Below, one piece after another: positions 1 through 64,000 of a DNA stretch of 64,000 bases. Position 1 is the first letter of the stretch; every line of letters begins with the position of its first letter. The translations under genes were made by a program, and so were the position numbers. The stretch lies in the NCBI GenBank assembly GCA_964557135.1, contig CAZKZB010000008.1, positions 14,779 through 78,778 of the forward strand. The letters run 5' to 3'. Origin of the DNA: an uncultured Petrimonas sp. (lineage in GTDB: Bacteria; Bacteroidota; Bacteroidia; Bacteroidales; Dysgonomonadaceae). Under the pieces are notes generated by a model that ran no database searches, was not told the DNA's origin, and was given only the letters and a program-made list of their open reading frames with translations.

Positions 1-147
1 ACTTGTTTGTAAAAATTAATTTAAAACTTTTTGGGTTGCAAAGATACATCTATTTTTTTAGACTACAAACAGTTTAGATTAATATTTAACGATGCGATTT
101 ATGAACTCACAGACATAAAGCATCCGTTACCTTTCACCGGTCACCCG

Positions 148-1419
148 TCAATCTCCTCTTCTCATCAATTTCCCGCTCAATCTCTTTATGGCGTTAGAGA
201 TTTCAATATCGGGTTCAATCACGTTGTAATCGCCCCAAAACTCAGGGTCCTGAAAGTGCTCAACTTTCTCCGCGATAACATCGGTAGAACGAATACGTTC
301 ACTTCTCGGGAACTTATTCACGCTCTCATGATACCTGTCGGTAATGGCCATTTCGGAAGCAATGGTATAGTTCGTAGCGAAAAGTCCGAAAAACCGGTTA
401 GTCCACCGCACCCGAAACTTTACTTCAGTACTGCTATAGTTAAAAAACCACTTTCCGTTGTTTTCTATGAAATCAGACACATAACGCGCCTCTTCCACAT
501 CCACTCTCATTTTTGCGGGTTTTCGGCGAATAAAAATATTGGAAGCATCTTTCCGTCCTTCGACATTCATATTGAATTCCATGCGAGCAATAGCCAACGA
601 TGCAGCATCTAAATAAACTTTTCCCCTGAATAAAATTTCCTTGATGCCGTCTTGTGGTGAAAAATTAATTTCATAATGCGGCTTATTGTTAATGTTTATC
701 ATTCTTTCTATATTGAAAACATATTCATCTCCCCGCTCTCCGAAAACAATTTCGGGATTTTTCACCACATCGAGCATAAGTGCCGTACTGATTCCGCCTT
801 GAAATTTCATTAAAACGGTATCTCGCGGCGAAATATCGGTAGCTTTCCGCCCAATGTAAATCTTTGCCTGATCGTTTTCGTACGAACGATACGACGATTT
901 GTAAACATCCAAAACAGCTTCAACCAACGAAATATAATTCGCGTTCTTCTTTATCGATTCCCGATAAAACGACACCATCATGTTGGGGTCGGTAGAGTAA
1001 TTTTGCGGAATCTTGCGCAACGCTTCGCGCATTAACTCACTACCGTCGCCCGAAACAACTTCAAGCGCCCCTAAATGTATCGAAGACGGAACCAGCATAA
1101 TATGGTTGTTAGGCTTATCTATCAGCGTAACTATCGGTATTTCCATGTTTTCATAGCCTAAATACCGGATAATCAGCTTCGAATTTCTTGCCGATGCAGG
1201 AACCCTTAGCGTAAAATAACCATCCTGATTAGTGACGCTCGAAATATTTAAATTCCCAACCGTTATGCTCGCGTTGGGCAAGGGGTCGCGAGTATCTCCG
1301 CCCAAAACTCGTCCACGCAGCGTATGAGGCTGTGACTGTGAAACATCGGTTTCATTGCCCAAAAGCGTGAAACTACAAAGAAACAGCAACAGCAAGTTAA
1401 TAACGATATATTTTTTCAT
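148..1419 (-). CDS. Secreted carboxypeptidase-regulatory-like (CarboxypepD_reg) domain protein, function unknown
   Basis: 423-aa ORF with an N-terminal signal peptide (MKKYIVINLLLLFLCSF). LRGRVLGGDTRDPLPNASITV...TNQDGYFTLRV fits the prealbumin-like CarboxypepD_reg signature. The rest is unassigned. Confidence 0.6.
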   Translation of the reverse strand: MKKYIVINLLLLFLCSFTLLGNETDVSQSQPHTLRGRVLGGDTRDPLPNASITVGNLNISSVTNQDGYFTLRVPASARNSKLIIRYLGYENMEIPIVTLIDKPNNHIMLVPSSIHLGALEVVSGDGSELMREALRKIPQNYSTDPNMMVSFYRESIKKNANYISLVEAVLDVYKSSYRSYENDQAKIYIGRKATDISPRDTVLMKFQGGISTALMLDVVKNPEIVFGERGDEYVFNIERMININNKPHYEINFSPQDGIKEILFRGKVYLDAASLAIARMEFNMNVEGRKDASNIFIRRKPAKMRVDVEEARYVSDFIENNGKWFFNYSSTEVKFRVRWTNRFFGLFATNYTIASEMAITDRYHESVNKFPRSERIRSTDVIAEKVEHFQDPEFWGDYNVIEPDIEISNAIKRLSGKLMRRGD

Positions 1420-1631
1420 TGATTTGGTGGATTTTTAAATTGTTTATTTACATAACTCTATATACTATACAAAGTAAATATTTTTACCGAAAAAATCAAA
1501 CTTAAACACAAGGTTTTAACTATTATTTCAGAATGAAAATCACCCCACTTTTCCATTTAAATGGAAAGATGGAACAAATTCTAAACTTTAATACCTAAAT
1601 TTGTGTTGAAAAGAAAAATTCTAACGAGAGA

Positions 1632-3212
1632 ATGGCTCATAAATACGACTTTCTAATCATCGGATCGGGCATTGCAGGAATGAGTTATGCCCTTAAAGTT
1701 GCACAGCACGGCAAGGTGGCGATAATTGCCAAGACAACGCTCGAAGACGCCAATACTTATTACGCGCAGGGCGGAATTGCATCGGTAACAAACTCCTGGG
1801 ACAATTTTGAAAAGCACATTGCCGACACACTGGATGCAGGAGCGGGGCTGTGTGATATTGACGTAGTTAAACGGGTAGTGCAAGAAGCTCCCAAACAGAT
1901 TAACGAATTGATTAACTGGGGTGTAAACTTCGATAAAGATGAAAAAGGAAATTTCGACCTGCATCGCGAAGGCGGCCATTCCGAATTTCGTATCCTGCAT
2001 TACAAAGACAGTACCGGCGCCGAAATTCAAACCAGTTTGATAGAAACCATCCGCAACCATCCCAACATAGATGTTTTCGACAATCATTTCACGATAGAAA
2101 TCCTTACCCAACACCATTTAGGCCAGATTGTAACCCGACACACACCCGATATTGAATGTTACGGTGCATACATTTTGGATTTACAAACCAACGAGGTGCT
2201 TACTTTTCTGTCGCGTGTAACCATGATGGCTACCGGCGGCATTGGCTGCATTTATCAAACCACCACAAACCCGTTGGTAGCAACCGGTGACGGAATTGCC
2301 ATGGTAGCGCGCGCTAAAGGTGAGATAAAAGGAATGGAGTTCGTACAATTTCACCCAACGGCGTTGTACCATCCGGGTGTACGCCCATCTTTTCTCATCA
2401 CCGAAGCCATGCGCGGATACGGAGGTATTCTGAAAACGAAAGACGGCGAAGAGTTCATGCACAAATACGACGAACGCCTTTCGCTGGCTCCGCGCGATAT
2501 TGTTGCCCGCGCCATCGATACGGAAATGAAAAACCGGGGAGACGACCACGTTTATTTAGACGTAACACACAAGGACGCCGAAGAAACCAAAAAGCATTTT
2601 CCAACTATTTATGAAAAATGCCTGTCGCTCGGTATTGATATTACCTGCGATATGATTCCGGTTGCTCCGGCAGCCCATTATCTGTGCGGCGGAATTTTTG
2701 TGAACATCGACGGTGAAACCAGCATCAGCCGGCTGTACGCCAACGGCGAATGCGCCTGCACAGGTCTGCACGGTGCTAATCGCTTAGCATCAAATTCGCT
2801 GATAGAAGCGGTGGTTTTTGCCGATTCGGCCGCCAAACATTCTATTCCTACCTTCAAAAATTATTCGTTTCAGGAGAATATTCCCGATTGGAATGCCGAA
2901 GGCGCCACTTCCACCGAAGAGATGGTGCTTATTACGCAAAGCTACAAGGAGGTGGGGCAAATCATGTCGTCTTACGTGGGCATTGTCCGTTCCGATATCC
3001 GCTTGCAGCGAGCAATGAACAGATTGAACATTTTGTTTAGGGAAACCGAAAACTTGTTTCAGCGTTCAGTCGTTTCACATGAAATCTGCGAGCTCCGAAA
3101 CATTATAAAAGTAGGATATATGGTGATTAAGCAGGCCATGGCACGCAAAGAGAGCCGTGGATTGCATTATACTATTGATTATCCCGATAAAGACCCGAAT
3201 TCTGTATTGTAA
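1632..3212 (+). CDS. nadB: L-aspartate oxidase
   Basis: 526-aa ORF with an FAD-binding N-terminus DFLIIGSGIAGMSYAL. It has the succinate dehydrogenase/fumarate reductase flavoprotein-like core and the C-terminal ESRGLHY motif typical of NadB. Confidence 0.9.
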   Translation: MAHKYDFLIIGSGIAGMSYALKVAQHGKVAIIAKTTLEDANTYYAQGGIASVTNSWDNFEKHIADTLDAGAGLCDIDVVKRVVQEAPKQINELINWGVNFDKDEKGNFDLHREGGHSEFRILHYKDSTGAEIQTSLIETIRNHPNIDVFDNHFTIEILTQHHLGQIVTRHTPDIECYGAYILDLQTNEVLTFLSRVTMMATGGIGCIYQTTTNPLVATGDGIAMVARAKGEIKGMEFVQFHPTALYHPGVRPSFLITEAMRGYGGILKTKDGEEFMHKYDERLSLAPRDIVARAIDTEMKNRGDDHVYLDVTHKDAEETKKHFPTIYEKCLSLGIDITCDMIPVAPAAHYLCGGIFVNIDGETSISRLYANGECACTGLHGANRLASNSLIEAVVFADSAAKHSIPTFKNYSFQENIPDWNAEGATSTEEMVLITQSYKEVGQIMSSYVGIVRSDIRLQRAMNRLNILFRETENLFQRSVVSHEICELRNIIKVGYMVIKQAMARKESRGLHYTIDYPDKDPNSVL

Positions 3213-3214
3213 CA

Positions 3215-4063
3215 ATGAAAAAATTCATCAACATAAACGGCAAGTTGCTCGACCTATCCACACCGTTGGTGATGGGAATATTGAATGTTACGCCCGACTC
3301 GTTTTATTCCGGAAGCCGAAAACAGTCGGAAGCGGAGATTGCTGAAAGAGCCCGGCAAATATTGTCCGAAGGCGGCAGCGTTATCGATATCGGCGGGCAA
3401 TCTACGGCACCATCGGCGCCACTTCATTCCGCGCTGGAAGAGTTCGAGCGAGTGGAGCCTGCGCTTAAACTCATTCGAAAAGAATTTCCCGATGCCATCC
3501 TTTCCATCGACACGTTTTATTCGGAAGTGGCAAAGCAAGCGGTGGAAAAATACGGAGTAAACATCATCAACGATATTTCGGGCGGGCAAATAGACGACAA
3601 CATGTTCGAAACCGTTGCCCGGCTCAACGTTCCGTATATTCTCATGCACATGCGCGGAACACCCCAAACCATGCAGCAATTTACCGATTACGACAATTTT
3701 ATTCAGGATATCTTGTACTATTTCTCCGAGAGAATCGCGAAATTAAATCTGCTGGGAGTAAACGATATCATCATCGATCCGGGATTTGGATTCAGCAAAA
3801 CTACAGAACAGAACTACCGATTGATGGCTTATTTAAAATATTTTGATACCTTTGATGTTCCGATATTAGTTGGCATATCCCGAAAATCGATGATTTATAA
3901 ACTGTTGGGATGCACAGCGCAGGAAAGCTTGAATGGAACATCGGTTTTAAATACATTTTCCCTGTTATCGGGAGCTAATATTTTGCGCGTTCACGATGTG
4001 AAAGCGGCGATGGAATGTGTGAAAATTGTGGACAAAATAAAACAATCGGAACAGGAACAGTAA
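3215..4063 (+). CDS. folP: Dihydropteroate synthase
   Basis: 282-aa ORF with pterin-binding motifs GILNVTPDSFYSG, IDIGGQST and DPGFGF. It starts 3 nt after the nadB stop. Confidence 0.9.
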   Translation: MKKFININGKLLDLSTPLVMGILNVTPDSFYSGSRKQSEAEIAERARQILSEGGSVIDIGGQSTAPSAPLHSALEEFERVEPALKLIRKEFPDAILSIDTFYSEVAKQAVEKYGVNIINDISGGQIDDNMFETVARLNVPYILMHMRGTPQTMQQFTDYDNFIQDILYYFSERIAKLNLLGVNDIIIDPGFGFSKTTEQNYRLMAYLKYFDTFDVPILVGISRKSMIYKLLGCTAQESLNGTSVLNTFSLLSGANILRVHDVKAAMECVKIVDKIKQSEQEQ

Positions 4064-4069
4064 TTCATT

Positions 4070-4834
4070 ATGTTTGAACACTTTGGAATAAAAGATTTTA
4101 TTGACATTTTACTGTTAGCTACACTTTTGTACTACTTGTTTAAAATGGTAAGAATTTCGGGAATGCGTCCGCTTTTCGTCGGCATTGTCATATTCCTGAT
4201 AATCTGGGTGTTAGTCTCACAGGTATTCGAAATGGTTCTGTTAGGCTCTATACTCGACCAGTTTGTCAACATCGGTCTTATCTTGCTGGTCATTCTTTTT
4301 CAGGATGAAATCCGGCGATTTCTCATGTCAATGGGCTCAAAAAAAGGGTGGAAATTCGCAGCTAAACTGCTTATCCCCAATCATAAACAGGACAAGGACA
4401 CATCGCACGTCACCTCCATCGTGTTGGCTTGCATGAACATGGCGAAATCAAAAGTCGGTGCACTTATCGTAATCCAAGGCGACATACAGCTTAGCTTGTA
4501 CGAGCAAACAGGTGAAATTATCAGTGCCGATATTTCATCGCGGCTGATAGAAAATATCTTTTTCAAAAACAGTCCGTTACACGATGGAGCCATGATAATT
4601 GTAGGTAAAAAAATTAAAGCCGCAGGCTGTATCCTGCCTATTTCGCAAAATCCCAATATCCCTAAACATCTGGGATTGAGGCATCGCTCGGGGTTGGGAA
4701 TCACGCAAGAAACCGACGCCAAGGTGATTATCGTATCGGAAGAAACCGGAAAAATAACTTTCGCACAAGAAGGCCGACTGAAAATAAACGTAAATCCCGA
4801 AGAGTTACAGGAGTTGATTTTAGCAGATTCATAG
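4070..4834 (+). CDS. cdaA: Diadenylate cyclase (c-di-AMP synthase), membrane-anchored CdaA type
   Basis: 254-aa ORF with three N-terminal TM helices and DAC-domain motifs PLHDGAMII and GLRHRSGLG. The folP-cdaA synteny is common. Confidence 0.85.
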   Translation: MFEHFGIKDFIDILLLATLLYYLFKMVRISGMRPLFVGIVIFLIIWVLVSQVFEMVLLGSILDQFVNIGLILLVILFQDEIRRFLMSMGSKKGWKFAAKLLIPNHKQDKDTSHVTSIVLACMNMAKSKVGALIVIQGDIQLSLYEQTGEIISADISSRLIENIFFKNSPLHDGAMIIVGKKIKAAGCILPISQNPNIPKHLGLRHRSGLGITQETDAKVIIVSEETGKITFAQEGRLKINVNPEELQELILADS

Positions 4835-4887
4835 ATAGCAGGTAACAGATAACATACAATATCCGACTTTCAACTTCATACAAATAA

Positions 4888-6000
4888 ATGATTCTAACCC
4901 ATTTATCCATCATAAATTACAAAAACCTCGCGCAGGTAGAGCTCGAACTGTCGCCTAAAATCAATTGTTTTGTGGGCAACAACGGCATGGGCAAAACCAA
5001 CCTGTTAGACGCGGTTTATTACCTGTCATTTTGCCGCAGCTATACCAACCCCATCGACTCGCAAATTATCAACCACGATGCCGATGTTTGCATGATTCAG
5101 GGCAAGTATGAGTTTGAAAACGGAAACGAGGAGGAGATTTATTGCGGTTTGCGCCGGCGCCAGAAGAAACAGTTTAAGCGCAACAAAAAAGAGTACGAAA
5201 AACTATCCGACCATATCGGATTTATTCCGCTGGTGATGATTTCGCCGGCCGATATCGAGATAATTCAGGGCGCGAGCGAAGAGCGCCGTAAGTTTATGGA
5301 CATTGCCATTTCGCAATTCGATAAAAGCTACATGCAGGCGCTTATCCGCTACAACAACGCTCTGCAGCAACGCAACGCGATATTAAAAATGGACGACAAC
5401 GAAATCGATTTCACGCTGTTGGAACTTTGGGAAGAACGAATGGCGGACGACGGGGAGTTGATTTTTAGAAAGCGGAGCGCTTTTGTGGAAGCCTTTACGC
5501 CCATTTTCGACGGATTTTACAAGCGCATTAGCCTGTCGGGCGAAAACGTATCGTTTAATTACGTTTCGCAGCTTGCCGATCGGGATTTCGCGGCGCGACT
5601 GCGCGAAACCCGCCGCCGCGATATTGCCATCGGGCACACCACAACCGGCGTACACCGCGACGAATTGGAGATGCTGTTGGATGGCTTCCCCATCAAGAAA
5701 ACCGGTTCGCAAGGGCAAAACAAAACCTATTTCGTCTCCATGAAACTGGCGCAGTTTCACTATTTGCTCAAAACCGGCGGGCGAACGCCCATATTGTTGT
5801 TAGACGATATTTTCGACCGACTGGACGCCAATCGGGTGGAAGAGATTGTAAAACTGGTGGCTAGCGACGAGTTCGGGCAGATTTTCATTTCCGATACCAA
5901 CCGCGAGTCGTTCGACAAGATTTTAAGCCGTGTCAACAACAGTTATCATATTTATTCGGTTGCCGATGGAGAGGTTTTTAGAATGACAGATGACGGATGA
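4888..6000 (+). CDS. recF: DNA replication/repair protein RecF
   Basis: 370-aa ORF with Walker A GNNGMGKTNLLDA, an SMC-like signature and Walker B LLLDDIFDRLD. It ends in TGA. Confidence 0.9.
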   Translation: MILTHLSIINYKNLAQVELELSPKINCFVGNNGMGKTNLLDAVYYLSFCRSYTNPIDSQIINHDADVCMIQGKYEFENGNEEEIYCGLRRRQKKQFKRNKKEYEKLSDHIGFIPLVMISPADIEIIQGASEERRKFMDIAISQFDKSYMQALIRYNNALQQRNAILKMDDNEIDFTLLELWEERMADDGELIFRKRSAFVEAFTPIFDGFYKRISLSGENVSFNYVSQLADRDFAARLRETRRRDIAIGHTTTGVHRDELEMLLDGFPIKKTGSQGQNKTYFVSMKLAQFHYLLKTGGRTPILLLDDIFDRLDANRVEEIVKLVASDEFGQIFISDTNRESFDKILSRVNNSYHIYSVADGEVFRMTDDG

Positions 6001-6044
6001 TAGGAGGCAGAAGGCAGGAGACTGAAACCGTCTGATCGATATTT

Positions 6045-6074
6045 GAAGATGGAAGATGGAAGACCGAAGACCGA
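6045..6074. repeat. Heptamer tandem repeats GAAGATG x2 and GAAGACC x2
   Basis: Read directly in the recF-DUF721 spacer. Confidence 0.8.
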
Positions 6075-6142
6075 TGTTGGATGTAAAAATCCGCTCAACT
6101 CGCAACACATTGGGGCGAAACGGAAATCCCGCCCAGCGGGAC

Positions 6143-6170
6143 AACCCGTAACCCGTAACTCGTAACCCGC
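6143..6170. repeat. Heptamer tandem repeat AACCCGT x4 (one unit AACTCGT, the last AACCCGC)
   Basis: Read directly in the recF-DUF721 spacer. Confidence 0.8.
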
Positions 6171-6172
6171 TT

Positions 6173-6466
6173 ATGATCAAAAAAAATGCCCAACTGCTGG
6201 GTAACATACTTTCCGATTTTTTCGATGAAAACCCCGCGCTCAAAACATCCGTGGCGGAGCATCGTGCCGTTACGGCGTGGCGCGAGCTGCTGGGCGAGGG
6301 CGTTTCGCACTACACCAAAAACGTATATTTCAAGCGTGGCGCGCTGCACGTACAACTCGCGTCGTCGGTATTGCGCGCCGAACTTATCATGAACAAACAG
6401 AATCTGATAGACAAATTAAACGAGCACGCGGGCATGGAAATTGTGCGCGATATTGTGTTTAGGTGA
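6173..6466 (+). CDS. DUF721-like small protein (commonly follows recF)
   Basis: 97-aa ORF directly downstream of recF. The AWRELLGEGVSHYT / VQLASSVLRAELIMNKQNLIDKLN pattern resembles the DUF721 family. The name is from memory. Confidence 0.55.
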   Translation: MIKKNAQLLGNILSDFFDENPALKTSVAEHRAVTAWRELLGEGVSHYTKNVYFKRGALHVQLASSVLRAELIMNKQNLIDKLNEHAGMEIVRDIVFR

Positions 6467-6634
6467 TGATTCGGTTCCGAGGTACTAAGTGAGGCGGAGA
6501 ATTGTTCACTGCCGCATCTGGCCGATTACCGGCCTGATGCATGAAAATGGGGGTAGGTGACCGATGACAGAAGTCCGGTGACGGAAATAGGCCGACCTTT
6601 GGTGCGATTTTTTCAAAGAGGTGGTCACGGTTTG

Positions 6635-6677
6635 AGGAAACCTTTGTCAAAGTTTGGAACTTTGACAAAGGTTTCCT
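6635..6677. repeat. Perfect 20-bp-stem palindrome (AGGAAACCTTTGTCAAAGTT-tgg-AACTTTGACAAAGGTTTCCT)
   Basis: Read directly in the convergent spacer between the DUF721 gene and the OM protein gene. No flanking T-run. Confidence 0.85.
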
Positions 6678-6806
6678 TATCGTTTCAACAGCCCTCGCGC
6701 GCGAGTTTCGAAGCGCGTGTGTTGCGAAGCAAAAAACGCCTCTTGGCAGACAGCTTTACAAAAGTGCATCGACGGGAAGACAAAGGATTGGTGAAAATAG
6801 AAAAAA

Positions 6807-7478
6807 TCAGAAAAATGCCGAAACTCCCAAGAAAACGCCCTTCGGATACGGTGAATTGGTCTGCTGTGCCAAGTCATAATTCAGGGTAATATGCGAGCGC
6901 CCTAACCTAAGTCCGGCTCCTACCACCATAGACGGTACCCAACCGTTGGTCTTTCGAGGATCGTCTACCGAGCCTTCCTTTCTATACGTTGACCACAGAT
7001 AATTAATTTCGGGCTGTGCGAACACCGCTATAAAACTCGCCGGATAAGCATAACCGAAAACATTGGTGCCCAACAAGTGGTTTTTGTACAAATATTCTTC
7101 GTTTAACTGATATGCACGTACTTTGTTGTAGTAATATTTCACGCCTGCGCCGGCCATAAAATAATTGCTAAACTGATAACCTACCTGCGGTCCCAATACC
7201 AAAACGGTGTAGTTTCTGCTTAACGATAATCCGAGATTCGCGCCAAAACGCATTTTTCGTTTGTCGAATTTGAAGCCCGATGTAGGCTGATTGTCCAAAA
7301 GTATGGGTCGGTTGTTTCTCTCTCGCGCGGGCTGCTGCCGTTGCACGGTTTGCTGTTGTCGGTTTCTGTGGATATTCCGCTCGTCGCCGGGCGAAACGCG
7401 GATGGTGTCGTACGTGATTACCTGAGCCGCAGCTATAATCGGAAAACTGAATAGTAAAAGAAGAAATATTTTTTTCAT
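6807..7478 (-). CDS. Putative outer-membrane beta-barrel protein
   Basis: 223-aa ORF with signal peptide MKKIFLLLLFSFPIIAAAQ and a Q/R-rich linker. Alternating hydrophobic beta-strand pattern follows, ending in an aromatic residue (SAFF). Confidence 0.5.
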   Translation of the reverse strand: MKKIFLLLLFSFPIIAAAQVITYDTIRVSPGDERNIHRNRQQQTVQRQQPARERNNRPILLDNQPTSGFKFDKRKMRFGANLGLSLSRNYTVLVLGPQVGYQFSNYFMAGAGVKYYYNKVRAYQLNEEYLYKNHLLGTNVFGYAYPASFIAVFAQPEINYLWSTYRKEGSVDDPRKTNGWVPSMVVGAGLRLGRSHITLNYDLAQQTNSPYPKGVFLGVSAFF

Positions 7479-7665
7479 AGGATTTGGGTTTAATCTTTAC
7501 TGACAAAATAACAGTTCTGTCGTTAAAATGTTCTTTTCTGATTATGTAAATATCTTTATTACGACGCTCAACAAAAAGAAAGGTTTAAAACGCGATTTTG
7601 GTTAATGAAATAAATAAACAGAACAACACGGGCATTGCTCAAAACAACACGAACCTTTTTATCTT

Positions 7666-9195
7666 CTACTTTATTTCATCGGGCCATGGACATACTTTTC
7701 CCGTTACTTTGAACGTCGGACGCTGTGCTTTTACTTTCCGCAAATAGTTGCTTAACTCTTTCGAAAGTATTTTCACCAACTGCTGATTCGAGGACGCTAA
7801 ATCCCGCGTCTCGCCAATATCGCTTGCAATATTGAAGAGCTCTCGCTTACCCGTTTCATAATAATATACCAATTTCCAGTCGCCATTGCGAATAGCGCTG
7901 GCTGTTCCGATTCCCGGCCCGTTGTTTCCCCAGAGATTGGGAAAATGCCATATCAAACTGCGGTTTTTATAGCTTGAACGACCTTCTAAAAGCATCGGCA
8001 CAAAACTTTTGCCGTCAATCGGCTGTTTGGTCTTGTAATTTTTCACTTGCGCCATTTCAAGCAGCGAAGGAAAATGGTCTTCGATTATCGTGTAAGCATC
8101 ACAGCGAGATCCCGCCTTTACTTTTCCTGTCCATTTAACAATCATCGGTTCACGAATTCCGCCTTCGTACATCGAACCTTTACCACTGTTGAGCGGCGCA
8201 TTATGCGTGTGAAGCGGTAAGTCGCGCCATCCCGAATCAGACGATAAACCGCCGTTGTCGCCCATAAAAACGATGATGGTGTTTTCATCAAGCTCGTTTT
8301 CTTTAAGCCAATCCATCAGGTCTCCCAGACTCTTATCCATTCCTTCAATCAGCGAGGCATATCCGGCTTCTTTTTCCGATAATCCCGCATCCCTGTATTT
8401 TTGATAAAACCGCATATCCTTATCCACCGGAATGTGAACGGCATAATGCGACATATAAAGGAAAAACGGTTGATTGAGTCGCTTGGCTTTATCGAGTGCT
8501 TTTACGGCTTCCAGCGTAAGTGCTTCGGTAGCGAAAGTGTCGGTTCCCCAATAATCTTTTAGTCCCGGTACGGCTTGCAGCGGATTTGGTTTTCCATCGG
8601 TTCGATTACCATAATTCTGTTCTCCAAGATAACTGGCAATACCGCCGCCAGCGTGTCCGGCAATATTTACCTCAAAACCAAAATGATACGGATTTTCTCC
8701 CGGCGTATCGATAGCTCCCCAGTGCGCTTTACCGCAATGAATGGTATGATAACCGCTGTCTTTAAGAAGTTGCGCCAGTGAAGTAACCTCGTAAGTAGCA
8801 GGCACATTGGGAATTTGACAAATGCCGTTTACATTCCATTCGGGGAAGTGCAACACATGGCTCTTCTCGTCAGTCGACCTGTTTTTTTGCAACGTCCAGT
8901 TGGTCACCCGATGGCGAGCAGCATTCATTCCCGTCATTAAACTCACGCGTGTGGGCGAACTAACAGGACAGGCATACGCCTGAGTAAACATCATTCCTTC
9001 CGCAGCCAGCCGCTCCATATTGGGAGTGTGATATCTTTCGTTCAGTGGCGTTTTCTCTTTCCAAAACGGAAGCGAAGTATCCTGCCAACCCATATCGTCC
9101 ACAAGAAAATAGATGATATTGGGACGCGTGTCGGTGGTTTGCGCCGAAATGGCTAACGGGGAAAGCAAAAATGGAATGATGTGAACTTTTTTCAT
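7666..9195 (-). CDS. Sulfatase (arylsulfatase family), Ser at the formylglycine position
   Basis: 509-aa ORF with a signal peptide and the metal-binding start FLVDDMGWQD. The sulfatase signature reads S-S-P-T-R followed by VSLMTG (nt 8947-8961). The C-terminal sulfatase fold carries GDNGG. Confidence 0.85.
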   Translation of the reverse strand: MKKVHIIPFLLSPLAISAQTTDTRPNIIYFLVDDMGWQDTSLPFWKEKTPLNERYHTPNMERLAAEGMMFTQAYACPVSSPTRVSLMTGMNAARHRVTNWTLQKNRSTDEKSHVLHFPEWNVNGICQIPNVPATYEVTSLAQLLKDSGYHTIHCGKAHWGAIDTPGENPYHFGFEVNIAGHAGGGIASYLGEQNYGNRTDGKPNPLQAVPGLKDYWGTDTFATEALTLEAVKALDKAKRLNQPFFLYMSHYAVHIPVDKDMRFYQKYRDAGLSEKEAGYASLIEGMDKSLGDLMDWLKENELDENTIIVFMGDNGGLSSDSGWRDLPLHTHNAPLNSGKGSMYEGGIREPMIVKWTGKVKAGSRCDAYTIIEDHFPSLLEMAQVKNYKTKQPIDGKSFVPMLLEGRSSYKNRSLIWHFPNLWGNNGPGIGTASAIRNGDWKLVYYYETGKRELFNIASDIGETRDLASSNQQLVKILSKELSNYLRKVKAQRPTFKVTGKVCPWPDEIK

Positions 9196-9311
9196 TTGCT
9201 TAGCTGATTCTTAAAGCGTCTAAAAACATCGGTGTTGAACGATAATAAAAATGCAGAATGACAGATAACAATCTTTTCAAAAAATCAAATTTCCGCCTAC
9301 TGTAACATTGT

Positions 9312-10055
9312 TCAATTTGATTTGTTCTCGTTCCAATAGTAACTGTCCGGATAAATTCTTGCGCCGAAAACAGCCGTTCCCACCCGCACAATGGTTGAGC
9401 CTTCCTCGATGGCTGTTTCTAAATCCCCGCTCATTCCCATCGATAGTTCGTTCATCTGCACGTTCGGAATTTCCCGACGAACGACCTCTTGCTGTATCTC
9501 TTTCAACAGTTTAAAGCATTTTCTCACCTTCTCGGTTTCGGCACTGAACAAGCCGATGGTCATCAATCCTTTGATGTGGATATTTTTAAACATGGAAACT
9601 TGCTCAATGAGTTCGATGGCATTTTGGGGACTGACTCCAAATTTACTTTCTTCGGCGGAAGTATTTACCTGGATAAGAACATCTATCTCTTTTTTCTCAA
9701 AAGTGAGTCTGTTTTGCAATTTTTCCGCCAAACTTAACCGGTCGACAGACTGAATACAGGATACGCCGTACTTGAGGATATCCTTTATTTTATTGGTTTG
9801 CAGGTGTCCGATAAAATGTTTTTGGTGGGGATAGATTGCCAAATCGTTGAATTTCGAAAGAATTTCCTGTACCTTATTTTCGCCAATGAGTGTTTGTCCC
9901 GCATCAAAAGCCGATTTTATTCGGTCGGCAGAGACCGTTTTGGTTGCCAGCAGCAACTTCACGTCGCGGGGATTTCTGCGGCAACTTTCGCAGGTCCTTT
10001 CAATCCGCCGGAGTATGTCGGCAATGTTGCTTGCTATGTCGTTCTTGTTGTCCAT
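9312..10055 (-). CDS. yggS: YggS-family pyridoxal-phosphate homeostasis protein
   Basis: Alanine-racemase N-terminal-like fold with the PLP-lysine context LLLATKTVSADRI and HFIGHLQTNK. Start moved to ATG 10055, because the longer ORF to 10175 would overlap the upstream hydro-lyase gene. Confidence 0.8.
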   Translation of the reverse strand: MDNKNDIASNIADILRRIERTCESCRRNPRDVKLLLATKTVSADRIKSAFDAGQTLIGENKVQEILSKFNDLAIYPHQKHFIGHLQTNKIKDILKYGVSCIQSVDRLSLAEKLQNRLTFEKKEIDVLIQVNTSAEESKFGVSPQNAIELIEQVSMFKNIHIKGLMTIGLFSAETEKVRKCFKLLKEIQQEVVRREIPNVQMNELSMGMSGDLETAIEEGSTIVRVGTAVFGARIYPDSYYWNENKSN

Positions 10056-10092
10056 CGGCAGAAAAGGCTCTTCAAAATCATCGTTATTACCG

Positions 10093-10710
10093 CTACTTTT
10101 TGCCGTACTCTTCTCTTCCCATTGTGTACATATCGTTACCTTCGCAATCCACGGCAACCACCACGGGAAGTTCATTAACGGTCAGTTTCCTGATGGCTTC
10201 GGTTCCCAACTCTTCAAAAGCGATTATCTCGGCACTCTCCACGCACTTTGCCATCAACGCGGCAGCTCCGCCAATGGCGGCAAAATAAACGCCGGTATGC
10301 TCTTTCATGGCGTTAATAACCTCGGCGCTGCGGGTTCCTTTACCAATCATCACTTTCAATCCTTTCGTGATGAGCGTGGGGGAATAAGCATCCATGCGTC
10401 CGCCGGTGGTAGGTCCTACCGAACCGATGGGTCTGCCCGGTTTTGCCGGCGCCGGACCGGCATAATAAACTGCCTGCCCTTCGAAATCGAAAGGCATGGG
10501 TTCGCCGCGCTCAATCATCTCGCACAGGCGTTTGTGCGCCGCGTCGCGAGCGGTATAAACCGTTCCCGAAATATAAACCATATCGCCCGCTTTGAGTGTG
10601 CGGATGGTTTCGTCGGTAAACGGAGCTTGCAATATTCTTTTAACCCCTATATCCCCTGAAGGGGACTTTGTCGGCTGTGAATTATCTGTGTTTGTGTTTT
10701 TGTGTTGCAT
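10093..10710 (-). CDS. Fe-S hydro-lyase beta subunit (class I fumarase / tartrate dehydratase C-terminal type); candidate mesaconase small subunit
   Basis: 205-aa ORF with LKAGDMVYISGTVYTARDAAHKRL and GPTTGGRMD, typical of the FumA C-terminal/TtdB family. The first ~26 codons are a repeat-derived leader, so the true start may be TTG 10632. Confidence 0.8.
   Translation of the reverse strand: MQHKNTNTDNSQPTKSPSGDIGVKRILQAPFTDETIRTLKAGDMVYISGTVYTARDAAHKRLCEMIERGEPMPFDFEGQAVYYAGPAPAKPGRPIGSVGPTTGGRMDAYSPTLITKGLKVMIGKGTRSAEVINAMKEHTGVYFAAIGGAAALMAKCVESAEIIAFEELGTEAIRKLTVNELPVVVAVDCEGNDMYTMGREEYGKK
10642..10674 (+). repeat. Palindromic repeat copy 1 (AACCCCTATATCCCCTGAAGGGGACTTTGTCGG)
   Basis: Contains the hairpin TCCCC-TGAA-GGGGA. 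It is near-identical to the copies at 14615 and (inverted) 15234. Confidence 0.85.
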
Positions 10711-10733
10711 GATTTTTTGTTTTGTTTATGAAC

Positions 10734-10810
10734 GCGTCAGGCGGGTAATCCGCCGGACGCAGCGCCACATGCGTCTTTGCGGAATTTATATGAGACGCAT
10801 GCAATGCGTC
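10734..10810. repeat. Cluster of alternating GCGTC/GACGC words forming mutually exclusive hairpins
   Basis: Hairpins are GCGTC-a-GGCGG-gtaat-CCGCC-g-GACGC, CATGCGTCT-N16-AGACGCATG and GACGCAT-gca-ATGCGTC. They lie in the spacer between the hydro-lyase alpha and beta genes. Confidence 0.65.
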
Positions 10811-10817
10811 TCTACAA

Positions 10818-11660
10818 TTACAGGCTGCCTTCTGCGTGTCTTGTCGCGTGGCAGCCGATATTTACCGATACAGGCAATCCCGCGATATGCGTAGCGTTAG
10901 TGAAAACATGTACCGCCAGTGCCGTAGTTGTTCCGCCAAAACCGGCCGGGCCTATTCCCAGCTTGTTTATTTCAGCAAGCAGTTCAGCCTCTAAGTCAAC
11001 GAGTAACGGATTTTCGTTTATCGACCCCACTTCACGCAACAGCGCCTTTTTACTCAAATAAGCGGCGCGTTCCATGGTTCCGCCAATGCCCACACCCACA
11101 ATGATGGGCGGACATGGATTGCCGCCCGCCGCAGAAATGGTGTCGAGCACAAAACGTTTTACGCCTTCAACGCCTTCGCTGGGCGTAAGCATTTTGAGCG
11201 CACTTTTGTTTTCGCTGCCAAAACCTTTGGGCGAAACGGTAATGTGAAAGTCATCACCTGACGTGAGTTCGTAATGAATTACGGCAGGGGTATTGTCTCC
11301 GGTATTCACCCGATCCAACGGATCGCGAACAACCGATTTGCGCAAATATCCTTCCTTATATCCCCGGCGAACCCCTTCGTTGATGGCATCTTCTATAAAT
11401 CCGCCTTCAATTTGTACGTTCTGCCCCATTCGAACAAAAACAACGGTCATGCCCGTGTCTTGACACATCGGGCTGCGTTCTTCGCGGGCAATTCGCGCGT
11501 TTTCGATAAGCGTACCCAGAATCTGCTTGCCCAACGGCGATTTTTCGGTCTGCAACGCGCTTTTAAATTTATTGTTAATATCGTCGGTAATCACGCAGCA
11601 GGCTTCAATGCAAAGACGCTCTACCAGCGCAGTTATATCCGCAGTTTTAATTGTCTTCAT
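10818..11660 (-). CDS. Fe-S hydro-lyase alpha subunit (class I fumarase / tartrate dehydratase N-terminal type); candidate mesaconase large subunit
   Basis: 280-aa ORF with [11 protein letters not shown] and GVGIGGT motifs of the Fe-S hydro-lyase catalytic domain. Its start overlaps the upstream P-loop gene by 14 nt. Confidence 0.85.
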
Positions 11661-12609
11661 TTATACATTTTCGGGTTAAGAAATAACGGGTATTTCTATT
11701 TTCTAAATCATCTGAATCACCTGAATAACTATCCACCAATCCAATCAAGCAATAGGTATTGGTTACCGGGTCATGAACAAATCGTTTTACAAGCGAAAAG
11801 TTTTTGATTTCCGAAGTGTTATTCACATGAAAACGCGAACCATCGCATGTCATAACTTCATCGCCAAGTTTAATATGGTCTTCATCGTAATACGATATAT
11901 CCAGATTTTGTGCAATTTTCTCATCGATTAGTTTGGCAAGATGCTCTAAATCCATTTCCGGTTTTTTGTAAAACTTTATTACAAACCCGTTTCTGATATC
12001 GGAAAAGTAATATTCTTCGTGTTTGATGTCGAATACTTCGTGAAGAATGGATGTGGCAACCTCTTCGGCCGAGTGCGCCATTTTCCGAAATCTAAGCGAC
12101 TCATGTACAATCTGATAAACACTTTCAGGATGCGGTCCGAATATACTGGGGCGCACCACGATGATTTCCTCGCCAATGCCTACGATGATATCCGCATTAC
12201 GTCCCAACATGGGGTAGAGCAGATTGAAATGCTCAATGACCACACGCCGATTGCGCTCCAAGAGAGAGTTAACGTAATCCACAATTTCATACATCTGTGT
12301 GAACGCCATCTGGAAGCGGATATCGATATGAAACGTTGTGGCATCGTCGACTTCGGTGAGCGAATGGCGCACCTGCATTATTTTGCGTGGGTTCACAATA
12401 TCATCGTCGTTGGAGAGTTGCAACCCCGGAAACATGCCCTTGATGAGCGATGATTTTCCGGCTCCCGCATCGCCTACAATACCGATAAGCCTGTCCGAAA
12501 AATTGATGTGCCGATGCGAAATTTGCTCGCCGAGAAACATCAGCCGCTCTTTGCCGCGCGGGGCAAAGTATTGCGACGAAACCATGTATTCCTGTATGAA
12601 ATTACGCAT
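11647..12609 (-). CDS. P-loop NTPase of unknown function
   Basis: 320-aa ORF with a Walker A-like GIVGDAGAGKSSLIKG. I recognise no other family. It is translationally coupled (14-nt overlap) to the hydro-lyase alpha gene. Confidence 0.55.
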   Translation of the reverse strand: MRNFIQEYMVSSQYFAPRGKERLMFLGEQISHRHINFSDRLIGIVGDAGAGKSSLIKGMFPGLQLSNDDDIVNPRKIMQVRHSLTEVDDATTFHIDIRFQMAFTQMYEIVDYVNSLLERNRRVVIEHFNLLYPMLGRNADIIVGIGEEIIVVRPSIFGPHPESVYQIVHESLRFRKMAHSAEEVATSILHEVFDIKHEEYYFSDIRNGFVIKFYKKPEMDLEHLAKLIDEKIAQNLDISYYDEDHIKLGDEVMTCDGSRFHVNNTSEIKNFSLVKRFVHDPVTNTYCLIGLVDSYSGDSDDLENRNTRYFLTRKCINEDN

Positions 12610-12769
12610 AAGAATTTACGATTTACGATTTTAGAATTCGGATCCGCCGGCGGGCGGACAAGTTTTTGGATTTTACCGCTAAATCCACTGATATAAACTT
12701 TGTTGAGATAGAGCTATGCCGATAGACTAACTATGTGATCAGCAAGCTATTACTGCTCGTGATAACATT

Positions 12770-12837
12770 TATCGCACGAAGTACATATCACGCGAAGCGT
12801 CTATCGCAACGAAGTTGCTTATCGCGCTTAGCGCTTA
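12770..12837. repeat. Four tandem 16-18-nt units starting TATC(G/A)C...
   Basis: The units are TATCGCACGAAGTACA, TATCACGCGAAGCGTC, TATCGCAACGAAGTTGCT and TATCGCGCTTAGCGCT. The array abuts the DUF4387-like stop codon. Confidence 0.7.
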
Positions 12838-13152
12838 TAATTCAAACGTCAACCCCATCAACGGTGCGTGTTGTTGTGCGCCGTACACATCGGTTTCGCC
12901 CAACGCTCCCGAAGGAATGGGACGCACAATGGTGGTTTTTATCGCCTTTGCCGGGTCGAAATGCACCACGCCGATAATATCGGATTCGGGAATATTATAC
13001 AGCGAGGCGAACATTTTTTCGTTGAATATTTTTGCCGCTTTCACTTTTTCATATATCTCGAAATCCTTGAAAATTACGTCAAATGTCAGTTCGTAAGGAC
13101 CTGAATTTTTGCTTCGTATTACCGATGCAATGTCTGTTAGATTGTATTTCAT
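12835..13152 (-). CDS. DUF4387-like small protein
   Basis: 105-aa ORF. The N-terminal IRSKNSGPYELTFDVIF pattern and its pairing with an upstream DUF1446-like gene match the DUF1446/DUF4387 pair as I remember it. Confidence 0.55.
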   Translation of the reverse strand: MKYNLTDIASVIRSKNSGPYELTFDVIFKDFEIYEKVKAAKIFNEKMFASLYNIPESDIIGVVHFDPAKAIKTTIVRPIPSGALGETDVYGAQQHAPLMGLTFEL

Positions 13153-13167
13153 AACTTTATTATTGTT

Positions 13168-13251
13168 ATTCGGTTGTAATTCAGTTGATATTCAATTGTA
13201 TTGTTGAACTGTTCAACGCCACGACTAATATCCGTTGAATTACAACCGAAT
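13168..13251. repeat. 16-bp perfect inverted repeat (ATTCGGTTGTAATTCA / TGAATTACAACCGAAT) enclosing a second palindrome GTTGAAC-T-GTTCAAC
   Basis: Read directly. It fills most of the 106-nt spacer between the DUF1446-like and DUF4387-like genes. Confidence 0.8.
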
Positions 13252-13258
13252 TACGTTC

Positions 13259-14683
13259 TTAATTAAATTCAATATACTCAATCGGAAACAATTCTACGGG
13301 ATTGTCCACTTTCATCAAATGATACACGTTGAACTCAAACACTTCGCCCATCTTGGCATCGCTCGGCGAGAACGGAAACGCCAGGTTGCCGGCGGTGGCA
13401 ATGCGTCCTTCGTAACCGAAGTGCAGCATGGTGCTGCGGGCAAATCCGCAAATGGTGTTGGCTTGCTCCTGCGTATCGGCAACGGCTTCGATGATGATAA
13501 GCAGCTCGTCGCCATGTGATTCCTGCGCGCCGTCGAACATCGCCATTACGCCGTTTTTACCGTAGATTTTAAAATCGAGGAAAAAGTCTTTGATACCGTA
13601 ATTCTCGAAATTGTTTTTCACGCGGTCTTTTACGCTTTCGGTAATGCTGTCGATTTTCGAAATCATAATCGGGTCTTTCACGCCTGCGCACGAAATGGTG
13701 CGGTATCCCACTTTGCGAACACCTTCCAGCTTCACAAAATAATCGTCGGTAGGAACAAATTTTGTTCCCGATACTTTCACTTTGTTGTCATCTATTTGCG
13801 TAAACGTGCAGTTGTGCAGGTCGAGTACTCCTCCCGGTCCGGGCAGGATGTAGGGATTGGTTTTTTCATACAGCGTGTGCGCGGCAACCGACAGTGTGGT
13901 GCATTTGCGCAGCGGCGAAAGCGGTTCGAGAATGAAACCGTCTTCTTGCAAGTAGCCGAACATGCTGTCGCTACCGCTTCCGGGCAACGCGGCAATGGCG
14001 GCGCATTCCAAAATTTTCCCCATGTGAAGGGCAAGCGCTTTGTCGAAACCGTTTTTGATGGCGAGCGCCGCGAAAACCGACGGGTCGTAAGAGCGTCCGG
14101 CAAGAATTACCTGCGCGCCCTCTTCCAGCGCTTTTATGTAGGGTTCTTCGCCAATTTGCGCCACAATGTGTACCGATTCGTCCACATCTTTTTCCGAAAT
14201 CTCTTTCGCGGGAAACAGCGGTGTTACGTTGCCGTCGCGCAATTTCGATTTCACAAGCTCTTTATCGAGTTCCGATTGAATGACCGCCATCTTAAACGAC
14301 AGTTTGTTTTCACTCGCAATTTCTTTCACAATATCCAGCGTGAGCGCCACATGCGGACGCGCGCCGCTTCCGCCTGCCGTGCCGATGATAACCGGAATTC
14401 CGGCTTCCAAAGCGGCGGGAATCATAATTTCGAGGTCGCGTTTTACCGAGTTTCTATCGGTAAACGATACGCCGGAGCCCAAATAATAGGGTCCGGGGTC
14501 GGTTGAACCGGCATCAACCGCGATAACGTGCGGCTTTCTTTTCATCCCTTCAACAAACGATTCCATCGGAAATCCGTATCCGAGAATGGCAGTTGGGGAA
14601 AGTACTCTTAGTTCGACCCCTAAATCCCCTGAAGGGGACTTTGTGGGTTCTAAATTATTTATGTTTAGTTCGTTCTCTTTCAT
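13259..14683 (-). CDS. DUF1446 / AtuA-like protein of unknown function
   Basis: 474-aa ORF. LRVLSPTAILGYGFP...VIAVDAGSTDPGPYYLGSG resembles the acyclic terpene utilisation AtuA (DUF1446) family. The first ~24 codons are the repeat-derived leader module. Confidence 0.6.
   Translation of the reverse strand: MKENELNINNLEPTKSPSGDLGVELRVLSPTAILGYGFPMESFVEGMKRKPHVIAVDAGSTDPGPYYLGSGVSFTDRNSVKRDLEIMIPAALEAGIPVIIGTAGGSGARPHVALTLDIVKEIASENKLSFKMAVIQSELDKELVKSKLRDGNVTPLFPAKEISEKDVDESVHIVAQIGEEPYIKALEEGAQVILAGRSYDPSVFAALAIKNGFDKALALHMGKILECAAIAALPGSGSDSMFGYLQEDGFILEPLSPLRKCTTLSVAAHTLYEKTNPYILPGPGGVLDLHNCTFTQIDDNKVKVSGTKFVPTDDYFVKLEGVRKVGYRTISCAGVKDPIMISKIDSITESVKDRVKNNFENYGIKDFFLDFKIYGKNGVMAMFDGAQESHGDELLIIIEAVADTQEQANTICGFARSTMLHFGYEGRIATAGNLAFPFSPSDAKMGEVFEFNVYHLMKVDNPVELFPIEYIEFN
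14615..14647 (+). repeat. Palindromic repeat copy 2 (GACCCCTAAATCCCCTGAAGGGGACTTTGTGGG)
   Basis: Direct sequence comparison with the copies at 10642 and 15234. Confidence 0.85.
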
Positions 14684-14722
14684 ATTTTTCTTCTATTATT
14701 ATATGATTTTCTTAATAAACCA

Positions 14723-14732
14723 CTGTTCCCAA
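14723..14732. repeat. 10-bp direct repeat CTGTTCCCAA (right partner at 15234-15243)
   Basis: An exact 10-mer occurs 7 nt beyond the DUF559 stop and again 38 nt before its ORF start. Confidence 0.8.
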
Positions 14733-14739
14733 AATTCTT

Positions 14740-15195
14740 TCAGGGCGTTGGGAGCGGAGCGCGTATTCTACTTTTTACCTCTTCCGTTATTTCTTCAATA
14801 ACTTTTTCCGTATCCGAGAATACACGTTCATTTGTAAATCGCAATACTTTTAAACCAAACTTTTCCAAGTCGGAATCCCTATTTGAGTCGTACTCATATT
14901 GTTCCGGAACTTTATGGTATCCGCCATCCACTTCTATTATTAATTTTGCTTGATGACAATAAAAGTCTGCCACAAAATAAAAGATGGGATGTTGCCGTTT
15001 AAACCGAACATTTAATATCTTATTTCCTCTGAGATAATTCCACAAATGACTTTCCGCTTCTGTTTGATTATTCCTTAACTTCTTTGCAAATTCAAATAAA
15101 ATAGGAATCGCACCGTAAAACATATTGGTTCCCCCTAAATCTACACGAGACTTTGCGCGGGTTGAACTGTTTATGTTAGGCGCATTATCTATCAT
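14740..15195 (-). CDS. DUF559 endonuclease-domain protein (Vsr/restriction-endonuclease-like fold)
   Basis: 151-aa ORF. AESHLWNYLRG...FKRQHPIFYFVADFYCHQAKLIIEVDGGYH...RDSDLEKFGLKVLRF is the typical DUF559 core. An alternative start is ATG 15123. Confidence 0.75.
   Translation of the reverse strand: MIDNAPNINSSTRAKSRVDLGGTNMFYGAIPILFEFAKKLRNNQTEAESHLWNYLRGNKILNVRFKRQHPIFYFVADFYCHQAKLIIEVDGGYHKVPEQYEYDSNRDSDLEKFGLKVLRFTNERVFSDTEKVIEEITEEVKSRIRAPLPTP
15129..15163 (+). repeat. Degenerate fourth copy of the palindromic repeat (hairpin lost)
   Basis: It shares CCCCTAAATC, ACTTTG and GGGTT in the same order with copy 2. It lies in the 5' extension of the DUF559 ORF. Confidence 0.5.
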
Positions 15196-15233
15196 ATTTC
15201 TTTTGTTGCTTACGACTTCATCCTAATTAGCCG

Positions 15234-15268
15234 CTGTTCCCAAGTCCCCTTTAGGGGATTTAGGGGTT
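15234..15268 (-). repeat. Palindromic repeat copy 3, inverted orientation (AACCCCTAAATCCCCTAAAGGGGACTTGGGAACAG on the minus strand)
   Basis: It is the reverse complement of copies 1 and 2. It supplies the last two codons and the TAA stop of mal, and its outer end is the 10-bp direct repeat. Confidence 0.85.
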
Positions 15269-16498
15269 TATAGCCAATATCCTGCTCATTTCGTTATACA
15301 CAATCATATACCCTTCGTCAACGCCCATGCCGGGTTTGGCGAGATACTGAACGGGAGAAGTTGCCATGGCTATGTGCGCACAAACTTCGGCAGAGCGATT
15401 GGTTTCGTTGCAGGTTCCGCCCAGATAGGCGCCCATGTCGTGCTGTTGGCAATAAAGAACCGCTTCGATGCTGTTATTGATTCCGCCCAAATCGGGAGTT
15501 TTAATTTGTGCCATGTGTCCGGCTTTGTGTTCCGAAAAGTCGATAACATCTTGCAGCGTGTTACACCATTCGTCGGCAACAATTTCGGAGGTAATGCCTT
15601 TCTCTTCCATCTTTTGGCGGATGGTGCGAAGCGCTTCAATTTGAGCCGTTTTTTCGCCCATGTCCACCGGACCTTCCACGCGCAGGTGGAACGGTTTTGC
15701 CACTTCGGCAAGTTCGCCGATATAGGTGGCGATGGCTTCGAAATTGTCGTTGAAAACAATGCCGAGCGTTCCGTACACGTCGATGTGGATGGTGGGTTTA
15801 TACGCCTCAAACGGTTTCAGTTTGATGATGCGGTCGCGCAGCCATGCTAAGTACTCTTTTATTTTTTCACCTTTCAGTCCCACTTTGGTTTCCACGTGGT
15901 TGAAGAGCGCATGCGGAAGCACATCGGCGCCTTTCATAATCATTTTGTCGGCGTTGAGGTAGCGGTCGTCGCCCGATTGCGAGAAAATGGGGATGATGCG
16001 GTCGGAAACCGTTGTCCCGTATTCTTCGGCAATTACTTGCGCCATCAGTTTACCTTGGCTTTTGGCAACAGCATCGAGACACGCTTGCGTAACTCCGTAG
16101 CGAATGGCGGTGTGGTAGATTTTCCCGGTCTCGGGATTAACGCCCTTGTCAACAAGATCGGCCATTTCGCGGAAAGTTGTTATTTCGCGTCCTACATATA
16201 ATGGAGCGATATGCTTTTCAATTATCGGGATGAAGTTTTCTGCTAAAAACAAAGGGTCACGTCCACCCGCACCCGAGTATTGAACGGCAGCGCAATCGCC
16301 GTGCGCAAACGCGCCGTTTTCGAGAACGAAAATAACCGAAATGGATTCTCCAGCCTGTCTAACGGCGGTGAAACCGGGTGTTACGGGATCTCCTTCGTAA
16401 AATGCGCCATCGTTTTTGGCGTCTTGTTTAATGGCTTTTTGATCGTCGAAGTAAAAGCCGGTTTTTCCTGCTGAGCAGATGATTTTTGTAATTTTCAT
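15260..16498 (-). CDS. mal: 3-methylaspartate ammonia-lyase
   Basis: 412-aa ORF. The N-terminus MKITKIICSAGKTGFYFDDQKAIK and the enolase-superfamily core match methylaspartase. The stop codon lies inside a palindromic repeat. Confidence 0.9.
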   Translation of the reverse strand: MKITKIICSAGKTGFYFDDQKAIKQDAKNDGAFYEGDPVTPGFTAVRQAGESISVIFVLENGAFAHGDCAAVQYSGAGGRDPLFLAENFIPIIEKHIAPLYVGREITTFREMADLVDKGVNPETGKIYHTAIRYGVTQACLDAVAKSQGKLMAQVIAEEYGTTVSDRIIPIFSQSGDDRYLNADKMIMKGADVLPHALFNHVETKVGLKGEKIKEYLAWLRDRIIKLKPFEAYKPTIHIDVYGTLGIVFNDNFEAIATYIGELAEVAKPFHLRVEGPVDMGEKTAQIEALRTIRQKMEEKGITSEIVADEWCNTLQDVIDFSEHKAGHMAQIKTPDLGGINNSIEAVLYCQQHDMGAYLGGTCNETNRSAEVCAHIAMATSPVQYLAKPGMGVDEGYMIVYNEMSRILAINP

Positions 16499-16614
16499 AT
16501 TTTTTTAGACTAATAGATTTTAGACAATAGACTTTCAGACTATTAAGTATGGGTGTGGATTTTGCGAACCGCTGAAATTAACCGCGGCATAAATCCCAAA
16601 TCCGAAATCGTAAA

Positions 16615-18066
16615 TTATTTGGGTCTTCCTACCAATACTCCTTTACCAATGGCATAAACGTCATCGATAACCATTTGGAAGCTCACGGTGCGTTTTTCGA
16701 ATTTGGCGCGCTCTTCCAATTTTTGGCGGTGGAAATCAATCAGGTCTTTTGTAAACGGCATATTACCGATTTCAAGGAAGCGAACTGCACCTGCGTTGTC
16801 GCGGGCAGGCAATACTTTTCCGGCATTGTATCGGCTTGGCGCAAAAGGAATATCGATCACGCCTGCTTCGAAAGCGGCAACCGTACCAACAGCGTAATCG
16901 CCTTTACCCAACTCTTCCACTTTATCCAAAATGCAGCGCATCTCTTTCATGATGATTTCGCTTTCGGCAATCACGGCGGGAATTGTTCTGAAATCCTGGT
17001 CTTTCAACATGGAAACGACCTGCTTTGTGGCACGCAATCCGGCGGCGTTTGCCTCTTTGGTGGGAACACCCATGGCTTCGTGCGGCGTTTTCACAATTAC
17101 TTTGGTGGCTTTTGCCAAAACTGCAGCGGCAGCACCCCAAGAGATTACACCAAACGCTTTGGCTTCGTCCTGCGGGAATCCGCCCATCCATTGGTGGAAG
17201 ACGGTGGTAACGCGTACATCGTTGAACCCGAATTTATCCAAATATTCGCGGGTGAGGAGGTCGAGCGCGCGAATGGCGGCAACGTCCTGAATAAGGTTTC
17301 CGCACTGTCCGTATCCTACCGTGAGGTCTTTTACACCTTGCGTAGCCGCCAAAATCGATTCGATAACGGCAACGGAGTTAGAAATACACGGCTCGATGAG
17401 TGTTCCGGTAAGCGGCCCAAACGGCTCGCGATTGATGGAAACACCCGCTTCTTCGTACATGCCCACCAAGCGGTCAGCGTATTGCCAGTGCGCGATGGTT
17501 TTTTCGATGGAGTGCGCTTTGGAATAGGGAATGTTGTAAGAAATTCCGCCGCCTTCGTACGAGGTAAAACCTCCGGCAATGGAAAGTTCGGTAAGCAAGC
17601 GCGCATCGGGCGTACCGTGGCGTACTTGAACCGGATTTTTAAGCGCCGATGTTACCTGACGGCAGATATTTACACCGTAATTCACGATTGGGAAACCGTT
17701 CAACATGGAGCGTCCGGTTTCTTTACTTTTTGCAATGCCGGTTTCGGCTTCATTGTAGCGATTTAGGCGCGTGTAGCTGTCAACTGTTGTGGGAAGCAAA
17801 TCGGCTTCGCCTTCGTTTTCGAGGAATTGCAACAGTTTTATGTGTTCGTCGTAGAGCGCTACGCCTGCACGGGGTTGAATAAGCGTAACTCCTTCGGCAA
17901 CAGCGTTAGATAGCTTTACGCCAAAACGCTTTTCGTTGGGGATCGATTTTTGATAGGCAACGGCTTCGTCGAAATCTACATCTTTTCCGGTGTGCCAATG
18001 CCCCAGAACTTCCTTACGCTCTGCAAAAAAAGCGTCGTTGGAAAGTTTTTTGTTTTTAATTTCCAT
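16615..18066 (-). CDS. glmE: Glutamate mutase (methylaspartate mutase) epsilon/E subunit
   Basis: 483-aa [22 protein letters not shown] and the TIM-barrel core are characteristic of MutE/GlmE. Confidence 0.9.
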
Positions 18067-18174
18067 ACTTTTGGTTGTTAGTAAATTAGAAATTGTCCCA
18101 AGCTCCTTTTTGGTGTAGGCGGGAACCTTGTTATTTATTGTTTTGAATTTTCGGTTTTCAAATTTTTCATTATC

Positions 18175-19557
18175 TCACACAGCCGCGATTTCCCTTTTCA
18201 GTATGGTAAGAGCCAAATCGGGATAAACGGAACTGAGTAATCCCATCGACGCGAAAATATATTTCTTGTCAATCAGATAATCGGGATTTTTGGGTTTGGC
18301 GAATTTAAACTCGTTGGGCATCAACTTGGCGCCTTCCAATATGTATCGGGGTTGCGCGCTGTTGATGATGGCGCCGCCAATGCCGATAACGTACGGAACA
18401 GCCGTTAGGTCTTTCCCTTCGAGTGTAAACATCTGACCAAAAGGTGTGTAAACGGACTGATAGACTCCGCTGTGGCGCTCGATAGCAATTTTTACCGCTC
18501 CGTGCGCCAACGCTTCTTCTATTTTCTGCTCTGCCGAATTGGTTTGTGCCAGCGTGTCGGGCTTGTTGCAACAGGCTTGTACCCAATTGGTCAGCGTCGA
18601 TTCCGGTACGCCCAACTCTTCGGAAATGGCAGACAAATCCAACTCATCGGCAAGTGCCGACAGGCTGTATCGCATGCCCAAATCTCCTTCCACCGTTCGT
18701 TTGCTTTGCGGCTCGGGCAATCCTTTGATGGTTACGTTTTCGAGGGTGGGTAATCCCTTCGAAATGGAGTACACATCGGTGGTTGCGCCACCAATATCCA
18801 CTGCCAGTAAATCGCCCAAACCCGATACGTTTTTTGTGCCTTTGCTCAACAGTTCGCAAGCATTTAGCACCGCCAGCGGCGTGGGAATTACATCGGTTTT
18901 GCACATTGCCTGAATACGGCTTAAACCTTTGGCTTCGATGATTCGGCTGATGAAGAGGTTAGTGATGTTTTTCTTTGCCGGCTCAATGTTGAGTTTGTTG
19001 AATTCGGGCATTACGTTGTCGGTTATGACAAACGATTTGCCAGACGCTGCGAAAATGGTTTCCAAATCAAACGACGCGCTTTTGTTTCCCGCCGCGATGA
19101 TGGTAAAGGGACGGTCTATTTCGCACAGCCGACACGCGTTGGCAAGAATTACGTCTTTGTTTCCGCCGTCGGTTCCGCCGCAAAGCAGCACCAAGTCAGG
19201 GTTTATTTCGTAAATCTCGTCTTGCTCGGCTCTCGAAATTTCAAAAGCGTAGGTTTTCACCACTTTTGCTCCGGCACTGGCTGCGGCAAGTCGGGCAGCT
19301 TTGGCGGTGAGATCGGGGACAAGCCCGAGCGCCGTCATTTTTAGTCCGCCTGCGGCGCTGCTGCAACAAAGCAGTTCGTCGTAAGGGAATTTTCCGATAG
19401 ATTGCTCCAACTTTTGATAGGCAGACCGAAACCCCTCCATCACATCTGTTTCGATGGTGGTAAATGATGCCGAAGTGCCCACTATTTTCTGCTCAATGGT
19501 GTCAATAGCGGTCAATTTGGTGTATGTGCTGCCAATATCTGCTGTAAGGAGATTCAT
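18175..19557 (-). CDS. glmL: Glutamate mutase accessory/reactivating protein L
   Basis: 460-aa ORF with the ASKHA-type N-terminus LLTADIGSTYTKL and a second phosphate motif AVDIGGATTDV. It sits between the S and E subunits, as in clostridial operons. Confidence 0.8.
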   Translation of the reverse strand: MNLLTADIGSTYTKLTAIDTIEQKIVGTSASFTTIETDVMEGFRSAYQKLEQSIGKFPYDELLCCSSAAGGLKMTALGLVPDLTAKAARLAAASAGAKVVKTYAFEISRAEQDEIYEINPDLVLLCGGTDGGNKDVILANACRLCEIDRPFTIIAAGNKSASFDLETIFAASGKSFVITDNVMPEFNKLNIEPAKKNITNLFISRIIEAKGLSRIQAMCKTDVIPTPLAVLNACELLSKGTKNVSGLGDLLAVDIGGATTDVYSISKGLPTLENVTIKGLPEPQSKRTVEGDLGMRYSLSALADELDLSAISEELGVPESTLTNWVQACCNKPDTLAQTNSAEQKIEEALAHGAVKIAIERHSGVYQSVYTPFGQMFTLEGKDLTAVPYVIGIGGAIINSAQPRYILEGAKLMPNEFKFAKPKNPDYLIDKKYIFASMGLLSSVYPDLALTILKREIAAV

Positions 19558-19709
19558 TGTGATGCTGCGCGCTAATCAATGGTTATTTGCTTTACGTAAA
19601 TACTTCGCGTTATTCGCTTCGCTGTTATTTGCTCACTTCGTTCGCGTTGTTGGTTGCGGCAATGAAAGTTTCAGCAAAACAAAGAATAACAATCGAATTA
19701 CAATTGTAC

Positions 19710-20135
19710 TTATACGTTAAGCAGTTCTTTCAAGTCGTCGATACACGTTTCTACAGGAGTTCCGGGAGGATAGGCGCGGGTGAAGCCCATGTCTAAAAAT
19801 CGTTTTTCAACCTCTTTGAAGTCTTGTTTTCCAACAACCAGGTTTCCGCCGGCAAGCAAGGGAATGTCTTTCAATCCGGCTTCGTTGCACTTTTCGCGCA
19901 AACCGTTGCAGTCTATTTCGCCGTGTCCGTAGAGCGAAGATACCAAAATGGCATCGGCATTGGTTTCGATGGCTGCCGAGATGTACTCTTCCTGAGAAAC
20001 CATAACTCCGAGATTAACAACCTTGAAACCGGCGTCTTCCAAAGCAAAAGCGAGAATTTTGTTTCCCACGGCGTGCACATCGGCGCCAATAACGCCTGTA
20101 ATAATAGTTTTTCCGTTCATAATATGTATTATCAT
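19710..20135 (-). CDS. glmS: Glutamate mutase sigma/S subunit (B12-binding)
   Basis: 141-aa ORF with the cobalamin-binding DxHxxG motif ([10 protein letters not shown]). The likely true start is ATG 20120 ([10 protein letters not shown]). Confidence 0.9.
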
Positions 20136-20148
20136 TAAAATAACGGTA

Positions 20149-20179
20149 CAAAATTACTGCTTTAAAACATATTTACAAA
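20149..20179 (-). promoter_or_regulatory. Bacteroidota-type promoter for the glutamate mutase operon (TTTG-N19-TAATTTTG)
   Basis: The minus strand reads TTTG (20179-20176), a 19-nt spacer, then TAATTTTG (20156-20149). This sits 28 nt upstream of ATG 20120 and fits the TTTG/TAnnTTTG consensus. Confidence 0.5.
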
Positions 20180-20210
20180 GTATTAACGAAAATAACTTTT
20201 TCTTTTTGCA

Positions 20211-20250
20211 TTAAACAAAAAAGAGAGAAATCTTTTACAGTTTCTCTCTT
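20211..20250 (-). terminator. Intrinsic terminator after secG
   Basis: Perfect 10-bp stem AAGAGAGAAA/TTTCTCTCTT with a 10-nt loop. On the minus strand it is followed by TTTTGTTT, 24 nt after the secG stop. Confidence 0.6.
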
Positions 20251-20273
20251 ATATTATTTTTTTACTAAATCGC

Positions 20274-20624
20274 TTACTCCGTCGGCGGAGTTTCCGGTTG
20301 AACCGGTTGTACCGGCAATGCGGGGGCTACATCGGGAGCCGTTGTTGGATTAAGCGGAGCGGGCTGTTGAACTTCTACTTGCGATTGCGGAACGTTTGTT
20401 CTTGAAGTAGTGAACTTTGCCGTCAATATACTTAAAACGATAATAGTAGCTGCCAATGTCCAAGTTGCTTTTTCTAAAAAGTCGGTAGTTTTGCGTACAC
20501 CCATTATCTGGTTCGATGATGAAAAGCCTGCAGCCAATCCACCGCCTTTGGAGTTCTGTACCAACACGATGAGAATCATCAAGATGGCAGCGATTAAAAT
20601 AAGGATGGTAATAAAAATATACAT
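20274..20624 (-). CDS. secG: Preprotein translocase subunit SecG
   Basis: 116-aa ORF with two TM helices, LVQNSKGGG and a Pro/Gln-rich tail. Confidence 0.8.
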   Translation of the reverse strand: MYIFITILILIAAILMILIVLVQNSKGGGLAAGFSSSNQIMGVRKTTDFLEKATWTLAATIIVLSILTAKFTTSRTNVPQSQVEVQQPAPLNPTTAPDVAPALPVQPVQPETPPTE

Positions 20625-20628
20625 ATAT

Positions 20629-21372
20629 CTATTGTTTTTTATTTTTCTCGTTGAGTATCAAAAGTTCCAAAAATCGAATTTGGTCGGCAAAGTAAATACT
20701 TTTTTTTGGAAAATTCAAACTTAATTGCTTAATAATTGTCAGCGCCTGCTCATATTTTTTTTGTTTGATGTAAATTTTGGCGAGCGTTTCCGTTAAAAAC
20801 CCGTCATCTCCCGGCTTAGAACTTTGCTCTTGAGGGTTAGTGTTGAGTGGTTCCGGACTTAGCGGGTTGAGCACAATTTCGTTAGCTGCTGCCTTCTCTA
20901 AAAAACTATCGATAATTTCTTGATGCTTAAATTCGCTTCGCGATGCATCCGATATTTCTTCGTCACCCTCTTTTTCTAAACTTTGCAAATAAGTCATGTA
21001 GTCTGTTGAAACAATATTGGATTCAACTTCGACAATTTCCTCGGGTTCTTCGGGAAAAATATCTAAATAGGAGTTTAGCAAAGCCTGCGTTCTATCAATA
21101 TCCTCGGACGGCTTCTCTTTCAGGAAAAAACGTGCATATTTTTCGTTGTTAATATAGTAGAAGAGCCGGCTCCTGTCGGCACAAAATACAGCCGTTTGGC
21201 CCAAATTCTTTTCAAATTCTTCCCGATTGGTTATATACCGGTTCTTGGCGAGCAGCAGGTGAGCGGTTTGAAAATAGGGGTATTTTTCGACCAAGTTCTC
21301 TAACCCGGACAAACTTGCTTCGTTTATTTTCTTGTTATCTGTTATGTAAGTGAAAAAAACCGATTTTTCCAT
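20629..21372 (-). CDS. Hypothetical protein (helical, TPR-like ends) in the conserved LptE-SecG neighbourhood
   Basis: 247-aa ORF tightly packed between lptE and secG. I see no diagnostic motif. Confidence 0.4.
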   Translation of the reverse strand: MEKSVFFTYITDNKKINEASLSGLENLVEKYPYFQTAHLLLAKNRYITNREEFEKNLGQTAVFCADRSRLFYYINNEKYARFFLKEKPSEDIDRTQALLNSYLDIFPEEPEEIVEVESNIVSTDYMTYLQSLEKEGDEEISDASRSEFKHQEIIDSFLEKAAANEIVLNPLSPEPLNTNPQEQSSKPGDDGFLTETLAKIYIKQKKYEQALTIIKQLSLNFPKKSIYFADQIRFLELLILNEKNKKQ

Positions 21373-21373
21373 T

Positions 21374-21877
21374 TTACCAATTAGCCATAGTGGAATTGAA
21401 AATCTGATCTACAATTTCATCGGTAAGTTCTTTAATCAACTGATCTTGCACGTCAGTCAGGTTAACGTCGCTGGAGAAAGTACGATTTGCCGATATAGTT
21501 TCCTCCTTATCCTGTCCAGGAACTTTATTGTTGCGAAAGCGCATCCGCACATTCATTGTCAATCGGGTTTCGGCTGCAAACGCGTCTTCTTGCACGGCAA
21601 GCGGTGTAAGCTCGTAACCCACTATTTCACCTTCTATTTCCATATCTCCGTTCTGATTCACGAACTGCAAGCGGGTATTTCGGGTAAACATATCTTTCAA
21701 TGCTTCGTTGAAGCGAGACTCCAGCGGCGGATAAACCAACGGCGCCTGATTGACAAAAGTGCTCAGTTGCAGCGTCTTCGTCAAATCATAATCGATGGAC
21801 GCTCCACTAAACTTATACGAAATGGAACAAGAAGCCAAGACGAAAAACAGCAAGATTATATTTAGTATTCTTCTCAT
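21374..21877 (-). CDS. lptE: LPS-assembly lipoprotein LptE-like
   Basis: 167-aa ORF with lipobox VLASCS. Size and position (sigma54 regulator - LptE - X - SecG) are typical of Bacteroidota. Confidence 0.55.
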   Translation of the reverse strand: MRRILNIILLFFVLASCSISYKFSGASIDYDLTKTLQLSTFVNQAPLVYPPLESRFNEALKDMFTRNTRLQFVNQNGDMEIEGEIVGYELTPLAVQEDAFAAETRLTMNVRMRFRNNKVPGQDKEETISANRTFSSDVNLTDVQDQLIKELTDEIVDQIFNSTMANW

Positions 21878-23139
21878 ACCTTTTCTAAATTGTATTCTTT
21901 TATTTTTCTGTATAATGTACGTTCAGATATACCGAGTTCGGCGGCGGCTAATTTTCGTTTGCCGTTGTGTTTCTCCAATGCAAGAGCAATCATCTCTTTC
22001 TCAGCATCCTCGAGCGACAGGTTAGCCATTTCAACTTCGGTGGCTTCCTGAAAATCTGCCTGGTCATGCATTTCGGCCAAATGCGGCTTTTTGGGCATCA
22101 CTTCTTCGTATTTCAACGGAAGGGTAACCGTAGTCTTATCTTGTTGGATCACCGGTGAATGAAGTATTGTTTGATCATCCTGCGAAACGGAAACCGCCGC
22201 ATCTTCTATGATGTTTTTCACCACGTTTTTTAAATCGTTGATGTCTTTTTTCATATCGAAAAGTACCTGATATAAGATTTCTCGCTCCGATGAAAATGTT
22301 TTCTGATCCGAATCTCTCGATTGTGAAGCCAACACGGGCAGTGTTGTTTCAGGTTTAGGAAGATATTTCTGCAAAATTTCTGACGTAATCACACGTTCGT
22401 GCTCTATTACCGACATTTGTTCGGTCACATTTTTCAATTGGCGAACATTTCCGGGCCAACGAAAATTCCTAAGAATATCTCTGGCTTCGTCTGTTAACGT
22501 AATGGGCGGCATTTTGTATCTCTCCGCACAATCGCCTGCGAATTTCCGAAACAACAACGTAATATCATCTTTCCGATCGCGAAGAGGTGAAATCCGGATA
22601 GGGACAGAGTTTAGCCGATAAAACAGATCTTCCCTGAACTTTCCCCTTTCAATGGCATGGGCAATATTCAAATTAGTTGCTGCAACTACACGTACATCGC
22701 TCTTTTCCACTTGTGAGGAACCGACTTTTATAAACTCACCGGTTTCCAGCACACGCAATAAACGCGCTTGTGTTGACAACGGCAATTCTCCGACTTCATC
22801 AAGAAAGAGCGTGCCGCCGTCGGCAACCTCAAAATATCCTTTGCGGGTAGCAGTAGCACCCGTAAACGAGCCTTTTTCGTGTCCGAAAAGTTCTGAATCG
22901 ATAGTTCCTTCGGGGATGGAGCCGCAATTGATGGCAAAATACGGACCGTGTTTACGGTGGCTGTACTGATGAATGATTTGCGGAAAGTTTTCTTTCCCAA
23001 CACCGCTTTCACCCGTAATCAGCACCGAAAGATCGGTAGGTGCAACTTGCAACGCAACATCAATGGCCCTGTCTAACTCAGGAGAAACGCCAATGATGCC
23101 GAATCGCTGTTTAACTTGTTGTATATTTTGTTTGGCCAT
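21874..23139 (-). CDS. Sigma-54-dependent transcriptional activator (AAA+ and Fis-type HTH, no receiver domain)
   Basis: Walker A GESGVGKE, the sigma54-contact loop GSFTGA and the C-terminal HTH AAAELGISERTLYRKIKEY are present. Start set to ATG 23139 (MAKQNIQQ). Confidence 0.85.
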   Translation of the reverse strand: MAKQNIQQVKQRFGIIGVSPELDRAIDVALQVAPTDLSVLITGESGVGKENFPQIIHQYSHRKHGPYFAINCGSIPEGTIDSELFGHEKGSFTGATATRKGYFEVADGGTLFLDEVGELPLSTQARLLRVLETGEFIKVGSSQVEKSDVRVVAATNLNIAHAIERGKFREDLFYRLNSVPIRISPLRDRKDDITLLFRKFAGDCAERYKMPPITLTDEARDILRNFRWPGNVRQLKNVTEQMSVIEHERVITSEILQKYLPKPETTLPVLASQSRDSDQKTFSSEREILYQVLFDMKKDINDLKNVVKNIIEDAAVSVSQDDQTILHSPVIQQDKTTVTLPLKYEEVMPKKPHLAEMHDQADFQEATEVEMANLSLEDAEKEMIALALEKHNGKRKLAAAELGISERTLYRKIKEYNLEKV

Positions 23140-23172
23140 TTTTTTTAGACTTTGAGAACATAGATTAAAGAA

Positions 23173-23193
23173 CAAAGAGCAAAGAGCAAAGAC
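23173..23193. repeat. Heptamer tandem repeat CAAAGAG x2 plus CAAAGAC
   Basis: Read directly upstream of the sigma54 regulator gene. Confidence 0.75.
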
Positions 23194-23278
23194 AGATTGA
23201 TAGGCGGTTGGACTTTTTGACGTATGCGACCTGTTTTTGCATCAGTCATCCTCCACCCGACATTCAATGCCTACAAAT

Positions 23279-24133
23279 TTAGCTTTTTTTTGCCAATGAA
23301 TATGTTTTCGCTCGTAAAAAGTCTGCTAACTCATCGGTATCGGGGTATTTCTTTATGGTTTCCGGCATAATGGGTTCGCCAAAAGTGAGTGTCATTGTTT
23401 TGCCTTTTTTGTTGTATAACTCGTGGCACAACACAAGGCTCTGCAGTCTCCAATTAATAATGCGGCTGATATAAAACCAATACCTGTTTCGGCAATCAAT
23501 ATAAACGGGAATTACCGGCACGTTCACTTTCTGAATTATTCGAATAACCGACGGTTGCCAATGGCGATCGTGAATAGTGAACCGTCTATTGAGAAACTTT
23601 AATCGCGACACCGAACCGGCCGGAAAAAAGCCCATCGGGTTTCCGTCTCTGATATGGCTGATGCACTCTTTTATTCCCGAAAGCGAAACATGCTTCATCT
23701 TATCCGTGTGCTTGTACGGACTAACTTTTATGAAGTTCTCGTCCATCGTATCCACCAACCCCAAAATGAAGTTGACCATCACTTTGAAGTTTTTTACTCG
23801 CGAGGCCACTGTCTCAATCAGTGCTATTCCATCCACGTGTCCGTTTGGATGATTGGCCACCACTATAAACGGCTTGTCTTTGAATTGCTCCAGCACTTTA
23901 TCGTTCAAAACCTCACGTTCCAATCCCAATTTATCGAGCAAGTCGGTATTAAACGCCACCCCCGACAGATGTTTAGAACGATCGTAAACTTCGCAGGCAT
24001 TTTTCAGCCCGGTAAGCTTCATCGCCCATTTTATGTATTTGTTGCCGTGTTTTCCCCTAAAAACCGGATGAAATTGTCTTATCTCATCATCGCTGATTAA
24101 GCGCTCTTTCATAGCAAATGTCCTGTTTTCCAA
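23279..24133 (-). CDS. Lysophospholipid/1-acylglycerol-3-phosphate acyltransferase family protein
   Basis: 284-aa ORF. The VVANHPNGHVDG block and FPAGSVS block resemble the PlsC-type acyltransferase motifs. Confidence 0.55.
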   Translation of the reverse strand: MENRTFAMKERLISDDEIRQFHPVFRGKHGNKYIKWAMKLTGLKNACEVYDRSKHLSGVAFNTDLLDKLGLEREVLNDKVLEQFKDKPFIVVANHPNGHVDGIALIETVASRVKNFKVMVNFILGLVDTMDENFIKVSPYKHTDKMKHVSLSGIKECISHIRDGNPMGFFPAGSVSRLKFLNRRFTIHDRHWQPSVIRIIQKVNVPVIPVYIDCRNRYWFYISRIINWRLQSLVLCHELYNKKGKTMTLTFGEPIMPETIKKYPDTDELADFLRAKTYSLAKKS

Positions 24134-24206
24134 TAAAAAGTTACCGTAAATAAAAACTATATTTCGAGTCTTAATTTACGGTAACCCAGAATTACATTTC
24201 GTATTA

Positions 24207-25589
24207 TTATATCATTTTTCTGATAATATCGATAATTTCTTTTCCCATTTCGTCGGCCTCTTCTTGCGATTTGGCTTCAGAGTAAATGCGAATAATAGGT
24301 TCGGTGTTCGATTTGCGAAGGTGTACCCATTTATCGGGAAAATCTATTTTTACACCATCAATGTCCGTTATTTGCTCGCCGCTAAAACGCTCTTTCACTT
24401 TTTGCAAAATAGCATCGGTATCGATATCGGGCGTGAGTTCAATTTTTTGTTTCGACATAAAGTAGCTCGGGTAAGCGGCTCTAATCTCGCTCACTTTCTT
24501 TCCCGATTTCGCCAACTGCGTTAAAAACAAGGCAATGCCCACTAACGCATCGCGTCCGTAATGCGATGCCGGATAAATAACTCCACCGTTTCCTTCGCCT
24601 CCGATTACAGCCCCAACATCCTTCATTTTTGTTACCACGTTTACTTCGCCTACGGCGGCTGCGAAATATTCTCCTCCGTGTCTGACAGTCACATCGCGAA
24701 GTGCACGGGTTGAGCTCAAGTTAGAAACCGTATTTCCGGGGGTGTGCTGCAATATGTAGTCCGATACGGTAACCAGCGTGTATTCTTCGCCGAACGGCTC
24801 TCCGTTTTCGGCATAAATTACCAAGCGGTCAACATCGGGGTCAACGGCGAAACCCACATCGGCTTTGGAGCTTTTCATCAGCGACGCCAGCTCGGTGAGA
24901 TTCTGCGGCAGCGGTTCGGGGTTATGAGAAAAATTTCCGTGCGTAGCGCAATGAAGCTTGAAAACCTCCTTCACGCCCAAGGCATACAACAACTCCGGAA
25001 CGGCAAGCCCGCCGATGGAGTTAACCGCATCAACAGCCACCCTGAATTTTGCTGCTTTTATGGCATCAACATCCACCAAATCTAATTGTAGAACACTTTG
25101 GATATGAGCGTGTAAGTATTGTTTTTGGCTTAGTTTTCCCAATTCATCTACGGGGGCATAATCGAAACTCTCTGATTCGGCAATTTGCAAAATTTCATTG
25201 CCTTCGGCAGCGTTTAAAAACTCACCGTCACCGTTGAGAAGTTTAAGCGCGTTCCATTGCTTCGGATTATGACTGGCAGTAATGACAATACCACCCGATG
25301 CCGATTCTTTTACCACGGCAATCTCTGTGGTTGGCGTCGTCGCCATTCCCACATCCACCACATCGCATCCCATACCTATCAAGGTACCGGTTATAATACT
25401 GTGTACCATGTTGCCGGACATTCGTGCATCTCTGCCCACTACAATCTTAGGCCTTGTATGGCCGGTATATTTTTTTATAAATACAGCATACGCCGATACA
25501 AACTTCACAATATCAATCGGAGTGAGATTGTCTCCCACTTGTCCGCCAATGGTGCCTCTGATACCGGATATGGACTTAATGAGTGTCAT
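24207..25589 (-). CDS. glmM: Phosphoglucosamine mutase
   Basis: 460-aa ORF with the active-site loop ITASHNP and the metal loop FAVDPDVDR. Confidence 0.9.
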   Translation of the reverse strand: MTLIKSISGIRGTIGGQVGDNLTPIDIVKFVSAYAVFIKKYTGHTRPKIVVGRDARMSGNMVHSIITGTLIGMGCDVVDVGMATTPTTEIAVVKESASGGIVITASHNPKQWNALKLLNGDGEFLNAAEGNEILQIAESESFDYAPVDELGKLSQKQYLHAHIQSVLQLDLVDVDAIKAAKFRVAVDAVNSIGGLAVPELLYALGVKEVFKLHCATHGNFSHNPEPLPQNLTELASLMKSSKADVGFAVDPDVDRLVIYAENGEPFGEEYTLVTVSDYILQHTPGNTVSNLSSTRALRDVTVRHGGEYFAAAVGEVNVVTKMKDVGAVIGGEGNGGVIYPASHYGRDALVGIALFLTQLAKSGKKVSEIRAAYPSYFMSKQKIELTPDIDTDAILQKVKERFSGEQITDIDGVKIDFPDKWVHLRKSNTEPIIRIYSEAKSQEEADEMGKEIIDIIRKMI

Positions 25590-25595
25590 AATATT

Positions 25596-26186
25596 TTATG
25601 ATTGCGATTCGAATCTGTATTGAACGTTATCGTAATAAGTTGTCGTAGGTGCTGATCGGAAGTTCGACCGATCGTAATTTGAGCCCATATTAAAGGGAAC
25701 AATCAGCCTAACTTTACCATTATGTCCGATGGAAGACAATGGAACTGCCCAAGCAGGAGTAGTTCCGGAATAAAGGTCTCTGTTGCGCATTGTTACAGGA
25801 CCTCGATAAATCAAAATTTCGGGAAAGGGCGAACGGATAAGGTCCATATTGGAATAGCTGATTGTATCTTTTTCGTTGGCGAAATACGTCAATCCGCTGT
25901 ATCTTACGTAGATTTCTTCTCCGAATTTCACTTTTGCTTGGGAAACTCCCCTGTCAACTATATTGAAATATACTCCTGTTGCCGGATCGCGGTAAAATTC
26001 ATTGGCTTTAAAAACAGAATCTTTGGGGAAATTTTCTAAAATCACCAAATTATTTTGATTGATGAATTTATCTATTGCCCGAGTCTCTTCTTTTAAATAT
26101 TGGGCATACGTTTTTGTTTTGTTGCAAGATGCGGTAACAAACGTAAGTCCCAGCAGCAAAAATATAGTGTAATGCGCTTTTTTCAT
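25596..26186 (-). CDS. Lipoprotein of unknown function (DUF4827-like, upstream of glmM)
   Basis: 196-aa ORF with lipobox VTASCNK and conserved placement next to glmM. The DUF name is from memory. Confidence 0.45.
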   Translation of the reverse strand: MKKAHYTIFLLLGLTFVTASCNKTKTYAQYLKEETRAIDKFINQNNLVILENFPKDSVFKANEFYRDPATGVYFNIVDRGVSQAKVKFGEEIYVRYSGLTYFANEKDTISYSNMDLIRSPFPEILIYRGPVTMRNRDLYSGTTPAWAVPLSSIGHNGKVRLIVPFNMGSNYDRSNFRSAPTTTYYDNVQYRFESQS

Positions 26187-26298
26187 TTTAAATTGCGAAA
26201 ATTTAGAAATTGGCTACAAATGTAAGCAATCCACTTTAAAAAAAATGTTATTTCACACAAAATAAAGTATAAACAACCAAAAAACGAGTGATGCTATG

Positions 26299-27357
26299 TT
26301 ACACAGAGGCACTTTTCAGCTTTTCGGCGTACAGTTCAACCGCACTCTCAAAAAGTGACAAAGCATCTTCTAATGTTCCGTAAAACTCTCCGCCCGAAGC
26401 GTTTAAATGTCCTCCTCCGTCAAAAAAACGGGCAGCAAATTCGTTAGTGGGGAAAGTTCCTTGCGAACGGAACGACATTTTAACCAACTCTTCGTCCTCA
26501 CGAATAAAAGCGGAAAAAATAATATTTTTAATGCTAAGCGGATAGTTCACAAATCCTTCGGTATCGCCTTTGTTGTAACTGAATTGTTTTTGATCTTCGA
26601 GCGAAAGCCAAATAAGCGCCGTGTGAAACTCGGGATAAACTTTCATTCGCTGCGATAGGGTAAAACCAAGCAGTCGAAAACGATCTTCGGTGAGGTTGTT
26701 ATAAACGAGCGAGAAGATTTTGTCCTTATCAATCCCCTTACGAAGCAACAGGCTGATAATCAGATAAATTTCCGGATTATTGGAATTGAATGTAAAACCG
26801 CCGGTATCGGCCATCATCCCGCAGTAAATACATTCTGCTATTGTTTTATCTATTTCTTCGTATTTGTCGGCTTGATAAAGCAACCGGAAAACCAACTCGC
26901 TGGTAGATGAAATTTCGGGATGCGAAATAACCACGTCATAGATATCTCCCGGAAAAAGATGATGATCCACCAGTACTTTTTTAGCGTCGGAGTTTTCCAA
27001 AAGCGACGCCATATTTCCAACGCGTTTGGGGATGTTGTAATCGAGACTGAAAATCAAATCCGCATGATCGAAAATAACCTTGGCGGCTTTCGGGTTATAC
27101 TCGTAAATAAGTATTTCGTCGGTACCTGTCATCCATTTCAGAAAATAAGGAAACGAATTAGGCACCATGAGTTTAACATTCTGCTTTTTCTGTTTCAGAA
27201 AATGATACAATCCGAGTGATGCCCCAAGTGCATCGCCGTCGGGCGAGAGATGTGTGGTTATTAAAATCTGGGTGCTGTTCTCAATTAGCTGCTGCACTTG
27301 CTGTACAGATTTCTCGTCAATTACATCCGATAAAGGTTCGAAATAATTCATATGCAA
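26299..27357 (-). CDS. nrnA: DHH/DHHA1 phosphoesterase (NrnA-like oligoribonuclease/pAp phosphatase)
   Basis: 352-aa ORF with motifs HLSPDGDALGA, VDHH and GGGHLNASG. Confidence 0.8.
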   Translation of the reverse strand: MHMNYFEPLSDVIDEKSVQQVQQLIENSTQILITTHLSPDGDALGASLGLYHFLKQKKQNVKLMVPNSFPYFLKWMTGTDEILIYEYNPKAAKVIFDHADLIFSLDYNIPKRVGNMASLLENSDAKKVLVDHHLFPGDIYDVVISHPEISSTSELVFRLLYQADKYEEIDKTIAECIYCGMMADTGGFTFNSNNPEIYLIISLLLRKGIDKDKIFSLVYNNLTEDRFRLLGFTLSQRMKVYPEFHTALIWLSLEDQKQFSYNKGDTEGFVNYPLSIKNIIFSAFIREDEELVKMSFRSQGTFPTNEFAARFFDGGGHLNASGGEFYGTLEDALSLFESAVELYAEKLKSASV

Positions 27358-27447
27358 GACTTAAATCATCAGGGAGAAATAACAAGGTTTCATTTTCCGA
27401 CAATTCCTGATTTCAAATTCACATTTATTTTTGGAAAGCCAAAATTA

Positions 27448-29409
27448 CTAAAAATTTATGAGATACGCCCCATCTTGTACCACATCGTGAACGGAAATCC
27501 CCAAATTTTCGCACTCCCGAACCAGTCTGCTTCTTATATATTGAGGAAGCGAACTATCTAAAACTATTTGCCCGGGTTGAAAAATATAGAGTAATTGTTC
27601 AACAGAAAAAGTATGATCATGAGATAAGATTATCACATCTACATTAAACGGATTGTCTGTTTCAAATTTTTTATAAACGTTTTCTGACAAGCGTAATATC
27701 AATTTCGACGGGTGCGAAATAAAGCCGTTTCTATCCGGTTCTGTATAAACTCGTTTTTTATTTGTGTACACTCCGATGTCACTAAAGTTTGCTTTATTGA
27801 AAACAACCCACTGCGGAGGTTTTTGAGAAATATGTTGATGGGTGAAAGTCAACACAAACAACAACACTACCACCAACGTGGCTATAAGCGTTTTGGCTCT
27901 TTTATCTCTCAGAAATATCGTGAATATCAACAAAGCAGCAATCACCAAAATGGTTTGCGGCAAACTGAGATAGCTATAGAAAATCTGAGAAAAAGGCAGC
28001 ATTTCTATGTAATAGACAATGGATATGACAAGGTTTATCAGCGACACGAGTATCCATCGAAAAAATTCGAACAAGAGACTGACAGCCAATAGCTGGAGCG
28101 ACTTTAGCAACGTAATCAAAATGAGCGGAATGCAACAATAAATGATTAGCATAACCAACGGCACCACCAATAAGTTAGCTATAAAAAAGTAGGTAGGGAA
28201 AGCGCCAAAATAGTACATTACAACCGGTGCCAGCCCCATCTGAGCTGCCACAGATACGGTGCACAAATCCCAAATAAACTTTTTCACCTTATTTTTGGGG
28301 TAATAAAACTTCGCCAACTTCGGCTGAAAGAACAAAATAAAGAAAACAGCCATAAAACTCATCTGAAAACCCACATCGAACAAACTGTGCGGATTGATAA
28401 CGAGAATAACCAACGCGGCCGCGGCCAATGAGTTGTATGTGAATCCTTTTTTATTATGCGCCAAACCCACGCAAACAATGCTAAGCATAATAGTTGCGCG
28501 GACAACCGATGCCGAAAAGCCGGTCATAAAAGCATACAGCCACAACAATATAATAATGAGCGTTTGTTTAAGCGCCACACCTTTTGGGTTTCGCCCGAAA
28601 AATGAGAATAAAAAAGCAAAAACGGCATAAATAATGCTAACGTGCAAGCCACTCACAGCCAACACGTGCGAGGTGCCGGAAGCGCGAAAAGCCGCTCGCA
28701 ATTCGTCGTCTAATTCATGCTTGTATCCAAGTGTAAGTGCCGAAATAAACGAATAAGTCTCGTCGTCTAACTCGAATGAGCGATAAAAATTCAAGGCGGA
28801 CTTTCGAAACTTCTGCGCTAAAACATAGGGCGATATGTTTGTATTTCCGGTGGCGTGCCAGTTTGCCGCAGTTATATAAGCAGTACCGGAAAAGCCTTTG
28901 TTTCGCATAAATCGGGCATAATCGAAATCGTCAGGATTTCCGAAGTTTTTAAACGGCTGAATTCGAGCAACAAAAATAACCTCATCGCACGGACTGATGC
29001 TTCTTGCTTTATCTTCTTTTTGCAAATAAAGCACTACTTTTTTACGAACCGGATAGGCAATTTCCACGTTGCAAGCAAACGAGCGTGGCTTTTCCTGCGG
29101 AATATCAATAACCGTTCCCGTATAAAAAGCCGTTTTTTCAGGAAAAATAAATTCGGTTTGTGCGTTTCTGTACTGATAAGCAATTGTGGTTATTCCAAAT
29201 ATAAAAACGAACGTTCCAACTCCAAAAACCCAGCGATAAGCAAATTGTTTGTTTTCAGCAATAGAATAAGACACAAGCATCACGATTGCTCCGGCAATGC
29301 AAAAAAGGAGCGGAAAAGAAATTTCAAGAGCAAAAGCGGATACAACAATCGCCACAATTGCCGGCAGCAGCAACCGAAAAAAAGGGATTCTGGAGATTAA
29401 ATCGCTCAT
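27448..29409 (-). CDS. comEC: ComEC/Rec2-family competence membrane protein
   Basis: 653-aa polytopic ORF with a DUF4131-like N-terminus. The central Competence domain carries SGTSHVLAVSGLHV. Confidence 0.75.
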   Translation of the reverse strand: MSDLISRIPFFRLLLPAIVAIVVSAFALEISFPLLFCIAGAIVMLVSYSIAENKQFAYRWVFGVGTFVFIFGITTIAYQYRNAQTEFIFPEKTAFYTGTVIDIPQEKPRSFACNVEIAYPVRKKVVLYLQKEDKARSISPCDEVIFVARIQPFKNFGNPDDFDYARFMRNKGFSGTAYITAANWHATGNTNISPYVLAQKFRKSALNFYRSFELDDETYSFISALTLGYKHELDDELRAAFRASGTSHVLAVSGLHVSIIYAVFAFLFSFFGRNPKGVALKQTLIIILLWLYAFMTGFSASVVRATIMLSIVCVGLAHNKKGFTYNSLAAAALVILVINPHSLFDVGFQMSFMAVFFILFFQPKLAKFYYPKNKVKKFIWDLCTVSVAAQMGLAPVVMYYFGAFPTYFFIANLLVVPLVMLIIYCCIPLILITLLKSLQLLAVSLLFEFFRWILVSLINLVISIVYYIEMLPFSQIFYSYLSLPQTILVIAALLIFTIFLRDKRAKTLIATLVVVLLFVLTFTHQHISQKPPQWVVFNKANFSDIGVYTNKKRVYTEPDRNGFISHPSKLILRLSENVYKKFETDNPFNVDVIILSHDHTFSVEQLLYIFQPGQIVLDSSLPQYIRSRLVRECENLGISVHDVVQDGAYLINF

Positions 29410-29442
29410 AAGCCATAAGTTTATGAGTGAAATGAAACAAAA

Positions 29443-30093
29443 CTACAGCGATTTCAGCTCATTGATGGTTTGAACGGGATTATCCGAAGCGAAGATAAAA
29501 CTTCCGGCCACAAGCACATCGGCACCGGCATCAATCAATCGCTTTCCGGTTTCAAGATTTACCCCCCCGTCCACTTCAATTAGCGTTTGGGCATTTTTGC
29601 GAAGAATCATGCTTTTCAGTTCCGAAACTTTCTCTACCGAATGTTCGATGAATTTCTGCCCGCCAAAACCCGGATTAACCGACATCAGTAAAACCATATC
29701 GAGGTCTTTAACAATATCTTCAAGCAGTACAACAGGCGTATGCGGATTAAGTGTAACCCCCGCCTTCATTCCGTGATTTTTAATTTCTCCAACCACTCGG
29801 TGCAAATGGGTGCACGCCTCGTAGTGCACATTCATGTATTCTGCTCCTGCAGCGGCAATTTGGGTAACGAATTTCTCGGGCTGCACAATCATCAGGTGCA
29901 CATCGAGCGGTTTATGCGTTTTTTCTTTCAGTAAGTTTATTATAGGAAATCCGAACGAGATATTGGGGACAAAAACGCCATCCATAATATCAAGGTGTAT
30001 CCAATCGGCTTCGCTCCGATTCAACATTTCGATGTCTTTTTCGAGGTTCAGAAAATTTGCCGACAGTAAAGAAGGTGCAACCAAGTGATTCAT
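29443..30093 (-). CDS. rpe: Ribulose-phosphate 3-epimerase
   Basis: Motifs PSLLSANF, HLDIMDG, DVHLMI and VNPGFGGQ are present. Start set at ATG 30093, because the longer ORF begins with TTG. Confidence 0.9.
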   Translation of the reverse strand: MNHLVAPSLLSANFLNLEKDIEMLNRSEADWIHLDIMDGVFVPNISFGFPIINLLKEKTHKPLDVHLMIVQPEKFVTQIAAAGAEYMNVHYEACTHLHRVVGEIKNHGMKAGVTLNPHTPVVLLEDIVKDLDMVLLMSVNPGFGGQKFIEHSVEKVSELKSMILRKNAQTLIEVDGGVNLETGKRLIDAGADVLVAGSFIFASDNPVQTINELKSL

Positions 30094-30423
30094 ATCAATA
30101 TCAATTTTAAGTGTCAAAGATAATAAAAAGTCAATTGATAATGAACGAATTTAAATGATTAGGCAGTTTTTTCTCTACACGAAGTGAATTTGCGTACTGA
30201 AGAACAATGTAAATACTCAAACGCCCGGGCATTTTTGTATTCATCTTTTCAGGTAGAGAAAAGTGTCGTGAAGAATTGGACATAGCCATAATTGTTGTTT
30301 GTTTTAAGAACGGTTTTATCATTCATTTATTATTCAGACAAACAAAAAATGTCCGAAATTGAGTTAACTTTCTTTTTTTGTGTATCTTTGCACCGTTTAA
30401 AACATAAAAAAAGAAAAAAGATT

Positions 30424-31539
30424 ATGAAAAAATTTTCAATCCTTTTAATGACTGCTATCGTTTTGATTTCTTGTCAAAGCGGCAAAAATTACAAAATTAC
30501 CGGAACAGTTGCTGACCCAGCTTACGAGGGCACAAACGTATATGTTCAGGAAATGAAAGCCAATGAAATGCTGCCGGTTGACACCGCAGTAGTTACCGAC
30601 GGTAAATTTACTTTCGAAGGCGTTGCCGATTCAACCGTACTTCGCTTTATTGCTCTCGATGAGTCGGTTAATCCACAAAAACCGTCCAGAGTGCTTGCCG
30701 TTTTAGAACCGGGCAATATTCAGGTTAATTTCGATTCTGTAATAACTGTTTCCGGCTCAAAGTTGAACGACGTGTACAGCGTATTTAGAAAAGAGCAAGA
30801 CGGTATAAGAAAAGAAATACGTGCGCTATCTCAACAATATCAGGATGCAGAAAGTGCCGGAACCATGACCGAAGAGTTAGACGCCGAGCTTACCGAAAAA
30901 TACGAAAAACTATCGGAAGGTATTACTGCCAAAACAGCCGATTTCATTAAAAGCAACATCACCAATCCGCTCGGAAAATTCTTGTTTATGACTTCATCTC
31001 AAATGTTTGAAACCGAGACCCAGAAAGAAATTCTGGATTTAGCCGATGACGCTTACAAATCGGAAGAAAACATTGTACGTATCATGAAGCGAATTGAAAA
31101 TGCCGAAAAAGTAGCTATCGGTCAAAAATTTGTCGATTTCACGATGCCTGATCCCGACGGAAACGATATTTCGTTGTCGGATTATGCCGGAAAAGGTAAA
31201 GTTGTTCTTGTCGACTTCTGGGCAGCTTGGTGTGGCCCCTGCGTAGCAGAAATGCCAAACGTGGTAGCCGCTTACAACAACTACAAAAGCAAAGGTTTTG
31301 AGGTAGTTGGTGTTTCTCTCGACAGAGAAAAAGAAAAATGGTTGAAAGGAATAAAAGACTTGAATATGACATGGCCGCAAATGTCTGATTTAAAATTCTG
31401 GGAAACTCCCGTTGTAGAGCTCTATGCCTTCCGAGGAATTCCTCACACTGTTCTCTTGGACAAAGACGGAACAATTATTGCTAAAAACCTTCGTGGAGCA
31501 GAATTGCACAACAAACTGAACGAATTGTTGGGAGAATAA
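30424..31539 (+). CDS. TlpA-family thiol:disulfide oxidoreductase lipoprotein
   Basis: Lipoprotein signal MKKFSILLMTAIVLISCQ, then an N-terminal beta-sandwich and a C-terminal thioredoxin fold with WAAWCGPC. Start set at ATG 30424. Confidence 0.85.
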   Translation: MKKFSILLMTAIVLISCQSGKNYKITGTVADPAYEGTNVYVQEMKANEMLPVDTAVVTDGKFTFEGVADSTVLRFIALDESVNPQKPSRVLAVLEPGNIQVNFDSVITVSGSKLNDVYSVFRKEQDGIRKEIRALSQQYQDAESAGTMTEELDAELTEKYEKLSEGITAKTADFIKSNITNPLGKFLFMTSSQMFETETQKEILDLADDAYKSEENIVRIMKRIENAEKVAIGQKFVDFTMPDPDGNDISLSDYAGKGKVVLVDFWAAWCGPCVAEMPNVVAAYNNYKSKGFEVVGVSLDREKEKWLKGIKDLNMTWPQMSDLKFWETPVVELYAFRGIPHTVLLDKDGTIIAKNLRGAELHNKLNELLGE

Positions 31540-31568
31540 TTCTTCACTGTTTCAAGATATTCGGAAAA

Positions 31569-31596
31569 GGCTGCGCAAAAGCGCGGCTTTTTTTTT
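31569..31596 (+). terminator. Intrinsic terminator after the TlpA-like gene
   Basis: GGCTGCGC-AAAA-GCGCGGCT stem (8 bp, including 2 G-U pairs) followed by a run of T residues, 30 nt after the stop. Confidence 0.7.
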
Positions 31597-31720
31597 GTTA
31601 AAAATAGTGTACACGCGCTTTTACATGGCTTTATTATGAAATAATTTCCTATTTTTGTACGAACAAGCGGATGATACGAGTTTATACACGTAATTCTACG
31701 AACTAAAACAGACAGAGACC

Positions 31721-32815
31721 ATGTTGTTACGAATGAAAAAGCTTTTTATTTACTGTTTGGGTTTTTTTTTCCTTATTTCGTCAGAAAGTGTTTTTGCACA
31801 AAAAAAGGGATTCACGGTTGTTATTGACCCCGGGCACGGAGGACGCGATCCGGGCGCTATCGGGTCGAGTTCGAAAGAAAAGGATATTGTTCTTTCTGTC
31901 GGAAAAAAATTGGGTGAGCTCATCAAAAACAATCATCCGGACGTAAATATCGTTTATACGAGAAATACCGATAAATTCGTAGAGCTGAACAAAAGAGCCG
32001 AAATAGCCAACAAAGCGAAAGCCGATTTGTATATATCACTGCACTGCAATGCACTCGACAGAAGAAGAAAGTCGCCGCAAGGCGTGGAAACATTTGTTTT
32101 GGGGCTGCACCGCAGTAAAGACAACTTAGATGTTGCCAAAGCAGAAAACTCGGTAATTCTGTACGAAGACGACTACTCTACCAAGTATCAGGGATTTAAT
32201 CCCAACGAGCCGGAGTCATATATCATCTTCGAGTTTATGACCGACCAATACCTTCAGCAAAGTGTTTATTTCGCGTCATTGGTTCAGAACAGATTAGTAA
32301 ATAACTCGAAAAGAGTTAACAGGAACGTAAGGCAAGCCGGTTTTTTAGTCCTTCGGGAAGTGGCTATGCCCAGTATTCTGGTAGAGTTGGGTTACATTTC
32401 GAACGCTGTGGACGAACGTTATATGAAAACGGAAAGCGGACAGAAATCACTGGCAAACTCCGTCTACTTGGCATTTAAAGAATACAAACGAGAATACGAC
32501 AAAAAAAGCCACGTATTCACCAATCCCGAGCAACGAAACGCTACGAATAACCCTGCACCTGCAACGGAAATTGAAAGTACTGCGGCAAGTGAATATCGGG
32601 TTCAGTTTCTGACAGTATCGCGAAAACTACCCGAAAACTCTCCGCAATTGAAAGGTTTGAAACCGGTGGCCTTTTATATCGATGGCTCAACCTATAAATA
32701 CACATACGGAAGTTCGGGCGACCTTACTGAAATAAACAAAATACTCAAAACCGTTAAAGGCAAATTCAAAGATGCATTCATCGTAGAGTTCAAAGATGGT
32801 AAAAGAGTTAAATAG
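31721..32815 (+). CDS. N-acetylmuramoyl-L-alanine amidase with C-terminal SPOR-like domain
   Basis: 364-aa ORF with Amidase_3 motifs VVIDPGHGGRDPGA and SLHCNA. The C-terminal YRVQFL...KDGKRV resembles SPOR. An alternative start is 31733. Confidence 0.85.
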   Translation: MLLRMKKLFIYCLGFFFLISSESVFAQKKGFTVVIDPGHGGRDPGAIGSSSKEKDIVLSVGKKLGELIKNNHPDVNIVYTRNTDKFVELNKRAEIANKAKADLYISLHCNALDRRRKSPQGVETFVLGLHRSKDNLDVAKAENSVILYEDDYSTKYQGFNPNEPESYIIFEFMTDQYLQQSVYFASLVQNRLVNNSKRVNRNVRQAGFLVLREVAMPSILVELGYISNAVDERYMKTESGQKSLANSVYLAFKEYKREYDKKSHVFTNPEQRNATNNPAPATEIESTAASEYRVQFLTVSRKLPENSPQLKGLKPVAFYIDGSTYKYTYGSSGDLTEINKILKTVKGKFKDAFIVEFKDGKRVK

Positions 32816-32826
32816 AGAAACAATTT

Positions 32827-33729
32827 ATGCAAACTCAAAACAAATTCAGCAGAAATTTCATTGTAGGGGTTTCATTTCTCATTGCCTTGGTTCTCCTCTA
32901 TTTTGGGGTGAATTTTCTGAAAGGCACCAATGTAATGAAAAAGCAAAACACATACGTTGCGCTTTTCGACAACGTATCGGGGTTATATACTTCGTCGCCG
33001 GTATATGTCAACGGATTTCAGATAGGGCTTGTGCGCGACATTAAAATGCACTCGGCGAGTCCCATCAAATTCGCTGTCGATATCAATCTCGAAGGGAACT
33101 ACCGGATACCCAAAGGCAGTTATTTCGAATTTGGTTCAGACCTGCTGGGAGCTTCACAAGTGAATCTTGTTGCAAACGATGCGAATCCCAATTTCTATTC
33201 GGTGGGCGATACATTATTCGGCCGTCAAAAAGCCGATATGATGAGAAGTGCGGCGGGAATGTTACCCAAAGCCGATTCAATAATGATGCAGGTAGATTCT
33301 ATTGTGACAACCCTGAACAAACTCCTCTCTAATCCCATGTGGGAAAAATCTCTGACAGGCATTGGTTCTACCGTTACGCAATTAGATCAATCCAGCCAAA
33401 ACGTAAACGCTATTTTAGCATCGTTGAGGAAAGATTTACCGGCAGTAACACAAAACCTCACCGCCGTTTCAAACGATTTGAAAGATGTTACAGCTGAACT
33501 TAATTCGATGGAACTCCAAAAAACATTCAGTTCTATCGACAACACGGTAGAGAATTTAAAAATATTGTCGTCGAAATTAACCAGCACCGATAATTCGTTG
33601 GGTAAACTGACCAACGATACTCAATTGCACGATAGCTTAACGAACACCATACACACTGCAACAAAATTGCTCGAAGATATACGTGAAAATCCCGAGCGAT
33701 ATTTAAGCATAAGAGTGCGCCTGTTCTAA
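32827..33729 (+). CDS. MlaD/MCE-domain protein
   Basis: 300-aa ORF with a single N-terminal TM, an MCE beta-barrel region (VYVNGFQIGLV) and a helical C-terminus. Confidence 0.7.
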   Translation: MQTQNKFSRNFIVGVSFLIALVLLYFGVNFLKGTNVMKKQNTYVALFDNVSGLYTSSPVYVNGFQIGLVRDIKMHSASPIKFAVDINLEGNYRIPKGSYFEFGSDLLGASQVNLVANDANPNFYSVGDTLFGRQKADMMRSAAGMLPKADSIMMQVDSIVTTLNKLLSNPMWEKSLTGIGSTVTQLDQSSQNVNAILASLRKDLPAVTQNLTAVSNDLKDVTAELNSMELQKTFSSIDNTVENLKILSSKLTSTDNSLGKLTNDTQLHDSLTNTIHTATKLLEDIRENPERYLSIRVRLF

Positions 33730-34105
33730 GTTTCCGAAAATCGAGTCACTTTTGTTGACTTTACGTTATATAGAATCGTTCTAAATATCAAATTTGATTT
33801 TCGGCACTCTTAAACTCGTTGATTGATTGAGTTTAAGTAACAAAATTGTAACTTTTTGGCTACAATTAGGGAATCTGCACACACTTGTCGCAGTGCTCTA
33901 TAAATCAAATGATTACAGCCCTTGACTTTCTGCCAATATACAGAAAATCAACCGATTAAGCCTATCCGACTGATAATTAAGCGGGTGTTTTTATCACAAA
34001 AAAGCAAAAAGAAAAAGGATTTTTTTTTCTCGATTTTTTTTTGAAAATTTGTATTCTCCTAATCAAACAAAACCAGAGAAAAAAGGAAAATCTTTAGTTT
34101 ATTCA

Positions 34106-35506
34106 ATGAACACTGACTATAAAACTTTATGGACGAATTGTCTTGACGTGATTCGGGATATAATCCCCGAAGTCGCGTTCAATACGTGGTTTGCACCCAT
34201 TGTCCCCTTAAAATACGAGGACAACGTGCTCACCATTCAGGTTCCCAGTCAGTTTTTTTACGAGTACCTCGAAGATAAATATATCGATCTTATACAACAA
34301 ACACTTTATCGTAAAATCGGGGAAGGCACCATTCTCAATTACCGCATTCTGGTAGAAACGGAAAGCAACACTACCGTTGATATGCGCGGAGAATCCAAAT
34401 TTCCCGTTTCTGAACGGAAAACCTTAAATCCTATTTCCGTAAAAGTACCTACCCCGTTCGATCGGGTTGAAACTTCGGAATTCGATTCGCAGATTAATCC
34501 CAAATACACCTTCAACAACTTTTTCGAAGGAGAGAGCAACCGCTTGGCACGCACGGCAGCCGAAGCTGTGGGGATGAATCCGGCAAAAACGGCTTTTAAC
34601 CCGCTGTTTGTTTACGGCTACTCGGGCGTGGGAAAAACGCACTTGTGCCACGCCATCGGCTCAAAAGTACTGGAGTTGTACCCCGATAAAAAGGTGCTGT
34701 ACATAACGGCTCACCTTTTTAAGGTGCAGTTCACCGATGCACGCCGTTTCAACACAATAAACGATTTCATTAATTTCTACCAGAGCATTGACGTGCTCAT
34801 TATCGATGACATTCAGGAGCTTTCGGGGTTGGAAAAAACACAAAACACTTTCTTCCACATTTTCAATCACCTGCATCAAAACAACAAGCAGTTAGTCATG
34901 ACATCCGATTGCGCACCTACCGATATGCAAGGCTTGGAAGAGCGTCTTCTTACACGTTTCCGCTGGGGGCTTTCCACCAAATTGGAGCGGCCGGACAAGG
35001 AGTTGCGCAAGAAAATTTTGAAGCACAAAGTATTGACCGACGGACTCACTATTTCTGATCAAGTTATCGATTTTATTGCTGAAAACGTTACAGAAAACGT
35101 ACGCGACCTCGAAGGAATTATCGTATCGCTGATGGCGCACTCCATCATCAACAATCGCGAGATTGATATCAGTTTGGCGCGTCGCGTCATGGAACAAAAC
35201 ATCCGTTACGAGAAGAAAAAAATTACGGTACAGAAAATTCAGGAAACGGTGAGCGATTTCTTCAATGTGAAAAGAGAACTGATCCAGTCGGCATCCCGAA
35301 AAAGGGAGATTGTGCAAGCGCGCCAAGTAACCATGTACTTCATTAAAAAACATACCGAATTATCGCTTTCGCAAATCGGAGTTCACGTGGGAAACCGCAA
35401 CCATGCCACTGTTCTGCACGCCTGTAACACGATAAAAGACTTAACCGATGTAGATAAGAGTTTCCGTTCGGATATCGAAGAAATAGAACGGTTACTGCAA
35501 TCGTAA
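34106..35506 (+). CDS. dnaA: Chromosomal replication initiator protein DnaA
   Basis: Walker A GYSGVGKTHL, Walker B LIIDDIQEL and the domain IV signature VGNRNHATVLHA are present. Start set at ATG 34106, because the ORF track starts at an upstream TTG. Confidence 0.95.
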   Translation: MNTDYKTLWTNCLDVIRDIIPEVAFNTWFAPIVPLKYEDNVLTIQVPSQFFYEYLEDKYIDLIQQTLYRKIGEGTILNYRILVETESNTTVDMRGESKFPVSERKTLNPISVKVPTPFDRVETSEFDSQINPKYTFNNFFEGESNRLARTAAEAVGMNPAKTAFNPLFVYGYSGVGKTHLCHAIGSKVLELYPDKKVLYITAHLFKVQFTDARRFNTINDFINFYQSIDVLIIDDIQELSGLEKTQNTFFHIFNHLHQNNKQLVMTSDCAPTDMQGLEERLLTRFRWGLSTKLERPDKELRKKILKHKVLTDGLTISDQVIDFIAENVTENVRDLEGIIVSLMAHSIINNREIDISLARRVMEQNIRYEKKKITVQKIQETVSDFFNVKRELIQSASRKREIVQARQVTMYFIKKHTELSLSQIGVHVGNRNHATVLHACNTIKDLTDVDKSFRSDIEEIERLLQS

Positions 35507-35595
35507 CTTTTCTCTCTCAGCTAATCTTGAAAAAGGCTCTTCGTGTTTTAGTATGAATTAACAAAAGTGATTTGTATTTTTGTCCGAAGGGACTA

Positions 35596-35738
35596 AATGT
35601 GAATAACCCCGAACGAAGTGCGGGGGCAGATAGACCAATCTTCTACCCAGCCCCGAAGTGGGCTGAACTTCAACCCCTTTGGGGTTGACTTTCGGTGTTG
35701 ACTTGCTACCGTGCGTTTCACACACGGTTATTCATATT
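35596..35738 (+). other. Candidate structured RNA / MITE-like element: four hairpins closed by a long-range stem
   Basis: The closing stem pairs AAATGTGAATAACC with GGTTATTCATATT. Inner hairpins are CCCCG/CGGGG (35607-35625), CAGCCC/GGGCTG (35648-35665), CAACCCC/GGGGTTG (35671-35687) and ACCGTG/CACGGT (35708-35728). The strand is unknown. Confidence 0.35.
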
Positions 35739-36019
35739 GAAGTCCATTCTGACTTATCTTCCCCAATTTTAGCATGACTTTGTATCTTCATCTATTTGCC
35801 GTTACGAGCTTCGTTGGATGGAATCTCCATGTCGTTTTTGTTGGCTGTGGTACGTAACTGCAACTATTCACTACCTGCCAAACCAATTTGTACGCAAAGC
35901 TAAAAGTCAATGGCTAAAAGTTCCTGCCAAAAGCGACTTATCTTTTTTAATTTCGCAAAATTGGTTTTTCCGCAAATATTTTTCTAATTTTGTTGGCGTA
36001 TCATTCATACCGACAGTCG

Positions 36020-36886
36020 ATGAAGTTTTCTCGTTTCTCTGTTTATTTACTGATTTTTCTCTTGTCTCTATCGGGAAGTTGTAAGCGAAAAAAGCCAACA
36101 CCCGAACAACCGTCTGCAACCGCTTCTTATGCGGAATATTACGACAGAGCAACCGGGAAAAGCGGAGCGGACTTAAAAACGGCGCTGTTTGAAATTATCG
36201 GCACACCCAAAACGATTTCCTATTCCGATATCTGGACTGCATTCGAGAAAACCGACCTTCGTTCCGATGGTTCAATCTGGGATATGTATTCCGATATCCC
36301 CGACGGAAAGTCAAGATACACCTATTACTTTAACCGGAAAAGATGCGGAAACTTCCGCAAGGAGGGAGATTGCTACAACCGCGAACACTCCGTTCCGAAA
36401 AGCTGGTTTCACGATGCCGAACCAATGTACTCCGACCTTTTTCATATATACCCCACGGATGGTTACGTAAACAGTCGCCGGGGTAATCTCCCCTTAGGCG
36501 AAGTCGGTATATTCTCGTGGGAATCCACCAACGGCTCAAGAATCGGGCAAAACACTTTCGGCAACTACACTCAAACCGTTTTTGAACCGATAGACACGTA
36601 CAAAGGCGATTTTGCACGTACTTATTTTTATATGGTTACGGCATATGAAGACGTAGTTTCTGACTGGAAATCGGCACAAATTGGAGGAAACACCTATCCT
36701 GCCATCAAAGAATGGGCGGTTGACATGTTTCTAAAGTGGCATCGTGAAGATCCGGTGAGCGAAAAAGAAAAAAACCGCAACGATTCGGTTTTCGCCATTC
36801 AGAAAAACAGAAATCCGTTTATCGATTATCCCGAATTAGCAGAGCATGTGTGGGGAAACAGGAAAAATGAGCCGTTTAAAATGTAG
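36020..36886 (+). CDS. Extracellular endonuclease I (EndA/Vvn family) lipoprotein
   Basis: Lipoprotein signal MKFSRFSVYLLIFLLSLSGSC and the catalytic block NREHSVPKSW are present, with DLFHIYPTDGYVNSRRGN and FIDYPELAEHVWG. Confidence 0.8.
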   Translation: MKFSRFSVYLLIFLLSLSGSCKRKKPTPEQPSATASYAEYYDRATGKSGADLKTALFEIIGTPKTISYSDIWTAFEKTDLRSDGSIWDMYSDIPDGKSRYTYYFNRKRCGNFRKEGDCYNREHSVPKSWFHDAEPMYSDLFHIYPTDGYVNSRRGNLPLGEVGIFSWESTNGSRIGQNTFGNYTQTVFEPIDTYKGDFARTYFYMVTAYEDVVSDWKSAQIGGNTYPAIKEWAVDMFLKWHREDPVSEKEKNRNDSVFAIQKNRNPFIDYPELAEHVWGNRKNEPFKM

Positions 36887-38163
36887 TGAAGATGAGAAAA
36901 TATGTTATTCTGCTTTTTTTGCTGCTCACCATTTCGAACTTCGCCTCTGAACCAATAAAAATAGGCATAATTTCCGATATACATTTTATGTCGCGAAAAC
37001 TTGTAATGGACGGCACCGCCTACAGCGAATATCAAAATGCTACCGGACGAAACATGGATGATTTACACGCGGTTTTAGAACATGTGTTAAGTGATTTTGA
37101 AAAAGAAAAAATAGATATTCTTCTCATTCCGGGCGATATAACCAACCATGGAGAACGCCAGAGCCATATCGATTTTATTGAGAAAGTAAAACCGCTGCAA
37201 CAACAAGGAACGCGTGTTATCGTAATTCCCGGCAATCACGACATCAATGTTCCCAATGCCAAAGCCTATATTGGCGACACCCCTACCCCAACCCAAAGCA
37301 TTTCGGCAAAGGAGTTCACGCAACTTTATGAGCCGTTCGGCTACGGCGACGCGTTAAAGCGTGATACGGCATCGCTAAGTTATCTCACCGAAATTAACAA
37401 AAACACGTGGTTGCTCTGTTTCGACACCAATCGATACGCCGAAAATAAAACTACCTCCATCTCCGGAGGGCGAATTCGTCCGCAGACAATGAACTGGGCG
37501 CTCGAAATTCTCGGCGAAGCCAAAACAAAAAACATCACGGTTTTAGCGATGATGCACCATGGAATTGTCGAGCATCTGCCGTATCAGGCGACATTTTTCC
37601 CGAATCACCTGTTGTCAAACTGGAAGTCGGTTGCCGAAACGCTTGTGGACGCGGGCGTAAAAGTGGTATTTACCGGACATTTTCACTCCAACGACATTTC
37701 GCAAATCACCACTTCCGCGGGAAATACCCTGTACGATGTGGAAACCGGAAGCCTCGCGCAATACCCGTTTCCATATCGGCTGCTAACGCTCGATTCGTCC
37801 ACGCTGTCTATTGACACCCGCTTTGTCGATTCTACACCCGAAACACCCGATTTGCAGGAAAAACACCGCAAAATAACCGAAACAATTGTACGCAGAGGCG
37901 TAAAATCGCATCTCGCCCAAACAGAAATCCCTATTGCCGGCGAGGCTCGTGAAGCGCTGATTGAATTGCTTATTCGCATTCAGATGCTGCACGTAAAAGG
38001 CGATGAAGTTCTGGATGCACCAACACTGACCACCATTAAACAGTTCGCGGAGATAATGGGAAGCGATGAGTTTGATGTAGAGTCGTTTCAACTCGATTTT
38101 CCGCCGGCGGATAACCGGTTGGTGATAGATTTGAGTTTAGATGGGGGATTGATTAAAGATTGA
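36886..38163 (+). CDS. Calcineurin-like metallophosphoesterase
   Basis: 425-aa ORF with a signal peptide and motifs GIISDIH, PGDITNHG, IPGNHD and MMHHG. Confidence 0.8.
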   Translation: MKMRKYVILLFLLLTISNFASEPIKIGIISDIHFMSRKLVMDGTAYSEYQNATGRNMDDLHAVLEHVLSDFEKEKIDILLIPGDITNHGERQSHIDFIEKVKPLQQQGTRVIVIPGNHDINVPNAKAYIGDTPTPTQSISAKEFTQLYEPFGYGDALKRDTASLSYLTEINKNTWLLCFDTNRYAENKTTSISGGRIRPQTMNWALEILGEAKTKNITVLAMMHHGIVEHLPYQATFFPNHLLSNWKSVAETLVDAGVKVVFTGHFHSNDISQITTSAGNTLYDVETGSLAQYPFPYRLLTLDSSTLSIDTRFVDSTPETPDLQEKHRKITETIVRRGVKSHLAQTEIPIAGEAREALIELLIRIQMLHVKGDEVLDAPTLTTIKQFAEIMGSDEFDVESFQLDFPPADNRLVIDLSLDGGLIKD

Positions 38164-38173
38164 TGAAGATTGA

Positions 38174-38797
38174 ATGAGATTGATGGAAAAGAACTACTCT
38201 TTGCAACTTTGCATGCACCCCAACCGCATTGAGGCGGGTTGCGACGAAGCGGGACGCGGTTGTTTAGCCGGACCGGTTTTCGCCGCGGCGGTTATTCTTC
38301 CGCCCGATTTTCGGTGCGAAGCACTTAACGACTCCAAGCAATTATCGGAAAAGGAGAGATGCCTACTCCGCCCGATTATCGAACAAAACGCGTTGTGCTA
38401 CGCGGTAGAAATGTGTTCACCGGAAGAAATCGACGAAATAAATATCCTTTGGGCATCGGTAAAGGCTATGCACAAAGCATTAGCGAAGCTAACCGTAAAG
38501 CCGGAACATATTTTGGTGGACGGCAATCGGTTTCGCCCGTTCGAAGATGTTCCGCACACGCTGGTCGTAAAGGGCGACGGCAAATATATGTCTATCGCGG
38601 CGGCATCGGTGTTGGCAAAAACGTATCGGGATGAGTATATGCAAACGTTGCACAACCAATTTCCCGTTTACGATTGGACGAAAAACAAAGGATATCCAAC
38701 TAAAAATCACCGGGATGCGATAAAAAAACACGGAATCACTGAATATCACCGAAAAAGTTTTAATTTGGTGGAAAGGCAATTGGAAATAGAATTTTGA
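38174..38797 (+). CDS. rnhB: Ribonuclease HII
   Basis: Motifs [14 protein letters not shown] and DSKQLS are present. The start is ambiguous (38174 or 38183) because it lies in a low-complexity GATTGA repeat. Confidence 0.9.
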
Positions 38798-38871
38798 GAT
38801 TTGCATTTATTAACAAAATATTGTGCAGCGTTTTTCATAAAAATCCATCTATATGATAAAGCCTCAATTCT

Positions 38872-39867
38872 ATGAAAACAACAACCCGATTATTTATCTT
38901 ATTTATTGTTATTATCGTCTTTTTACCATCTTGCGCAACAATTGCGCTCAAAAACAATTACAACATTCATTTTCAATCGAGTGCTGAAAATGCAAAGTTG
39001 CAAGTTTCCAACAAAATTTACCACTTACCAGCCGATGTGAATGTAATCAGGTCAAAAGAAGATTTGAAAGTAACTTTGTTAGCCGACACACTGCAAAAAG
39101 ATTTTGTTTTGAAATCAGGGAAAAACCTTTCTTTTATGTATGGTAACCTATTTTTGCTTCTCTATGCGCCCGTGGGATATGGTGTGGATTTGTTTTCTGA
39201 AAAAAGATTTGATTACGGGTATGACATATTTTTAGACCCTTTGAGCAACGACAGCGTCATTAGAAAAGCAACCGGGCCGGAGTCATTACGTTATTTTTTC
39301 TCCAACGAATATCCAACAAACAAAGGACAAGTGAATTTACTGTTTTCTTTGCCATGGGTAAACAGTTTTTACCAACAACCGAAATTCGAAAAACCAAGAT
39401 TTAATACCGGTTTTTGGGGAACGTCATTAGGAGCTGAGTATTTTCATAAAGAAAACAGGTTTATTGCTTTAACGGGTGGCGCAGTAATGGATTTTTTCCT
39501 TCCATTCCCCGCAGCTGTCGACCTTTATGGAGAACATGAGTTAATGAGTTCCCTTTACGTTAACTTAACACACAATCACAAGGCAAAACGCTTTACCTAT
39601 GGCTATGGCATTACCTATTCAAAAAACAGATGGGCATATAGCTACACAGAAGAATTTGATACGCCGCCTCCGTCTCGTGGTACGGAGCCAATAATCCGCA
39701 CAAACCATTCCGTTGGATTAACACTTACCGGATATCTCCAATTCGGCAAGCGATATTTCATGGGATTGGTTTATCGTCCCACTTTCATACAAATTCATCC
39801 TGATACGAAATTTCATTACGAGCACTTAATAAGCTTGGATCTCATGTGGAAATTCAAAGTGCGATGA
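38872..39867 (+). CDS. Hypothetical lipoprotein / possible outer-membrane protein
   Basis: 331-aa ORF with lipobox FLPSCAT, aromatic-rich beta-strand-like periodicity and C-terminal WKFKVR. Confidence 0.4.
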   Translation: MKTTTRLFILFIVIIVFLPSCATIALKNNYNIHFQSSAENAKLQVSNKIYHLPADVNVIRSKEDLKVTLLADTLQKDFVLKSGKNLSFMYGNLFLLLYAPVGYGVDLFSEKRFDYGYDIFLDPLSNDSVIRKATGPESLRYFFSNEYPTNKGQVNLLFSLPWVNSFYQQPKFEKPRFNTGFWGTSLGAEYFHKENRFIALTGGAVMDFFLPFPAAVDLYGEHELMSSLYVNLTHNHKAKRFTYGYGITYSKNRWAYSYTEEFDTPPPSRGTEPIIRTNHSVGLTLTGYLQFGKRYFMGLVYRPTFIQIHPDTKFHYEHLISLDLMWKFKVR

Positions 39868-39883
39868 ACTTTAGAAATACAGT

Positions 39884-40714
39884 TCAGTAAAAACCGGAAT
39901 CTTTCACATCGAAATTGGCGTAATTTTTAACCGATTTCTCAACAATTAAATCAATTTCGGTGGGAGTATATCCTGCAAACTTCTTAAAATCGCGTATCAG
40001 GTGCATTTGGTCGTAATAATTGAAAACGTGTGCAACCTCTGTCCATCTCAAGGTCGGATTCAATTCTTTTAAGGCATACGCACCCGAAAACCGCTTAATC
40101 TGCAAATACGTTTTTGGCGGCATTCCTAACTTTTCGTTACAAATTCTTTCAAACTGGCGAATGCTGACGTTTGCCGAACGAGACAACTCATCCACGCTTT
40201 GGAATATTTCCATATTTTCGATCAAAAGGTCAATTTTGGCAGGTTCGCGCAATTCTTTCACAATTTTCAGAAAAAAATGGTCTAAATGGAGTTTTAGCAG
40301 CAACGGCTTCGAAACTTGCTTTAGAACTTCCATCAACTCGTTCACACAATTCCCAAAAACATCTTCTCCTTTCAAGTAATCATCGGCGAAACGATGCAAA
40401 GGAAATCGGTCTATCAGATAATATTGCGCGCAAGGCTTTAGCTTAACCGCAATCAGCTTGTGTTTCATGCGAAGATCAAGATTCACCGGTTTTGTCTGTG
40501 GCCCTACGATTATGATATCCTTTAGCGACTCGAATTTTCCTTCTGAACTCACAGTTACCGGCTCTTCCAAATATATGATTATAAATTTTTTATGCGTGGG
40601 CGTAAATAAGTATTGATTCGAAGCCTGAGTCTTAGAAAAATCAATCTCAATACACGCGTAAAAATAGATGAGATGTTGCAAAGCGGGATGAGGCATAAAT
40701 AAAAACATGCGCAT
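39884..40714 (-). CDS. AraC-family transcriptional regulator
   Basis: 276-aa ORF. The C-terminal double HTH (SIRQFERICNEKLGMPPKTY ... YDQMHLIRDFKKFAGYTPTE) is typical of AraC/XylS. Confidence 0.75.
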   Translation of the reverse strand: MRMFLFMPHPALQHLIYFYACIEIDFSKTQASNQYLFTPTHKKFIIIYLEEPVTVSSEGKFESLKDIIIVGPQTKPVNLDLRMKHKLIAVKLKPCAQYYLIDRFPLHRFADDYLKGEDVFGNCVNELMEVLKQVSKPLLLKLHLDHFFLKIVKELREPAKIDLLIENMEIFQSVDELSRSANVSIRQFERICNEKLGMPPKTYLQIKRFSGAYALKELNPTLRWTEVAHVFNYYDQMHLIRDFKKFAGYTPTEIDLIVEKSVKNYANFDVKDSGFY

Positions 40715-41057
40715 TTCTTAATTAAATTTAACTAAAAGTGTCGTGTTTGTACTATTATCCAAGTTGAATCAGAGTTAATTTTGATTCATTACAGATAACA
40801 CAAAAAAAATAAAAATAGTTCGATGCATTTTCCCTTGTAATGCCTATTCGCACTGTGTTTTCACGCTGTTTTAAACCGTTCACAAACGAAAACACGCATT
40901 TCACAAAGTCAAACACTCCATTCATAAATTCGCGTAATAATTTTCTTAAATTACCATTATCTTTACAAAAGAAATCGGAGGATCGATACAGCATAAACAA
41001 TTATTAATCAGCATATTGGCATATTTTAAAATTCAATTTTTAATAAAGCTAATTGAT

Positions 41058-41474
41058 ATGAAAACAAAACTTCTCATTTTTGCTATCTGTATTGTTCAAT
41101 TGTCGCTTGCACAGAAGTATAATTACCCTCCCACCCCAAAAATCCCCGTGTACGATACTATTTGGGGAAAAGTGATTCAGGATGATTACCGGTGGATGGA
41201 AGATTTAAACAACCCCAAGGTGAAAAAATGGTTTGAAAGCCAAAACGAATTCGCGATGAGTTTTCTAAACCGGCTGAGCGGTGTAGATGAACTGATAGGA
41301 GAACTCAAACAGTTTGATACTCAACAACCGGAGATCTATTTCTATATCGCGCCGGTAAAAAACCATCTTTTGCTCAATTACTCCGACGGCATCAATACCT
41401 TTCCGTACCGTTATTATTTAAAAACAAAAAATTATGAAAACAATATTCAAAACAATTATGAAAAAGAAAGTTAA
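41058..41474 (+). pseudogene. N-terminal remnant of an S9A prolyl oligopeptidase
   Basis: Signal peptide followed by YPPTPKIPVYDTIWGKVIQDDYRWMEDLNNPKVKKWFESQNEF. This is the canonical start of ~700-aa prolyl endopeptidases, but the frame ends after ~138 codons. Confidence 0.6.
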
Positions 41475-42084
41475 ATCTTTAATGTTGCCGGCGCTTGTGT
41501 CAGCACTGTTTATGCTATTTAACGCGTGTGAAAAAGAAAACAACGAGCCCGGAATCACCGGTAAAATATTAGTGTATAAGAGCGTGAAAATCGGCAATCA
41601 GCATAATCCCATTGGACATTATGTGAATGTATATACAGGGAAAGTTTATACCAAAGCGGAAGCCTACGAGAAGCAGGCAGAAATTGATTTGGCGTTTTTC
41701 CACGCTTACAGCAATTCTGTATTTGTAGGTCCTTCTACTTTAATGAAATACGCGGGCGATTACGTCGGAAATCCGTTGACCGAATTTATACGCAATCCAA
41801 GCTACGGTTTCAACAAGTGGACAGTGATAAACAATACCGGCATCGACAAGAAAAGCAGCATCACTGCCGGACAATTTGACGCAGCTGAAAATGCTGCTCA
41901 ACTGATGACGCTGTACGGACAAGGAAATCCGGCCGCTAACTTGGTGGTATTAGACGCGCAGGCAGGCGACGTGCTGCAAGTTTACACAAAAAACGGCAAG
42001 AAAGGCTTGATTAAAGTAAACAGCGTAACGGGCAATAAAGATGTAAGCAGCGTATTAGACGTGGACATAAAAATGGTAGAATAA
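41434..42084 (+). CDS. Hypothetical lipoprotein
   Basis: 216-aa ORF with lipobox LFNACEK and no recognisable family. It overlaps the tail of the peptidase remnant. Confidence 0.4.
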   Translation: MKTIFKTIMKKKVKSLMLPALVSALFMLFNACEKENNEPGITGKILVYKSVKIGNQHNPIGHYVNVYTGKVYTKAEAYEKQAEIDLAFFHAYSNSVFVGPSTLMKYAGDYVGNPLTEFIRNPSYGFNKWTVINNTGIDKKSSITAGQFDAAENAAQLMTLYGQGNPAANLVVLDAQAGDVLQVYTKNGKKGLIKVNSVTGNKDVSSVLDVDIKMVE

Positions 42085-42122
42085 AAACCGACATAAAAAC
42101 AACTTATTAAAAACAAGAAATC

Positions 42123-43088
42123 ATGACATCATCAAGAAAAAAAATTGAAATACTGAAAAAATCCTTCGAGATTTTCGCCATACTCTTTCTATTAACGATT
42201 GTATCGTGTAATAAAGACGAACCCGAAAAAGAATTGACATTAGAAAATATCAAACTATCCATCGAGCAAGTAAACTCGCCTGTACCACCCAAAACAACTA
42301 TTCACTCATATTGGACTCAACTGGTTGGGAACGATATTTTTTTCTCTCCTGAATATAATATTATTTTGACTGATCAATTTATGCTGAAATACGATACGCA
42401 GAAAAACACCTACACGGAAGTAACACCACATAAATCAGTGGCTCCAGTTGCCTATATAAACAAACTGGCTACGGATGGGAAAAACCTGTATTATATCGCC
42501 AACGAAGCCTGGAAATACACGGTAGCCACCAATACCTGGTCTCCATTAAACTATCCGAGTTCGGTCAAAGCAAATAATGGAGAACCTGCTATAGCGTACC
42601 ACAATGGGAAGCTATACTATGTCGGTGGGCGAAATGGCACAAAGCAATTCAGGTGTTACGACATCGCGTCGGACTCTTGGTTCAACATGCCCGATATACC
42701 GGAGAACGTATATCAAGGCGAAGGCATCGCGGTAGAGAATCAAATTTTCGTGATGGGTGGAAATCTTAAGAATAAGATATACAATTATGACATTGACAGC
42801 AAGCAATGGTCGGTAAAAAAGGAAGCGCCTTTCAACATACTCACCACTTTTATATACAACCTATATTTAGCAAAAACTAAAAACAGGTTTGTATATTATT
42901 GTAGCCAAAATAAAATATCGATATACGACACAAAAACAGACCAATGGCGAGTAAATGCTTTAACCGGATTGCCCGGTAATGAAGAAAGAGTAAACTTAGT
43001 AGCCTTTGATGACCATACGCTCTACCTTATCGTGAAAGATTTTTCAAAAGGTTTTTTGATTTATAAAATTCGTGTAATGTATGAGTAA
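42123..43088 (+). CDS. Kelch-repeat lipoprotein
   Basis: 321-aa ORF with lipobox TIVSCNK and repeated GKLYYVGGRNG / NQIFVMGGN Kelch-like blades. Confidence 0.55.
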   Translation: MTSSRKKIEILKKSFEIFAILFLLTIVSCNKDEPEKELTLENIKLSIEQVNSPVPPKTTIHSYWTQLVGNDIFFSPEYNIILTDQFMLKYDTQKNTYTEVTPHKSVAPVAYINKLATDGKNLYYIANEAWKYTVATNTWSPLNYPSSVKANNGEPAIAYHNGKLYYVGGRNGTKQFRCYDIASDSWFNMPDIPENVYQGEGIAVENQIFVMGGNLKNKIYNYDIDSKQWSVKKEAPFNILTTFIYNLYLAKTKNRFVYYCSQNKISIYDTKTDQWRVNALTGLPGNEERVNLVAFDDHTLYLIVKDFSKGFLIYKIRVMYE

Positions 43089-43466
43089 ATGTTCTATTTT
43101 GGGTTATAAATTTGAGTTTTCGCGGGAAGTGGAAAGTGATGATTAGTGAGCGCTGGTTGGTGGTTGGGGAATGGGAGTCGGAGTGCCGGATGTCAGAAAC
43201 TTTGACATTCCTGTCTGTGTTTTGGCGAAACCAAATAAAAAAACGCTCGAAGCACATTATCGTGCCAAGGATGATCCCACTCAACTCACTATCACAGGAA
43301 TGGTTCCGCCAAGAGATTCGGCTTCATACGCGGCGAACAATCCGGATAGAAATTCCGTTTTACTCAGAAACTGTTTTGAACTTTACGAATGATATAGTTT
43401 TTTTCTCCGGCAAACCGGACATCCCGATTTTCAACCGAAAGAATAAATATTTAAAAAATAAAGAAA

Positions 43467-45374
43467 ATGAAAAACTCAATTTTAGTTATTTTATTCGCTT
43501 TCGCAGCGATTTTTAGTTCTTGTAAACAAAAAGTTACCGAAGAACCTGCCCCTTTGATTCCAATGGAATCGTTCTTTAAAAACGGAGAGAAATTAAGATT
43601 TATGATTTCTCCCGATGGAAATTATTTCAGCTATCTCTCCGACTACAAGGGTATGATGAATGTTTTTGTGGAAAGTGCTGAAGACGGCAATGTGGTTCGG
43701 GTGACAAACGACACGCTGCGAAGCATTAACAGGTATTTTTGGAAAGGTAACCGGATAATTTACGTGCAGGATGTAGGCGGTGACGAGAATTACCAACTTT
43801 TCTCCGTAAAAAACGACGGCACCGACTTGAAAGCGCTCACTCCGTTTGCGGGTGTGAGAACGGGCGTGACAGATGCGTTGCGATACATCCCGGGAAGAGA
43901 GAAAGAGATGATTGTAACCATGAACAAAAGGTTAAGGGAATATTTCGACCCCTATCTCTTAAACATAGAAACCGGAGAACTGACTTTGCTTTATGAAAAC
44001 AAGGAGAATTTTGATTCCTGGAAAACAGATCATCAGGGTGTCATCCGCCTTGCCCGGAAAACAGACGGTGTGAACAACACTTGGTTTTACCGAAACTCTG
44101 AAAATGAGGAATTTACCGAATTATTAACCGCCTCATTCAAAGATGAATTCAGACCGAGTTCATTCGACAAAGACAACAAAAACATCTATATTCTCAGTAG
44201 TATTGGCCGGGACAAGGTGGTTTTGGTCGAATACGATCCGGTATCGAAAAAGGAATTAAAAGAGCTGTTTGGAGATGACAAATACGACTTAGCTTTTGCC
44301 GATTACGATAGAAAAAAGCAGGCGTTGACATCCGTACTTTGGTTGGCAGAAAAAACAGAAACGCATTTTTTCGATAAAGAATGGGGAGACATTCAAAACT
44401 ATTTGGAGAGTAAGTTCAAAGGCTATGAAGTGACTATAGAAAGTTACGATGACGAACAAACCAAAGCGATATTCAGTATCCTAAGCGACAGGCTTCCTAC
44501 AAAATATTTTTTCTATGACTTCGTATCGAAGGAAATCCGCGAAATAGCCAATCCTTTTCCCGAAATTGAGGAAAAACACATGAGCTACATGAAACCCATC
44601 AAATACACTTCGCGAGACGGGTTGGAAATCAACGGCTACTTAACCGTTCCGCTCGGCATGGAGCCTAAAAATCTGCCCGTGATTGTTAATCCGCACGGAG
44701 GTCCTTGGGCAAGAGACAGCTGGTATTTCTATCCCGAAGTACAGTTTCTGGCCAACCGCGGTTATGCTGTTTTTCAGATGAATTTCAGAGGGAGCTGGGG
44801 ATACGGCAAGAATTTCTTGCAAGCAAGCTACAAAGAATGGGGTAAAAAAATGCAGAACGACATCACCGACGGCGTAGAGTGGCTCATTAAGGAAGGCATA
44901 GCCGACAAAGGCCGGATTGGAATTTTCGGGGCCAGCTACGGCGGTTACGCTACTCTGGCAGGCGTGGCATTCACTCCCGATCTCTATGCCGCAGCGGTAG
45001 ATTATGTGGGGGTGAGCAATTTGTTTACTTTCCTGAACACCATCCCGCCTTATTGGAAACCCATGCTCGACCAATTCCACGAAATGGTGGGTGACCCGAA
45101 AAAAGACAGCTTGCTGCTGGCGGAAGCTTCACCGGCGCTGCATGCCGATAAGATAAAAACACCGCTTTTCATCGCACAGGGTGCCAACGACCCAAGGGTA
45201 AACAAAGCCGAAAGCGACCAGATGGTGGAAGCACTGAAAAATCGGGGCATAGAGGTGGAATACATGGTAAAAGATGATGAAGGACACGGTTTTATGAATG
45301 AGCAAAACCAGTTTGATTTTTACGGCGCGATGGAAAAATTCTTTGAGAAACATCTGAAACCGGAGAAGAAATAA
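43467..45374 (+). CDS. S9-family serine peptidase (dipeptidyl/acylaminoacyl-peptidase type)
   Basis: 635-aa ORF with a lipoprotein signal and an N-terminal beta-propeller. The C-terminal alpha/beta hydrolase carries GASYGG and DEGHGF. Confidence 0.85.
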   Translation: MKNSILVILFAFAAIFSSCKQKVTEEPAPLIPMESFFKNGEKLRFMISPDGNYFSYLSDYKGMMNVFVESAEDGNVVRVTNDTLRSINRYFWKGNRIIYVQDVGGDENYQLFSVKNDGTDLKALTPFAGVRTGVTDALRYIPGREKEMIVTMNKRLREYFDPYLLNIETGELTLLYENKENFDSWKTDHQGVIRLARKTDGVNNTWFYRNSENEEFTELLTASFKDEFRPSSFDKDNKNIYILSSIGRDKVVLVEYDPVSKKELKELFGDDKYDLAFADYDRKKQALTSVLWLAEKTETHFFDKEWGDIQNYLESKFKGYEVTIESYDDEQTKAIFSILSDRLPTKYFFYDFVSKEIREIANPFPEIEEKHMSYMKPIKYTSRDGLEINGYLTVPLGMEPKNLPVIVNPHGGPWARDSWYFYPEVQFLANRGYAVFQMNFRGSWGYGKNFLQASYKEWGKKMQNDITDGVEWLIKEGIADKGRIGIFGASYGGYATLAGVAFTPDLYAAAVDYVGVSNLFTFLNTIPPYWKPMLDQFHEMVGDPKKDSLLLAEASPALHADKIKTPLFIAQGANDPRVNKAESDQMVEALKNRGIEVEYMVKDDEGHGFMNEQNQFDFYGAMEKFFEKHLKPEKK

Positions 45375-45527
45375 TATTTCAATAAAACCTATGCCGATAT
45401 GAAATGAGCTTTCAAAAAGGAATGTGCCCGCTCGAACTTGTTCGCTCGTTTTGACGAGAATTGATCAGGACGCTTTGCAGATAATCACATAACTTAAAAT
45501 TAGCGTGAGTTTAAAATTACATCAAAA

Positions 45528-45574
45528 ACAGTTGAGTTTTAAATGGCTGTCCGTATAAACTATACGCAGTTTGT
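45528..45574 (+). promoter_or_regulatory. Candidate LytTR half-sites upstream of the sensor kinase gene (ACAGTTGAG ... GCAGTTTGT)
   Basis: ACAGTTGAG (45528-45536) matches the LytTR consensus at all 9 positions. The extended words AAAAACAGTT and ACGCAGTTnGT are shared with the 49.7-kb site. Spacing here is 38 nt start to start, which is not the canonical 21-22. Confidence 0.3.
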
Positions 45575-45672
45575 AAAGAGAACACAGCATTTCAACCATT
45601 TAAACCCGCGATTCTTAAACTCAAGTAACAAATTGTACAGATTTTAGTTATCTTTACAAGAAAATAGCCGTA

Positions 45673-48603
45673 ATGCTTGTACGAATGATTAAGTTGATAT
45701 TGCTGTTTTTGTCCTTCTCTCTGTTTTCGTTTGGACAAAACGAGTACAAAGCCGATTTGTTCCAAATCACCGACGGGCTTCCATCGGACGCGGTGTTGAT
45801 GACAACAAAAAAAGACGGATTTTTGTACATCGCCACGCAAAGAGGGCTGTGCATGTACGACGGCTATATCTTTATCCATTCGCCCGAAGTGCAAAATACT
45901 GTTTTCAGCTTTTCTGAAAAAAAAGGCAAACTCTACGGTGAAGAGTTAGGCACGGGGCTATTTGAAACAACTCATATCTACGGTAAAAAACAAGTCGTCG
46001 CCGAGGTAAATTATGCCGATGATATACAAGATAACGACCACTTTAATCATCCATACAAGGACGATTCGGGAAATATCTGGTGATCAGACTTCCATTTCGT
46101 GAAATTTTTCAACCCGGAGAGTAATGCTACACAAGCATTCAGAGTTGCGGAGAATAAAAAGCAGTTAGACATTGTTGTTTCGTATCTCGAAACACCCCAA
46201 GAACTCATGCTGGCAACTTCCGAGGGGCTGTTTACTTGGCAAAAACAGCAGAAAGAATGGCTGAAACAGAGCGATATACGATTCACATCCGCCATCGAAA
46301 AAACAGGAAAATTTCTATTATTGTCGCAGTCAGCAGAACTCTTCGAATACCTGCCTAACAGTAAACAATTGGTTCTATTAAAAACGCTGCCCCTGAAGCG
46401 TTCTTTTTCGCTTGTCAACAATATAGAAAACGGCGATTTCTTGGTTTTTTACGACACCGAAAACCTATATCGTTACACACCGGAGACCAATGAGTTGAGA
46501 CCGATTTTCGTTTCTGAGAGACGAATAAATCACGTGTTTTACGATGCGGTAAACTCTATTTTCTGGATTTCCACACAGAGCGGACTAATCAAGCTTACGC
46601 AAAGCAACTCGGCAATTCGACCCATTATTTTCCCTGACGCATCTCCCGGAGCTGTAACGGATATGGTAGAAGACGAAAAATCACGCATCTGGATGGTAAA
46701 AAACTCCAACACACTTTTCGTGAAAGAGGGTGAGAAAGTAAGTGCCGTTCCCATTCCCGAAAATCAAATTAATCGATTATCGTTTACAGGAAACCAACTG
46801 CTGCTGGCTACTGAATCGGGCGTTTACAGGAAAGATGAAAAAGATGCATTTCGGAAAATAATTCATAGCGATATCCCGATAAAAAAAGCCATTATTTACT
46901 CCGACAAATACTGGCTCTTGCCTGAAGAGGGAGCGATAAAAGTATATGACTCCGAAACGTTGAAAGAAATTACGGAGTACATCAGAAACGACATTCAATA
47001 CTGGGAAATCAACCTGTTCAACGACTTTACAGTATCCGCCGATAATCGGCTTTGGGTGGCAAGCTGGATGCCCAAAGATTTTGGGATATCGGTATTCGAT
47101 GACAGCAAAAGAAAATTCACCGAAATATCCTCCATCCCCGGTAACAATGAGTCTTTTGTTGCCGATTATTTTAATCGGATTGTACCGCTGCGTAACGGCA
47201 ACATGATTTTTTCGGCAACCGGAGGATTCAACATCGTAAATCGGGACGGTAAAATCGTCCACTCCATGTTTTCGCGTGCTAACAACCTTGTTTGCGACAA
47301 TATCGACGGTATTGCCGAAGACCGTAACGGAAACATTTGGTTCGGTTGCGCCGAGGGATTGTATTACTACAACCAAACCACCCACGTACCCATTCGCATT
47401 TCTAAGACAGACGGTCTGGTATCCAACGACATCACTCACGGGTTTCTGCTCTCCCAAGACAACTCATTGTACATCGGCACCGAAGAGTCGGTCGAAATAA
47501 TAAATCCGGCTCAAATACTGAATACAAAACTTATCGATGAACTGAAACTGACCGCCATTAAGATAAACAATGAATACTTGCCTTACGTAACGCACACCAT
47601 CTCGCTGAAAGAGAAGGAGGCAACGCAAATCGAACTGTTTTTCTCGGCACTCAATTTTAACCGAAAAGAGAGACTGATTTATCGATACAAATTCGGCAAC
47701 GAGGATTGGAATTATTTAGGCTCCGAACCCAAACTATCGCTCATTCGTCTCACTCCCGGGAAATATCATATCACCATAGAAGCAGGCGATAATTTAGGAA
47801 ACTGGCAAGAGAAAAACTTAGAATTAAGCCTCGAAATTATTCCGCCATTTCACAAAACAATTTGGTTTTCAATTGCATTGTTTATCTGTTTTTTCATAGG
47901 CGCTCATTTTTTCAACGTTTATTTAGTGAGACAGGAGAAAGAAAAAGGCGAGTTAAAGAAAAAAATAAAGGATAACGAGAACAAGATGCTCCGCTCACAA
48001 ATGAACCCCCATTTCCTGTTCAATTCGCTGAATTCCATCAACAGTTTCATTATCCAAAACAAAGCCGATGAAGCAGAAAAATACCTAACCGCGTTTTCGA
48101 AACTGATGCGCAACATTTTGGATAATTCGCGCAAAGAAACCATCTCGTTAAAACAAGAATTAGAAACCGTAAAGCTTTACTTAGACTTGGAAGCCGTGCG
48201 GTTGGAAAATAAATTCGATTACGGGATTTCCATCACCAACGAAGTGGATGTAGATTATGTGCAAATTCCGCCGCTTATTCTTCAACCGTTTTTAGAAAAT
48301 GCGATCTGGCACGGAATCAATTACAAGCAGGGAGACGGATTTATCAATATCGATGTGGAGTGCGACAACGAAAACAAATCGGTGCTGATTATTAAAATAA
48401 AGGACGATGGTGTAGGGCGAAAAACAGCGTCGAAACGCAGAAGCAAAGAATACGCGCACAAATCTTACGGCATAGACATCACAAAAGAGCGTTTAGAAAT
48501 ACAAGGAGCGTATAATTCGTTAGAAATTACCGATTTATACAATGAATTTCAAGAACCTTCGGGCACATTGGTAACCCTAAAAATTCACATTAAAAATGAT
48601 TAA
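45673..48603 (+). pseudogene. LytS/YehU-type sensor histidine kinase with periplasmic beta-propeller repeats, interrupted by a single in-frame TGA (46081-46083)
   Basis: ORFs 45673-46083 and 46099-48603 share one frame and are separated only by TGA plus 5 sense codons. The N-terminal piece carries the signal/TM and the first propeller repeats. Confidence 0.6.
46099..48603 (+). CDS. Sensor histidine kinase body (propeller/Y_Y_Y-like repeats, TM, His_kinase PF06580-type, HATPase)
   Basis: 834-aa ORF with repeated GNIWFG / SRIWMV propeller motifs and a TM segment WFSIALFICFFIGAHFF. It also has MLRSQMNPHFLFNSLNSI and LQPFLENAIWHGI. Confidence 0.8.
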   Translation: MKFFNPESNATQAFRVAENKKQLDIVVSYLETPQELMLATSEGLFTWQKQQKEWLKQSDIRFTSAIEKTGKFLLLSQSAELFEYLPNSKQLVLLKTLPLKRSFSLVNNIENGDFLVFYDTENLYRYTPETNELRPIFVSERRINHVFYDAVNSIFWISTQSGLIKLTQSNSAIRPIIFPDASPGAVTDMVEDEKSRIWMVKNSNTLFVKEGEKVSAVPIPENQINRLSFTGNQLLLATESGVYRKDEKDAFRKIIHSDIPIKKAIIYSDKYWLLPEEGAIKVYDSETLKEITEYIRNDIQYWEINLFNDFTVSADNRLWVASWMPKDFGISVFDDSKRKFTEISSIPGNNESFVADYFNRIVPLRNGNMIFSATGGFNIVNRDGKIVHSMFSRANNLVCDNIDGIAEDRNGNIWFGCAEGLYYYNQTTHVPIRISKTDGLVSNDITHGFLLSQDNSLYIGTEESVEIINPAQILNTKLIDELKLTAIKINNEYLPYVTHTISLKEKEATQIELFFSALNFNRKERLIYRYKFGNEDWNYLGSEPKLSLIRLTPGKYHITIEAGDNLGNWQEKNLELSLEIIPPFHKTIWFSIALFICFFIGAHFFNVYLVRQEKEKGELKKKIKDNENKMLRSQMNPHFLFNSLNSINSFIIQNKADEAEKYLTAFSKLMRNILDNSRKETISLKQELETVKLYLDLEAVRLENKFDYGISITNEVDVDYVQIPPLILQPFLENAIWHGINYKQGDGFINIDVECDNENKSVLIIKIKDDGVGRKTASKRRSKEYAHKSYGIDITKERLEIQGAYNSLEITDLYNEFQEPSGTLVTLKIHIKND

Positions 48604-49336
48604 AGCAATTATTATAGACGACGAGAAACATTGTTTAGTAACCCTCGAACATCACCTGAAAAAGACCGGCGAAATTGAAGTTTTGGCTGCCATTCAGGAT
48701 AGTACCGTTGCAGTTGATAGGATAAGTGGCCTAAAACCCGACATCGTATTCATCGATATAGAGATGCCCGGAATGAACGGTTTTGAAGTACTTAACCAAT
48801 TCGAAGCACTGACTTTCAAAGTAGTTTTCACCACCGCCTACGACCAATACGCCATCAAGGCGCTAAAAATGAACGCATTGGACTATCTTCTAAAGCCGGT
48901 GGCATTCGAAGATATCGAAGAGGTTATCAACAAATTCAAAAACAGCGCCATGCATCAAAGCAAAGAGCAGATAAGTCACCTCTATCGGTTCTCGGAAGGC
49001 AAAATGCAGGATACCATAGCATTATCGATGCAAGAAGGGTTGATTTTTGTCAGAATTGAAGATATCATGTATATCGAAGGCAGCGGGTCCTATTCTTACA
49101 TCGTCATGACAGATAAGTCGAAACACTTAGCCAGCAAGAATATCTCGCTTTTTGAAGAGGTTCTCGAAGATAATCCAATGTTTTTCAGGGCACATAAGTC
49201 TTTTGTGGTAAATATCCGTCACATCAAGCAATACATTCGTGGCGAAGGCGGTGATATAATCATGAACGACGGAAAAAGAGTTTCGCTGAGCCGGCACAAA
49301 AAACAAGAATTTATGAGATTGTTTAAGAGGATTTGA
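48596..49336 (+). CDS. LytTR-family response regulator
   Basis: 246-aa ORF with receiver motifs IIDDE and VFIDIEMPGMNG. The C-terminal LytTR domain carries FFRAHKSFVVN. It overlaps the kinase stop by 8 nt. Confidence 0.9.
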   Translation: MIKAIIIDDEKHCLVTLEHHLKKTGEIEVLAAIQDSTVAVDRISGLKPDIVFIDIEMPGMNGFEVLNQFEALTFKVVFTTAYDQYAIKALKMNALDYLLKPVAFEDIEEVINKFKNSAMHQSKEQISHLYRFSEGKMQDTIALSMQEGLIFVRIEDIMYIEGSGSYSYIVMTDKSKHLASKNISLFEEVLEDNPMFFRAHKSFVVNIRHIKQYIRGEGGDIIMNDGKRVSLSRHKKQEFMRLFKRI

Positions 49337-49697
49337 ATACATCATTTACCTTACCTTAAATCTACCCTTCAAGATGAAAAAATGCTTTTTTAAATTATTA
49401 AGTTTTATTGTTGTCCGATAGAAATCTTACGTTTTTTTGTGATTTGTCATAAACGTTTCAGGAAATATTCAAAGATGTAAGGGCTGAAATGCCATGGAGT
49501 ACTCGACCCGAAGTGGTCGGATTTTTCAAAGCGCTGCTTTTCAGGTAGATTTATTCGGATGTATTCACTACCGTAAGTTACTCCGTCTGTCGGCGTATTG
49601 CATACGGTTATAAAAATATCGCCTTTCGAGTCAAATCGCTATTTTTTATCGGACAATAATGAAGAAAATACGACATAATTTGTTCGCAAAATTAAAA

Positions 49698-49811
49698 ACA
49701 GTTTCTTAGTCTTTTTCTCTCTTTTTATAAAACCAAACACGCAGTTGGTTGACCCAAATCCACAGTTCACAAAACATATATTGACAAATGATTTTCAATA
49801 CATTATTTTTA
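49698..49811 (+). promoter_or_regulatory. Candidate LytTR operator (ACAGTTTCT, GCAGTTGGT-N12-ACAGTTCAC) and promoter upstream of the collagen-like gene
   Basis: Two 9-mers at 49741-49749 and 49762-49770 are separated by exactly 12 nt. Each matches 8 of 9 positions of [TA][AC][CA]GTTN[AG][TG], and a third half-site lies at 49698-49706. TTGACA-N17-TATTTTTA follows at 49781-49811. Confidence 0.4.
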
Positions 49812-49908
49812 TGTAATTGAAACGACATTACCCTAAAAATACGGGGCGATAATTCAATGATTATTTTTTTTAATCCATAAATCACTCAATAATTTACAAT
49901 CACAGCAA

Positions 49909-51177
49909 ATGAAAGTATTTAATTTTTTATGCACCGTTTTAGCGCTTATGTTTATTTTAAGCCTTACGGGATGTATTGGAGACGAGGGCCCAATGGGTAT
50001 CCAGGGAGAGCAAGGTATTGCAGGATTAGATGGCAACATTTTCTATTCGGGCAACACTGCTCCGGCAGCCAATGTGGGTAAAGACGGCGATATGTATCTC
50101 GATAAAGTTTCAGCCACGCTTTATGGCCCAAAACTATCGGGAAGCTGGGGAACCGGTATTCCTCTTAAAGGAGCCGAAGGCCCCCAAGGAGAACCCGGCG
50201 CTACCGGCCAGCAGGGCGCGCCCGGCGTACAAGGCCCGGCAGGAACACCCGGAAGTAAAATCTTATCGGGTAACGGCTCTCCGGCATCATCACTTGGAGT
50301 TACAGCAGACTATTATTTAGATAAAGTAACCGGACTGCTCTACGGTCCAAAATCTGTTTCGGGTTGGGGGACTCCCATCAACCTGAAAGGCGAACAAGGC
50401 ATTCAGGGCTTGCCCGGAAAGGATGGCTCCATGTTTTATAGCGGCAACGGGGCGCCTTTATTGTCTATGGGTAAAGAAGGGGATATGTATCTTGATAAAA
50501 CTAATGTTATGTTGTACGGCCCGAAAACAACAGAAACTTGGGGAGCAGGTATGTCTTTGAAAGGTAATACAGGAGAAGCCGGTCAAGCGGGAGCGCCCGG
50601 TGCTCCAGGCAGTAAAATCTTATCCGGAACAGGCGCTCCCGCTTTATCAATGGGCACAGTAGGTGATTTCTATTTAGACACTTCCACCGCACTGTTTTAC
50701 GGACCAAAAACAAGTACAAGTTGGGAAACTCCGGTAAACCTGAAAGGACCAAAAGGTGATAAAGGAGATAAAGGCGACCCGGGCGCTGCAAGCGTGATTT
50801 ACAGCGATTGGATGGTCGTGGAAGGATATCCTTCTTTCTATTATATCAAAGTTCCTGAATTTATTAACAATCCAAAATTGATTGACAATGCTTCTATTGT
50901 CTTGTATGCGAAAGAATTTAAATTAGATGGAAGAACAGAACTCGGAATATTCCAGTTGAATTTCACCAGCCCGACATGGGGTAGTGTTATCCAGTATTAC
51001 ATTATGGCTAATGATTTTGACATCGTAATTAATGCAAATCCGGATACAAAACTCGGATTACAAAAATCACATCTTTTCCGGTATGTTATTATCCCCGGCG
51101 GAGTGCAGGCAACCCGCAGCATGGTAGATTTAAACAATTACAACGCTGTAAAAGAAGCTTTTGGACTAAAGGACTGA
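49909..51177 (+). CDS. Collagen-like (G-X-Y) repeat lipoprotein with four interleaved globular modules
   Basis: 422-aa ORF with lipobox LSLTGC and five G-X-Y runs (for example GAEGPQGEPGATGQQGAPGVQGPAGTPG). These alternate with four copies of a ~40-aa GD-YLD...LYGPK...W(G)...LKG module. Confidence 0.75.
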   Translation: MKVFNFLCTVLALMFILSLTGCIGDEGPMGIQGEQGIAGLDGNIFYSGNTAPAANVGKDGDMYLDKVSATLYGPKLSGSWGTGIPLKGAEGPQGEPGATGQQGAPGVQGPAGTPGSKILSGNGSPASSLGVTADYYLDKVTGLLYGPKSVSGWGTPINLKGEQGIQGLPGKDGSMFYSGNGAPLLSMGKEGDMYLDKTNVMLYGPKTTETWGAGMSLKGNTGEAGQAGAPGAPGSKILSGTGAPALSMGTVGDFYLDTSTALFYGPKTSTSWETPVNLKGPKGDKGDKGDPGAASVIYSDWMVVEGYPSFYYIKVPEFINNPKLIDNASIVLYAKEFKLDGRTELGIFQLNFTSPTWGSVIQYYIMANDFDIVINANPDTKLGLQKSHLFRYVIIPGGVQATRSMVDLNNYNAVKEAFGLKD

Positions 51178-51283
51178 CACTTCTACTACGAGTTTATTGT
51201 CAAAAGTAATCAACTATTTACATACGGAGATTTTGGTTACATGTATTGAAATAAGCCGATAACCGCCTATAAAACGATATAAG

Positions 51284-52987
51284 ATGAACCGAATAAGTTT
51301 TATTTTCACTCTACTTTTGATGTGTCTTGCGCCACTACAGGCGCAAGACTTGACAAATATCGGGCAACAAAAACCGATACGATTTTCGGGAAGTACAGAA
51401 TTGCGCGGCATTTTCTACAACGCATCCGGTATTGCCAATCGCCGCGCTCCGTTCACTTGGTTGTTATCGGGTAATCCTACATTAAGTGTGTATGGATGGG
51501 ACATTCCATTTAGCTTTATCCTCAGCCGCGATGACCGCTCTTTTCGTCAACCGTTCAATCAGTTCGGAATGAGTCCTACATACAAATGGCTTACGCTCCA
51601 TGGCGGATATCGAAATTTGAGTTTTTCGCCCTACACTTTGGGTGGGCACACGATGCTGGGTGGAGGAGTGGAAGCGAATCCCGGAAAATGGAGATTAGGG
51701 TTTATGTATGGCCGGCTCAATCGAGCAACAGTTATAGATACCTCCCGAATGGCACTTGCTCCTTTTTCTTTCAGCAGAAAAGGATGGGCCGCAAAAGTGG
51801 GATACGGAACGGAAAGGGCTTTTTTCGAGTTAAGTATGCTCCGGGCGAAAGACAATCCGAACTCAAAACCCGATAATGCACACATGCTGCCGCAGGAATA
51901 TCAGTCGCTACCGGCAGCCAACACTGTTATTGGGTACGCAGCAAGAATAATGTTTTGGAAAAAAATAATTTTCGAGACGGATGGAGCCGCCAGCATTTAC
52001 ACTTACGATATTCATTCGCCGTTAGATATTTCCAGTTCCGTTAACACCGAATGGCGAAAATGGATGAAAATGTTTGATGTTAATGGAACTTCAGAGTGGG
52101 CGAAGGCATTTAACGCATCGATTGGTTATCGGGAAAGAAACTACGGGATAAAAATTACTTATCGTCGTGTTGATCCGGGTTTTATGTCAATGGGAGCATA
52201 TTATATCGCCAACGATTTAGAAAACTGGACGATAAACCCTAATTTTATTTTTTTTAACAACAAGCTTCGCTTCAATGGAAGTTTAGGAATACAGCGCGAC
52301 AACTTGCGTGATCAGAAACAAGCGAGCAATAGACGCGTAATAGGTTCCGCCATTTTAGGAGCGGATATCTCAGAACGATTGGGAGTAGATGTGAATTTCA
52401 GCAACTTCTCCAATTCCATGCAACCTAAAGCTCTGGTTTTTGCCGATTCGCTCAAAATCGTGCAGAACACTACTACGCTTAATATAATGCCGCGATATAC
52501 GATTATTGGAGAAGAAACTTCACAAATGATTTTTCTGATGGCCAATCTTAATCAGATGAGAGATTTTGGCGGATATTACAGCGCGGAAGCTTCAAACCGT
52601 GATATTTCAACTTATCAGTTTTCGCTCAATTACAACATCAATTTCCCGAAACCCAACCTTAGCTTATTCTCGTCAATAAGCTATGTGAATATGTCATCGG
52701 CAAGCATCAAAAGCAGTTATAATGGTATCTCGTTGGGAGGGAACTACGGTTTAATGAAAAATCGGCTGCAAACTGGAGCTAATCTTAGTCTTATGCAAAA
52801 TAAAGTCAAAACCGGCACCTCGATAATTTTTAACGGTTCATTAAACGCGGTTTATGAATTAAGTAGTAAGCATAACCTGCGTGCTTTGTTATTCTTGACA
52901 AACAACCGAACCAACACGCACAGTACAGGTGGATATCCCAATTTCAGGGAAACAAGGGCAGAAATGGTGTATCAGTTTAGATGGTGA
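51284..52987 (+). CDS. Putative outer-membrane beta-barrel protein
   Basis: 567-aa ORF with signal peptide MNRISFIFTLLLMCLAPLQAQ. It shows amphipathic strand periodicity throughout and a C-terminal MVYQFRW aromatic terminus. Confidence 0.55.
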   Translation: MNRISFIFTLLLMCLAPLQAQDLTNIGQQKPIRFSGSTELRGIFYNASGIANRRAPFTWLLSGNPTLSVYGWDIPFSFILSRDDRSFRQPFNQFGMSPTYKWLTLHGGYRNLSFSPYTLGGHTMLGGGVEANPGKWRLGFMYGRLNRATVIDTSRMALAPFSFSRKGWAAKVGYGTERAFFELSMLRAKDNPNSKPDNAHMLPQEYQSLPAANTVIGYAARIMFWKKIIFETDGAASIYTYDIHSPLDISSSVNTEWRKWMKMFDVNGTSEWAKAFNASIGYRERNYGIKITYRRVDPGFMSMGAYYIANDLENWTINPNFIFFNNKLRFNGSLGIQRDNLRDQKQASNRRVIGSAILGADISERLGVDVNFSNFSNSMQPKALVFADSLKIVQNTTTLNIMPRYTIIGEETSQMIFLMANLNQMRDFGGYYSAEASNRDISTYQFSLNYNINFPKPNLSLFSSISYVNMSSASIKSSYNGISLGGNYGLMKNRLQTGANLSLMQNKVKTGTSIIFNGSLNAVYELSSKHNLRALLFLTNNRTNTHSTGGYPNFRETRAEMVYQFRW

Positions 52988-53120
52988 AACAGATAGGTGC
53001 AATTGGCTCATAAATTAAACAGGTCTTAACACATTATATTTTCGAAATAGAAGTCGTCAATATCTAATTTTTCGACTTAAAACAGTTTTTACTCTTGATT
53101 ATTAGTTAAAAAATACGACA

Positions 53121-56100
53121 ATGAAAACTATCAATTGGCTGTTGCTCACATTATTATTCACTGTAATATGGAACGAGGCTTACTCGCAAATAAATATAAA
53201 TATCCAAGTAAAGCCGCCTTATCAAAGCCGAATCGCAGAATACGCTTCTCGCCCCGATTTAATACTACTAACGTTGACAAATACTTCGCGAGAGACACAG
53301 CGTGTTCAGCTAACAGGCAGCATTGTGGGCAACAACGACATCAGCCTTACGGTAAGGCCATCCTACAAAAGCCCGTCTCCCATAGAAATAGCGCCGGGCC
53401 AAGTGATAGCGCTTAACTCTACTGACATTTCATTTTTATTCAATTATTCATCAATAAACGTGAAAGGAATAGACTTGAATAATGTCGTGTATGATGCACG
53501 CCTTCGCGAAGGCATATACCAAATCTGCATACGGGCATTGGATTATGATACAAGACAACCCATCAGCCCTGATGAACCAATGGGCTGTACCATGTTTTAT
53601 ATTAACGATTTAGAACCACCGATTATTACCGCTCCTTTGACCGAAACGGTACTTCAAAATACGGGCATGTCGCCGATATTTCCTATCACCTGGCTCTCTT
53701 CGCCGGGATCTGTTCCTTCTACACAATACAAGGTAAAAATAGTGGAAATTATTGCTAACCGTGATCCAAATGACGCTATGCAATCGGCTACTACACCTCC
53801 ATTTTTCGAAAGAACAATTATGGGAGGCAATTCATTGCTCTACGGGCCGACCGAACCTCAACTCACACCCGGCAGAAAATATGCTTTAATGGTACAGGCA
53901 ATTGATCCTTCGGGGCAATCCATTTTTCGCAACGAAGGCAAGAGTGAAGTACATGTGTTTGAATATGGAAACGTAAACTCCGGAATAGGGAGCATAGCCG
54001 ACGGAAGTGGCGGAGAAAATAATAAGCTAATTACGAAAGAAAATGCAACCAATACCATTTCAGGAAAAGTAATATGGGCCTATAAGGCTACTGAAGAAAG
54101 CTTTAAATCAGCACCTACAACTAAAATTGTTTACGAACCGAAAGACGAATCTTCAAAATCTTCCGGAGATGGACTTGTCGGATATTATCTAAGCCACAAT
54201 GATTTGCAAATGAAAAATTACACCGCATTGATTATGGCAGACCCCACGTTGCAACAATCTAGCGATGCAAACACATCCACTAATTCAGCTTCTATTTATT
54301 CTCCGGGAACTACTTCGACGGATTATTTCTACCACTCTACAAACTCACGTGAAGGAACAACAAAATTTCCTTTAAGCAACACAACCGTTAATTTGCTTAT
54401 CAGAAGGAAACTAAATAGAAATACACCTAAACCAAACGAATCTAACAAAAACAATTATAACACCATCTTCGGGGAACGTAATAAAAGTTCTCTAACCTCA
54501 ATGTTGAGTAGCAAGACGCAAACCTCAAATATCAGCATGAGCTCCCTCAATGAACCCACATCGCCAAATCCGCAAAACGCTCCTGTACAAGAATACCAGA
54601 ACGATTTGCTGGCAACAGCCACTACAAATCAATCGGGAGTGTTTACCCTCGAATTGATTAATCCTAAATTTGAGGGAGTGATGGACAACGCTGAGCTTGT
54701 GATCTCAATAAAAAAAGAAGGCTTTGATGCTTTCGAGAAAGCACTACCTGCTAATGAGCTTGACAGGCTGGAAAACATAGATATCGGCGAACTTCTTGTG
54801 TTAGCGAACACTTACCGATTCAATCCAAAAATTGAATTGGAAAGACCACAAAACACCGAAATTACAAATCCGGGAATGCGTATAAAAGTTTACCGTGAAG
54901 CCACTGATGAGAATAAATATCCTTTTCTGAAAGAGGAGGGAAACCGTTTTCAAGGGACAACCACAACAAAGGTTATCAACGGGAAATTGTACAACGAAAT
55001 TGCAACGGATAGTGTAGCTAAGGACAGCTATTCCGTAGAAGCTTATTCGTTCAACTTTGGGCGGATATTCCGTTTTGGAAAAATTTACATCGAGGCAGAA
55101 GATTTATCACAAAACTACAAAAAACTAACAACAAACTTGCAGGTTGTTGAATTTAAGTCGAACACAGATAATCGGGATTTGCTTACTGTTAAACCATCCT
55201 ATTTGATGAAAGTGGAAAATCCGTCGGTGATTGGAGAAGTATTACTCAGTGCCGGAGAAAATAAAGTACCGGTAGCAGGGGCTATGGTGCGGGTTTCTTT
55301 CAACAAAGAAGATGTTACGCTATCGTCTTCACAAAAAGCTGATAACATCCAAGCAAGCACATCGCCTCCCGGCTCATTATTCAGTACCGAAAAGATTGCA
55401 ATTACTTCCGTTACATCAACTTCCGGAACCGTGAAACTGGCTTCAAGTTCAGATGTGAGCTTTTCAAGTATATCTGCCGCTGTTAGCAACACGGGGCTTT
55501 CAGTTCCTGCGGAGATTACAAGCGCATCAGGTTCTGCATTGACCTACAATGTAGTTAATTCAGGAGCATTAAGTAGTAATTTCGCGGGATTGTATTTAAA
55601 ATATACGGCTTTTACGGATAGCGCAGGGAATTTCCTCATTGGCGATTTACCGGTGTTAAAACCCGGAGGAAGGTACACCATCGAACTAATAAACGTTCCC
55701 TCCAACTACCAAGGTATGGCTGTACTGCCCGATTCAAAACAAACCTTTGCTGTGAATGCTGGTAGCCAAACCGCGGTTCAATTCAATATTTCGCCCGAAT
55801 TGGTAAACATCGTCGGACGTGTGGTTACAGAAAAAGAAACACCTGTGGGCTTTGCAAGATTGCATTTTAAAGGTAGTACTCACTATTTCGAAAGTGGTGA
55901 GACCGGAATTTTCCAAACTTCATTTTATGTGGGTGAACACACATTGATTGTTGAAAAAGAAGGTTATATGCCTTTTGAAAAAATAATCAGAGTAACAGGG
56001 AAAGAGGAGACAGATGACCGAATAACCGCCACGAATAACATAAGACTTACACCAGTCTTAATAAAGCCGGGAGAAGCAGTGATGAGCATATCAACACCGG

Positions 56101-59100
56101 ATACATGGATGAAAAGCACACAACAAACTCCAACCGTTCAAAGTGCCATCAATAGCGGACAAAAGTTTTCACCGACTTTATTCGGACATACTTCAAGCGG
56201 AAACGCCAGGTTTGCAAGTCATGATGAAAACACAGCGCCATTTGAGGATTATTTAGCAAATAATGGCCCGTCAGCATCTTTCTCAGTTCGCCAAGCAAAT
56301 GATATTTTTCAATATACAAGTTCTATTTCCGAATTCAGTTCTATCATAGGCGCTACTTTCCGACTGAACGAAAACTCGTACGTTCAAACCAACACGCAGG
56401 ACTTGGGTGATATCGGGCCTATGTTACCTCGTATTGGAAAAGTAAAATTTACTATTTTGGAACAAGGGACATCCACACCTGTTGAAGGAGCAAGCATAGC
56501 GCTATTTGACACCCTTAATGTAACCGACCGCAACGGACAATGGCTTTACGAAGGATTTGGCGGACAGGTTGTTGTTACCGTAAAACCGCCCGCAGGCAAA
56601 AGATTAGTAGCGGTTCAAAAAAGTATTAATATTAACGATAACGGCTTGGTAGAAGAAGTGAATATCTCACTTCAAACCGGAGTAAGAGTATTTGGCTCTG
56701 TTACCGGTAAAAACCAACCTATTCCCGAAGCACAAATATCGGTTGAGGGATTTGAATATTTATCCGTAAGTGCAGACCAATCGGGAGTTTACGAAATGTA
56801 TATACCCCCCGGCGCTCAGGTATTGAAAGCTTCAAAAACGGGATTTTTCTCCAAAAGAGAAGAACGAACACTTTCCACGACTGCCGATATCGAATGGAAC
56901 TTTTCATTGGAAGACGGAGGTGGAAGAAATATTTCCACACTATTGGGCTTCGAAATTGAACTCGACAAATCCGAAAAAGATGGACAAACAGAAAAATGGT
57001 CGGGCAGGTTTGTAAACCTAAAACCGGTATCCACTTTTTTTACAACAGACACAAAGGGTATTGCTTTCAATAACATAAAAGTAACGTTCGATGCAAACGG
57101 CAACGCAATTCCTGAAAACAACAAAGTAATTACCGATGTGACACAAATTCCACTGAAAGTGTTCGGGTTTCTTCCTATAATCTTAAAAAATGATTCAAAA
57201 ATCGTTGTGGAGGCAATGCCGGATGGCAAAGGAAGCATAAAAGGTAAAATGCAGTTAGACGTAAGTAGGGTTTTGAGTTCAAGTATTAAATTACCGGTTG
57301 AAATTCCTATCTTTACCAAGATAAAAAACACTATAGCATCAGGCGAAGCATCTACTTCAAGTCCCGATCAACTTGACATAGAGCTTTTCCGTGCTGGAGC
57401 GACCAATGAATTACCCGATCTGACCTTGCAATTGGTCACCGAAAACAACAAAAAAGTCTCTCTGGATTTGTATGGTTTTACTGTAAATCTTGATTTGACA
57501 AAATCATCTGTAGCCACTACCGGAATTGTACTTTCGGGGAATGTCAAGACTCCGGCATTAGGCCCTATTTCTTCAGCCGATATAGTAATTGAAGAACTTA
57601 GTCTCTCCGATAAATTCTCGCTAAAATCAGTCAAAATTAGCGAAACCGGATTGCCTGAAATTAAAATAGCAAACTGGTCAGCTAAACTTTCATCCGTATT
57701 GTTCAATGAAAATGGATTTAAACTCGGTGGTGAATTAAAATTCAGCATCCCGAGTTCGGGAGATTCGCAGTTGGATTTTGCCGATCTCTCATTAGCGAAA
57801 GATGCTATTTTTGGCGGAAAATTCAGTTTCCCGGGTGCAGGACTTAATCTTGTGAAGGTTGCCAATTTAAAATCAGCCGGCAAACCCCTTAGCTTCGGAC
57901 GCGTAGGGTCAACACAAGTTTACTATCTCTCGGGAAGCGCGAAATTAAAGTTCGAGAAACTAATTTCAGACGAAATTACAATTCCTTCGTTCCAGGTACA
58001 GACCGACGCACGTTTTATGTTGGAAGCTCCTGTAAACTTGAAAGTTTCCGTAGGATTTGCGTCTATAGAAATTCAAAGTATCACAGTTAGCACACTGCAA
58101 GGCTCCACACCTTTTATCGGTGTAAAAGGAAAATTCGGTGTCGCTCTTCCGATGCTGAAAATAGAGACAGGTGACATCAAATACACCGCCGGTGCTAACG
58201 GACAAGTAAACGTATCGGTCGGCACTCTAACCGGAGTACTCGATATCCCGGTCATGAAAGTGGGTGTTACCATCGGTTTGAAAGAAAACGGATTCGAAGG
58301 CGGTGGAAAACTCGGTATTCCGGGAACACCAATAAATGCTGATATTAAATTTCATTATTTCAAACTACCAAACGGTATTGATGTAGGAGCCGAATTCAGT
58401 TCGGGCGTCATAATCCCATTAGGCGTAGTACAAATTTCAAGAGTTGGCGGTGGTTTCAGGTACAACAGCGACAACAGAACCTTCATGATTAACATTAATG
58501 GTGCGGCAAGCATTACCGGACTGCAGGCGGTTGTTAAACTAGACCCGATAAGCCTAACAGTAGAAACAGGTCCGGTTGTTAAAGGCAAATTAGGTGTCGT
58601 AGTGGGTGAAGTACTTGCATTGGCTGATGCGGAAGTTGTCTTAGATTTCCCTGCAAAACAATTTAACATTAAGATTAATATGGAACTCGAACCACTACCA
58701 AAAGTGGCTAAGGCCAGAGTTCAGGGATTGTTGGGTATTAGTTGGAAGCCGGAAGATACGTATGTTTTCCTTGGAACAAGCATTGAAGTAGATGTGTTGG
58801 GAATTCTTAAAAGTCGCGGTGTATTTGCCATCGGTATCAATGTAAGAGATCCGAAATCCAGAGGGGATGCTATCCCGCAATATTTCAGCTCGGTAGATGA
58901 TGCTCTGCTTGCAGAAGGGGCCGGAACTGTCTTTTCAGGAGTATATCTCCACGGTAAAACCACTGTAGGTATCCGGGAAAAAGATGCGCCTCGCTTTAGT
59001 TTTGGTTTAGTATCGGGCAGAGCATGGTTTTATACTGAAACAGAAGTGATGCTGTTTCTTAACTTCGCTCAAAATCAATATGCTATGCTAATTGGGGGAA

Positions 59101-59405
59101 TGGTTGAAGTTGGAGCCGAAGGGTGTTTTACTGCAATTTGTGTGGGAGCTCAATTTGCTTCATGTTTTAGAATTGCAGGCTCATTAAATAGTTCCGGATG
59201 GGAGCTTAGTGGCAATGTAGCGGGATATCTCGCCGCGAATGTCGGCAACTGTATGCCTAAATGCAACGATTTCTGTATCGGAGTTTTTAAACTCGGAGGG
59301 AGGCTTTGCATAGGCGCTCATGCTTCACTACGCATCAGCTCATCAAGAGGAATAGACGCTGGTTTCGGATTAGGGGCAGATAATAACGGGAACAAGTGTA
59401 TGTAG
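53121..59405 (+). CDS. Giant (2094-aa) secreted protein of unknown family with several CarboxypepD_reg-like domains and a Cys-rich C-terminus
   Basis: One uninterrupted ORF with signal peptide MKTINWLLLTLLFTVIWNEAYSQ. At least five prealbumin-like modules start near nt 54058, 55226, 55807, 56444 and 56681. About 860 C-terminal residues are unassigned and beta-rich, and there are 8 Cys in the last ~95 residues. Confidence 0.7.
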   Translation: MKTINWLLLTLLFTVIWNEAYSQININIQVKPPYQSRIAEYASRPDLILLTLTNTSRETQRVQLTGSIVGNNDISLTVRPSYKSPSPIEIAPGQVIALNSTDISFLFNYSSINVKGIDLNNVVYDARLREGIYQICIRALDYDTRQPISPDEPMGCTMFYINDLEPPIITAPLTETVLQNTGMSPIFPITWLSSPGSVPSTQYKVKIVEIIANRDPNDAMQSATTPPFFERTIMGGNSLLYGPTEPQLTPGRKYALMVQAIDPSGQSIFRNEGKSEVHVFEYGNVNSGIGSIADGSGGENNKLITKENATNTISGKVIWAYKATEESFKSAPTTKIVYEPKDESSKSSGDGLVGYYLSHNDLQMKNYTALIMADPTLQQSSDANTSTNSASIYSPGTTSTDYFYHSTNSREGTTKFPLSNTTVNLLIRRKLNRNTPKPNESNKNNYNTIFGERNKSSLTSMLSSKTQTSNISMSSLNEPTSPNPQNAPVQEYQNDLLATATTNQSGVFTLELINPKFEGVMDNAELVISIKKEGFDAFEKALPANELDRLENIDIGELLVLANTYRFNPKIELERPQNTEITNPGMRIKVYREATDENKYPFLKEEGNRFQGTTTTKVINGKLYNEIATDSVAKDSYSVEAYSFNFGRIFRFGKIYIEAEDLSQNYKKLTTNLQVVEFKSNTDNRDLLTVKPSYLMKVENPSVIGEVLLSAGENKVPVAGAMVRVSFNKEDVTLSSSQKADNIQASTSPPGSLFSTEKIAITSVTSTSGTVKLASSSDVSFSSISAAVSNTGLSVPAEITSASGSALTYNVVNSGALSSNFAGLYLKYTAFTDSAGNFLIGDLPVLKPGGRYTIELINVPSNYQGMAVLPDSKQTFAVNAGSQTAVQFNISPELVNIVGRVVTEKETPVGFARLHFKGSTHYFESGETGIFQTSFYVGEHTLIVEKEGYMPFEKIIRVTGKEETDDRITATNNIRLTPVLIKPGEAVMSISTPDTWMKSTQQTPTVQSAINSGQKFSPTLFGHTSSGNARFASHDENTAPFEDYLANNGPSASFSVRQANDIFQYTSSISEFSSIIGATFRLNENSYVQTNTQDLGDIGPMLPRIGKVKFTILEQGTSTPVEGASIALFDTLNVTDRNGQWLYEGFGGQVVVTVKPPAGKRLVAVQKSININDNGLVEEVNISLQTGVRVFGSVTGKNQPIPEAQISVEGFEYLSVSADQSGVYEMYIPPGAQVLKASKTGFFSKREERTLSTTADIEWNFSLEDGGGRNISTLLGFEIELDKSEKDGQTEKWSGRFVNLKPVSTFFTTDTKGIAFNNIKVTFDANGNAIPENNKVITDVTQIPLKVFGFLPIILKNDSKIVVEAMPDGKGSIKGKMQLDVSRVLSSSIKLPVEIPIFTKIKNTIASGEASTSSPDQLDIELFRAGATNELPDLTLQLVTENNKKVSLDLYGFTVNLDLTKSSVATTGIVLSGNVKTPALGPISSADIVIEELSLSDKFSLKSVKISETGLPEIKIANWSAKLSSVLFNENGFKLGGELKFSIPSSGDSQLDFADLSLAKDAIFGGKFSFPGAGLNLVKVANLKSAGKPLSFGRVGSTQVYYLSGSAKLKFEKLISDEITIPSFQVQTDARFMLEAPVNLKVSVGFASIEIQSITVSTLQGSTPFIGVKGKFGVALPMLKIETGDIKYTAGANGQVNVSVGTLTGVLDIPVMKVGVTIGLKENGFEGGGKLGIPGTPINADIKFHYFKLPNGIDVGAEFSSGVIIPLGVVQISRVGGGFRYNSDNRTFMININGAASITGLQAVVKLDPISLTVETGPVVKGKLGVVVGEVLALADAEVVLDFPAKQFNIKINMELEPLPKVAKARVQGLLGISWKPEDTYVFLGTSIEVDVLGILKSRGVFAIGINVRDPKSRGDAIPQYFSSVDDALLAEGAGTVFSGVYLHGKTTVGIREKDAPRFSFGLVSGRAWFYTETEVMLFLNFAQNQYAMLIGGMVEVGAEGCFTAICVGAQFASCFRIAGSLNSSGWELSGNVAGYLAANVGNCMPKCNDFCIGVFKLGGRLCIGAHASLRISSSRGIDAGFGLGADNNGNKCM

Positions 59406-59493
59406 CTTTACACTATTTAGTTAGAACAAGTAATTAACGTTATAAAAAATATGATTCGAAAGTTGAATTGAAAAAAAATAATATGATATTGCA

Positions 59494-61503
59494 ATGAAAC
59501 TAAAATTAAAACTCAGACTTATAATCGCACTATACTTCTTGATTTTCTTCGCGACAAAATCTAATGCTCAGCGTCTTGACAACTTACTTGTTTTGCCGGG
59601 GCCAAAGCACACCATAGTATGGTTGCAAAGTGAGAACATAGAGAAGCCCGATGCGGGAGTAATATGGCAGGTCAATCGTGCCGACGGCGGAGACGGTAAC
59701 TTCAAAGAAGTAGGAAAAATCTCTTTTCCAGCTTCAAGCAGCCAGTTGAAATCAAATTTAGGCCCTAAACATTCGGCATCGGTATTGGAACAACTTCGCG
59801 CAGACAACATGGAGAGCGCTTACAAAATACTAAAGGAACACGGCGTGGATACGCTTGGACTTCTTTTCATAGAAACGCAAATTATGCAAGCCGTGGGATT
59901 GGCATTTATCGATGAAAATCGCAATCCGCTTGTGCAGTCTGTTTATCGCTTAGATTTAATTAAGGACGGCAAAGTGCAACAGTCATTGACACAAAAGGTG
60001 GATGGAAAACTGCCAGTTTATACCGAACGCTTCCGAGCCGAAAAATATCACGCGTCTGACAGTATTGTCGCCGCAAGCTGGCTTGGAATGTACCCAAAAT
60101 CAGAAATTGGAGTTTTCTTTGTTAACATTATAAAGAAACAAAACAAGGAAAAGGATTATCACCTGGTGGACAGGAAACTTTTGTCAATGACTGGCGAAAC
60201 AAACGAAAGTCATGTCTCATTCTACGAAGATGCTCACACAGGTAGTTTTCTTTCTTATTATATCCAATTAGAAGACTTAGCGGGAAATCTGGGAGAGCCG
60301 TCAGACACCATTCATTTACTGGCAGTAGATGACAAAAAGCTACCGGTGATAAAAAACTTTTTGGCAACTGACACGTTAGGTGGACTATTACTTACTTGGG
60401 AACCATTACCTAAAAATGCACTGTTCACAGGTATTCAGATACTAAAATCGCGTCAGTCTGAAACAGATTTTATTGTAGTTGATACCATCGCCTCCGATTT
60501 AAGTTTCTATTTGGATGACAAAGTAATGGCCGCATCCACGTATTATTACAAAATACGGCCGTTGCTGTTTCAATTGCCGTCTGGCAATCCCTACCCGTTC
60601 GCAGATGCTGTAGGATTTAAAGAGTTGCGGATGGGATCCCAAAACCCAAACACACCAATCGGGGTTTCTGCACGAACTACTCCTTCCGGAATTGAGGTTA
60701 GCTGGCAAAGGAGTTCCGAACCCGATATTTTCGGTTATATGTTATTGCGTGGCACTTCGTCAAAAAACTTGGAGGTAATTGAACCATCTGTAAAAGATTA
60801 TGTGTATGTTGACACTACTTTCTATAAAGGATACTCGGGGCAATACCATTATGCGGTTCAGGCAATCGGTATGAATCAATTGTTAAGCGACACATCCGAA
60901 ATAGCCTCGGTGGGAGTGGTTCAAGCTATTGTGCTTTCACCGCCGGGAGGCATCTCAGGAAGACGCGTAGCCGAAGGCGTAAGCCTGCAATGGGAAGATG
61001 TGAGGCAAAAAGATGACAAAGTGAACGGATTTATGTTGTACCGGCGCAAATCGGGGACAAAGGAGTATCGTAACTTAACTTCTGAAGCACTGCTCCGTCC
61101 CTATTACATTGACACAACGGCTGTTCAGTCTGAGGCTTACGATTACGCCGTAGCTGCCAGCGATGCGTGGGGCAATCAGAGCGTTTTGTCACCAAATGCC
61201 ACCATAAATACCGATGACTCTGCAGTTCTCCAACCACCGCTACAACTTAATATTCGAAGCCTTCAAGCGGGTATTGATTTATCGTGGCCTCAAGATTATT
61301 TAAATGTGGAAGGAAAATCGTTTGTTGTCTATCGACGTGAAGTTGGGAAAAGTGATTTTGTCAAATTAGAGGAAATTAATAACGGGAAGTACTCATTCCT
61401 TGATAACAATGTCTCTACTGACATCCTGTATGAATACGCAGTAAGCGTAAAATATAAAAATTCTGAAGGCCTAAAAAGCACTCCTGTTTCTGTTCGAAGA
61501 TAA
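59494..61503 (+). CDS. Secreted protein with multiple fibronectin-type-III-like modules
   Basis: 669-aa ORF with a signal peptide ending KSNAQ. It has repeated W...GY.L.R......Y.D....Y.Y.V.A.D..GN.S modules (YYYKIRP, YHYAVQAIG, YDYAVAASDAWGNQS, YEYAVSVKY). Confidence 0.6.
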   Translation: MKLKLKLRLIIALYFLIFFATKSNAQRLDNLLVLPGPKHTIVWLQSENIEKPDAGVIWQVNRADGGDGNFKEVGKISFPASSSQLKSNLGPKHSASVLEQLRADNMESAYKILKEHGVDTLGLLFIETQIMQAVGLAFIDENRNPLVQSVYRLDLIKDGKVQQSLTQKVDGKLPVYTERFRAEKYHASDSIVAASWLGMYPKSEIGVFFVNIIKKQNKEKDYHLVDRKLLSMTGETNESHVSFYEDAHTGSFLSYYIQLEDLAGNLGEPSDTIHLLAVDDKKLPVIKNFLATDTLGGLLLTWEPLPKNALFTGIQILKSRQSETDFIVVDTIASDLSFYLDDKVMAASTYYYKIRPLLFQLPSGNPYPFADAVGFKELRMGSQNPNTPIGVSARTTPSGIEVSWQRSSEPDIFGYMLLRGTSSKNLEVIEPSVKDYVYVDTTFYKGYSGQYHYAVQAIGMNQLLSDTSEIASVGVVQAIVLSPPGGISGRRVAEGVSLQWEDVRQKDDKVNGFMLYRRKSGTKEYRNLTSEALLRPYYIDTTAVQSEAYDYAVAASDAWGNQSVLSPNATINTDDSAVLQPPLQLNIRSLQAGIDLSWPQDYLNVEGKSFVVYRREVGKSDFVKLEEINNGKYSFLDNNVSTDILYEYAVSVKYKNSEGLKSTPVSVRR

Positions 61504-61673
61504 TGTTATGTTTAGCTTATATTACCAGAAAATGATTTCTCACAAGCTAAAAAACTGCTTTATACTCTACGAATACAGGCTGTTGCTCAAGAAAAGTAAT
61601 TTATACTTTAAAAGTCGGATAAACTATTTCACCCATGAAACAATAAATAGAGAAAATCTAAAATACCTATACT

Positions 61674-62339
61674 TTATGCTATTTTTATAAAACGCTTGCT
61701 TTTCCTGTCGTAATTATAAATTTCGCCTTCTTCTATATGATAATACCAGCCCATAATGGTTAGTGAGCCATCCTTTATCCGCTTTCGGATATAAGGATAT
61801 TTCATCAAGTGGTTCATTTGCTGCACCACGTTCATTTTTTCGGTAAACTCGCTCCGCTCATCGAGTGATATTTTGTTTTTAGCGACTTTTTCCTCCACAA
61901 TTTTCTTCACAGGCCAAGCCAGTTCGAGCCATTTTTTCGTGTGCGGGAGTTTGTTGAGTTCTTCATCGTGATACAACGCCGCGCATCCGCCGCAATTGGA
62001 GTGTCCACAAACCACGATATTGGTAACATTCAGCTGATTAACGGCATATTCGATAACTGCCGAGGTGGCTACAAAAACTTCGGCGTCTTTATCGTAAAAA
62101 GGCACCAAATTGGCAATATTTCTTACCACAAACATCTCACCCGGAATGGTTTTGGTAACCAAATTGGGTATCACGCGCGAATCGGAACAACCGATAAACA
62201 GCGTATGCGGACTTTGGTGTTTGCCCAACTCTTCAAAGAATTGCTGACGGGGTATAAATTCGCTGGTTTTGAAATCGCGAATTCCTTCGAACAGACGGTT
62301 ATAATCTAATGCCGGATGCGGGTCGAGGGGTAAGCTCAT
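61674..62339 (-). CDS. Beta-class carbonic anhydrase
   Basis: 221-aa ORF with zinc-ligand motifs GCSDSRV and VCGHSNCGGC. Confidence 0.85.
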   Translation of the reverse strand: MSLPLDPHPALDYNRLFEGIRDFKTSEFIPRQQFFEELGKHQSPHTLFIGCSDSRVIPNLVTKTIPGEMFVVRNIANLVPFYDKDAEVFVATSAVIEYAVNQLNVTNIVVCGHSNCGGCAALYHDEELNKLPHTKKWLELAWPVKKIVEEKVAKNKISLDERSEFTEKMNVVQQMNHLMKYPYIRKRIKDGSLTIMGWYYHIEEGEIYNYDRKSKRFIKIA

Positions 62340-62501
62340 ATGTGTTTACTCTAAAATATAGTAATTTTATCTTCATAATCAGATACAATCGAAATTAACT
62401 TACGAAAATATCGGTTTCTGTTTTCGTAATATTCTCTTCGTCTTTTTTCATTAAAATATCTATTTTTTGAAGAGTTTCGTTGTATTGTTTTTCTGTTTTT
62501 A

Positions 62502-64000
62502 TCATGGAATAGACTTCATACTCAACTGAATCCGTTTCCGCTCCAAATCTACCGACAGCACTCTCACTTTCACGTGCTGATGCAGCGACACCACCTCGGT
62601 TGGGTTCGACACAAATCGGTCTGCCAACTCCGAGATGTGCACCAGCCCGTTTTCTTTGATGCCCACGTCCACAAAACACCCGAAATTGGTAATGTTGGTA
62701 ACAATGCCGGGCAGAATCATTCCTTCGTGCAAATCGGCGATTGTTCGCACGTTGGGGTCAAATTCCAGCACCTGAACTTTTGTACGCGGGTCGCGACCGG
62801 GTTTTTCCAACTCTTGCAGAATATCGGTAAGCGTTTCGGCTCCTATTTTATCGGTTTTGTATTTCTCTATTTCCACGCGCTCCTTCAGCGAAGAATCGCC
62901 GATTAAATCGTCCACGGAACAGTGCAAATCTTTCGCCATTTTCTCCACCACGGGGTAACTTTCGGGGTGAACCGCCGAATTGTCTAACGGATTTTTGGCA
63001 TCGGGAATGCGCAGAAATCCGGCGCACTGCTCAAACGCTTTGGCGCCCAATCGGGGTACTTTTTTTAATGACGCGCGTGAAGCAAAAGCGCCGTTTTCGG
63101 CACGAAAATCCACGATATTTTGAGCCAACGCCTCGCCCAAACCCGAAACATACATCAGCAGATGCTTGCTGGCAGTGTTGAGATTGACTCCCACCAGATT
63201 AACACAACTTTCCACCGTTTGGTCGAGCGAACGTTTCAGTTTCGATTGATCCACATCGTGCTGATATTGCCCCACGCCGATGGATTTCGGGTCTATTTTT
63301 ACCAATTCGGCAAGCGGATCGCTCAACCGCCTTCCGATGGAAACCGCGCCCCGAACCGTTACATCGTAATCGGGAAACTCTTCGCGCGCCGTTTTCGATG
63401 CCGAATAAACCGACGCGCCGTTCTCGCTCACCACAAAGACTTTTACTTCGCGGTCGTAGCGCAGGTTGGCGATAAATCGCTCAGTTTCGCGGCTTGCCGT
63501 TCCGTTCCCGATGGCAATGGCATCTATTTTGTATGCAGAAACCAATTTTACGACTTTGTTTGCCGATTTCTGAAACTCGTTTTGCGGCGGATGCGGAAAA
63601 ATGGTTTCGTTATGCAGCAAATTACCCTGTTCATCCAAACAAACCAGCTTGCAACCCGTTCTGTATCCCGGATCGACGCCCAAAATACGCTGTTGTCCCA
63701 ATGGCGGAGCCAACAGTAGCTGACGCAGGTTTTCGGCAAAAACGGCGATGGCGGATTCGTCGGCTTTTTCTTTCGATAGATTGGCAAATTCGGTTTCGAT
63801 AGACGGTTTCAGCAAACGTTTGTACGCGTCAACTACGGCATTTTCGATATAATCGGCGGCTTCGCAGTTCTTTTTGGCGTATCGGGGAACGAGTTTGTCC
63901 AAGCATTTTTCGTCGTCGGGTGAAATGGAAACGCGCAAAAATCCTTCCGATTCCCCGCGCCGAACCGCCAAAATTCGGTGCGACGGGCAACGCGACAGCG
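62502..64000 (-). CDS. tex: Tex-like transcription accessory protein (YqgF/HHH/S1 domains), 5' end beyond the window
   Basis: YqgF-like GVDPGYRTGCK, helix-hairpin-helix region and C-terminal S1 domain GIVTNITNFGCFVDVG are present. The frame stays open to nt 64000, so the gene is partial. Confidence 0.85.
   Translation of the reverse strand, partial: LSRCPSHRILAVRRGESEGFLRVSISPDDEKCLDKLVPRYAKKNCEAADYIENAVVDAYKRLLKPSIETEFANLSKEKADESAIAVFAENLRQLLLAPPLGQQRILGVDPGYRTGCKLVCLDEQGNLLHNETIFPHPPQNEFQKSANKVVKLVSAYKIDAIAIGNGTASRETERFIANLRYDREVKVFVVSENGASVYSASKTAREEFPDYDVTVRGAVSIGRRLSDPLAELVKIDPKSIGVGQYQHDVDQSKLKRSLDQTVESCVNLVGVNLNTASKHLLMYVSGLGEALAQNIVDFRAENGAFASRASLKKVPRLGAKAFEQCAGFLRIPDAKNPLDNSAVHPESYPVVEKMAKDLHCSVDDLIGDSSLKERVEIEKYKTDKIGAETLTDILQELEKPGRDPRTKVQVLEFDPNVRTIADLHEGMILPGIVTNITNFGCFVDVGIKENGLVHISELADRFVSNPTEVVSLHQHVKVRVLSVDLERKRIQLSMKSIP

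Follow-up and report, generated by a model that had tools for sequence, protein, structure and literature searches.

A two-subunit enzyme of the CmlAB type very probably completes the glutamate route of the bacterium studied here, and the 320-residue protein encoded next to it, designated X, would be a separate accessory that combines a TsaE-like ATPase with an AlaX-like domain. The window analyzed, a 64,000-nucleotide stretch of DNA from an uncultured Petrimonas sp., carries on its minus strand glmS, glmL, glmE and mal upstream of cmlA-cmlB-X, followed downstream by a Fumerase/Fumerase_C pair (mesA, mesB).

Organization of the locus

19710..20135, minus strand: glmS, methylaspartate (glutamate) mutase subunit S, B12-binding (NCBIfam NF002612, E=2.4e-63; Pfam B12-binding)
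18175..19557, minus strand: glmL, methylaspartate mutase accessory protein, ASKHA-type (NCBIfam NF040745, E=2.6e-183; Pfam MutL)
16615..18066, minus strand: glmE, methylaspartate mutase subunit E (TIGR01503, E=3.6e-231)
15260..16498, minus strand: mal, 3-methylaspartate ammonia-lyase (TIGR01502, E=2.2e-170)
14616..15267, minus strand: cassette with a DUF559 endonuclease-like gene, lying between two 26-nt inverted repeats (14616-14641 and 15242-15267)
14740-15195, minus strand: DUF559 gene, 151 aa, within the cassette (Pfam DUF559, E=2e-35)
13259..14683, minus strand: cmlA, predicted citramalate lyase large subunit, AtuA/DUF1446 family, 474 aa (PDB 9erq_A, E=6.9e-154; Pfam AtuA/PF07287, E=4.2e-26)
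12835..13152, minus strand: cmlB, predicted citramalate lyase small subunit, DUF4387, 105 aa (PDB 9erq_B, E=1.4e-28; Pfam DUF4387/PF14330, E=2.9e-41)
11647..12609, minus strand: X, 320-aa two-domain protein (AF2 and Foldseek; conserved synteny)
12139..12609, minus strand: X N-terminal domain, residues 1-157, TsaE/YjeE-like ATPase (Foldseek 1htw_A and 6n9a_E, E=3e-5 to 5e-4)
11650..12138, minus strand: X C-terminal domain, residues 158-320, AlaX/tRNA_SAD-like editing fold (AF2 domain model; Foldseek)
10818..11660, minus strand: mesA, Fe-S hydro-lyase alpha subunit, candidate mesaconase (Pfam Fumerase, E=1.6e-117; NF004885)
10093..10710, minus strand: mesB, Fe-S hydro-lyase beta subunit (Pfam Fumerase_C, E=7.5e-63; NF005310)
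9312..10055, minus strand: YggS-family PLP-binding protein (TIGR00044, E=1.3e-58)

An earlier sequence-only reading had described three open reading frames between mal and the hydratase. The 474-aa, 105-aa and 320-aa frames all exist, however there are four genes in this interval, the DUF559 gene having been missed. Pfam agrees with the assignment of the 474-aa and 105-aa frames as a DUF1446(AtuA)/DUF4387 pair, and both the P-loop of the 320-aa frame and its overlap with the start of the hydro-lyase alpha gene are real: the stop of X and the ATG of mesA share exactly 14 nt, ATGAAGACAATTAA.

The DUF559 cassette is an inserted passenger and contributes no pathway gene. Its bounding repeats are 96% complementary and the near-identical strain contig L157 lacks it. 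The first 22-24 residues of the cmlA frame derive from this inserted repeat cassette and not from the native gene, which starts with MKELRVLSPT in the sister strain. The 25-nt palindromic repeat occurs a third time at 10644-10668, inside the 5' end of the mesB frame. The YggS gene, 247 aa long in the gene calls of sister contigs, is found directly after mesB in a few loci of this lineage only, as judged by locus comparison, and its product is probably not a pathway enzyme.

The AtuA/DUF4387 pair is orthologous to citramalate lyase CmlAB

Residues 25-464 of CmlA align to residues 5-441 of 9erq_A, deposited as 'Citramalate lyase, subunit A (cmlA)', and residues 1-104 of CmlB are covered by the match to 9erq_B, 'Citramalate lyase, subunit B (cmlB)'. 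The E. coli orthologues are 55% (CmlA) and 48% (CmlB) identical. The pair consists of orthologues of the CmlAB citramalate lyase, whose activity we infer from this similarity. Since the pair matches CmlA and CmlB, an enzyme of known type fills the citramalate-cleaving gap, and nothing is novel about these two genes. Two earlier statements are affected. That the function of AtuA-type proteins is unknown is outdated for this subfamily, the entries 9ERQ/9EVF being citramalate lyase, and the lack of an assignable function applies to X, which has no curated model, but not to the pair, which matches solved structures. Likewise, the proposal that these genes supply the citramalate-cleaving step holds for the pair (9ERQ/9EVF, ~55% identity, place after mal), but not for X.

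According to a 2026 preprint (10.64898/2026.01.16.699985), Cml (cmlAB) from Raoultella planticola splits citramalate in one step into pyruvate and acetate, and E. coli grew on mesaconate in a Cml-dependent manner. A DUF1446 gene downstream of mal had already been noted by Kronen & Berg 2015 (PMC4682846), who detected no further citramalate lyase activity in E. coli O157. Akin to the enzyme of R. planticola (PDB 9ERQ/9EVF, Berg laboratory), the pair described here comprises two subunits (~450 aa and 105 aa in the known system) with full-length similarity, encoded in the order mal-cmlA-cmlB inside a glmSLE-mal-mesaconase cluster. This gene order is common to E. coli, 56/69 X-bearing genome loci and most of 80 metagenome loci. 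However, identity to the known CmlAB is only ~55-58%, the host belongs to the Bacteroidales and not the Enterobacteriaceae, CmlA carries the 22-24-residue repeat-derived N-terminal extension, and cmlAB is followed by the extra gene X, which enterobacterial clusters lack. The cluster of E. coli O157:H7 / SMS-3-5 (Kronen & Berg 2015) shares glmS-glmL-glmE-mal-AtuA-DUF4387, after which comes a class I fumarase/mesaconase. There, FumD is a single chain, a transporter, cobO and a LysR regulator are present and X is missing, whereas the locus in the window has a two-subunit MesAB, X, the DUF559 cassette and the YggS gene.

It is very improbable that the pair acts on some other intermediate, such as mesaconate or methylaspartate. 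In favour of such a substrate, AtuA at large (Pfam PF07287) is a heterogeneous family, the Pfam match of CmlA is partial (residues 80-230), and citramalate lyase activity of this orthologue is a sequence-based prediction. Against another substrate speak the similarity to the solved CmlA, which is full-length at the E-value given above, and an operon position identical to that in the enterobacterial source clusters of the enzyme; moreover, the operon encodes no other enzyme for the last step. A domain search of the operon found no CitD, CitE, CitF, CitC, CitX or CitG domains.

X combines a TsaE-like and an AlaX-like domain

X belongs to a small family without a curated model and gave no above-threshold sequence match in Pfam, NCBIfam or PDB. 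Sub-threshold Pfam matches recur within the family, to TsaE in 31/32 members and to tRNA_SAD in 24/32. AF2 modelled the full-length protein with a pLDDT of 81 and the C-terminal domain alone with 85.9, and in Foldseek the best 16 matches of the latter were all AlaX, AlaRS or ThrRS editing domains (TM 0.5-0.61). These predictions resolve what had been seen as a P-loop protein into a TsaE-like P-loop ATPase and, joined to it, an aminoacyl-tRNA editing fold resembling AlaX.

The N-terminal domain shares with TsaE/YjeE, the ATPase of t6A biosynthesis, its predicted fold (Foldseek E=3e-5), the Walker A motif GDxGAGK[ST] (GDAGAGKS, residues 46-53, at 12451-12474) and the H-x-D-x-[YR]-[RF] motif (within FHIDIRF, residues 93-99). 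Nine of its residues are invariant in 104 sequences (G46, G49, G51, K52, S53, H94, D96, R98 and E126). In contrast to TsaE/YjeE, X stays under the Pfam threshold, carries a fused second domain, has no TsaB/TsaD neighbours and is encoded in a catabolic operon.

The C-terminal domain resembles in fold the AlaX-family trans-editing deacylases, including the cluster-embedded BesG and AlfB (PMC13149037), and retains remnants of both signature motifs, H179-S-A-E182-E183 (12061-12075) and C255-D-G-S-R259-F-H261 (11827-11847). Like those enzymes, X is found inside a non-canonical amino acid cluster. H179, E182, C255 and R259 are invariant in the 104 sequences, and H261 is present in 97/104. The canonical HxxxH/CxxxH zinc motif is however altered to H-x-x-E-[DE] and C-x-G-x-R-x-H: Glu/Asp replaces the second His, and the Cys...His motif has a two-residue insertion and an invariant Arg. 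X further differs from the AlaX family in being acidic (median pI 5.65; C-domain 5.3), in its N-terminal ATPase, in falling under the Pfam tRNA_SAD threshold, and in a pathway that is catabolic and not biosynthetic.

X accompanies the methylaspartate pathway and is dispensable for CmlAB

Co-occurrence with methylaspartate genes had been proposed as a check in the sequence-only reading. Of 66 genome loci flanked by 2 kb or more, 62 have methylaspartate-pathway genes beside X. X loci span four phyla (Bacteroidota, Desulfobacterota, Bacillota and Spirochaetota), and no gene families other than X itself and the eight of the pathway recur in these neighbourhoods.

The same reading had treated the three frames as one functional trio. 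That the AtuA/DUF4387 enzyme cannot work without X, be it as an ATP-dependent activator or as a third subunit, is largely refuted, and we consider such a three-component system highly unlikely. Classical citrate and citramalate lyases do require ATP-dependent activation by CitC, and X directly follows cmlB in most loci. However, cmlB and X are loosely joined, with a median of 46 nt between them, no chain besides A and B is present in the solved CmlAB entries, and in E. coli the cmlAB genes of Raoultella suffice for citramalate cleavage (preprint 10.64898/2026.01.16.699985). Because X is absent from the E. coli clusters that carry cmlAB and from 14/38 metagenomic cmlA loci, it is dispensable for CmlAB; conversely, it is retained in clusters without cmlAB.

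Possible roles of X

Maturation or repair of the Fe-S or B12 enzyme, the other alternative of the sequence-only reading, may apply to X alone among the three proteins. X may serve the Fe-S mesaconase MesAB, as an ATP-driven maturation, repair or switching factor or in a complex with MesA, although we regard this as rather unlikely. The His/Glu/Cys/His site, whose candidate ligands are invariant, would then hold a metal (e.g. Fe2+) for the oxygen-labile [4Fe-4S] hydro-lyase. The X-to-mesA junction is the tightest in the operon (median gap 0 nt, overlap in 33/74, <=10 nt in 60/74), against a median of 15 nt for the subunit pairs cmlA-cmlB and mesA-mesB. A canonical mesA is present in 20/24 X-positive versus 4/14 X-negative cmlA loci (Fisher p=0.0014, phylogeny ignored), and split sub-operons of the type GntR-X-mesA-mesB-racemase occur. 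Yet in loci of Desulfovibrionaceae, Oscillospiraceae and deltaproteobacteria, X stays with glmSLE(+mal) and cobA and there is no mesAB nearby, while in clusters such as L087, L148 and L155 mesAB directly follows cmlB without X. X moreover has a single invariant cysteine, and we know of no tie of the TsaE and AlaX folds to Fe-S assembly.

A role in support of the B12 enzyme appears similarly doubtful. TsaE binds the ASKHA heterodimer TsaB-TsaD, and by analogy the N-terminal domain of X, TsaE-like in fold and motifs, might dock on the ASKHA-fold GlmL and help to re-activate glutamate mutase or to handle damaged adenosylcobalamin. Minimal modules of the type glmS-glmL-glmE-(mal)-X-cobA in Desulfovibrionaceae, and two rearranged clusters (L070 and L153) in which X still lies beside glmL, are consistent with this. 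On the other hand, presence of X and of glmL is not associated among cmlA loci (p=0.65), L146 carries X with no glmL in the cluster, Pfam and NCBIfam profiles gave no similarity to MeaB/G3E chaperones, and the AlaX-like domain would be left unexplained. The glutamate mutases of E. coli and clostridia need no helper other than GlmL. X as a replacement adenosyltransferase was ruled out, since it occurs together with CobA.

Our leading guess, a tentative one, is that X is a hydrolytic proofreading factor against 3-methylaspartate, for example deacylating 3-methylaspartyl-tRNA. X would shield the cell from mis-acylation with this non-canonical amino acid, and the invariant arginines beside the metal motif would read its acidic side chain. 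Deacylases of the AlaX family are documented as markers for clusters in which non-canonical amino acids are handled (PMC13149037). As the minimal X modules consist of glmSLE(+mal), X and cobA, glutamate mutase, which makes methylaspartate, is the most constant partner of X, and glmE is found in 24/24 X-positive cmlA loci. Against proofreading stand the acidic pI with no hint of RNA binding, the departure from the canonical zinc motif and the sub-threshold TsaE and tRNA_SAD matches. To our knowledge, an ATPase domain plays no role in known trans-editing factors. The close junction with mesA and the association with mesAB point to the hydratase step instead, and the split sub-operons have no glm genes within 10 kb. 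A literature search retrieved no report of any aminoacyl-tRNA synthetase activating 3-methylaspartate.

Proposed pathway

What the analysis shows is the identity of the genes, their synteny, the folds and the conservation of motifs, whereas the enzymatic activities in this bacterium and any role of X are inferred. In the proposed pathway, GlmSE, with the help of GlmL, would convert glutamate to (2S,3S)-3-methylaspartate, from which Mal would remove ammonia to give mesaconate. MesAB would hydrate mesaconate to (S)-citramalate, and CmlAB, free of an acyl carrier, would cleave citramalate directly to pyruvate and acetate. CmlAB would thereby stand in for the CitDEF-type lyase of clostridia (activated by CitCXG), which catalyzes the same step but is an unrelated, acyl carrier protein-dependent complex whose Cit domains are absent from this operon. 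X would not be a third subunit of the lyase but a separate, dispensable accessory confined to methylaspartate-pathway clusters. This fusion of an intact TsaE-like ATPase and an AlaX-like metal-site domain is widely conserved, though hitherto undescribed. For this bacterium, the CmlAB pair would complete the glutamate-fermentation operon.

A methylaspartate operon with a predicted CmlAB citramalate lyase

The window carries a single long operon on the minus strand, the genes of which were identified with Pfam and NCBIfam:

19710-20135, minus: glmS
18175-19557, minus: glmL
16615-18066, minus: glmE
15260-16498, minus: mal
14740-15195, minus: DUF559 protein of 151 aa (Pfam), between mal and cmlA
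13259-14683, minus: cmlA, AtuA/DUF1446 protein of 474 aa
12835-13152, minus: cmlB, DUF4387 protein of 105 aa
11647-12609, minus: X, 320 aa, no family above threshold
10818-11660, minus: mesA, Fe-S hydro-lyase alpha
10093-10710, minus: mesB, Fe-S hydro-lyase beta

By orthology of the encoded enzymes, the operon is predicted to specify the complete methylaspartate pathway, in which GlmSE and GlmL would form 3-methylaspartate, Mal mesaconate, MesAB citramalate, and CmlAB pyruvate and acetate. A sequence-only reading had reported three ORFs of no assignable function between mal and the hydro-lyase. The three exist, but the DUF559 ORF lies there as a fourth, and the lack of an assignment holds for X but not for the 474-aa and 105-aa pair, which match CmlA and CmlB. 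Two of its finer details proved correct: the sequence GDAGAGKS occupies residues 46-53 of X, and the stop of X and the start of the hydro-lyase alpha gene share exactly 14 nt. The trio had no megablast match in E. coli genomes, and an enterobacterial origin of the window was rejected on that ground. A promoter and terminator scan, which does not cover Bacteroidota promoters, gave counts no better than those of shuffled sequence.

In the PDB, the 474-aa protein has a single strong match (9erq_A/9evf, 'Citramalate lyase, subunit A (cmlA)', E=6.9e-154, residues 25-464 on 5-441), as does the 105-aa protein (9erq_B, 'Citramalate lyase, subunit B (cmlB)', E=1.4e-28 over 1-104). Pfam places an AtuA domain in the former (E=4.2e-26) and a DUF4387 domain in the latter (E=2.9e-41), and genes for glutamate mutase, methylaspartate ammonia-lyase and mesaconase are all present in the cluster. 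From orthology we infer that the pair is the CmlAB citramalate lyase and that the citramalate-cleaving step in this organism is filled by an already known enzyme type. According to a 2026 preprint (10.64898/2026.01.16.699985), Cml (cmlAB) of Raoultella planticola, the enzyme for which activity is reported and which the Berg laboratory donated, directly yields pyruvate and acetate from citramalate; with Cml, an acetyl-CoA auxotroph of E. coli grew on mesaconate, growth depended on the enzyme, and isotope label reached acetyl-CoA. A DUF1446 gene downstream of mal has been described in Enterobacteriaceae and Dictyoglomus (Kronen & Berg 2015, PMC4682846). For E. coli O157:H7 the same study reported no clear route for citramalate, since citrate lyase, isocitrate lyase and methylisocitrate lyase showed no citramalate lyase activity (PMC4682846).

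The annotation of E. coli SMS-3-5 lists, in order, glmS, glmL, glmE, mal, AtuA-family gene, DUF4387 gene, transporter, class I fumarase and cobO; the AtuA-family proteins of this strain and the window are 55% identical and the DUF4387 proteins 48%. A complete citDEF elsewhere is part of what would refute the sequence-only reading; in the stretch scanned, none of the domains of CitD (acyl carrier), CitE (HpcH/HpaI), CitF (CoA-transferase) or CitC/X/G occurs in the operon genes or the scanned flanks, which sets the operon apart from systems with CitDEF-type citrate/citramalate lyase subunits. The puzzle of citramalate cleavage without citDEF is already answered by CmlAB, and the finding, although real, is largely accounted for by known biology. 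The window adds a Bacteroidales CmlAB orthologue, and the pathway in its CmlAB form proves to be widespread among bacteria of anaerobic digesters, guts and termite guts.

A mobile cassette and the downstream flank

The endonuclease-like DUF559 gene lies in a 657-nt cassette with 26-nt inverted repeats at its ends (14616-14641 and 15242-15267; ACCCCTAAATCCCCTGAAGGGGACTT). No cassette is present on L157, a contig of a near-identical strain, where cmlA encodes 452 aa starting with MKELRVLSPT. This absence marks the cassette as a recent insertion, polymorphic between strains, in the mal-cmlA interval. A DUF559 gene is also carried at the corresponding site by L031, a locus of a different MAG. The native cmlA start codon of the window was lost to the insertion; a new ATG 22 codons upstream would add 22 residues, including PTKSPSGDLGV, the translated repeat arm (cmlA 5' end, 14611-14683). 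A third copy of the repeat, which is palindromic, is found at the 5' end of the mesB ORF (10644-10710) and would place an in-frame PTKSPSGDIGV at the MesB N-terminus. Directly downstream of mesB, a YggS-family PLP-binding protein is encoded (TIGR00044, E=1.3e-58; 9312-10055, minus); its ORF, given as 9312-10175, is probably over-extended. YggS follows mesB also in a few related loci (L002, L003, L006, L016, L081), not generally.

X is almost confined to methylaspartate clusters

At E<=1e-3, a collection of 5.8 billion proteins contains 939 homologues of X; no precomputed Pfam domain was recorded among the 120 homologues listed, and only 245 cluster representatives at 50% identity match it, mostly fragments. 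The family is thus compact and isolated. A scan with one genome per species yielded 74 X loci, found in Bacteroidales (Proteiniphilum, Petrimonas, Fermentimonas, Paludibacter, Muribaculaceae, Rikenellaceae, Alistipes), Solitalea, Desulfovibrionaceae, Adiutrix-type deltaproteobacteria, Treponema and several clostridial orders. X of the window is 81-85% identical to its counterparts in Proteiniphilum, Paludibacter and Petrimonas MAGs, and identical copies occur on contigs of four public runs; a Bacteroidales bacterium related to these MAGs is the most probable source of the window.

A tblastn search with the window operon proteins revealed the conserved order glmS-glmL-glmE-mal-cmlA-cmlB-X-mesA-mesB. 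Linkage to the methylaspartate genes across genomes, a further check proposed earlier, was borne out for X: among the 66 loci that have 2 kb or more of flank, pathway genes adjoin it in 62. When neighbourhood ORFs were clustered all against all, only the eight pathway families recurred alongside X, the next family being found in just 7 loci. The X family is strongly conserved, occurs almost only in methylaspartate-pathway clusters, of four phyla, and has no curated model. In three Dysgonomonadaceae-type MAGs (L026, L033, L043; ~10001-10948) an X homologue, 65-70% identical, sits between rodA and pyrG, a cell-shape and housekeeping region, with no pathway gene of the contig close by.

Smaller modules also exist. 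Oscillospiraceae and deltaproteobacterial loci carry glm/mal-X only. Desulfovibrionaceae loci read glmS-glmL-glmE-(mal)-X-cobA, with cmlAB and mesAB absent nearby, a hint that glutamate mutase and methylaspartate are put to another use there. In two of these MAGs the reduced CobA modules lie at 10968-11558 (L056) and 11053-11592 (L066), the latter without mal within 10 kb. Since E. coli has cobO and no X, we considered X as a replacement cobalamin adenosyltransferase; this was rejected, as both L056 and L066 carry X beside a bona fide CobA. X has no Pfam or NCBIfam match to the MeaB/G3E, CobA, PduO or EutT families. Two Eubacteriales MAGs (L063, L065; ~9000-13200) have a split sub-operon, GntR regulator-X-mesA-mesB-Asp/Glu racemase, with glm and mal genes absent within 10 kb.

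X is largely excluded from the lyase and is closely coupled to mesA

E. coli clusters contain cmlAB and no X. In an independent cmlA-centred sample of metagenome-contig loci flanked by 3 kb or more on each side (n = 38), X was present in 24 and absent from 14; in L087, L148 and L155, for instance, cmlB is followed directly by mesAB. No family was consistently found as a substitute at the X position of X-less clusters. An obligatory lyase subunit or activator is largely rejected on these absences, and X is for the most part to be regarded as separate from CmlAB. Immediately upstream of glmS, E. coli SMS-3-5 encodes hypothetical proteins of 314 aa and 140 aa (L075, 4968-6415) with no Pfam or NCBIfam match; the 314-aa protein was considered as an X homologue and rejected, being unrelated to X.

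Gaps between adjacent genes, taken across all loci
Junction; median gap; overlapping
cmlB to X; 46 nt; 3/81
X to mesA; 0 nt; 33/74 (60/74 at <=10 nt)
cmlA to cmlB; 15 nt; 29/124
mesA to mesB; 15 nt; 24/71
glmS to glmL; 4 nt; 14/81

With a median gap of 0 nt against 15 nt for the subunit pairs, the X-mesA junction is tighter than those of true subunit pairs. In the cmlA-centred sample, X presence tracks that of a canonical mesA, which 20/24 X-positive and 4/14 X-negative loci have (Fisher p=0.0014, kinship ignored), and does not track glmL (p=0.65, kinship ignored). Both the junctions and the presence/absence statistics are what support of the mesaconase by X would produce, but modules containing X without mesAB argue against such a role, which we consider unlikely.

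X resembles a fusion of TsaE-like and AlaX-like domains

X is not placed by sequence methods alone. It scores 16.5 bits against the Pfam TsaE model PF02367 (gathering score 26.6) and 14.8 bits against tRNA_SAD PF07973 (gathering score 24), and a profile of the family against PDB sequences returned only Walker-A matches to ABC transporters. Sub-threshold matches recur among 32 family members, to TsaE in 31 (best E=1.9e-4) and to tRNA_SAD in 24 (best E=1.1e-3), and some homologues are named 'alanine-tRNA synthetase second additional domain-containing protein' by NCBI. A full-length AlphaFold2 model (pLDDT 81, pTM 0.77) has two domains. Foldseek against the PDB matched the N-terminal half to TsaE/YjeE (1htw_A, E=3e-5, TM (target) 0.60; 6n9a_E) and the C-terminal half to AlaX-M (9iuw, E=8.5e-6; 2e1b). 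For residues 158-320 modelled separately (pLDDT 85.9, pTM 0.81), the 16 best matches comprise nothing but editing domains of AlaX, AlaRS or ThrRS (TM 0.5-0.61, rmsd 3.3-4.1 A), followed by mitoribosomal mL39; the rest are not significant.

Conservation was assessed in 104 full-length homologues of 42-85% identity. Invariant are the Walker A residues G46, G49, G51, K52 and S53, as well as N67 and D69, H94, D96 and R98, and E126 and H127; in the C-terminal domain R175, H179, E182, C255 and R259 are invariant, position 183 is acidic throughout (Asp or Glu), and 97/104 retain H261. Since the motif residues are invariant, the ATPase site and a metal/active site both appear to be under selection. 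According to the model, X would share with TsaE/YjeE the fold, the Walker A and an acidic/His motif, H94/D96/R98 being comparable to YHxDxYR of TsaE. No family like TsaB/TsaD, the partners of TsaE in t6A synthesis, recurs near X in the clustering of neighbourhood ORFs. The signatures of tRNA_SAD are HxxxH and C-G-G-T-H-V-x-x-T-G-E-I, and its zinc motifs HxxxH and CxxxH. The X motifs M-A-H-S-A-E-E and C-D-G-x-R-F-H-V-x-N-T-S-E-I parallel them, but with an acidic residue in place of the second His and a two-residue insertion carrying an invariant Arg; in the resulting H179-x-x-E182-[ED]183 and C255-x-G-x-R259-x-H261, ligand-type residues are kept while spacing and identity differ from HxxxH/CxxxH. 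Three X fusions of the 'Rosetta stone' kind (P0267, P0257, P0162) look like chimeric or frameshifted assemblies and were uninformative. On the models, X would be an undescribed TsaE-like/AlaX-like fusion specific to the pathway, which is the residual novelty of the finding.

Possible roles of X

Of three surviving proposals for X (this one and support of the mesaconase or of glutamate mutase), proofreading against 3-methylaspartate is the leading but tentative one. Aminoacyl-tRNA editing domains are the only structural relatives of its C-domain, and AlaX-family deacylases are documented inside gene clusters for non-canonical amino acids (PMC13149037). No partner of X is more constant than the mutase that forms methylaspartate, X is dispensable, as expected of a protective factor, and an acidic side chain could be recognised by the invariant Arg residues. 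However, the family is acidic (median pI 5.65), which is mildly unfavourable to tRNA deacylation, the C-domain motif is altered, and proofreading accounts neither for the ATPase domain nor for the X-mesA coupling. A literature search returned no paper tying 3-methylaspartate to aminoacyl-tRNA synthetases. That X is the first factor of trans-editing type devoted to a catabolic pathway is a rather doubtful proposal: as an ATP-coupled AlaX-fold hydrolase, it would free mis-acylated tRNA, or another mis-activated ester, of 3-methylaspartate and so shield translation during the millimolar fluxes of a non-canonical amino acid in the pathway.

Support of glutamate mutase through GlmL would fit the minimal glmSLE-X-cobA modules and, by analogy, the docking of TsaE on ASKHA proteins; it seems improbable, given that X is not associated with glmL and that the AlaX-like domain would be left unexplained. 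A TsaE-like ATPase maintaining a B12 mutase or an Fe-S hydro-lyase would, if true, be equally undescribed.

Both predicted folds of X are otherwise familiar from tRNA biology. If X proofreads methylaspartate mis-acylation, the principle of a deacylase as a marker of non-canonical amino acid metabolism would reach beyond biosynthesis and cover fermentation as well. If instead it services the B12 or Fe-S enzyme, X would represent a new type of enzyme-maintenance ATPase, relevant to moving the pathway or CmlAB into production strains.

Follow-up and report, generated by a model that had tools for sequence, protein, structure and literature searches.

A predicted outer-membrane barrel encoded upstream of TANFOR giant proteins in Bacteroidota, in a conserved two-module unit with an FN3 partner

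In two-partner secretion and related systems (TPS/CDI; TpsB/TpsA and CdiB/CdiA, type Vb) an outer-membrane barrel gene lies directly 5′ of the gene for a giant exoprotein, the exoprotein has a conserved N-terminal domain that goes together with the barrel, and the variable C-terminal part is exchanged together with the next gene at a sharp junction. TpsB is an Omp85-family transporter with POTRA domains and a 16-strand barrel, the exoprotein starts with a TPS (haemagglutination activity) domain, the variable part is ~250 aa long and the next gene encodes a small immunity protein. A second arrangement is that of SprB/SprF in Flavobacterium johnsoniae, which we take to be a T9SS type-B cargo protein and its cognate PorP/SprF-like barrel. 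The MtrB/MtrA, FimD and LptD/LptE systems are built on barrels of 22-26 strands, with a lumen holding or passing a protein partner. The described class closest to the giant protein of this study is that of the TANFOR proteins, introduced in 2020 as ‘polymorphic toxins in Bacteroidetes’, for which export by the T9SS was offered as speculation (PMC7073777). More than 95% of TANFOR genomes encode a T9SS, T9SS cargo is over-represented around TANFOR genes, and in other lineages many TANFOR proteins end in a toxin tip, such as a nuclease, and have immunity genes beside them (PMC7073777). Supplemental Data 1 of that paper lists orthologous triads, tabulating ~565-aa upstream and ~668-aa downstream genes; the triads and the upstream barrel are not discussed there, and we found no follow-up work on TANFOR proteins in the searchable literature.

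We analysed a stretch of 64,000 nucleotides (the window) from an uncultured Petrimonas sp. (assembly GCA_964557135.1, contig CAZKZB010000008.1, positions 14,779 to 78,778 of the forward strand). From its letters and open-reading frames, the original prediction had proposed a LytS/LytTR-linked cluster of four envelope genes around a giant secreted protein of unknown family. The four genes were recovered on one strand at exactly the predicted coordinates (Table 1), with intergenic gaps of 106, 133 and 88 nt, and encode a collagen-like lipoprotein, a barrel protein, the giant and a protein with FN3 domains; 3′ of the last of these is a carbonic anhydrase gene on the opposite strand.

Table 1. Features of the locus, in window coordinates.
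Feature	Position (nt)	Strand	Remarks
Direct repeat TGAGTTTAAAAT / TGAGTTTTAAAT, 5′ of kinase gene	45506..45544	+	27 nt start to start
Sensor kinase, N-terminal fragment (signal peptide, start of propeller)	45673..46083	+	terminates at in-frame TGA 46081-46083
Sensor histidine kinase, remainder (Reg_prop propeller, Y_Y_Y, transmembrane segment, PF06580 His_kinase, HATPase_c)	46099..48603	+	
Response regulator, receiver and LytTR DNA-binding domains	48596..49336	+	Response_reg 5e-20, LytTR 2e-16
Terminator-like hairpin 3′ of regulator gene	49503..49520	+	consensus scan only
Promoter-like block upstream of collagen-like gene	49730..49812	+	conserved in relative L088
Collagen-like lipoprotein, 422 aa	49909..51177	+	lipobox LSLTGC; Pfam Collagen E 4e-10
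Outer-membrane beta-barrel protein (predicted), 567 aa, ~24 strands, uncharacterised family	51284..52987	+	AlphaFold2 model, fold search
TANFOR-class giant secreted protein (assigned by sequence), 2094 aa	53121..59405	+	
Constant N-terminal module of giant, TANFOR and FN3-like domain	53184..53975	+	homologue alignment, TIGR02542, breakpoint
Two prealbumin-like CarboxypepD_reg domains, aa 897-967 and aa 1192-1265	55809..56915	+	Pfam
Class-A C-terminal region of giant (gC), aa 1091-2094, all beta	56391..59402	+	
Secreted FN3 partner, 669 aa	59494..61503	+	signal peptide, N-terminal ~260 aa, four FN3 domains (nt 60361-61500)

The giant had been called a protein of unknown family; its sequence instead places it in the described TANFOR class of Jana, Salomon and Bosis (2020, PMC7073777). 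As in other members, a Sec signal peptide, reading MKTINWLLLTLLFTVIWNEAYSQ here and anticipated by the prediction, is followed by the TANFOR domain (TIGR02542; aa ~22-160, with Cys136 and Cys156) and an FN3-like domain (aa ~164-285) in a Bacteroidota-only protein of ~2000 aa with a variable C-terminal part, and FN3 genes are enriched nearby. TIGR02542 was the only NCBIfam match in 10 of the 10 giants examined. The window giant aligns over aa 23-146 to profile positions 3-132 of 145 at 22 bits (E 9e-5), which is under the curated cut-off of 67 bits and, unlike the published members, misses the E < 1e-7 criterion of PMC7073777; nine other triad giants scored 23-52 bits, all under the same cut-off. 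The first ~283 aa share 41-59% identity with P0041, P0042, P0051 and P0056, proteins that carry the TANFOR name in their sources, and full-length relatives from Mucilaginibacter gossypii, Pedobacter and Dyadobacter, of the class A defined below, appear in Supplemental Data 1 of PMC7073777, including the orthologue of the window giant in M. gossypii (WP_091176271, 2149 aa). The named homologues and all 80 loci considered below are from Bacteroidota only. An N-terminal region of ~285 residues is common to all homologues (72/72) and is the sole aligned stretch in ~40 of them (~27-74% identity). We rejected an internal duplication within this module, as aa 22-163 and 164-300 exhibited no detectable similarity.

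Beyond the N-terminal module, the predicted prealbumin-like fold was confirmed in two CarboxypepD_reg domains, and their regions gave local fold matches to transthyretin-like domains (TMt ~0.8). Region gC ends in a long antiparallel beta-meander, followed by a tip (aa 2002-2093, nt 59124-59402) that contains eight cysteines. Neither the giant nor a profile of the TANFOR module found any match in PDB sequence searches, and a fold search with the 1004-aa C-terminal model gave no global match (TM at most 0.15). The LptD, teneurin and ApoB matches of this region reflect generic long beta-meanders, and Rhs/YD-shell and TamB-like readings, which have no Pfam support either, were dropped. TamB/AsmA-like proteins have AsmA or DUF490 (TamB) domains, an N-terminal inner-membrane anchor and a continuous beta-taco fold; here there was no AsmA/TamB Pfam match and none among the top 50 fold matches, and the N-terminus of the giant is a cleavable signal peptide.

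The gene directly upstream had been read as encoding a signal-peptide protein with a barrel-like terminus, and this agrees with what we found: a signal peptide, an aromatic C-terminus ending in YQFRW and an AlphaFold2 model with ~24 antiparallel strands (pLDDT 73), in which the most conserved segment (aa 84-163) is nonetheless poorly modelled. Among PDB structures, those closest in fold are outer-membrane barrels of large size, namely MtrB, TonB-dependent transporters and the FimD usher, at TM of only 0.3-0.44; taken with the strand count, these matches point to a closed barrel. The likeness to the MtrB/MtrA, FimD and LptD/LptE systems is one of fold, without sequence similarity, and unlike those systems the locus exhibits no usher plug, usher N-/C-terminal domains, cytochromes or LptE-like gene. 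With 2,584 cluster representatives at 50% identity, the barrel family is both large and uniform, and its sequence is highly conserved (mean column identity 58%). The barrel has no Pfam, NCBIfam or PDB sequence match, a PDB search with the family profile likewise returned nothing, and 29 family members (the window barrel and 28 homologues) searched against Pfam at E <= 1 gave noise only; some homologues are labelled ‘DUF5723’ in UniRef, a label which Pfam does not reproduce. There is no POTRA or Omp85/ShlB match and no periplasmic domain in the model, nor any plug domain, TonB box or TonB_dep_Rec or Plug Pfam match, and PorP/SprF was matched by neither the barrel nor its 28 homologues (Pfam).

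The barrel, giant and FN3 partner form a strongly conserved unit, which supports this part of the prediction. Our synteny set consisted of 80 loci from Sphingobacteriales, Cytophagales, Chitinophagales, Saprospiraceae and one Flavobacteriaceae genome. For the toxin-tipped TANFOR genes of Flavobacteriia and Tannerella, which lie outside this set, the table of PMC7073777 gives a PKD lipoprotein of ~450 aa as the immediate upstream neighbour. The barrel gene lies directly 5′ of the TANFOR giant in 74/80 loci, at least 70/80 have the complete triad, and the most divergent TANFOR homologues likewise have the barrel directly upstream. Genes of the triad mostly overlap or nearly abut (gaps of -4 to +13 nt), the gaps in the window (88-133 nt) being wider than those of most other loci. 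The 669-aa protein, predicted to consist of FN3-like modules, contains four tandem FN3 domains (aa ~290-669). Searched as a profile, it finds titin and further arrays of FN3 domains (E down to 1e-31), and a PDB sequence search with it gave generic FN3 matches only. The prediction could name no described system of this composition; the barrel and the FN3 partner match no characterised system, and the giant falls in the TANFOR class.

Barrel similarity follows that of the TANFOR N-terminus (rho 0.75), a correlation that physical linkage and common vertical descent might by themselves explain, and FN3 partner similarity follows that of the giant body (rho 0.87), whilst similarity across the modules is hardly correlated (rho 0.04-0.15). 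The unit is made up of two modules: the barrel with the first ~285 residues of the giant, and the remaining ~1800 residues with the FN3 partner. The type of FN3 partner goes with the body of the giant, and this variable module occurs in three classes, the window belonging to class A; the three FN3 classes exactly nest ten body clusters. In bacterium A37T11, which has two paralogous loci, the junction is visible at the DNA level as one 2.5-kb block of 79% identity, which runs from the start of the barrel gene to codon ~290 of the giant, with similarity lost beyond. New here are the conserved upstream barrel, the division of the unit into two modules and the three classes of cassette.

This synteny fits the earlier idea of the barrel as export channel or anchor, and suggests how TANFOR giants reach the cell surface. 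We propose, with evenly balanced confidence, that the unit exports or anchors the giant in a two-partner-like manner by means of a non-Omp85 barrel. All of the proteins would cross the inner membrane via Sec and the barrel would insert into the outer membrane, where it would engage the TANFOR module, the giant being either passed across the membrane or anchored there; the FN3 partner would bind the variable body, as a chaperone or a co-displayed subunit, and the collagen-like lipoprotein would be an accessory on the constant side in some lineages. The LytTR two-component system probably controls expression, with its kinase broken in this strain. The analysis shows the gene content, the fold of the barrel, the synteny, the modularity and the breakpoint, whilst we infer that barrel and TANFOR module touch, which way export runs and what the partner does; at the surface the giant would presumably serve in adhesion or contact-dependent antagonism. 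A fuller version, in which the unit represents an outer-membrane secretion route of Bacteroidota not recognised before, the non-Omp85 barrel of ~24 strands acts as translocon or anchor and recognises the TANFOR module, export is independent of the T9SS and the body and FN3 partner are interchangeable cassettes added to a constant export module, is tentative, and we lean against it.

The proposed two-partner-like arrangement resembles TPS/CDI in all three of the features given above: the gene order of barrel and giant, the N-terminal domain that travels with the barrel, and the exchange of the variable part with the next gene at a sharp junction. It differs in the barrel (~24 strands, without POTRA or Omp85/ShlB match), in the N-terminus of the giant, which is a TANFOR domain and in which no TPS (haemagglutination activity) domain was found by Pfam or NCBIfam, in the length of the variable part (~1800 aa) and in the downstream partner, a 669-aa secreted FN3 protein in place of a small immunity protein. 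With SprB/SprF it shares a giant Bacteroidota surface protein encoded beside its own dedicated outer-membrane barrel; unlike SprB, the window giant lacks a sorting domain at its C-terminus, the barrel is of larger size and does not match PorP_SprF, and the element travelling with the barrel is N-terminal as opposed to C-terminal. The conserved upstream barrel, drawn from a large family without any annotation, is a specific candidate for the missing export step of TANFOR proteins. Should it export or anchor the giants, it would represent a secretion partner of a new type in the outer membrane of Bacteroidota, a phylum whose large surface proteins are assumed to be dealt with by the T9SS, and an independent reinvention of CdiB/CdiA logic.

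The hypothesis of Jana et al. (2020) would instead make the giant a T9SS-dependent polymorphic toxin, antibacterial or anti-eukaryotic, with the barrel as a PorP/SprF-like adaptor or anchor and not a translocon. The near-universal T9SS and the cargo-rich neighbourhoods of TANFOR genomes, together with the toxin tips and immunity genes found elsewhere in the class (PMC7073777), speak for it, as does the swapping of body and partner as a cassette, known from polymorphic toxin systems; T9SS core genes are present in all these triad genomes, so some T9SS involvement is possible. The giant was nonetheless correctly predicted to lack a T9SS C-terminal sorting domain (Pfam, NCBIfam), neither the type A (TIGR04183) nor the type B (TIGR04131) domain being found in any of the four products at E <= 0.1, and the barrel and its 28 homologues match neither PorP/SprF nor any other Pfam family. 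No toxin domain was found in the window giant (Pfam, NCBIfam), and ten other triad giants gave no Pfam match when their final 900 aa were searched; in place of a small immunity gene, the giant is followed by the secreted FN3 gene and then by the opposite-strand carbonic anhydrase gene. Unlike in many TANFOR proteins of other lineages, neither toxin nor immunity gene is recognisable in this subfamily. There are only three cassette classes, each conserved to its final residue across genera (class-A giants through the last residue), which is unlike arms-race hypervariability. Furthermore, Olivibacter sitiensis, bacterium A37T11 and Sphingobacterium sp. 30C10-4-7 encode at most one recognisable T9SS cargo protein. 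We consider the T9SS-dependent toxin unlikely, and these comparisons suggest that the widespread TANFOR giants of ‘unknown C-terminus’ may not be toxins.

Somewhat less likely still is the model of the original prediction, in which all four products build one regulated surface fibre or matrix, of an undescribed family and switched on by LytS/LytTR. Four same-strand genes with no terminator-like site in the gaps between them (consensus scan), and a conserved promoter-like block 5′ of the collagen-like gene, are in keeping with such a unit. The collagen-like product is indeed a lipoprotein, as had been predicted, and resembles trimeric fibre proteins: it consists of four units (six in L088), each a short G-X-Y run and a GDxYLD...LYGPK...WG module, followed by a C-terminal globular domain. 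Bacterial collagen-like proteins have uninterrupted G-X-Y repeats of a length sufficient for a triple helix; the runs here, matched by Pfam Collagen, are only ~5-9 triplets long and are broken by the non-collagen modules. Its repeats match PHROG tail-fibre families; a prophage reading was rejected, as the PHROGs matches are to these repeats only and no other phage genes are present. Homologues share a conserved N-terminus (‘C-TKEG-x-VGP’). The collagen-like gene adjoins the barrel gene on its 5′ side, 4-31 nt away, in 16/80 loci, all from Sphingobacteriaceae-like lineages, whilst the other 64/80 have unrelated lipoproteins, regulator genes or nothing in its place; the lipoprotein is a lineage-specific accessory and not the core component it was taken for. 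The fibre or matrix model is further weakened by the membership of the giant in a described class, by the disrupted kinase of the window and by a two-component link that is not universal.

The upstream kinase and LytTR regulator were predicted correctly as far as their domains are concerned (His_kinase E 8e-25, Reg_prop 6e-9, Y_Y_Y 1e-7; Table 1), but the kinase is interrupted by an in-frame TGA. Its open-reading frame begins at 45673, not at 45528 as had been proposed; the N-terminal fragment shares its frame with the remainder, alignment to intact homologues of ~1000 aa spans the stop, and the intact orthologue in L088 (973 aa, 69% identity) has Cys at the codon where the window has TGA. The kinase gene is disrupted here by a nonsense mutation. 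The regulator matches a BtsR-like NCBIfam model at E 8e-42, under the curated cut-off. The locus has the PF06580 His_kinase and HATPase_c domains and the receiver and LytTR domains of LytS/LytTR systems, without an intact kinase gene; triads of other genomes also have this kinase-regulator pairing next to them. Unlike LytS, which has a 5TM-Lyt membrane domain, the sensor here is a periplasmic propeller/Y_Y_Y protein. The proposed LytS/LytTR link is frequent, a LytTR regulator or PF06580 kinase gene being found nearby in 37/80 loci (raw count), but it is not universal, and the sensors are of three types (propeller, TPR and 7TMR-DISM) at varying gene positions.

A Reg_prop/Y_Y_Y sensor is characteristic of hybrid kinases that sense polysaccharides. 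An uptake or surface-capture system, in which the barrel is a channel for solutes or polymers, the giant, FN3 protein and lipoprotein are surface binders and the propeller-type sensor regulates them as in glycan-sensing systems of Bacteroidota, would accommodate the TonB-dependent transporters among the barrel fold matches and the CarboxypepD_reg domains, which occur also at the N-terminus of SusC-type transporters, but is very improbable given a barrel with no plug domain, TonB box or TonB_dep_Rec/Plug match, a conserved unit with no SusD-like or glycoside hydrolase gene, and a strict pairing of barrel and N-terminal 285 residues of the giant that is not expected of a transporter.

Rfam and tRNA scans of the window and a search with PADLOC defence models gave no matches. 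LytTR-like direct repeats had been predicted upstream of both the kinase gene and the four-gene cluster; these are two different short motifs, and no LytTR-box motif common to the two regions was found. Before the kinase gene, TGAGTTTWAAAT occurs in two copies, 27 nt apart; it is absent upstream of the cluster, its 28 matches in the window are no more than the 29 expected from shuffles, and a regulatory role for this repeat is putative. Before the cluster, the repeat is ACC(C)AAA, in two copies 21 nt apart. The hairpin that follows the regulator gene suggests that the cluster has its own promoter. The promoter-like block contains the ACC(C)AAA copies at 49732 and 49752, TTGACA at 49781 and TATTTTTA at ~49804, and has been kept in L088, where the intergenic region has otherwise diverged; the L088 block reads TATTTTTG, which we take to match the Bacteroidota -7 element TAnnTTTG.

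The 2094-aa giant encoded in the window is a TANFOR-class protein whose gene belongs to a conserved and modular three-gene unit, enlarged to four genes in some lineages: a 567-aa barrel, the giant and a 669-aa FN3 partner (together, the triad), preceded here by a collagen-like lipoprotein. The four same-strand ORFs and their spacing agree exactly with the coordinates of the original prediction, which had left the giant without a family; the names of its homologues, a TIGR02542 match and the gene list of PMC7073777 place it in the TANFOR class instead. Its signal peptide was confirmed, and Pfam finds two CarboxypepD_reg domains.

Features of the cluster and of the intergenic region before it (positions in the window)
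Feature	Position	Length	Remarks
Collagen-like lipoprotein gene	49909-51177	422 aa	ORF, same strand as rest of cluster
Barrel gene	51284-52987	567 aa	ORF, same strand as rest of cluster
Giant gene	53121-59405	2094 aa	ORF, same strand as rest of cluster
FN3 protein gene	59494-61503	669 aa	ORF, same strand as rest of cluster
Cluster intergenic gaps	51178-51283, 52988-53120, 59406-59493	106, 133, 88 nt	
Terminator-like hairpin	49503-49520		intergenic region before cluster
Inverted repeat pair	49404-49424 and 49643-49663	21 nt	intergenic region before cluster
Promoter-like block	near 49730-49812		conserved in compared locus L088

Searching 5.8 billion proteins with the giant gave 72 homologues, every one from Bacteroidota and several named "TANFOR domain-containing protein" in their sources. 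The first ~283 residues of the giant are common to all of them and form the sole aligned stretch in ~40 (~27-74% identity), and ~35 also share the C-terminal ~1000 residues, to the last residue. The only NCBIfam match in this and nine other giants is TIGR02542 (TANFOR) at aa ~25-150, in all cases below the curated cut-off. The sole substantive paper we found on the domain (Jana, Salomon and Bosis 2020, PMC7073777) groups TANFOR proteins into a polymorphic toxin class, notes an enrichment of FN3 domains in the neighbourhood, and leaves their export route open, offering the T9SS as speculation. Its text makes no mention of a barrel or upstream outer-membrane protein; its Supplemental Data 1 lists triad orthologues, with a ~565-572-aa domain-less protein upstream and a ~660-aa FN3 protein downstream. 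The family of the giant is thus already known; the system around it is not described in the literature searched. The same supplement shows a layout that differs from the triad in the Flavobacteriaceae Cellulophaga, Aquimarina and Tenacibaculum, where a ~450-aa PKD-repeat lipoprotein gene lies directly upstream of the TANFOR gene and a gene for a ~750-800-aa protein downstream.

Conservation of the gene order was assessed by a barrel profile scan with one genome per species, which gave 201 relatives, the best 80 loci being analysed. A TANFOR giant gene comes next after the barrel on the same strand in 74 of the 80, with gaps mostly of -4 to +13 nt, and an FN3-partner gene then follows in 66 under a strict test, or in at least 70 when diverged class-C partners are counted. 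The window is itself loosely spaced, its gaps being far longer than at most homologous loci (4-nt overlap or within ~13 nt). True exceptions are contig ends and three loci of Arcicella spp. (L040, L041 and L050), which have barrel homologues without an adjoining giant and a response-regulator gene just upstream in each; in L050 a TANFOR giant lies ~3.7 kb off on the opposite strand. The Arcicella loci are rearranged or degenerate. Even the most divergent TANFOR homologues, a 1371-aa protein in locus L091 and a Saprospiraceae protein in L092, have a barrel directly upstream. In L091 (8277-24116) the barrel and TANFOR genes are followed by genes for a 283-aa lipoprotein-like and a 198-aa cytoplasmic-looking protein instead of an FN3 partner, which may represent a toxin/immunity-style variant; another set of large genes (548, 319, 1529 and 696 aa) comes immediately after.

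The triad divides into two modules. Pairwise similarity matrices, compared over 63 complete triads (Spearman), correlate between the barrel and the first 290 residues of the giant (rho 0.75), and between the FN3 partner and the rest of the giant (rho 0.87) or its last 700 residues (rho 0.82); cross-module pairs give rho 0.04-0.15, and the FN3-body correlation holds inside narrow bands of barrel similarity. Three FN3-partner classes exactly nest ten body clusters: class A with 31 loci, including the window, class B with 23 and class C with 9. For example, the two loci of bacterium A37T11 have barrels (normalised score 0.88) and TANFOR modules (0.82) that are both near-identical, yet bodies and partners of different classes; their single shared DNA block, 2.5 kb at 79% identity, extends from the start of the barrel as far as giant codon ~290, and protein identity between the giants falls from ~87% up to aa 270 to background level by aa 300. 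Close relatives of the window giant repeat this pattern: homologue P0030 shares 74% identity with it over aa 1-282 and is unrelated further on. The correlations, this breakpoint and the P0030 pattern together identify a constant unit, the barrel plus the TANFOR/FN3-like N-terminus, and an exchangeable unit, the body plus the FN3 partner.

The signal peptide and barrel-like terminus (...YQFRW) predicted for the 567-aa protein were confirmed, and AlphaFold2 and Foldseek agree with a large outer-membrane barrel. The protein has no match in Pfam, NCBIfam or PDB sequences; none of 29 family members matched a Pfam family at E <= 1, and a profile search of PDB sequences found nothing. The model, built on a 29-sequence alignment (mean column identity 58%), is all-beta with ~24 long antiparallel strands (pLDDT 73) and has neither plug nor periplasmic domain. 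Foldseek against PDB returned large outer-membrane barrels only (MtrB, TonB-dependent transporters, FimD usher), at probability 1.0 yet TM just 0.3-0.44. The most invariant stretch, aa 84-163 (window 51533-51772; SFRQPFNQFG.SPTYKW...GHT.LGG...PGK.R.G..YGRLNRA), has the lowest model confidence (pLDDT 26-54) and is a candidate lumen plug or site of partner binding. Across 1.84 billion representatives, searched exhaustively with the profile, the family numbers 2,584 members at E <= 1e-3, of which 1,416 reach E <= 1e-30; the best 150 listed are nearly all stand-alone proteins of ~540-600 aa, with a few shorter fragments.

The FN3 partner has the signal peptide and FN3 modules expected of it: over aa ~290-669, a profile built from 22 homologues aligns with FN3 arrays, titin among them (E down to 1e-31), pointing to four FN3 domains in tandem. 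We infer, at about an even chance, that the barrel would serve the TANFOR module as its dedicated partner in the outer membrane, either in export or in anchoring, and the FN3 protein would be a specific partner of the variable body. The gene logic would then be that of two-partner secretion and CdiB/CdiA, with a barrel of a different kind. The main rival, T9SS-dependent export of the giant with the barrel as adaptor, keeps some probability given the T9SS core genes carried by triad genomes, but the giant has no T9SS C-terminal sorting domain by NCBIfam/Pfam search, as originally predicted, and the barrel lacks any PorP/SprF relationship. The system is real, widespread and almost unstudied; the giant's partnership with an unannotated barrel family and the two-module design are absent from the searched literature, and they put the question of how TANFOR proteins are exported within reach of direct tests.

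The toxin label is unsupported for this TANFOR subfamily: the cassettes fall into just three ancient classes, conserved in each case as far as the C-terminal residue, and show no toxin/immunity signature. Neither Pfam nor NCBIfam detects a toxin domain in the window giant, no Pfam family matches the final 900 residues in any of ten further triad giants, and no immunity-like gene follows the cluster, whose downstream neighbour, on the opposite strand, encodes a carbonic anhydrase. The aa 1091-2094 model consists of beta structure throughout (pLDDT 77): a pair of transthyretin-like domains, other beta modules and a long antiparallel meander. No global fold match emerged (TM at most 0.15); the hits to LptD, teneurin, ApoB and outer-membrane barrels were put down to generic beta-meanders. 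Eight cysteines lie in the last 93 residues and the remaining two in the TANFOR domain; cysteine-rich tips occur in classes A and B, not C.

The fibre, matrix or adhesin unit originally proposed gives the collagen-like gene and the regulator pair too large a part: the triad order is conserved, but a collagen-like lipoprotein gene lies directly upstream of the barrel in only 16 of the 80 loci, all Sphingobacteriaceae-like, and a LytTR regulator or PF06580 kinase gene within 10 kb in 37. The upstream lipoproteins share the N-terminus C-TKEG-x-VGP; at other loci the site is empty or taken by regulator genes or unrelated lipoproteins. In Parapedobacter sp. 2B3 (L003, 845-8124) it is occupied by a tandem array of ~nine genes on the same strand, whose products of ~170-200 aa mostly have no Pfam match; three genes of other sizes interrupt the array. 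The window lipoprotein has the predicted lipobox (LSLTGC) and short G-X-Y runs (Pfam Collagen, E 4e-10), and consists of four units, each a short collagen run then a GDxYLD...LYGPK...WG module. Unit number differs among close relatives, with six in L088 (574 aa; 4676-6400). The repeats also match phage tail-fibre PHROGs; phage genes are absent nearby.

Nine further loci carry a different small response regulator. Sensor types vary between loci (propeller, TPR, 7TMR-DISM), which suggests a functional link of two-component genes to the triad. A propeller-type kinase (Reg_prop/Y_Y_Y/PF06580) and a receiver-LytTR regulator do lie upstream in the window as predicted, but the kinase gene is interrupted by an in-frame TGA at 46081-46083. 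Its N-terminal fragment (45673-46083) aligns to full-length homologues across the stop, the intact L088 orthologue (973 aa, 69% identity) has Cys at that codon, and L001, an independent read-set assembly, carries the same stop; the regulator presumed for the cluster has thus probably lost its function in this lineage. The LytTR-like direct repeats reported before both kinase gene and cluster proved to be two short motifs with no relation to each other. The one on the kinase side, TGAGTTTWAAAT, shows no enrichment in the window and was not found upstream of the cluster. Before the cluster, ACC(C)AAA twice 21 nt apart then TTGACA...TATTTTTA forms a promoter-like block that a diverged relative retains, which is suggestive only. 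The intergenic region there (49337-49908) is unusually long at 572 nt and matches no Rfam family. The GC-skew profile of the window has no clear switch; from the dnaA gene at 34049-35506, ~15 kb before the cluster, the origin of chromosome replication may lie close to the window.
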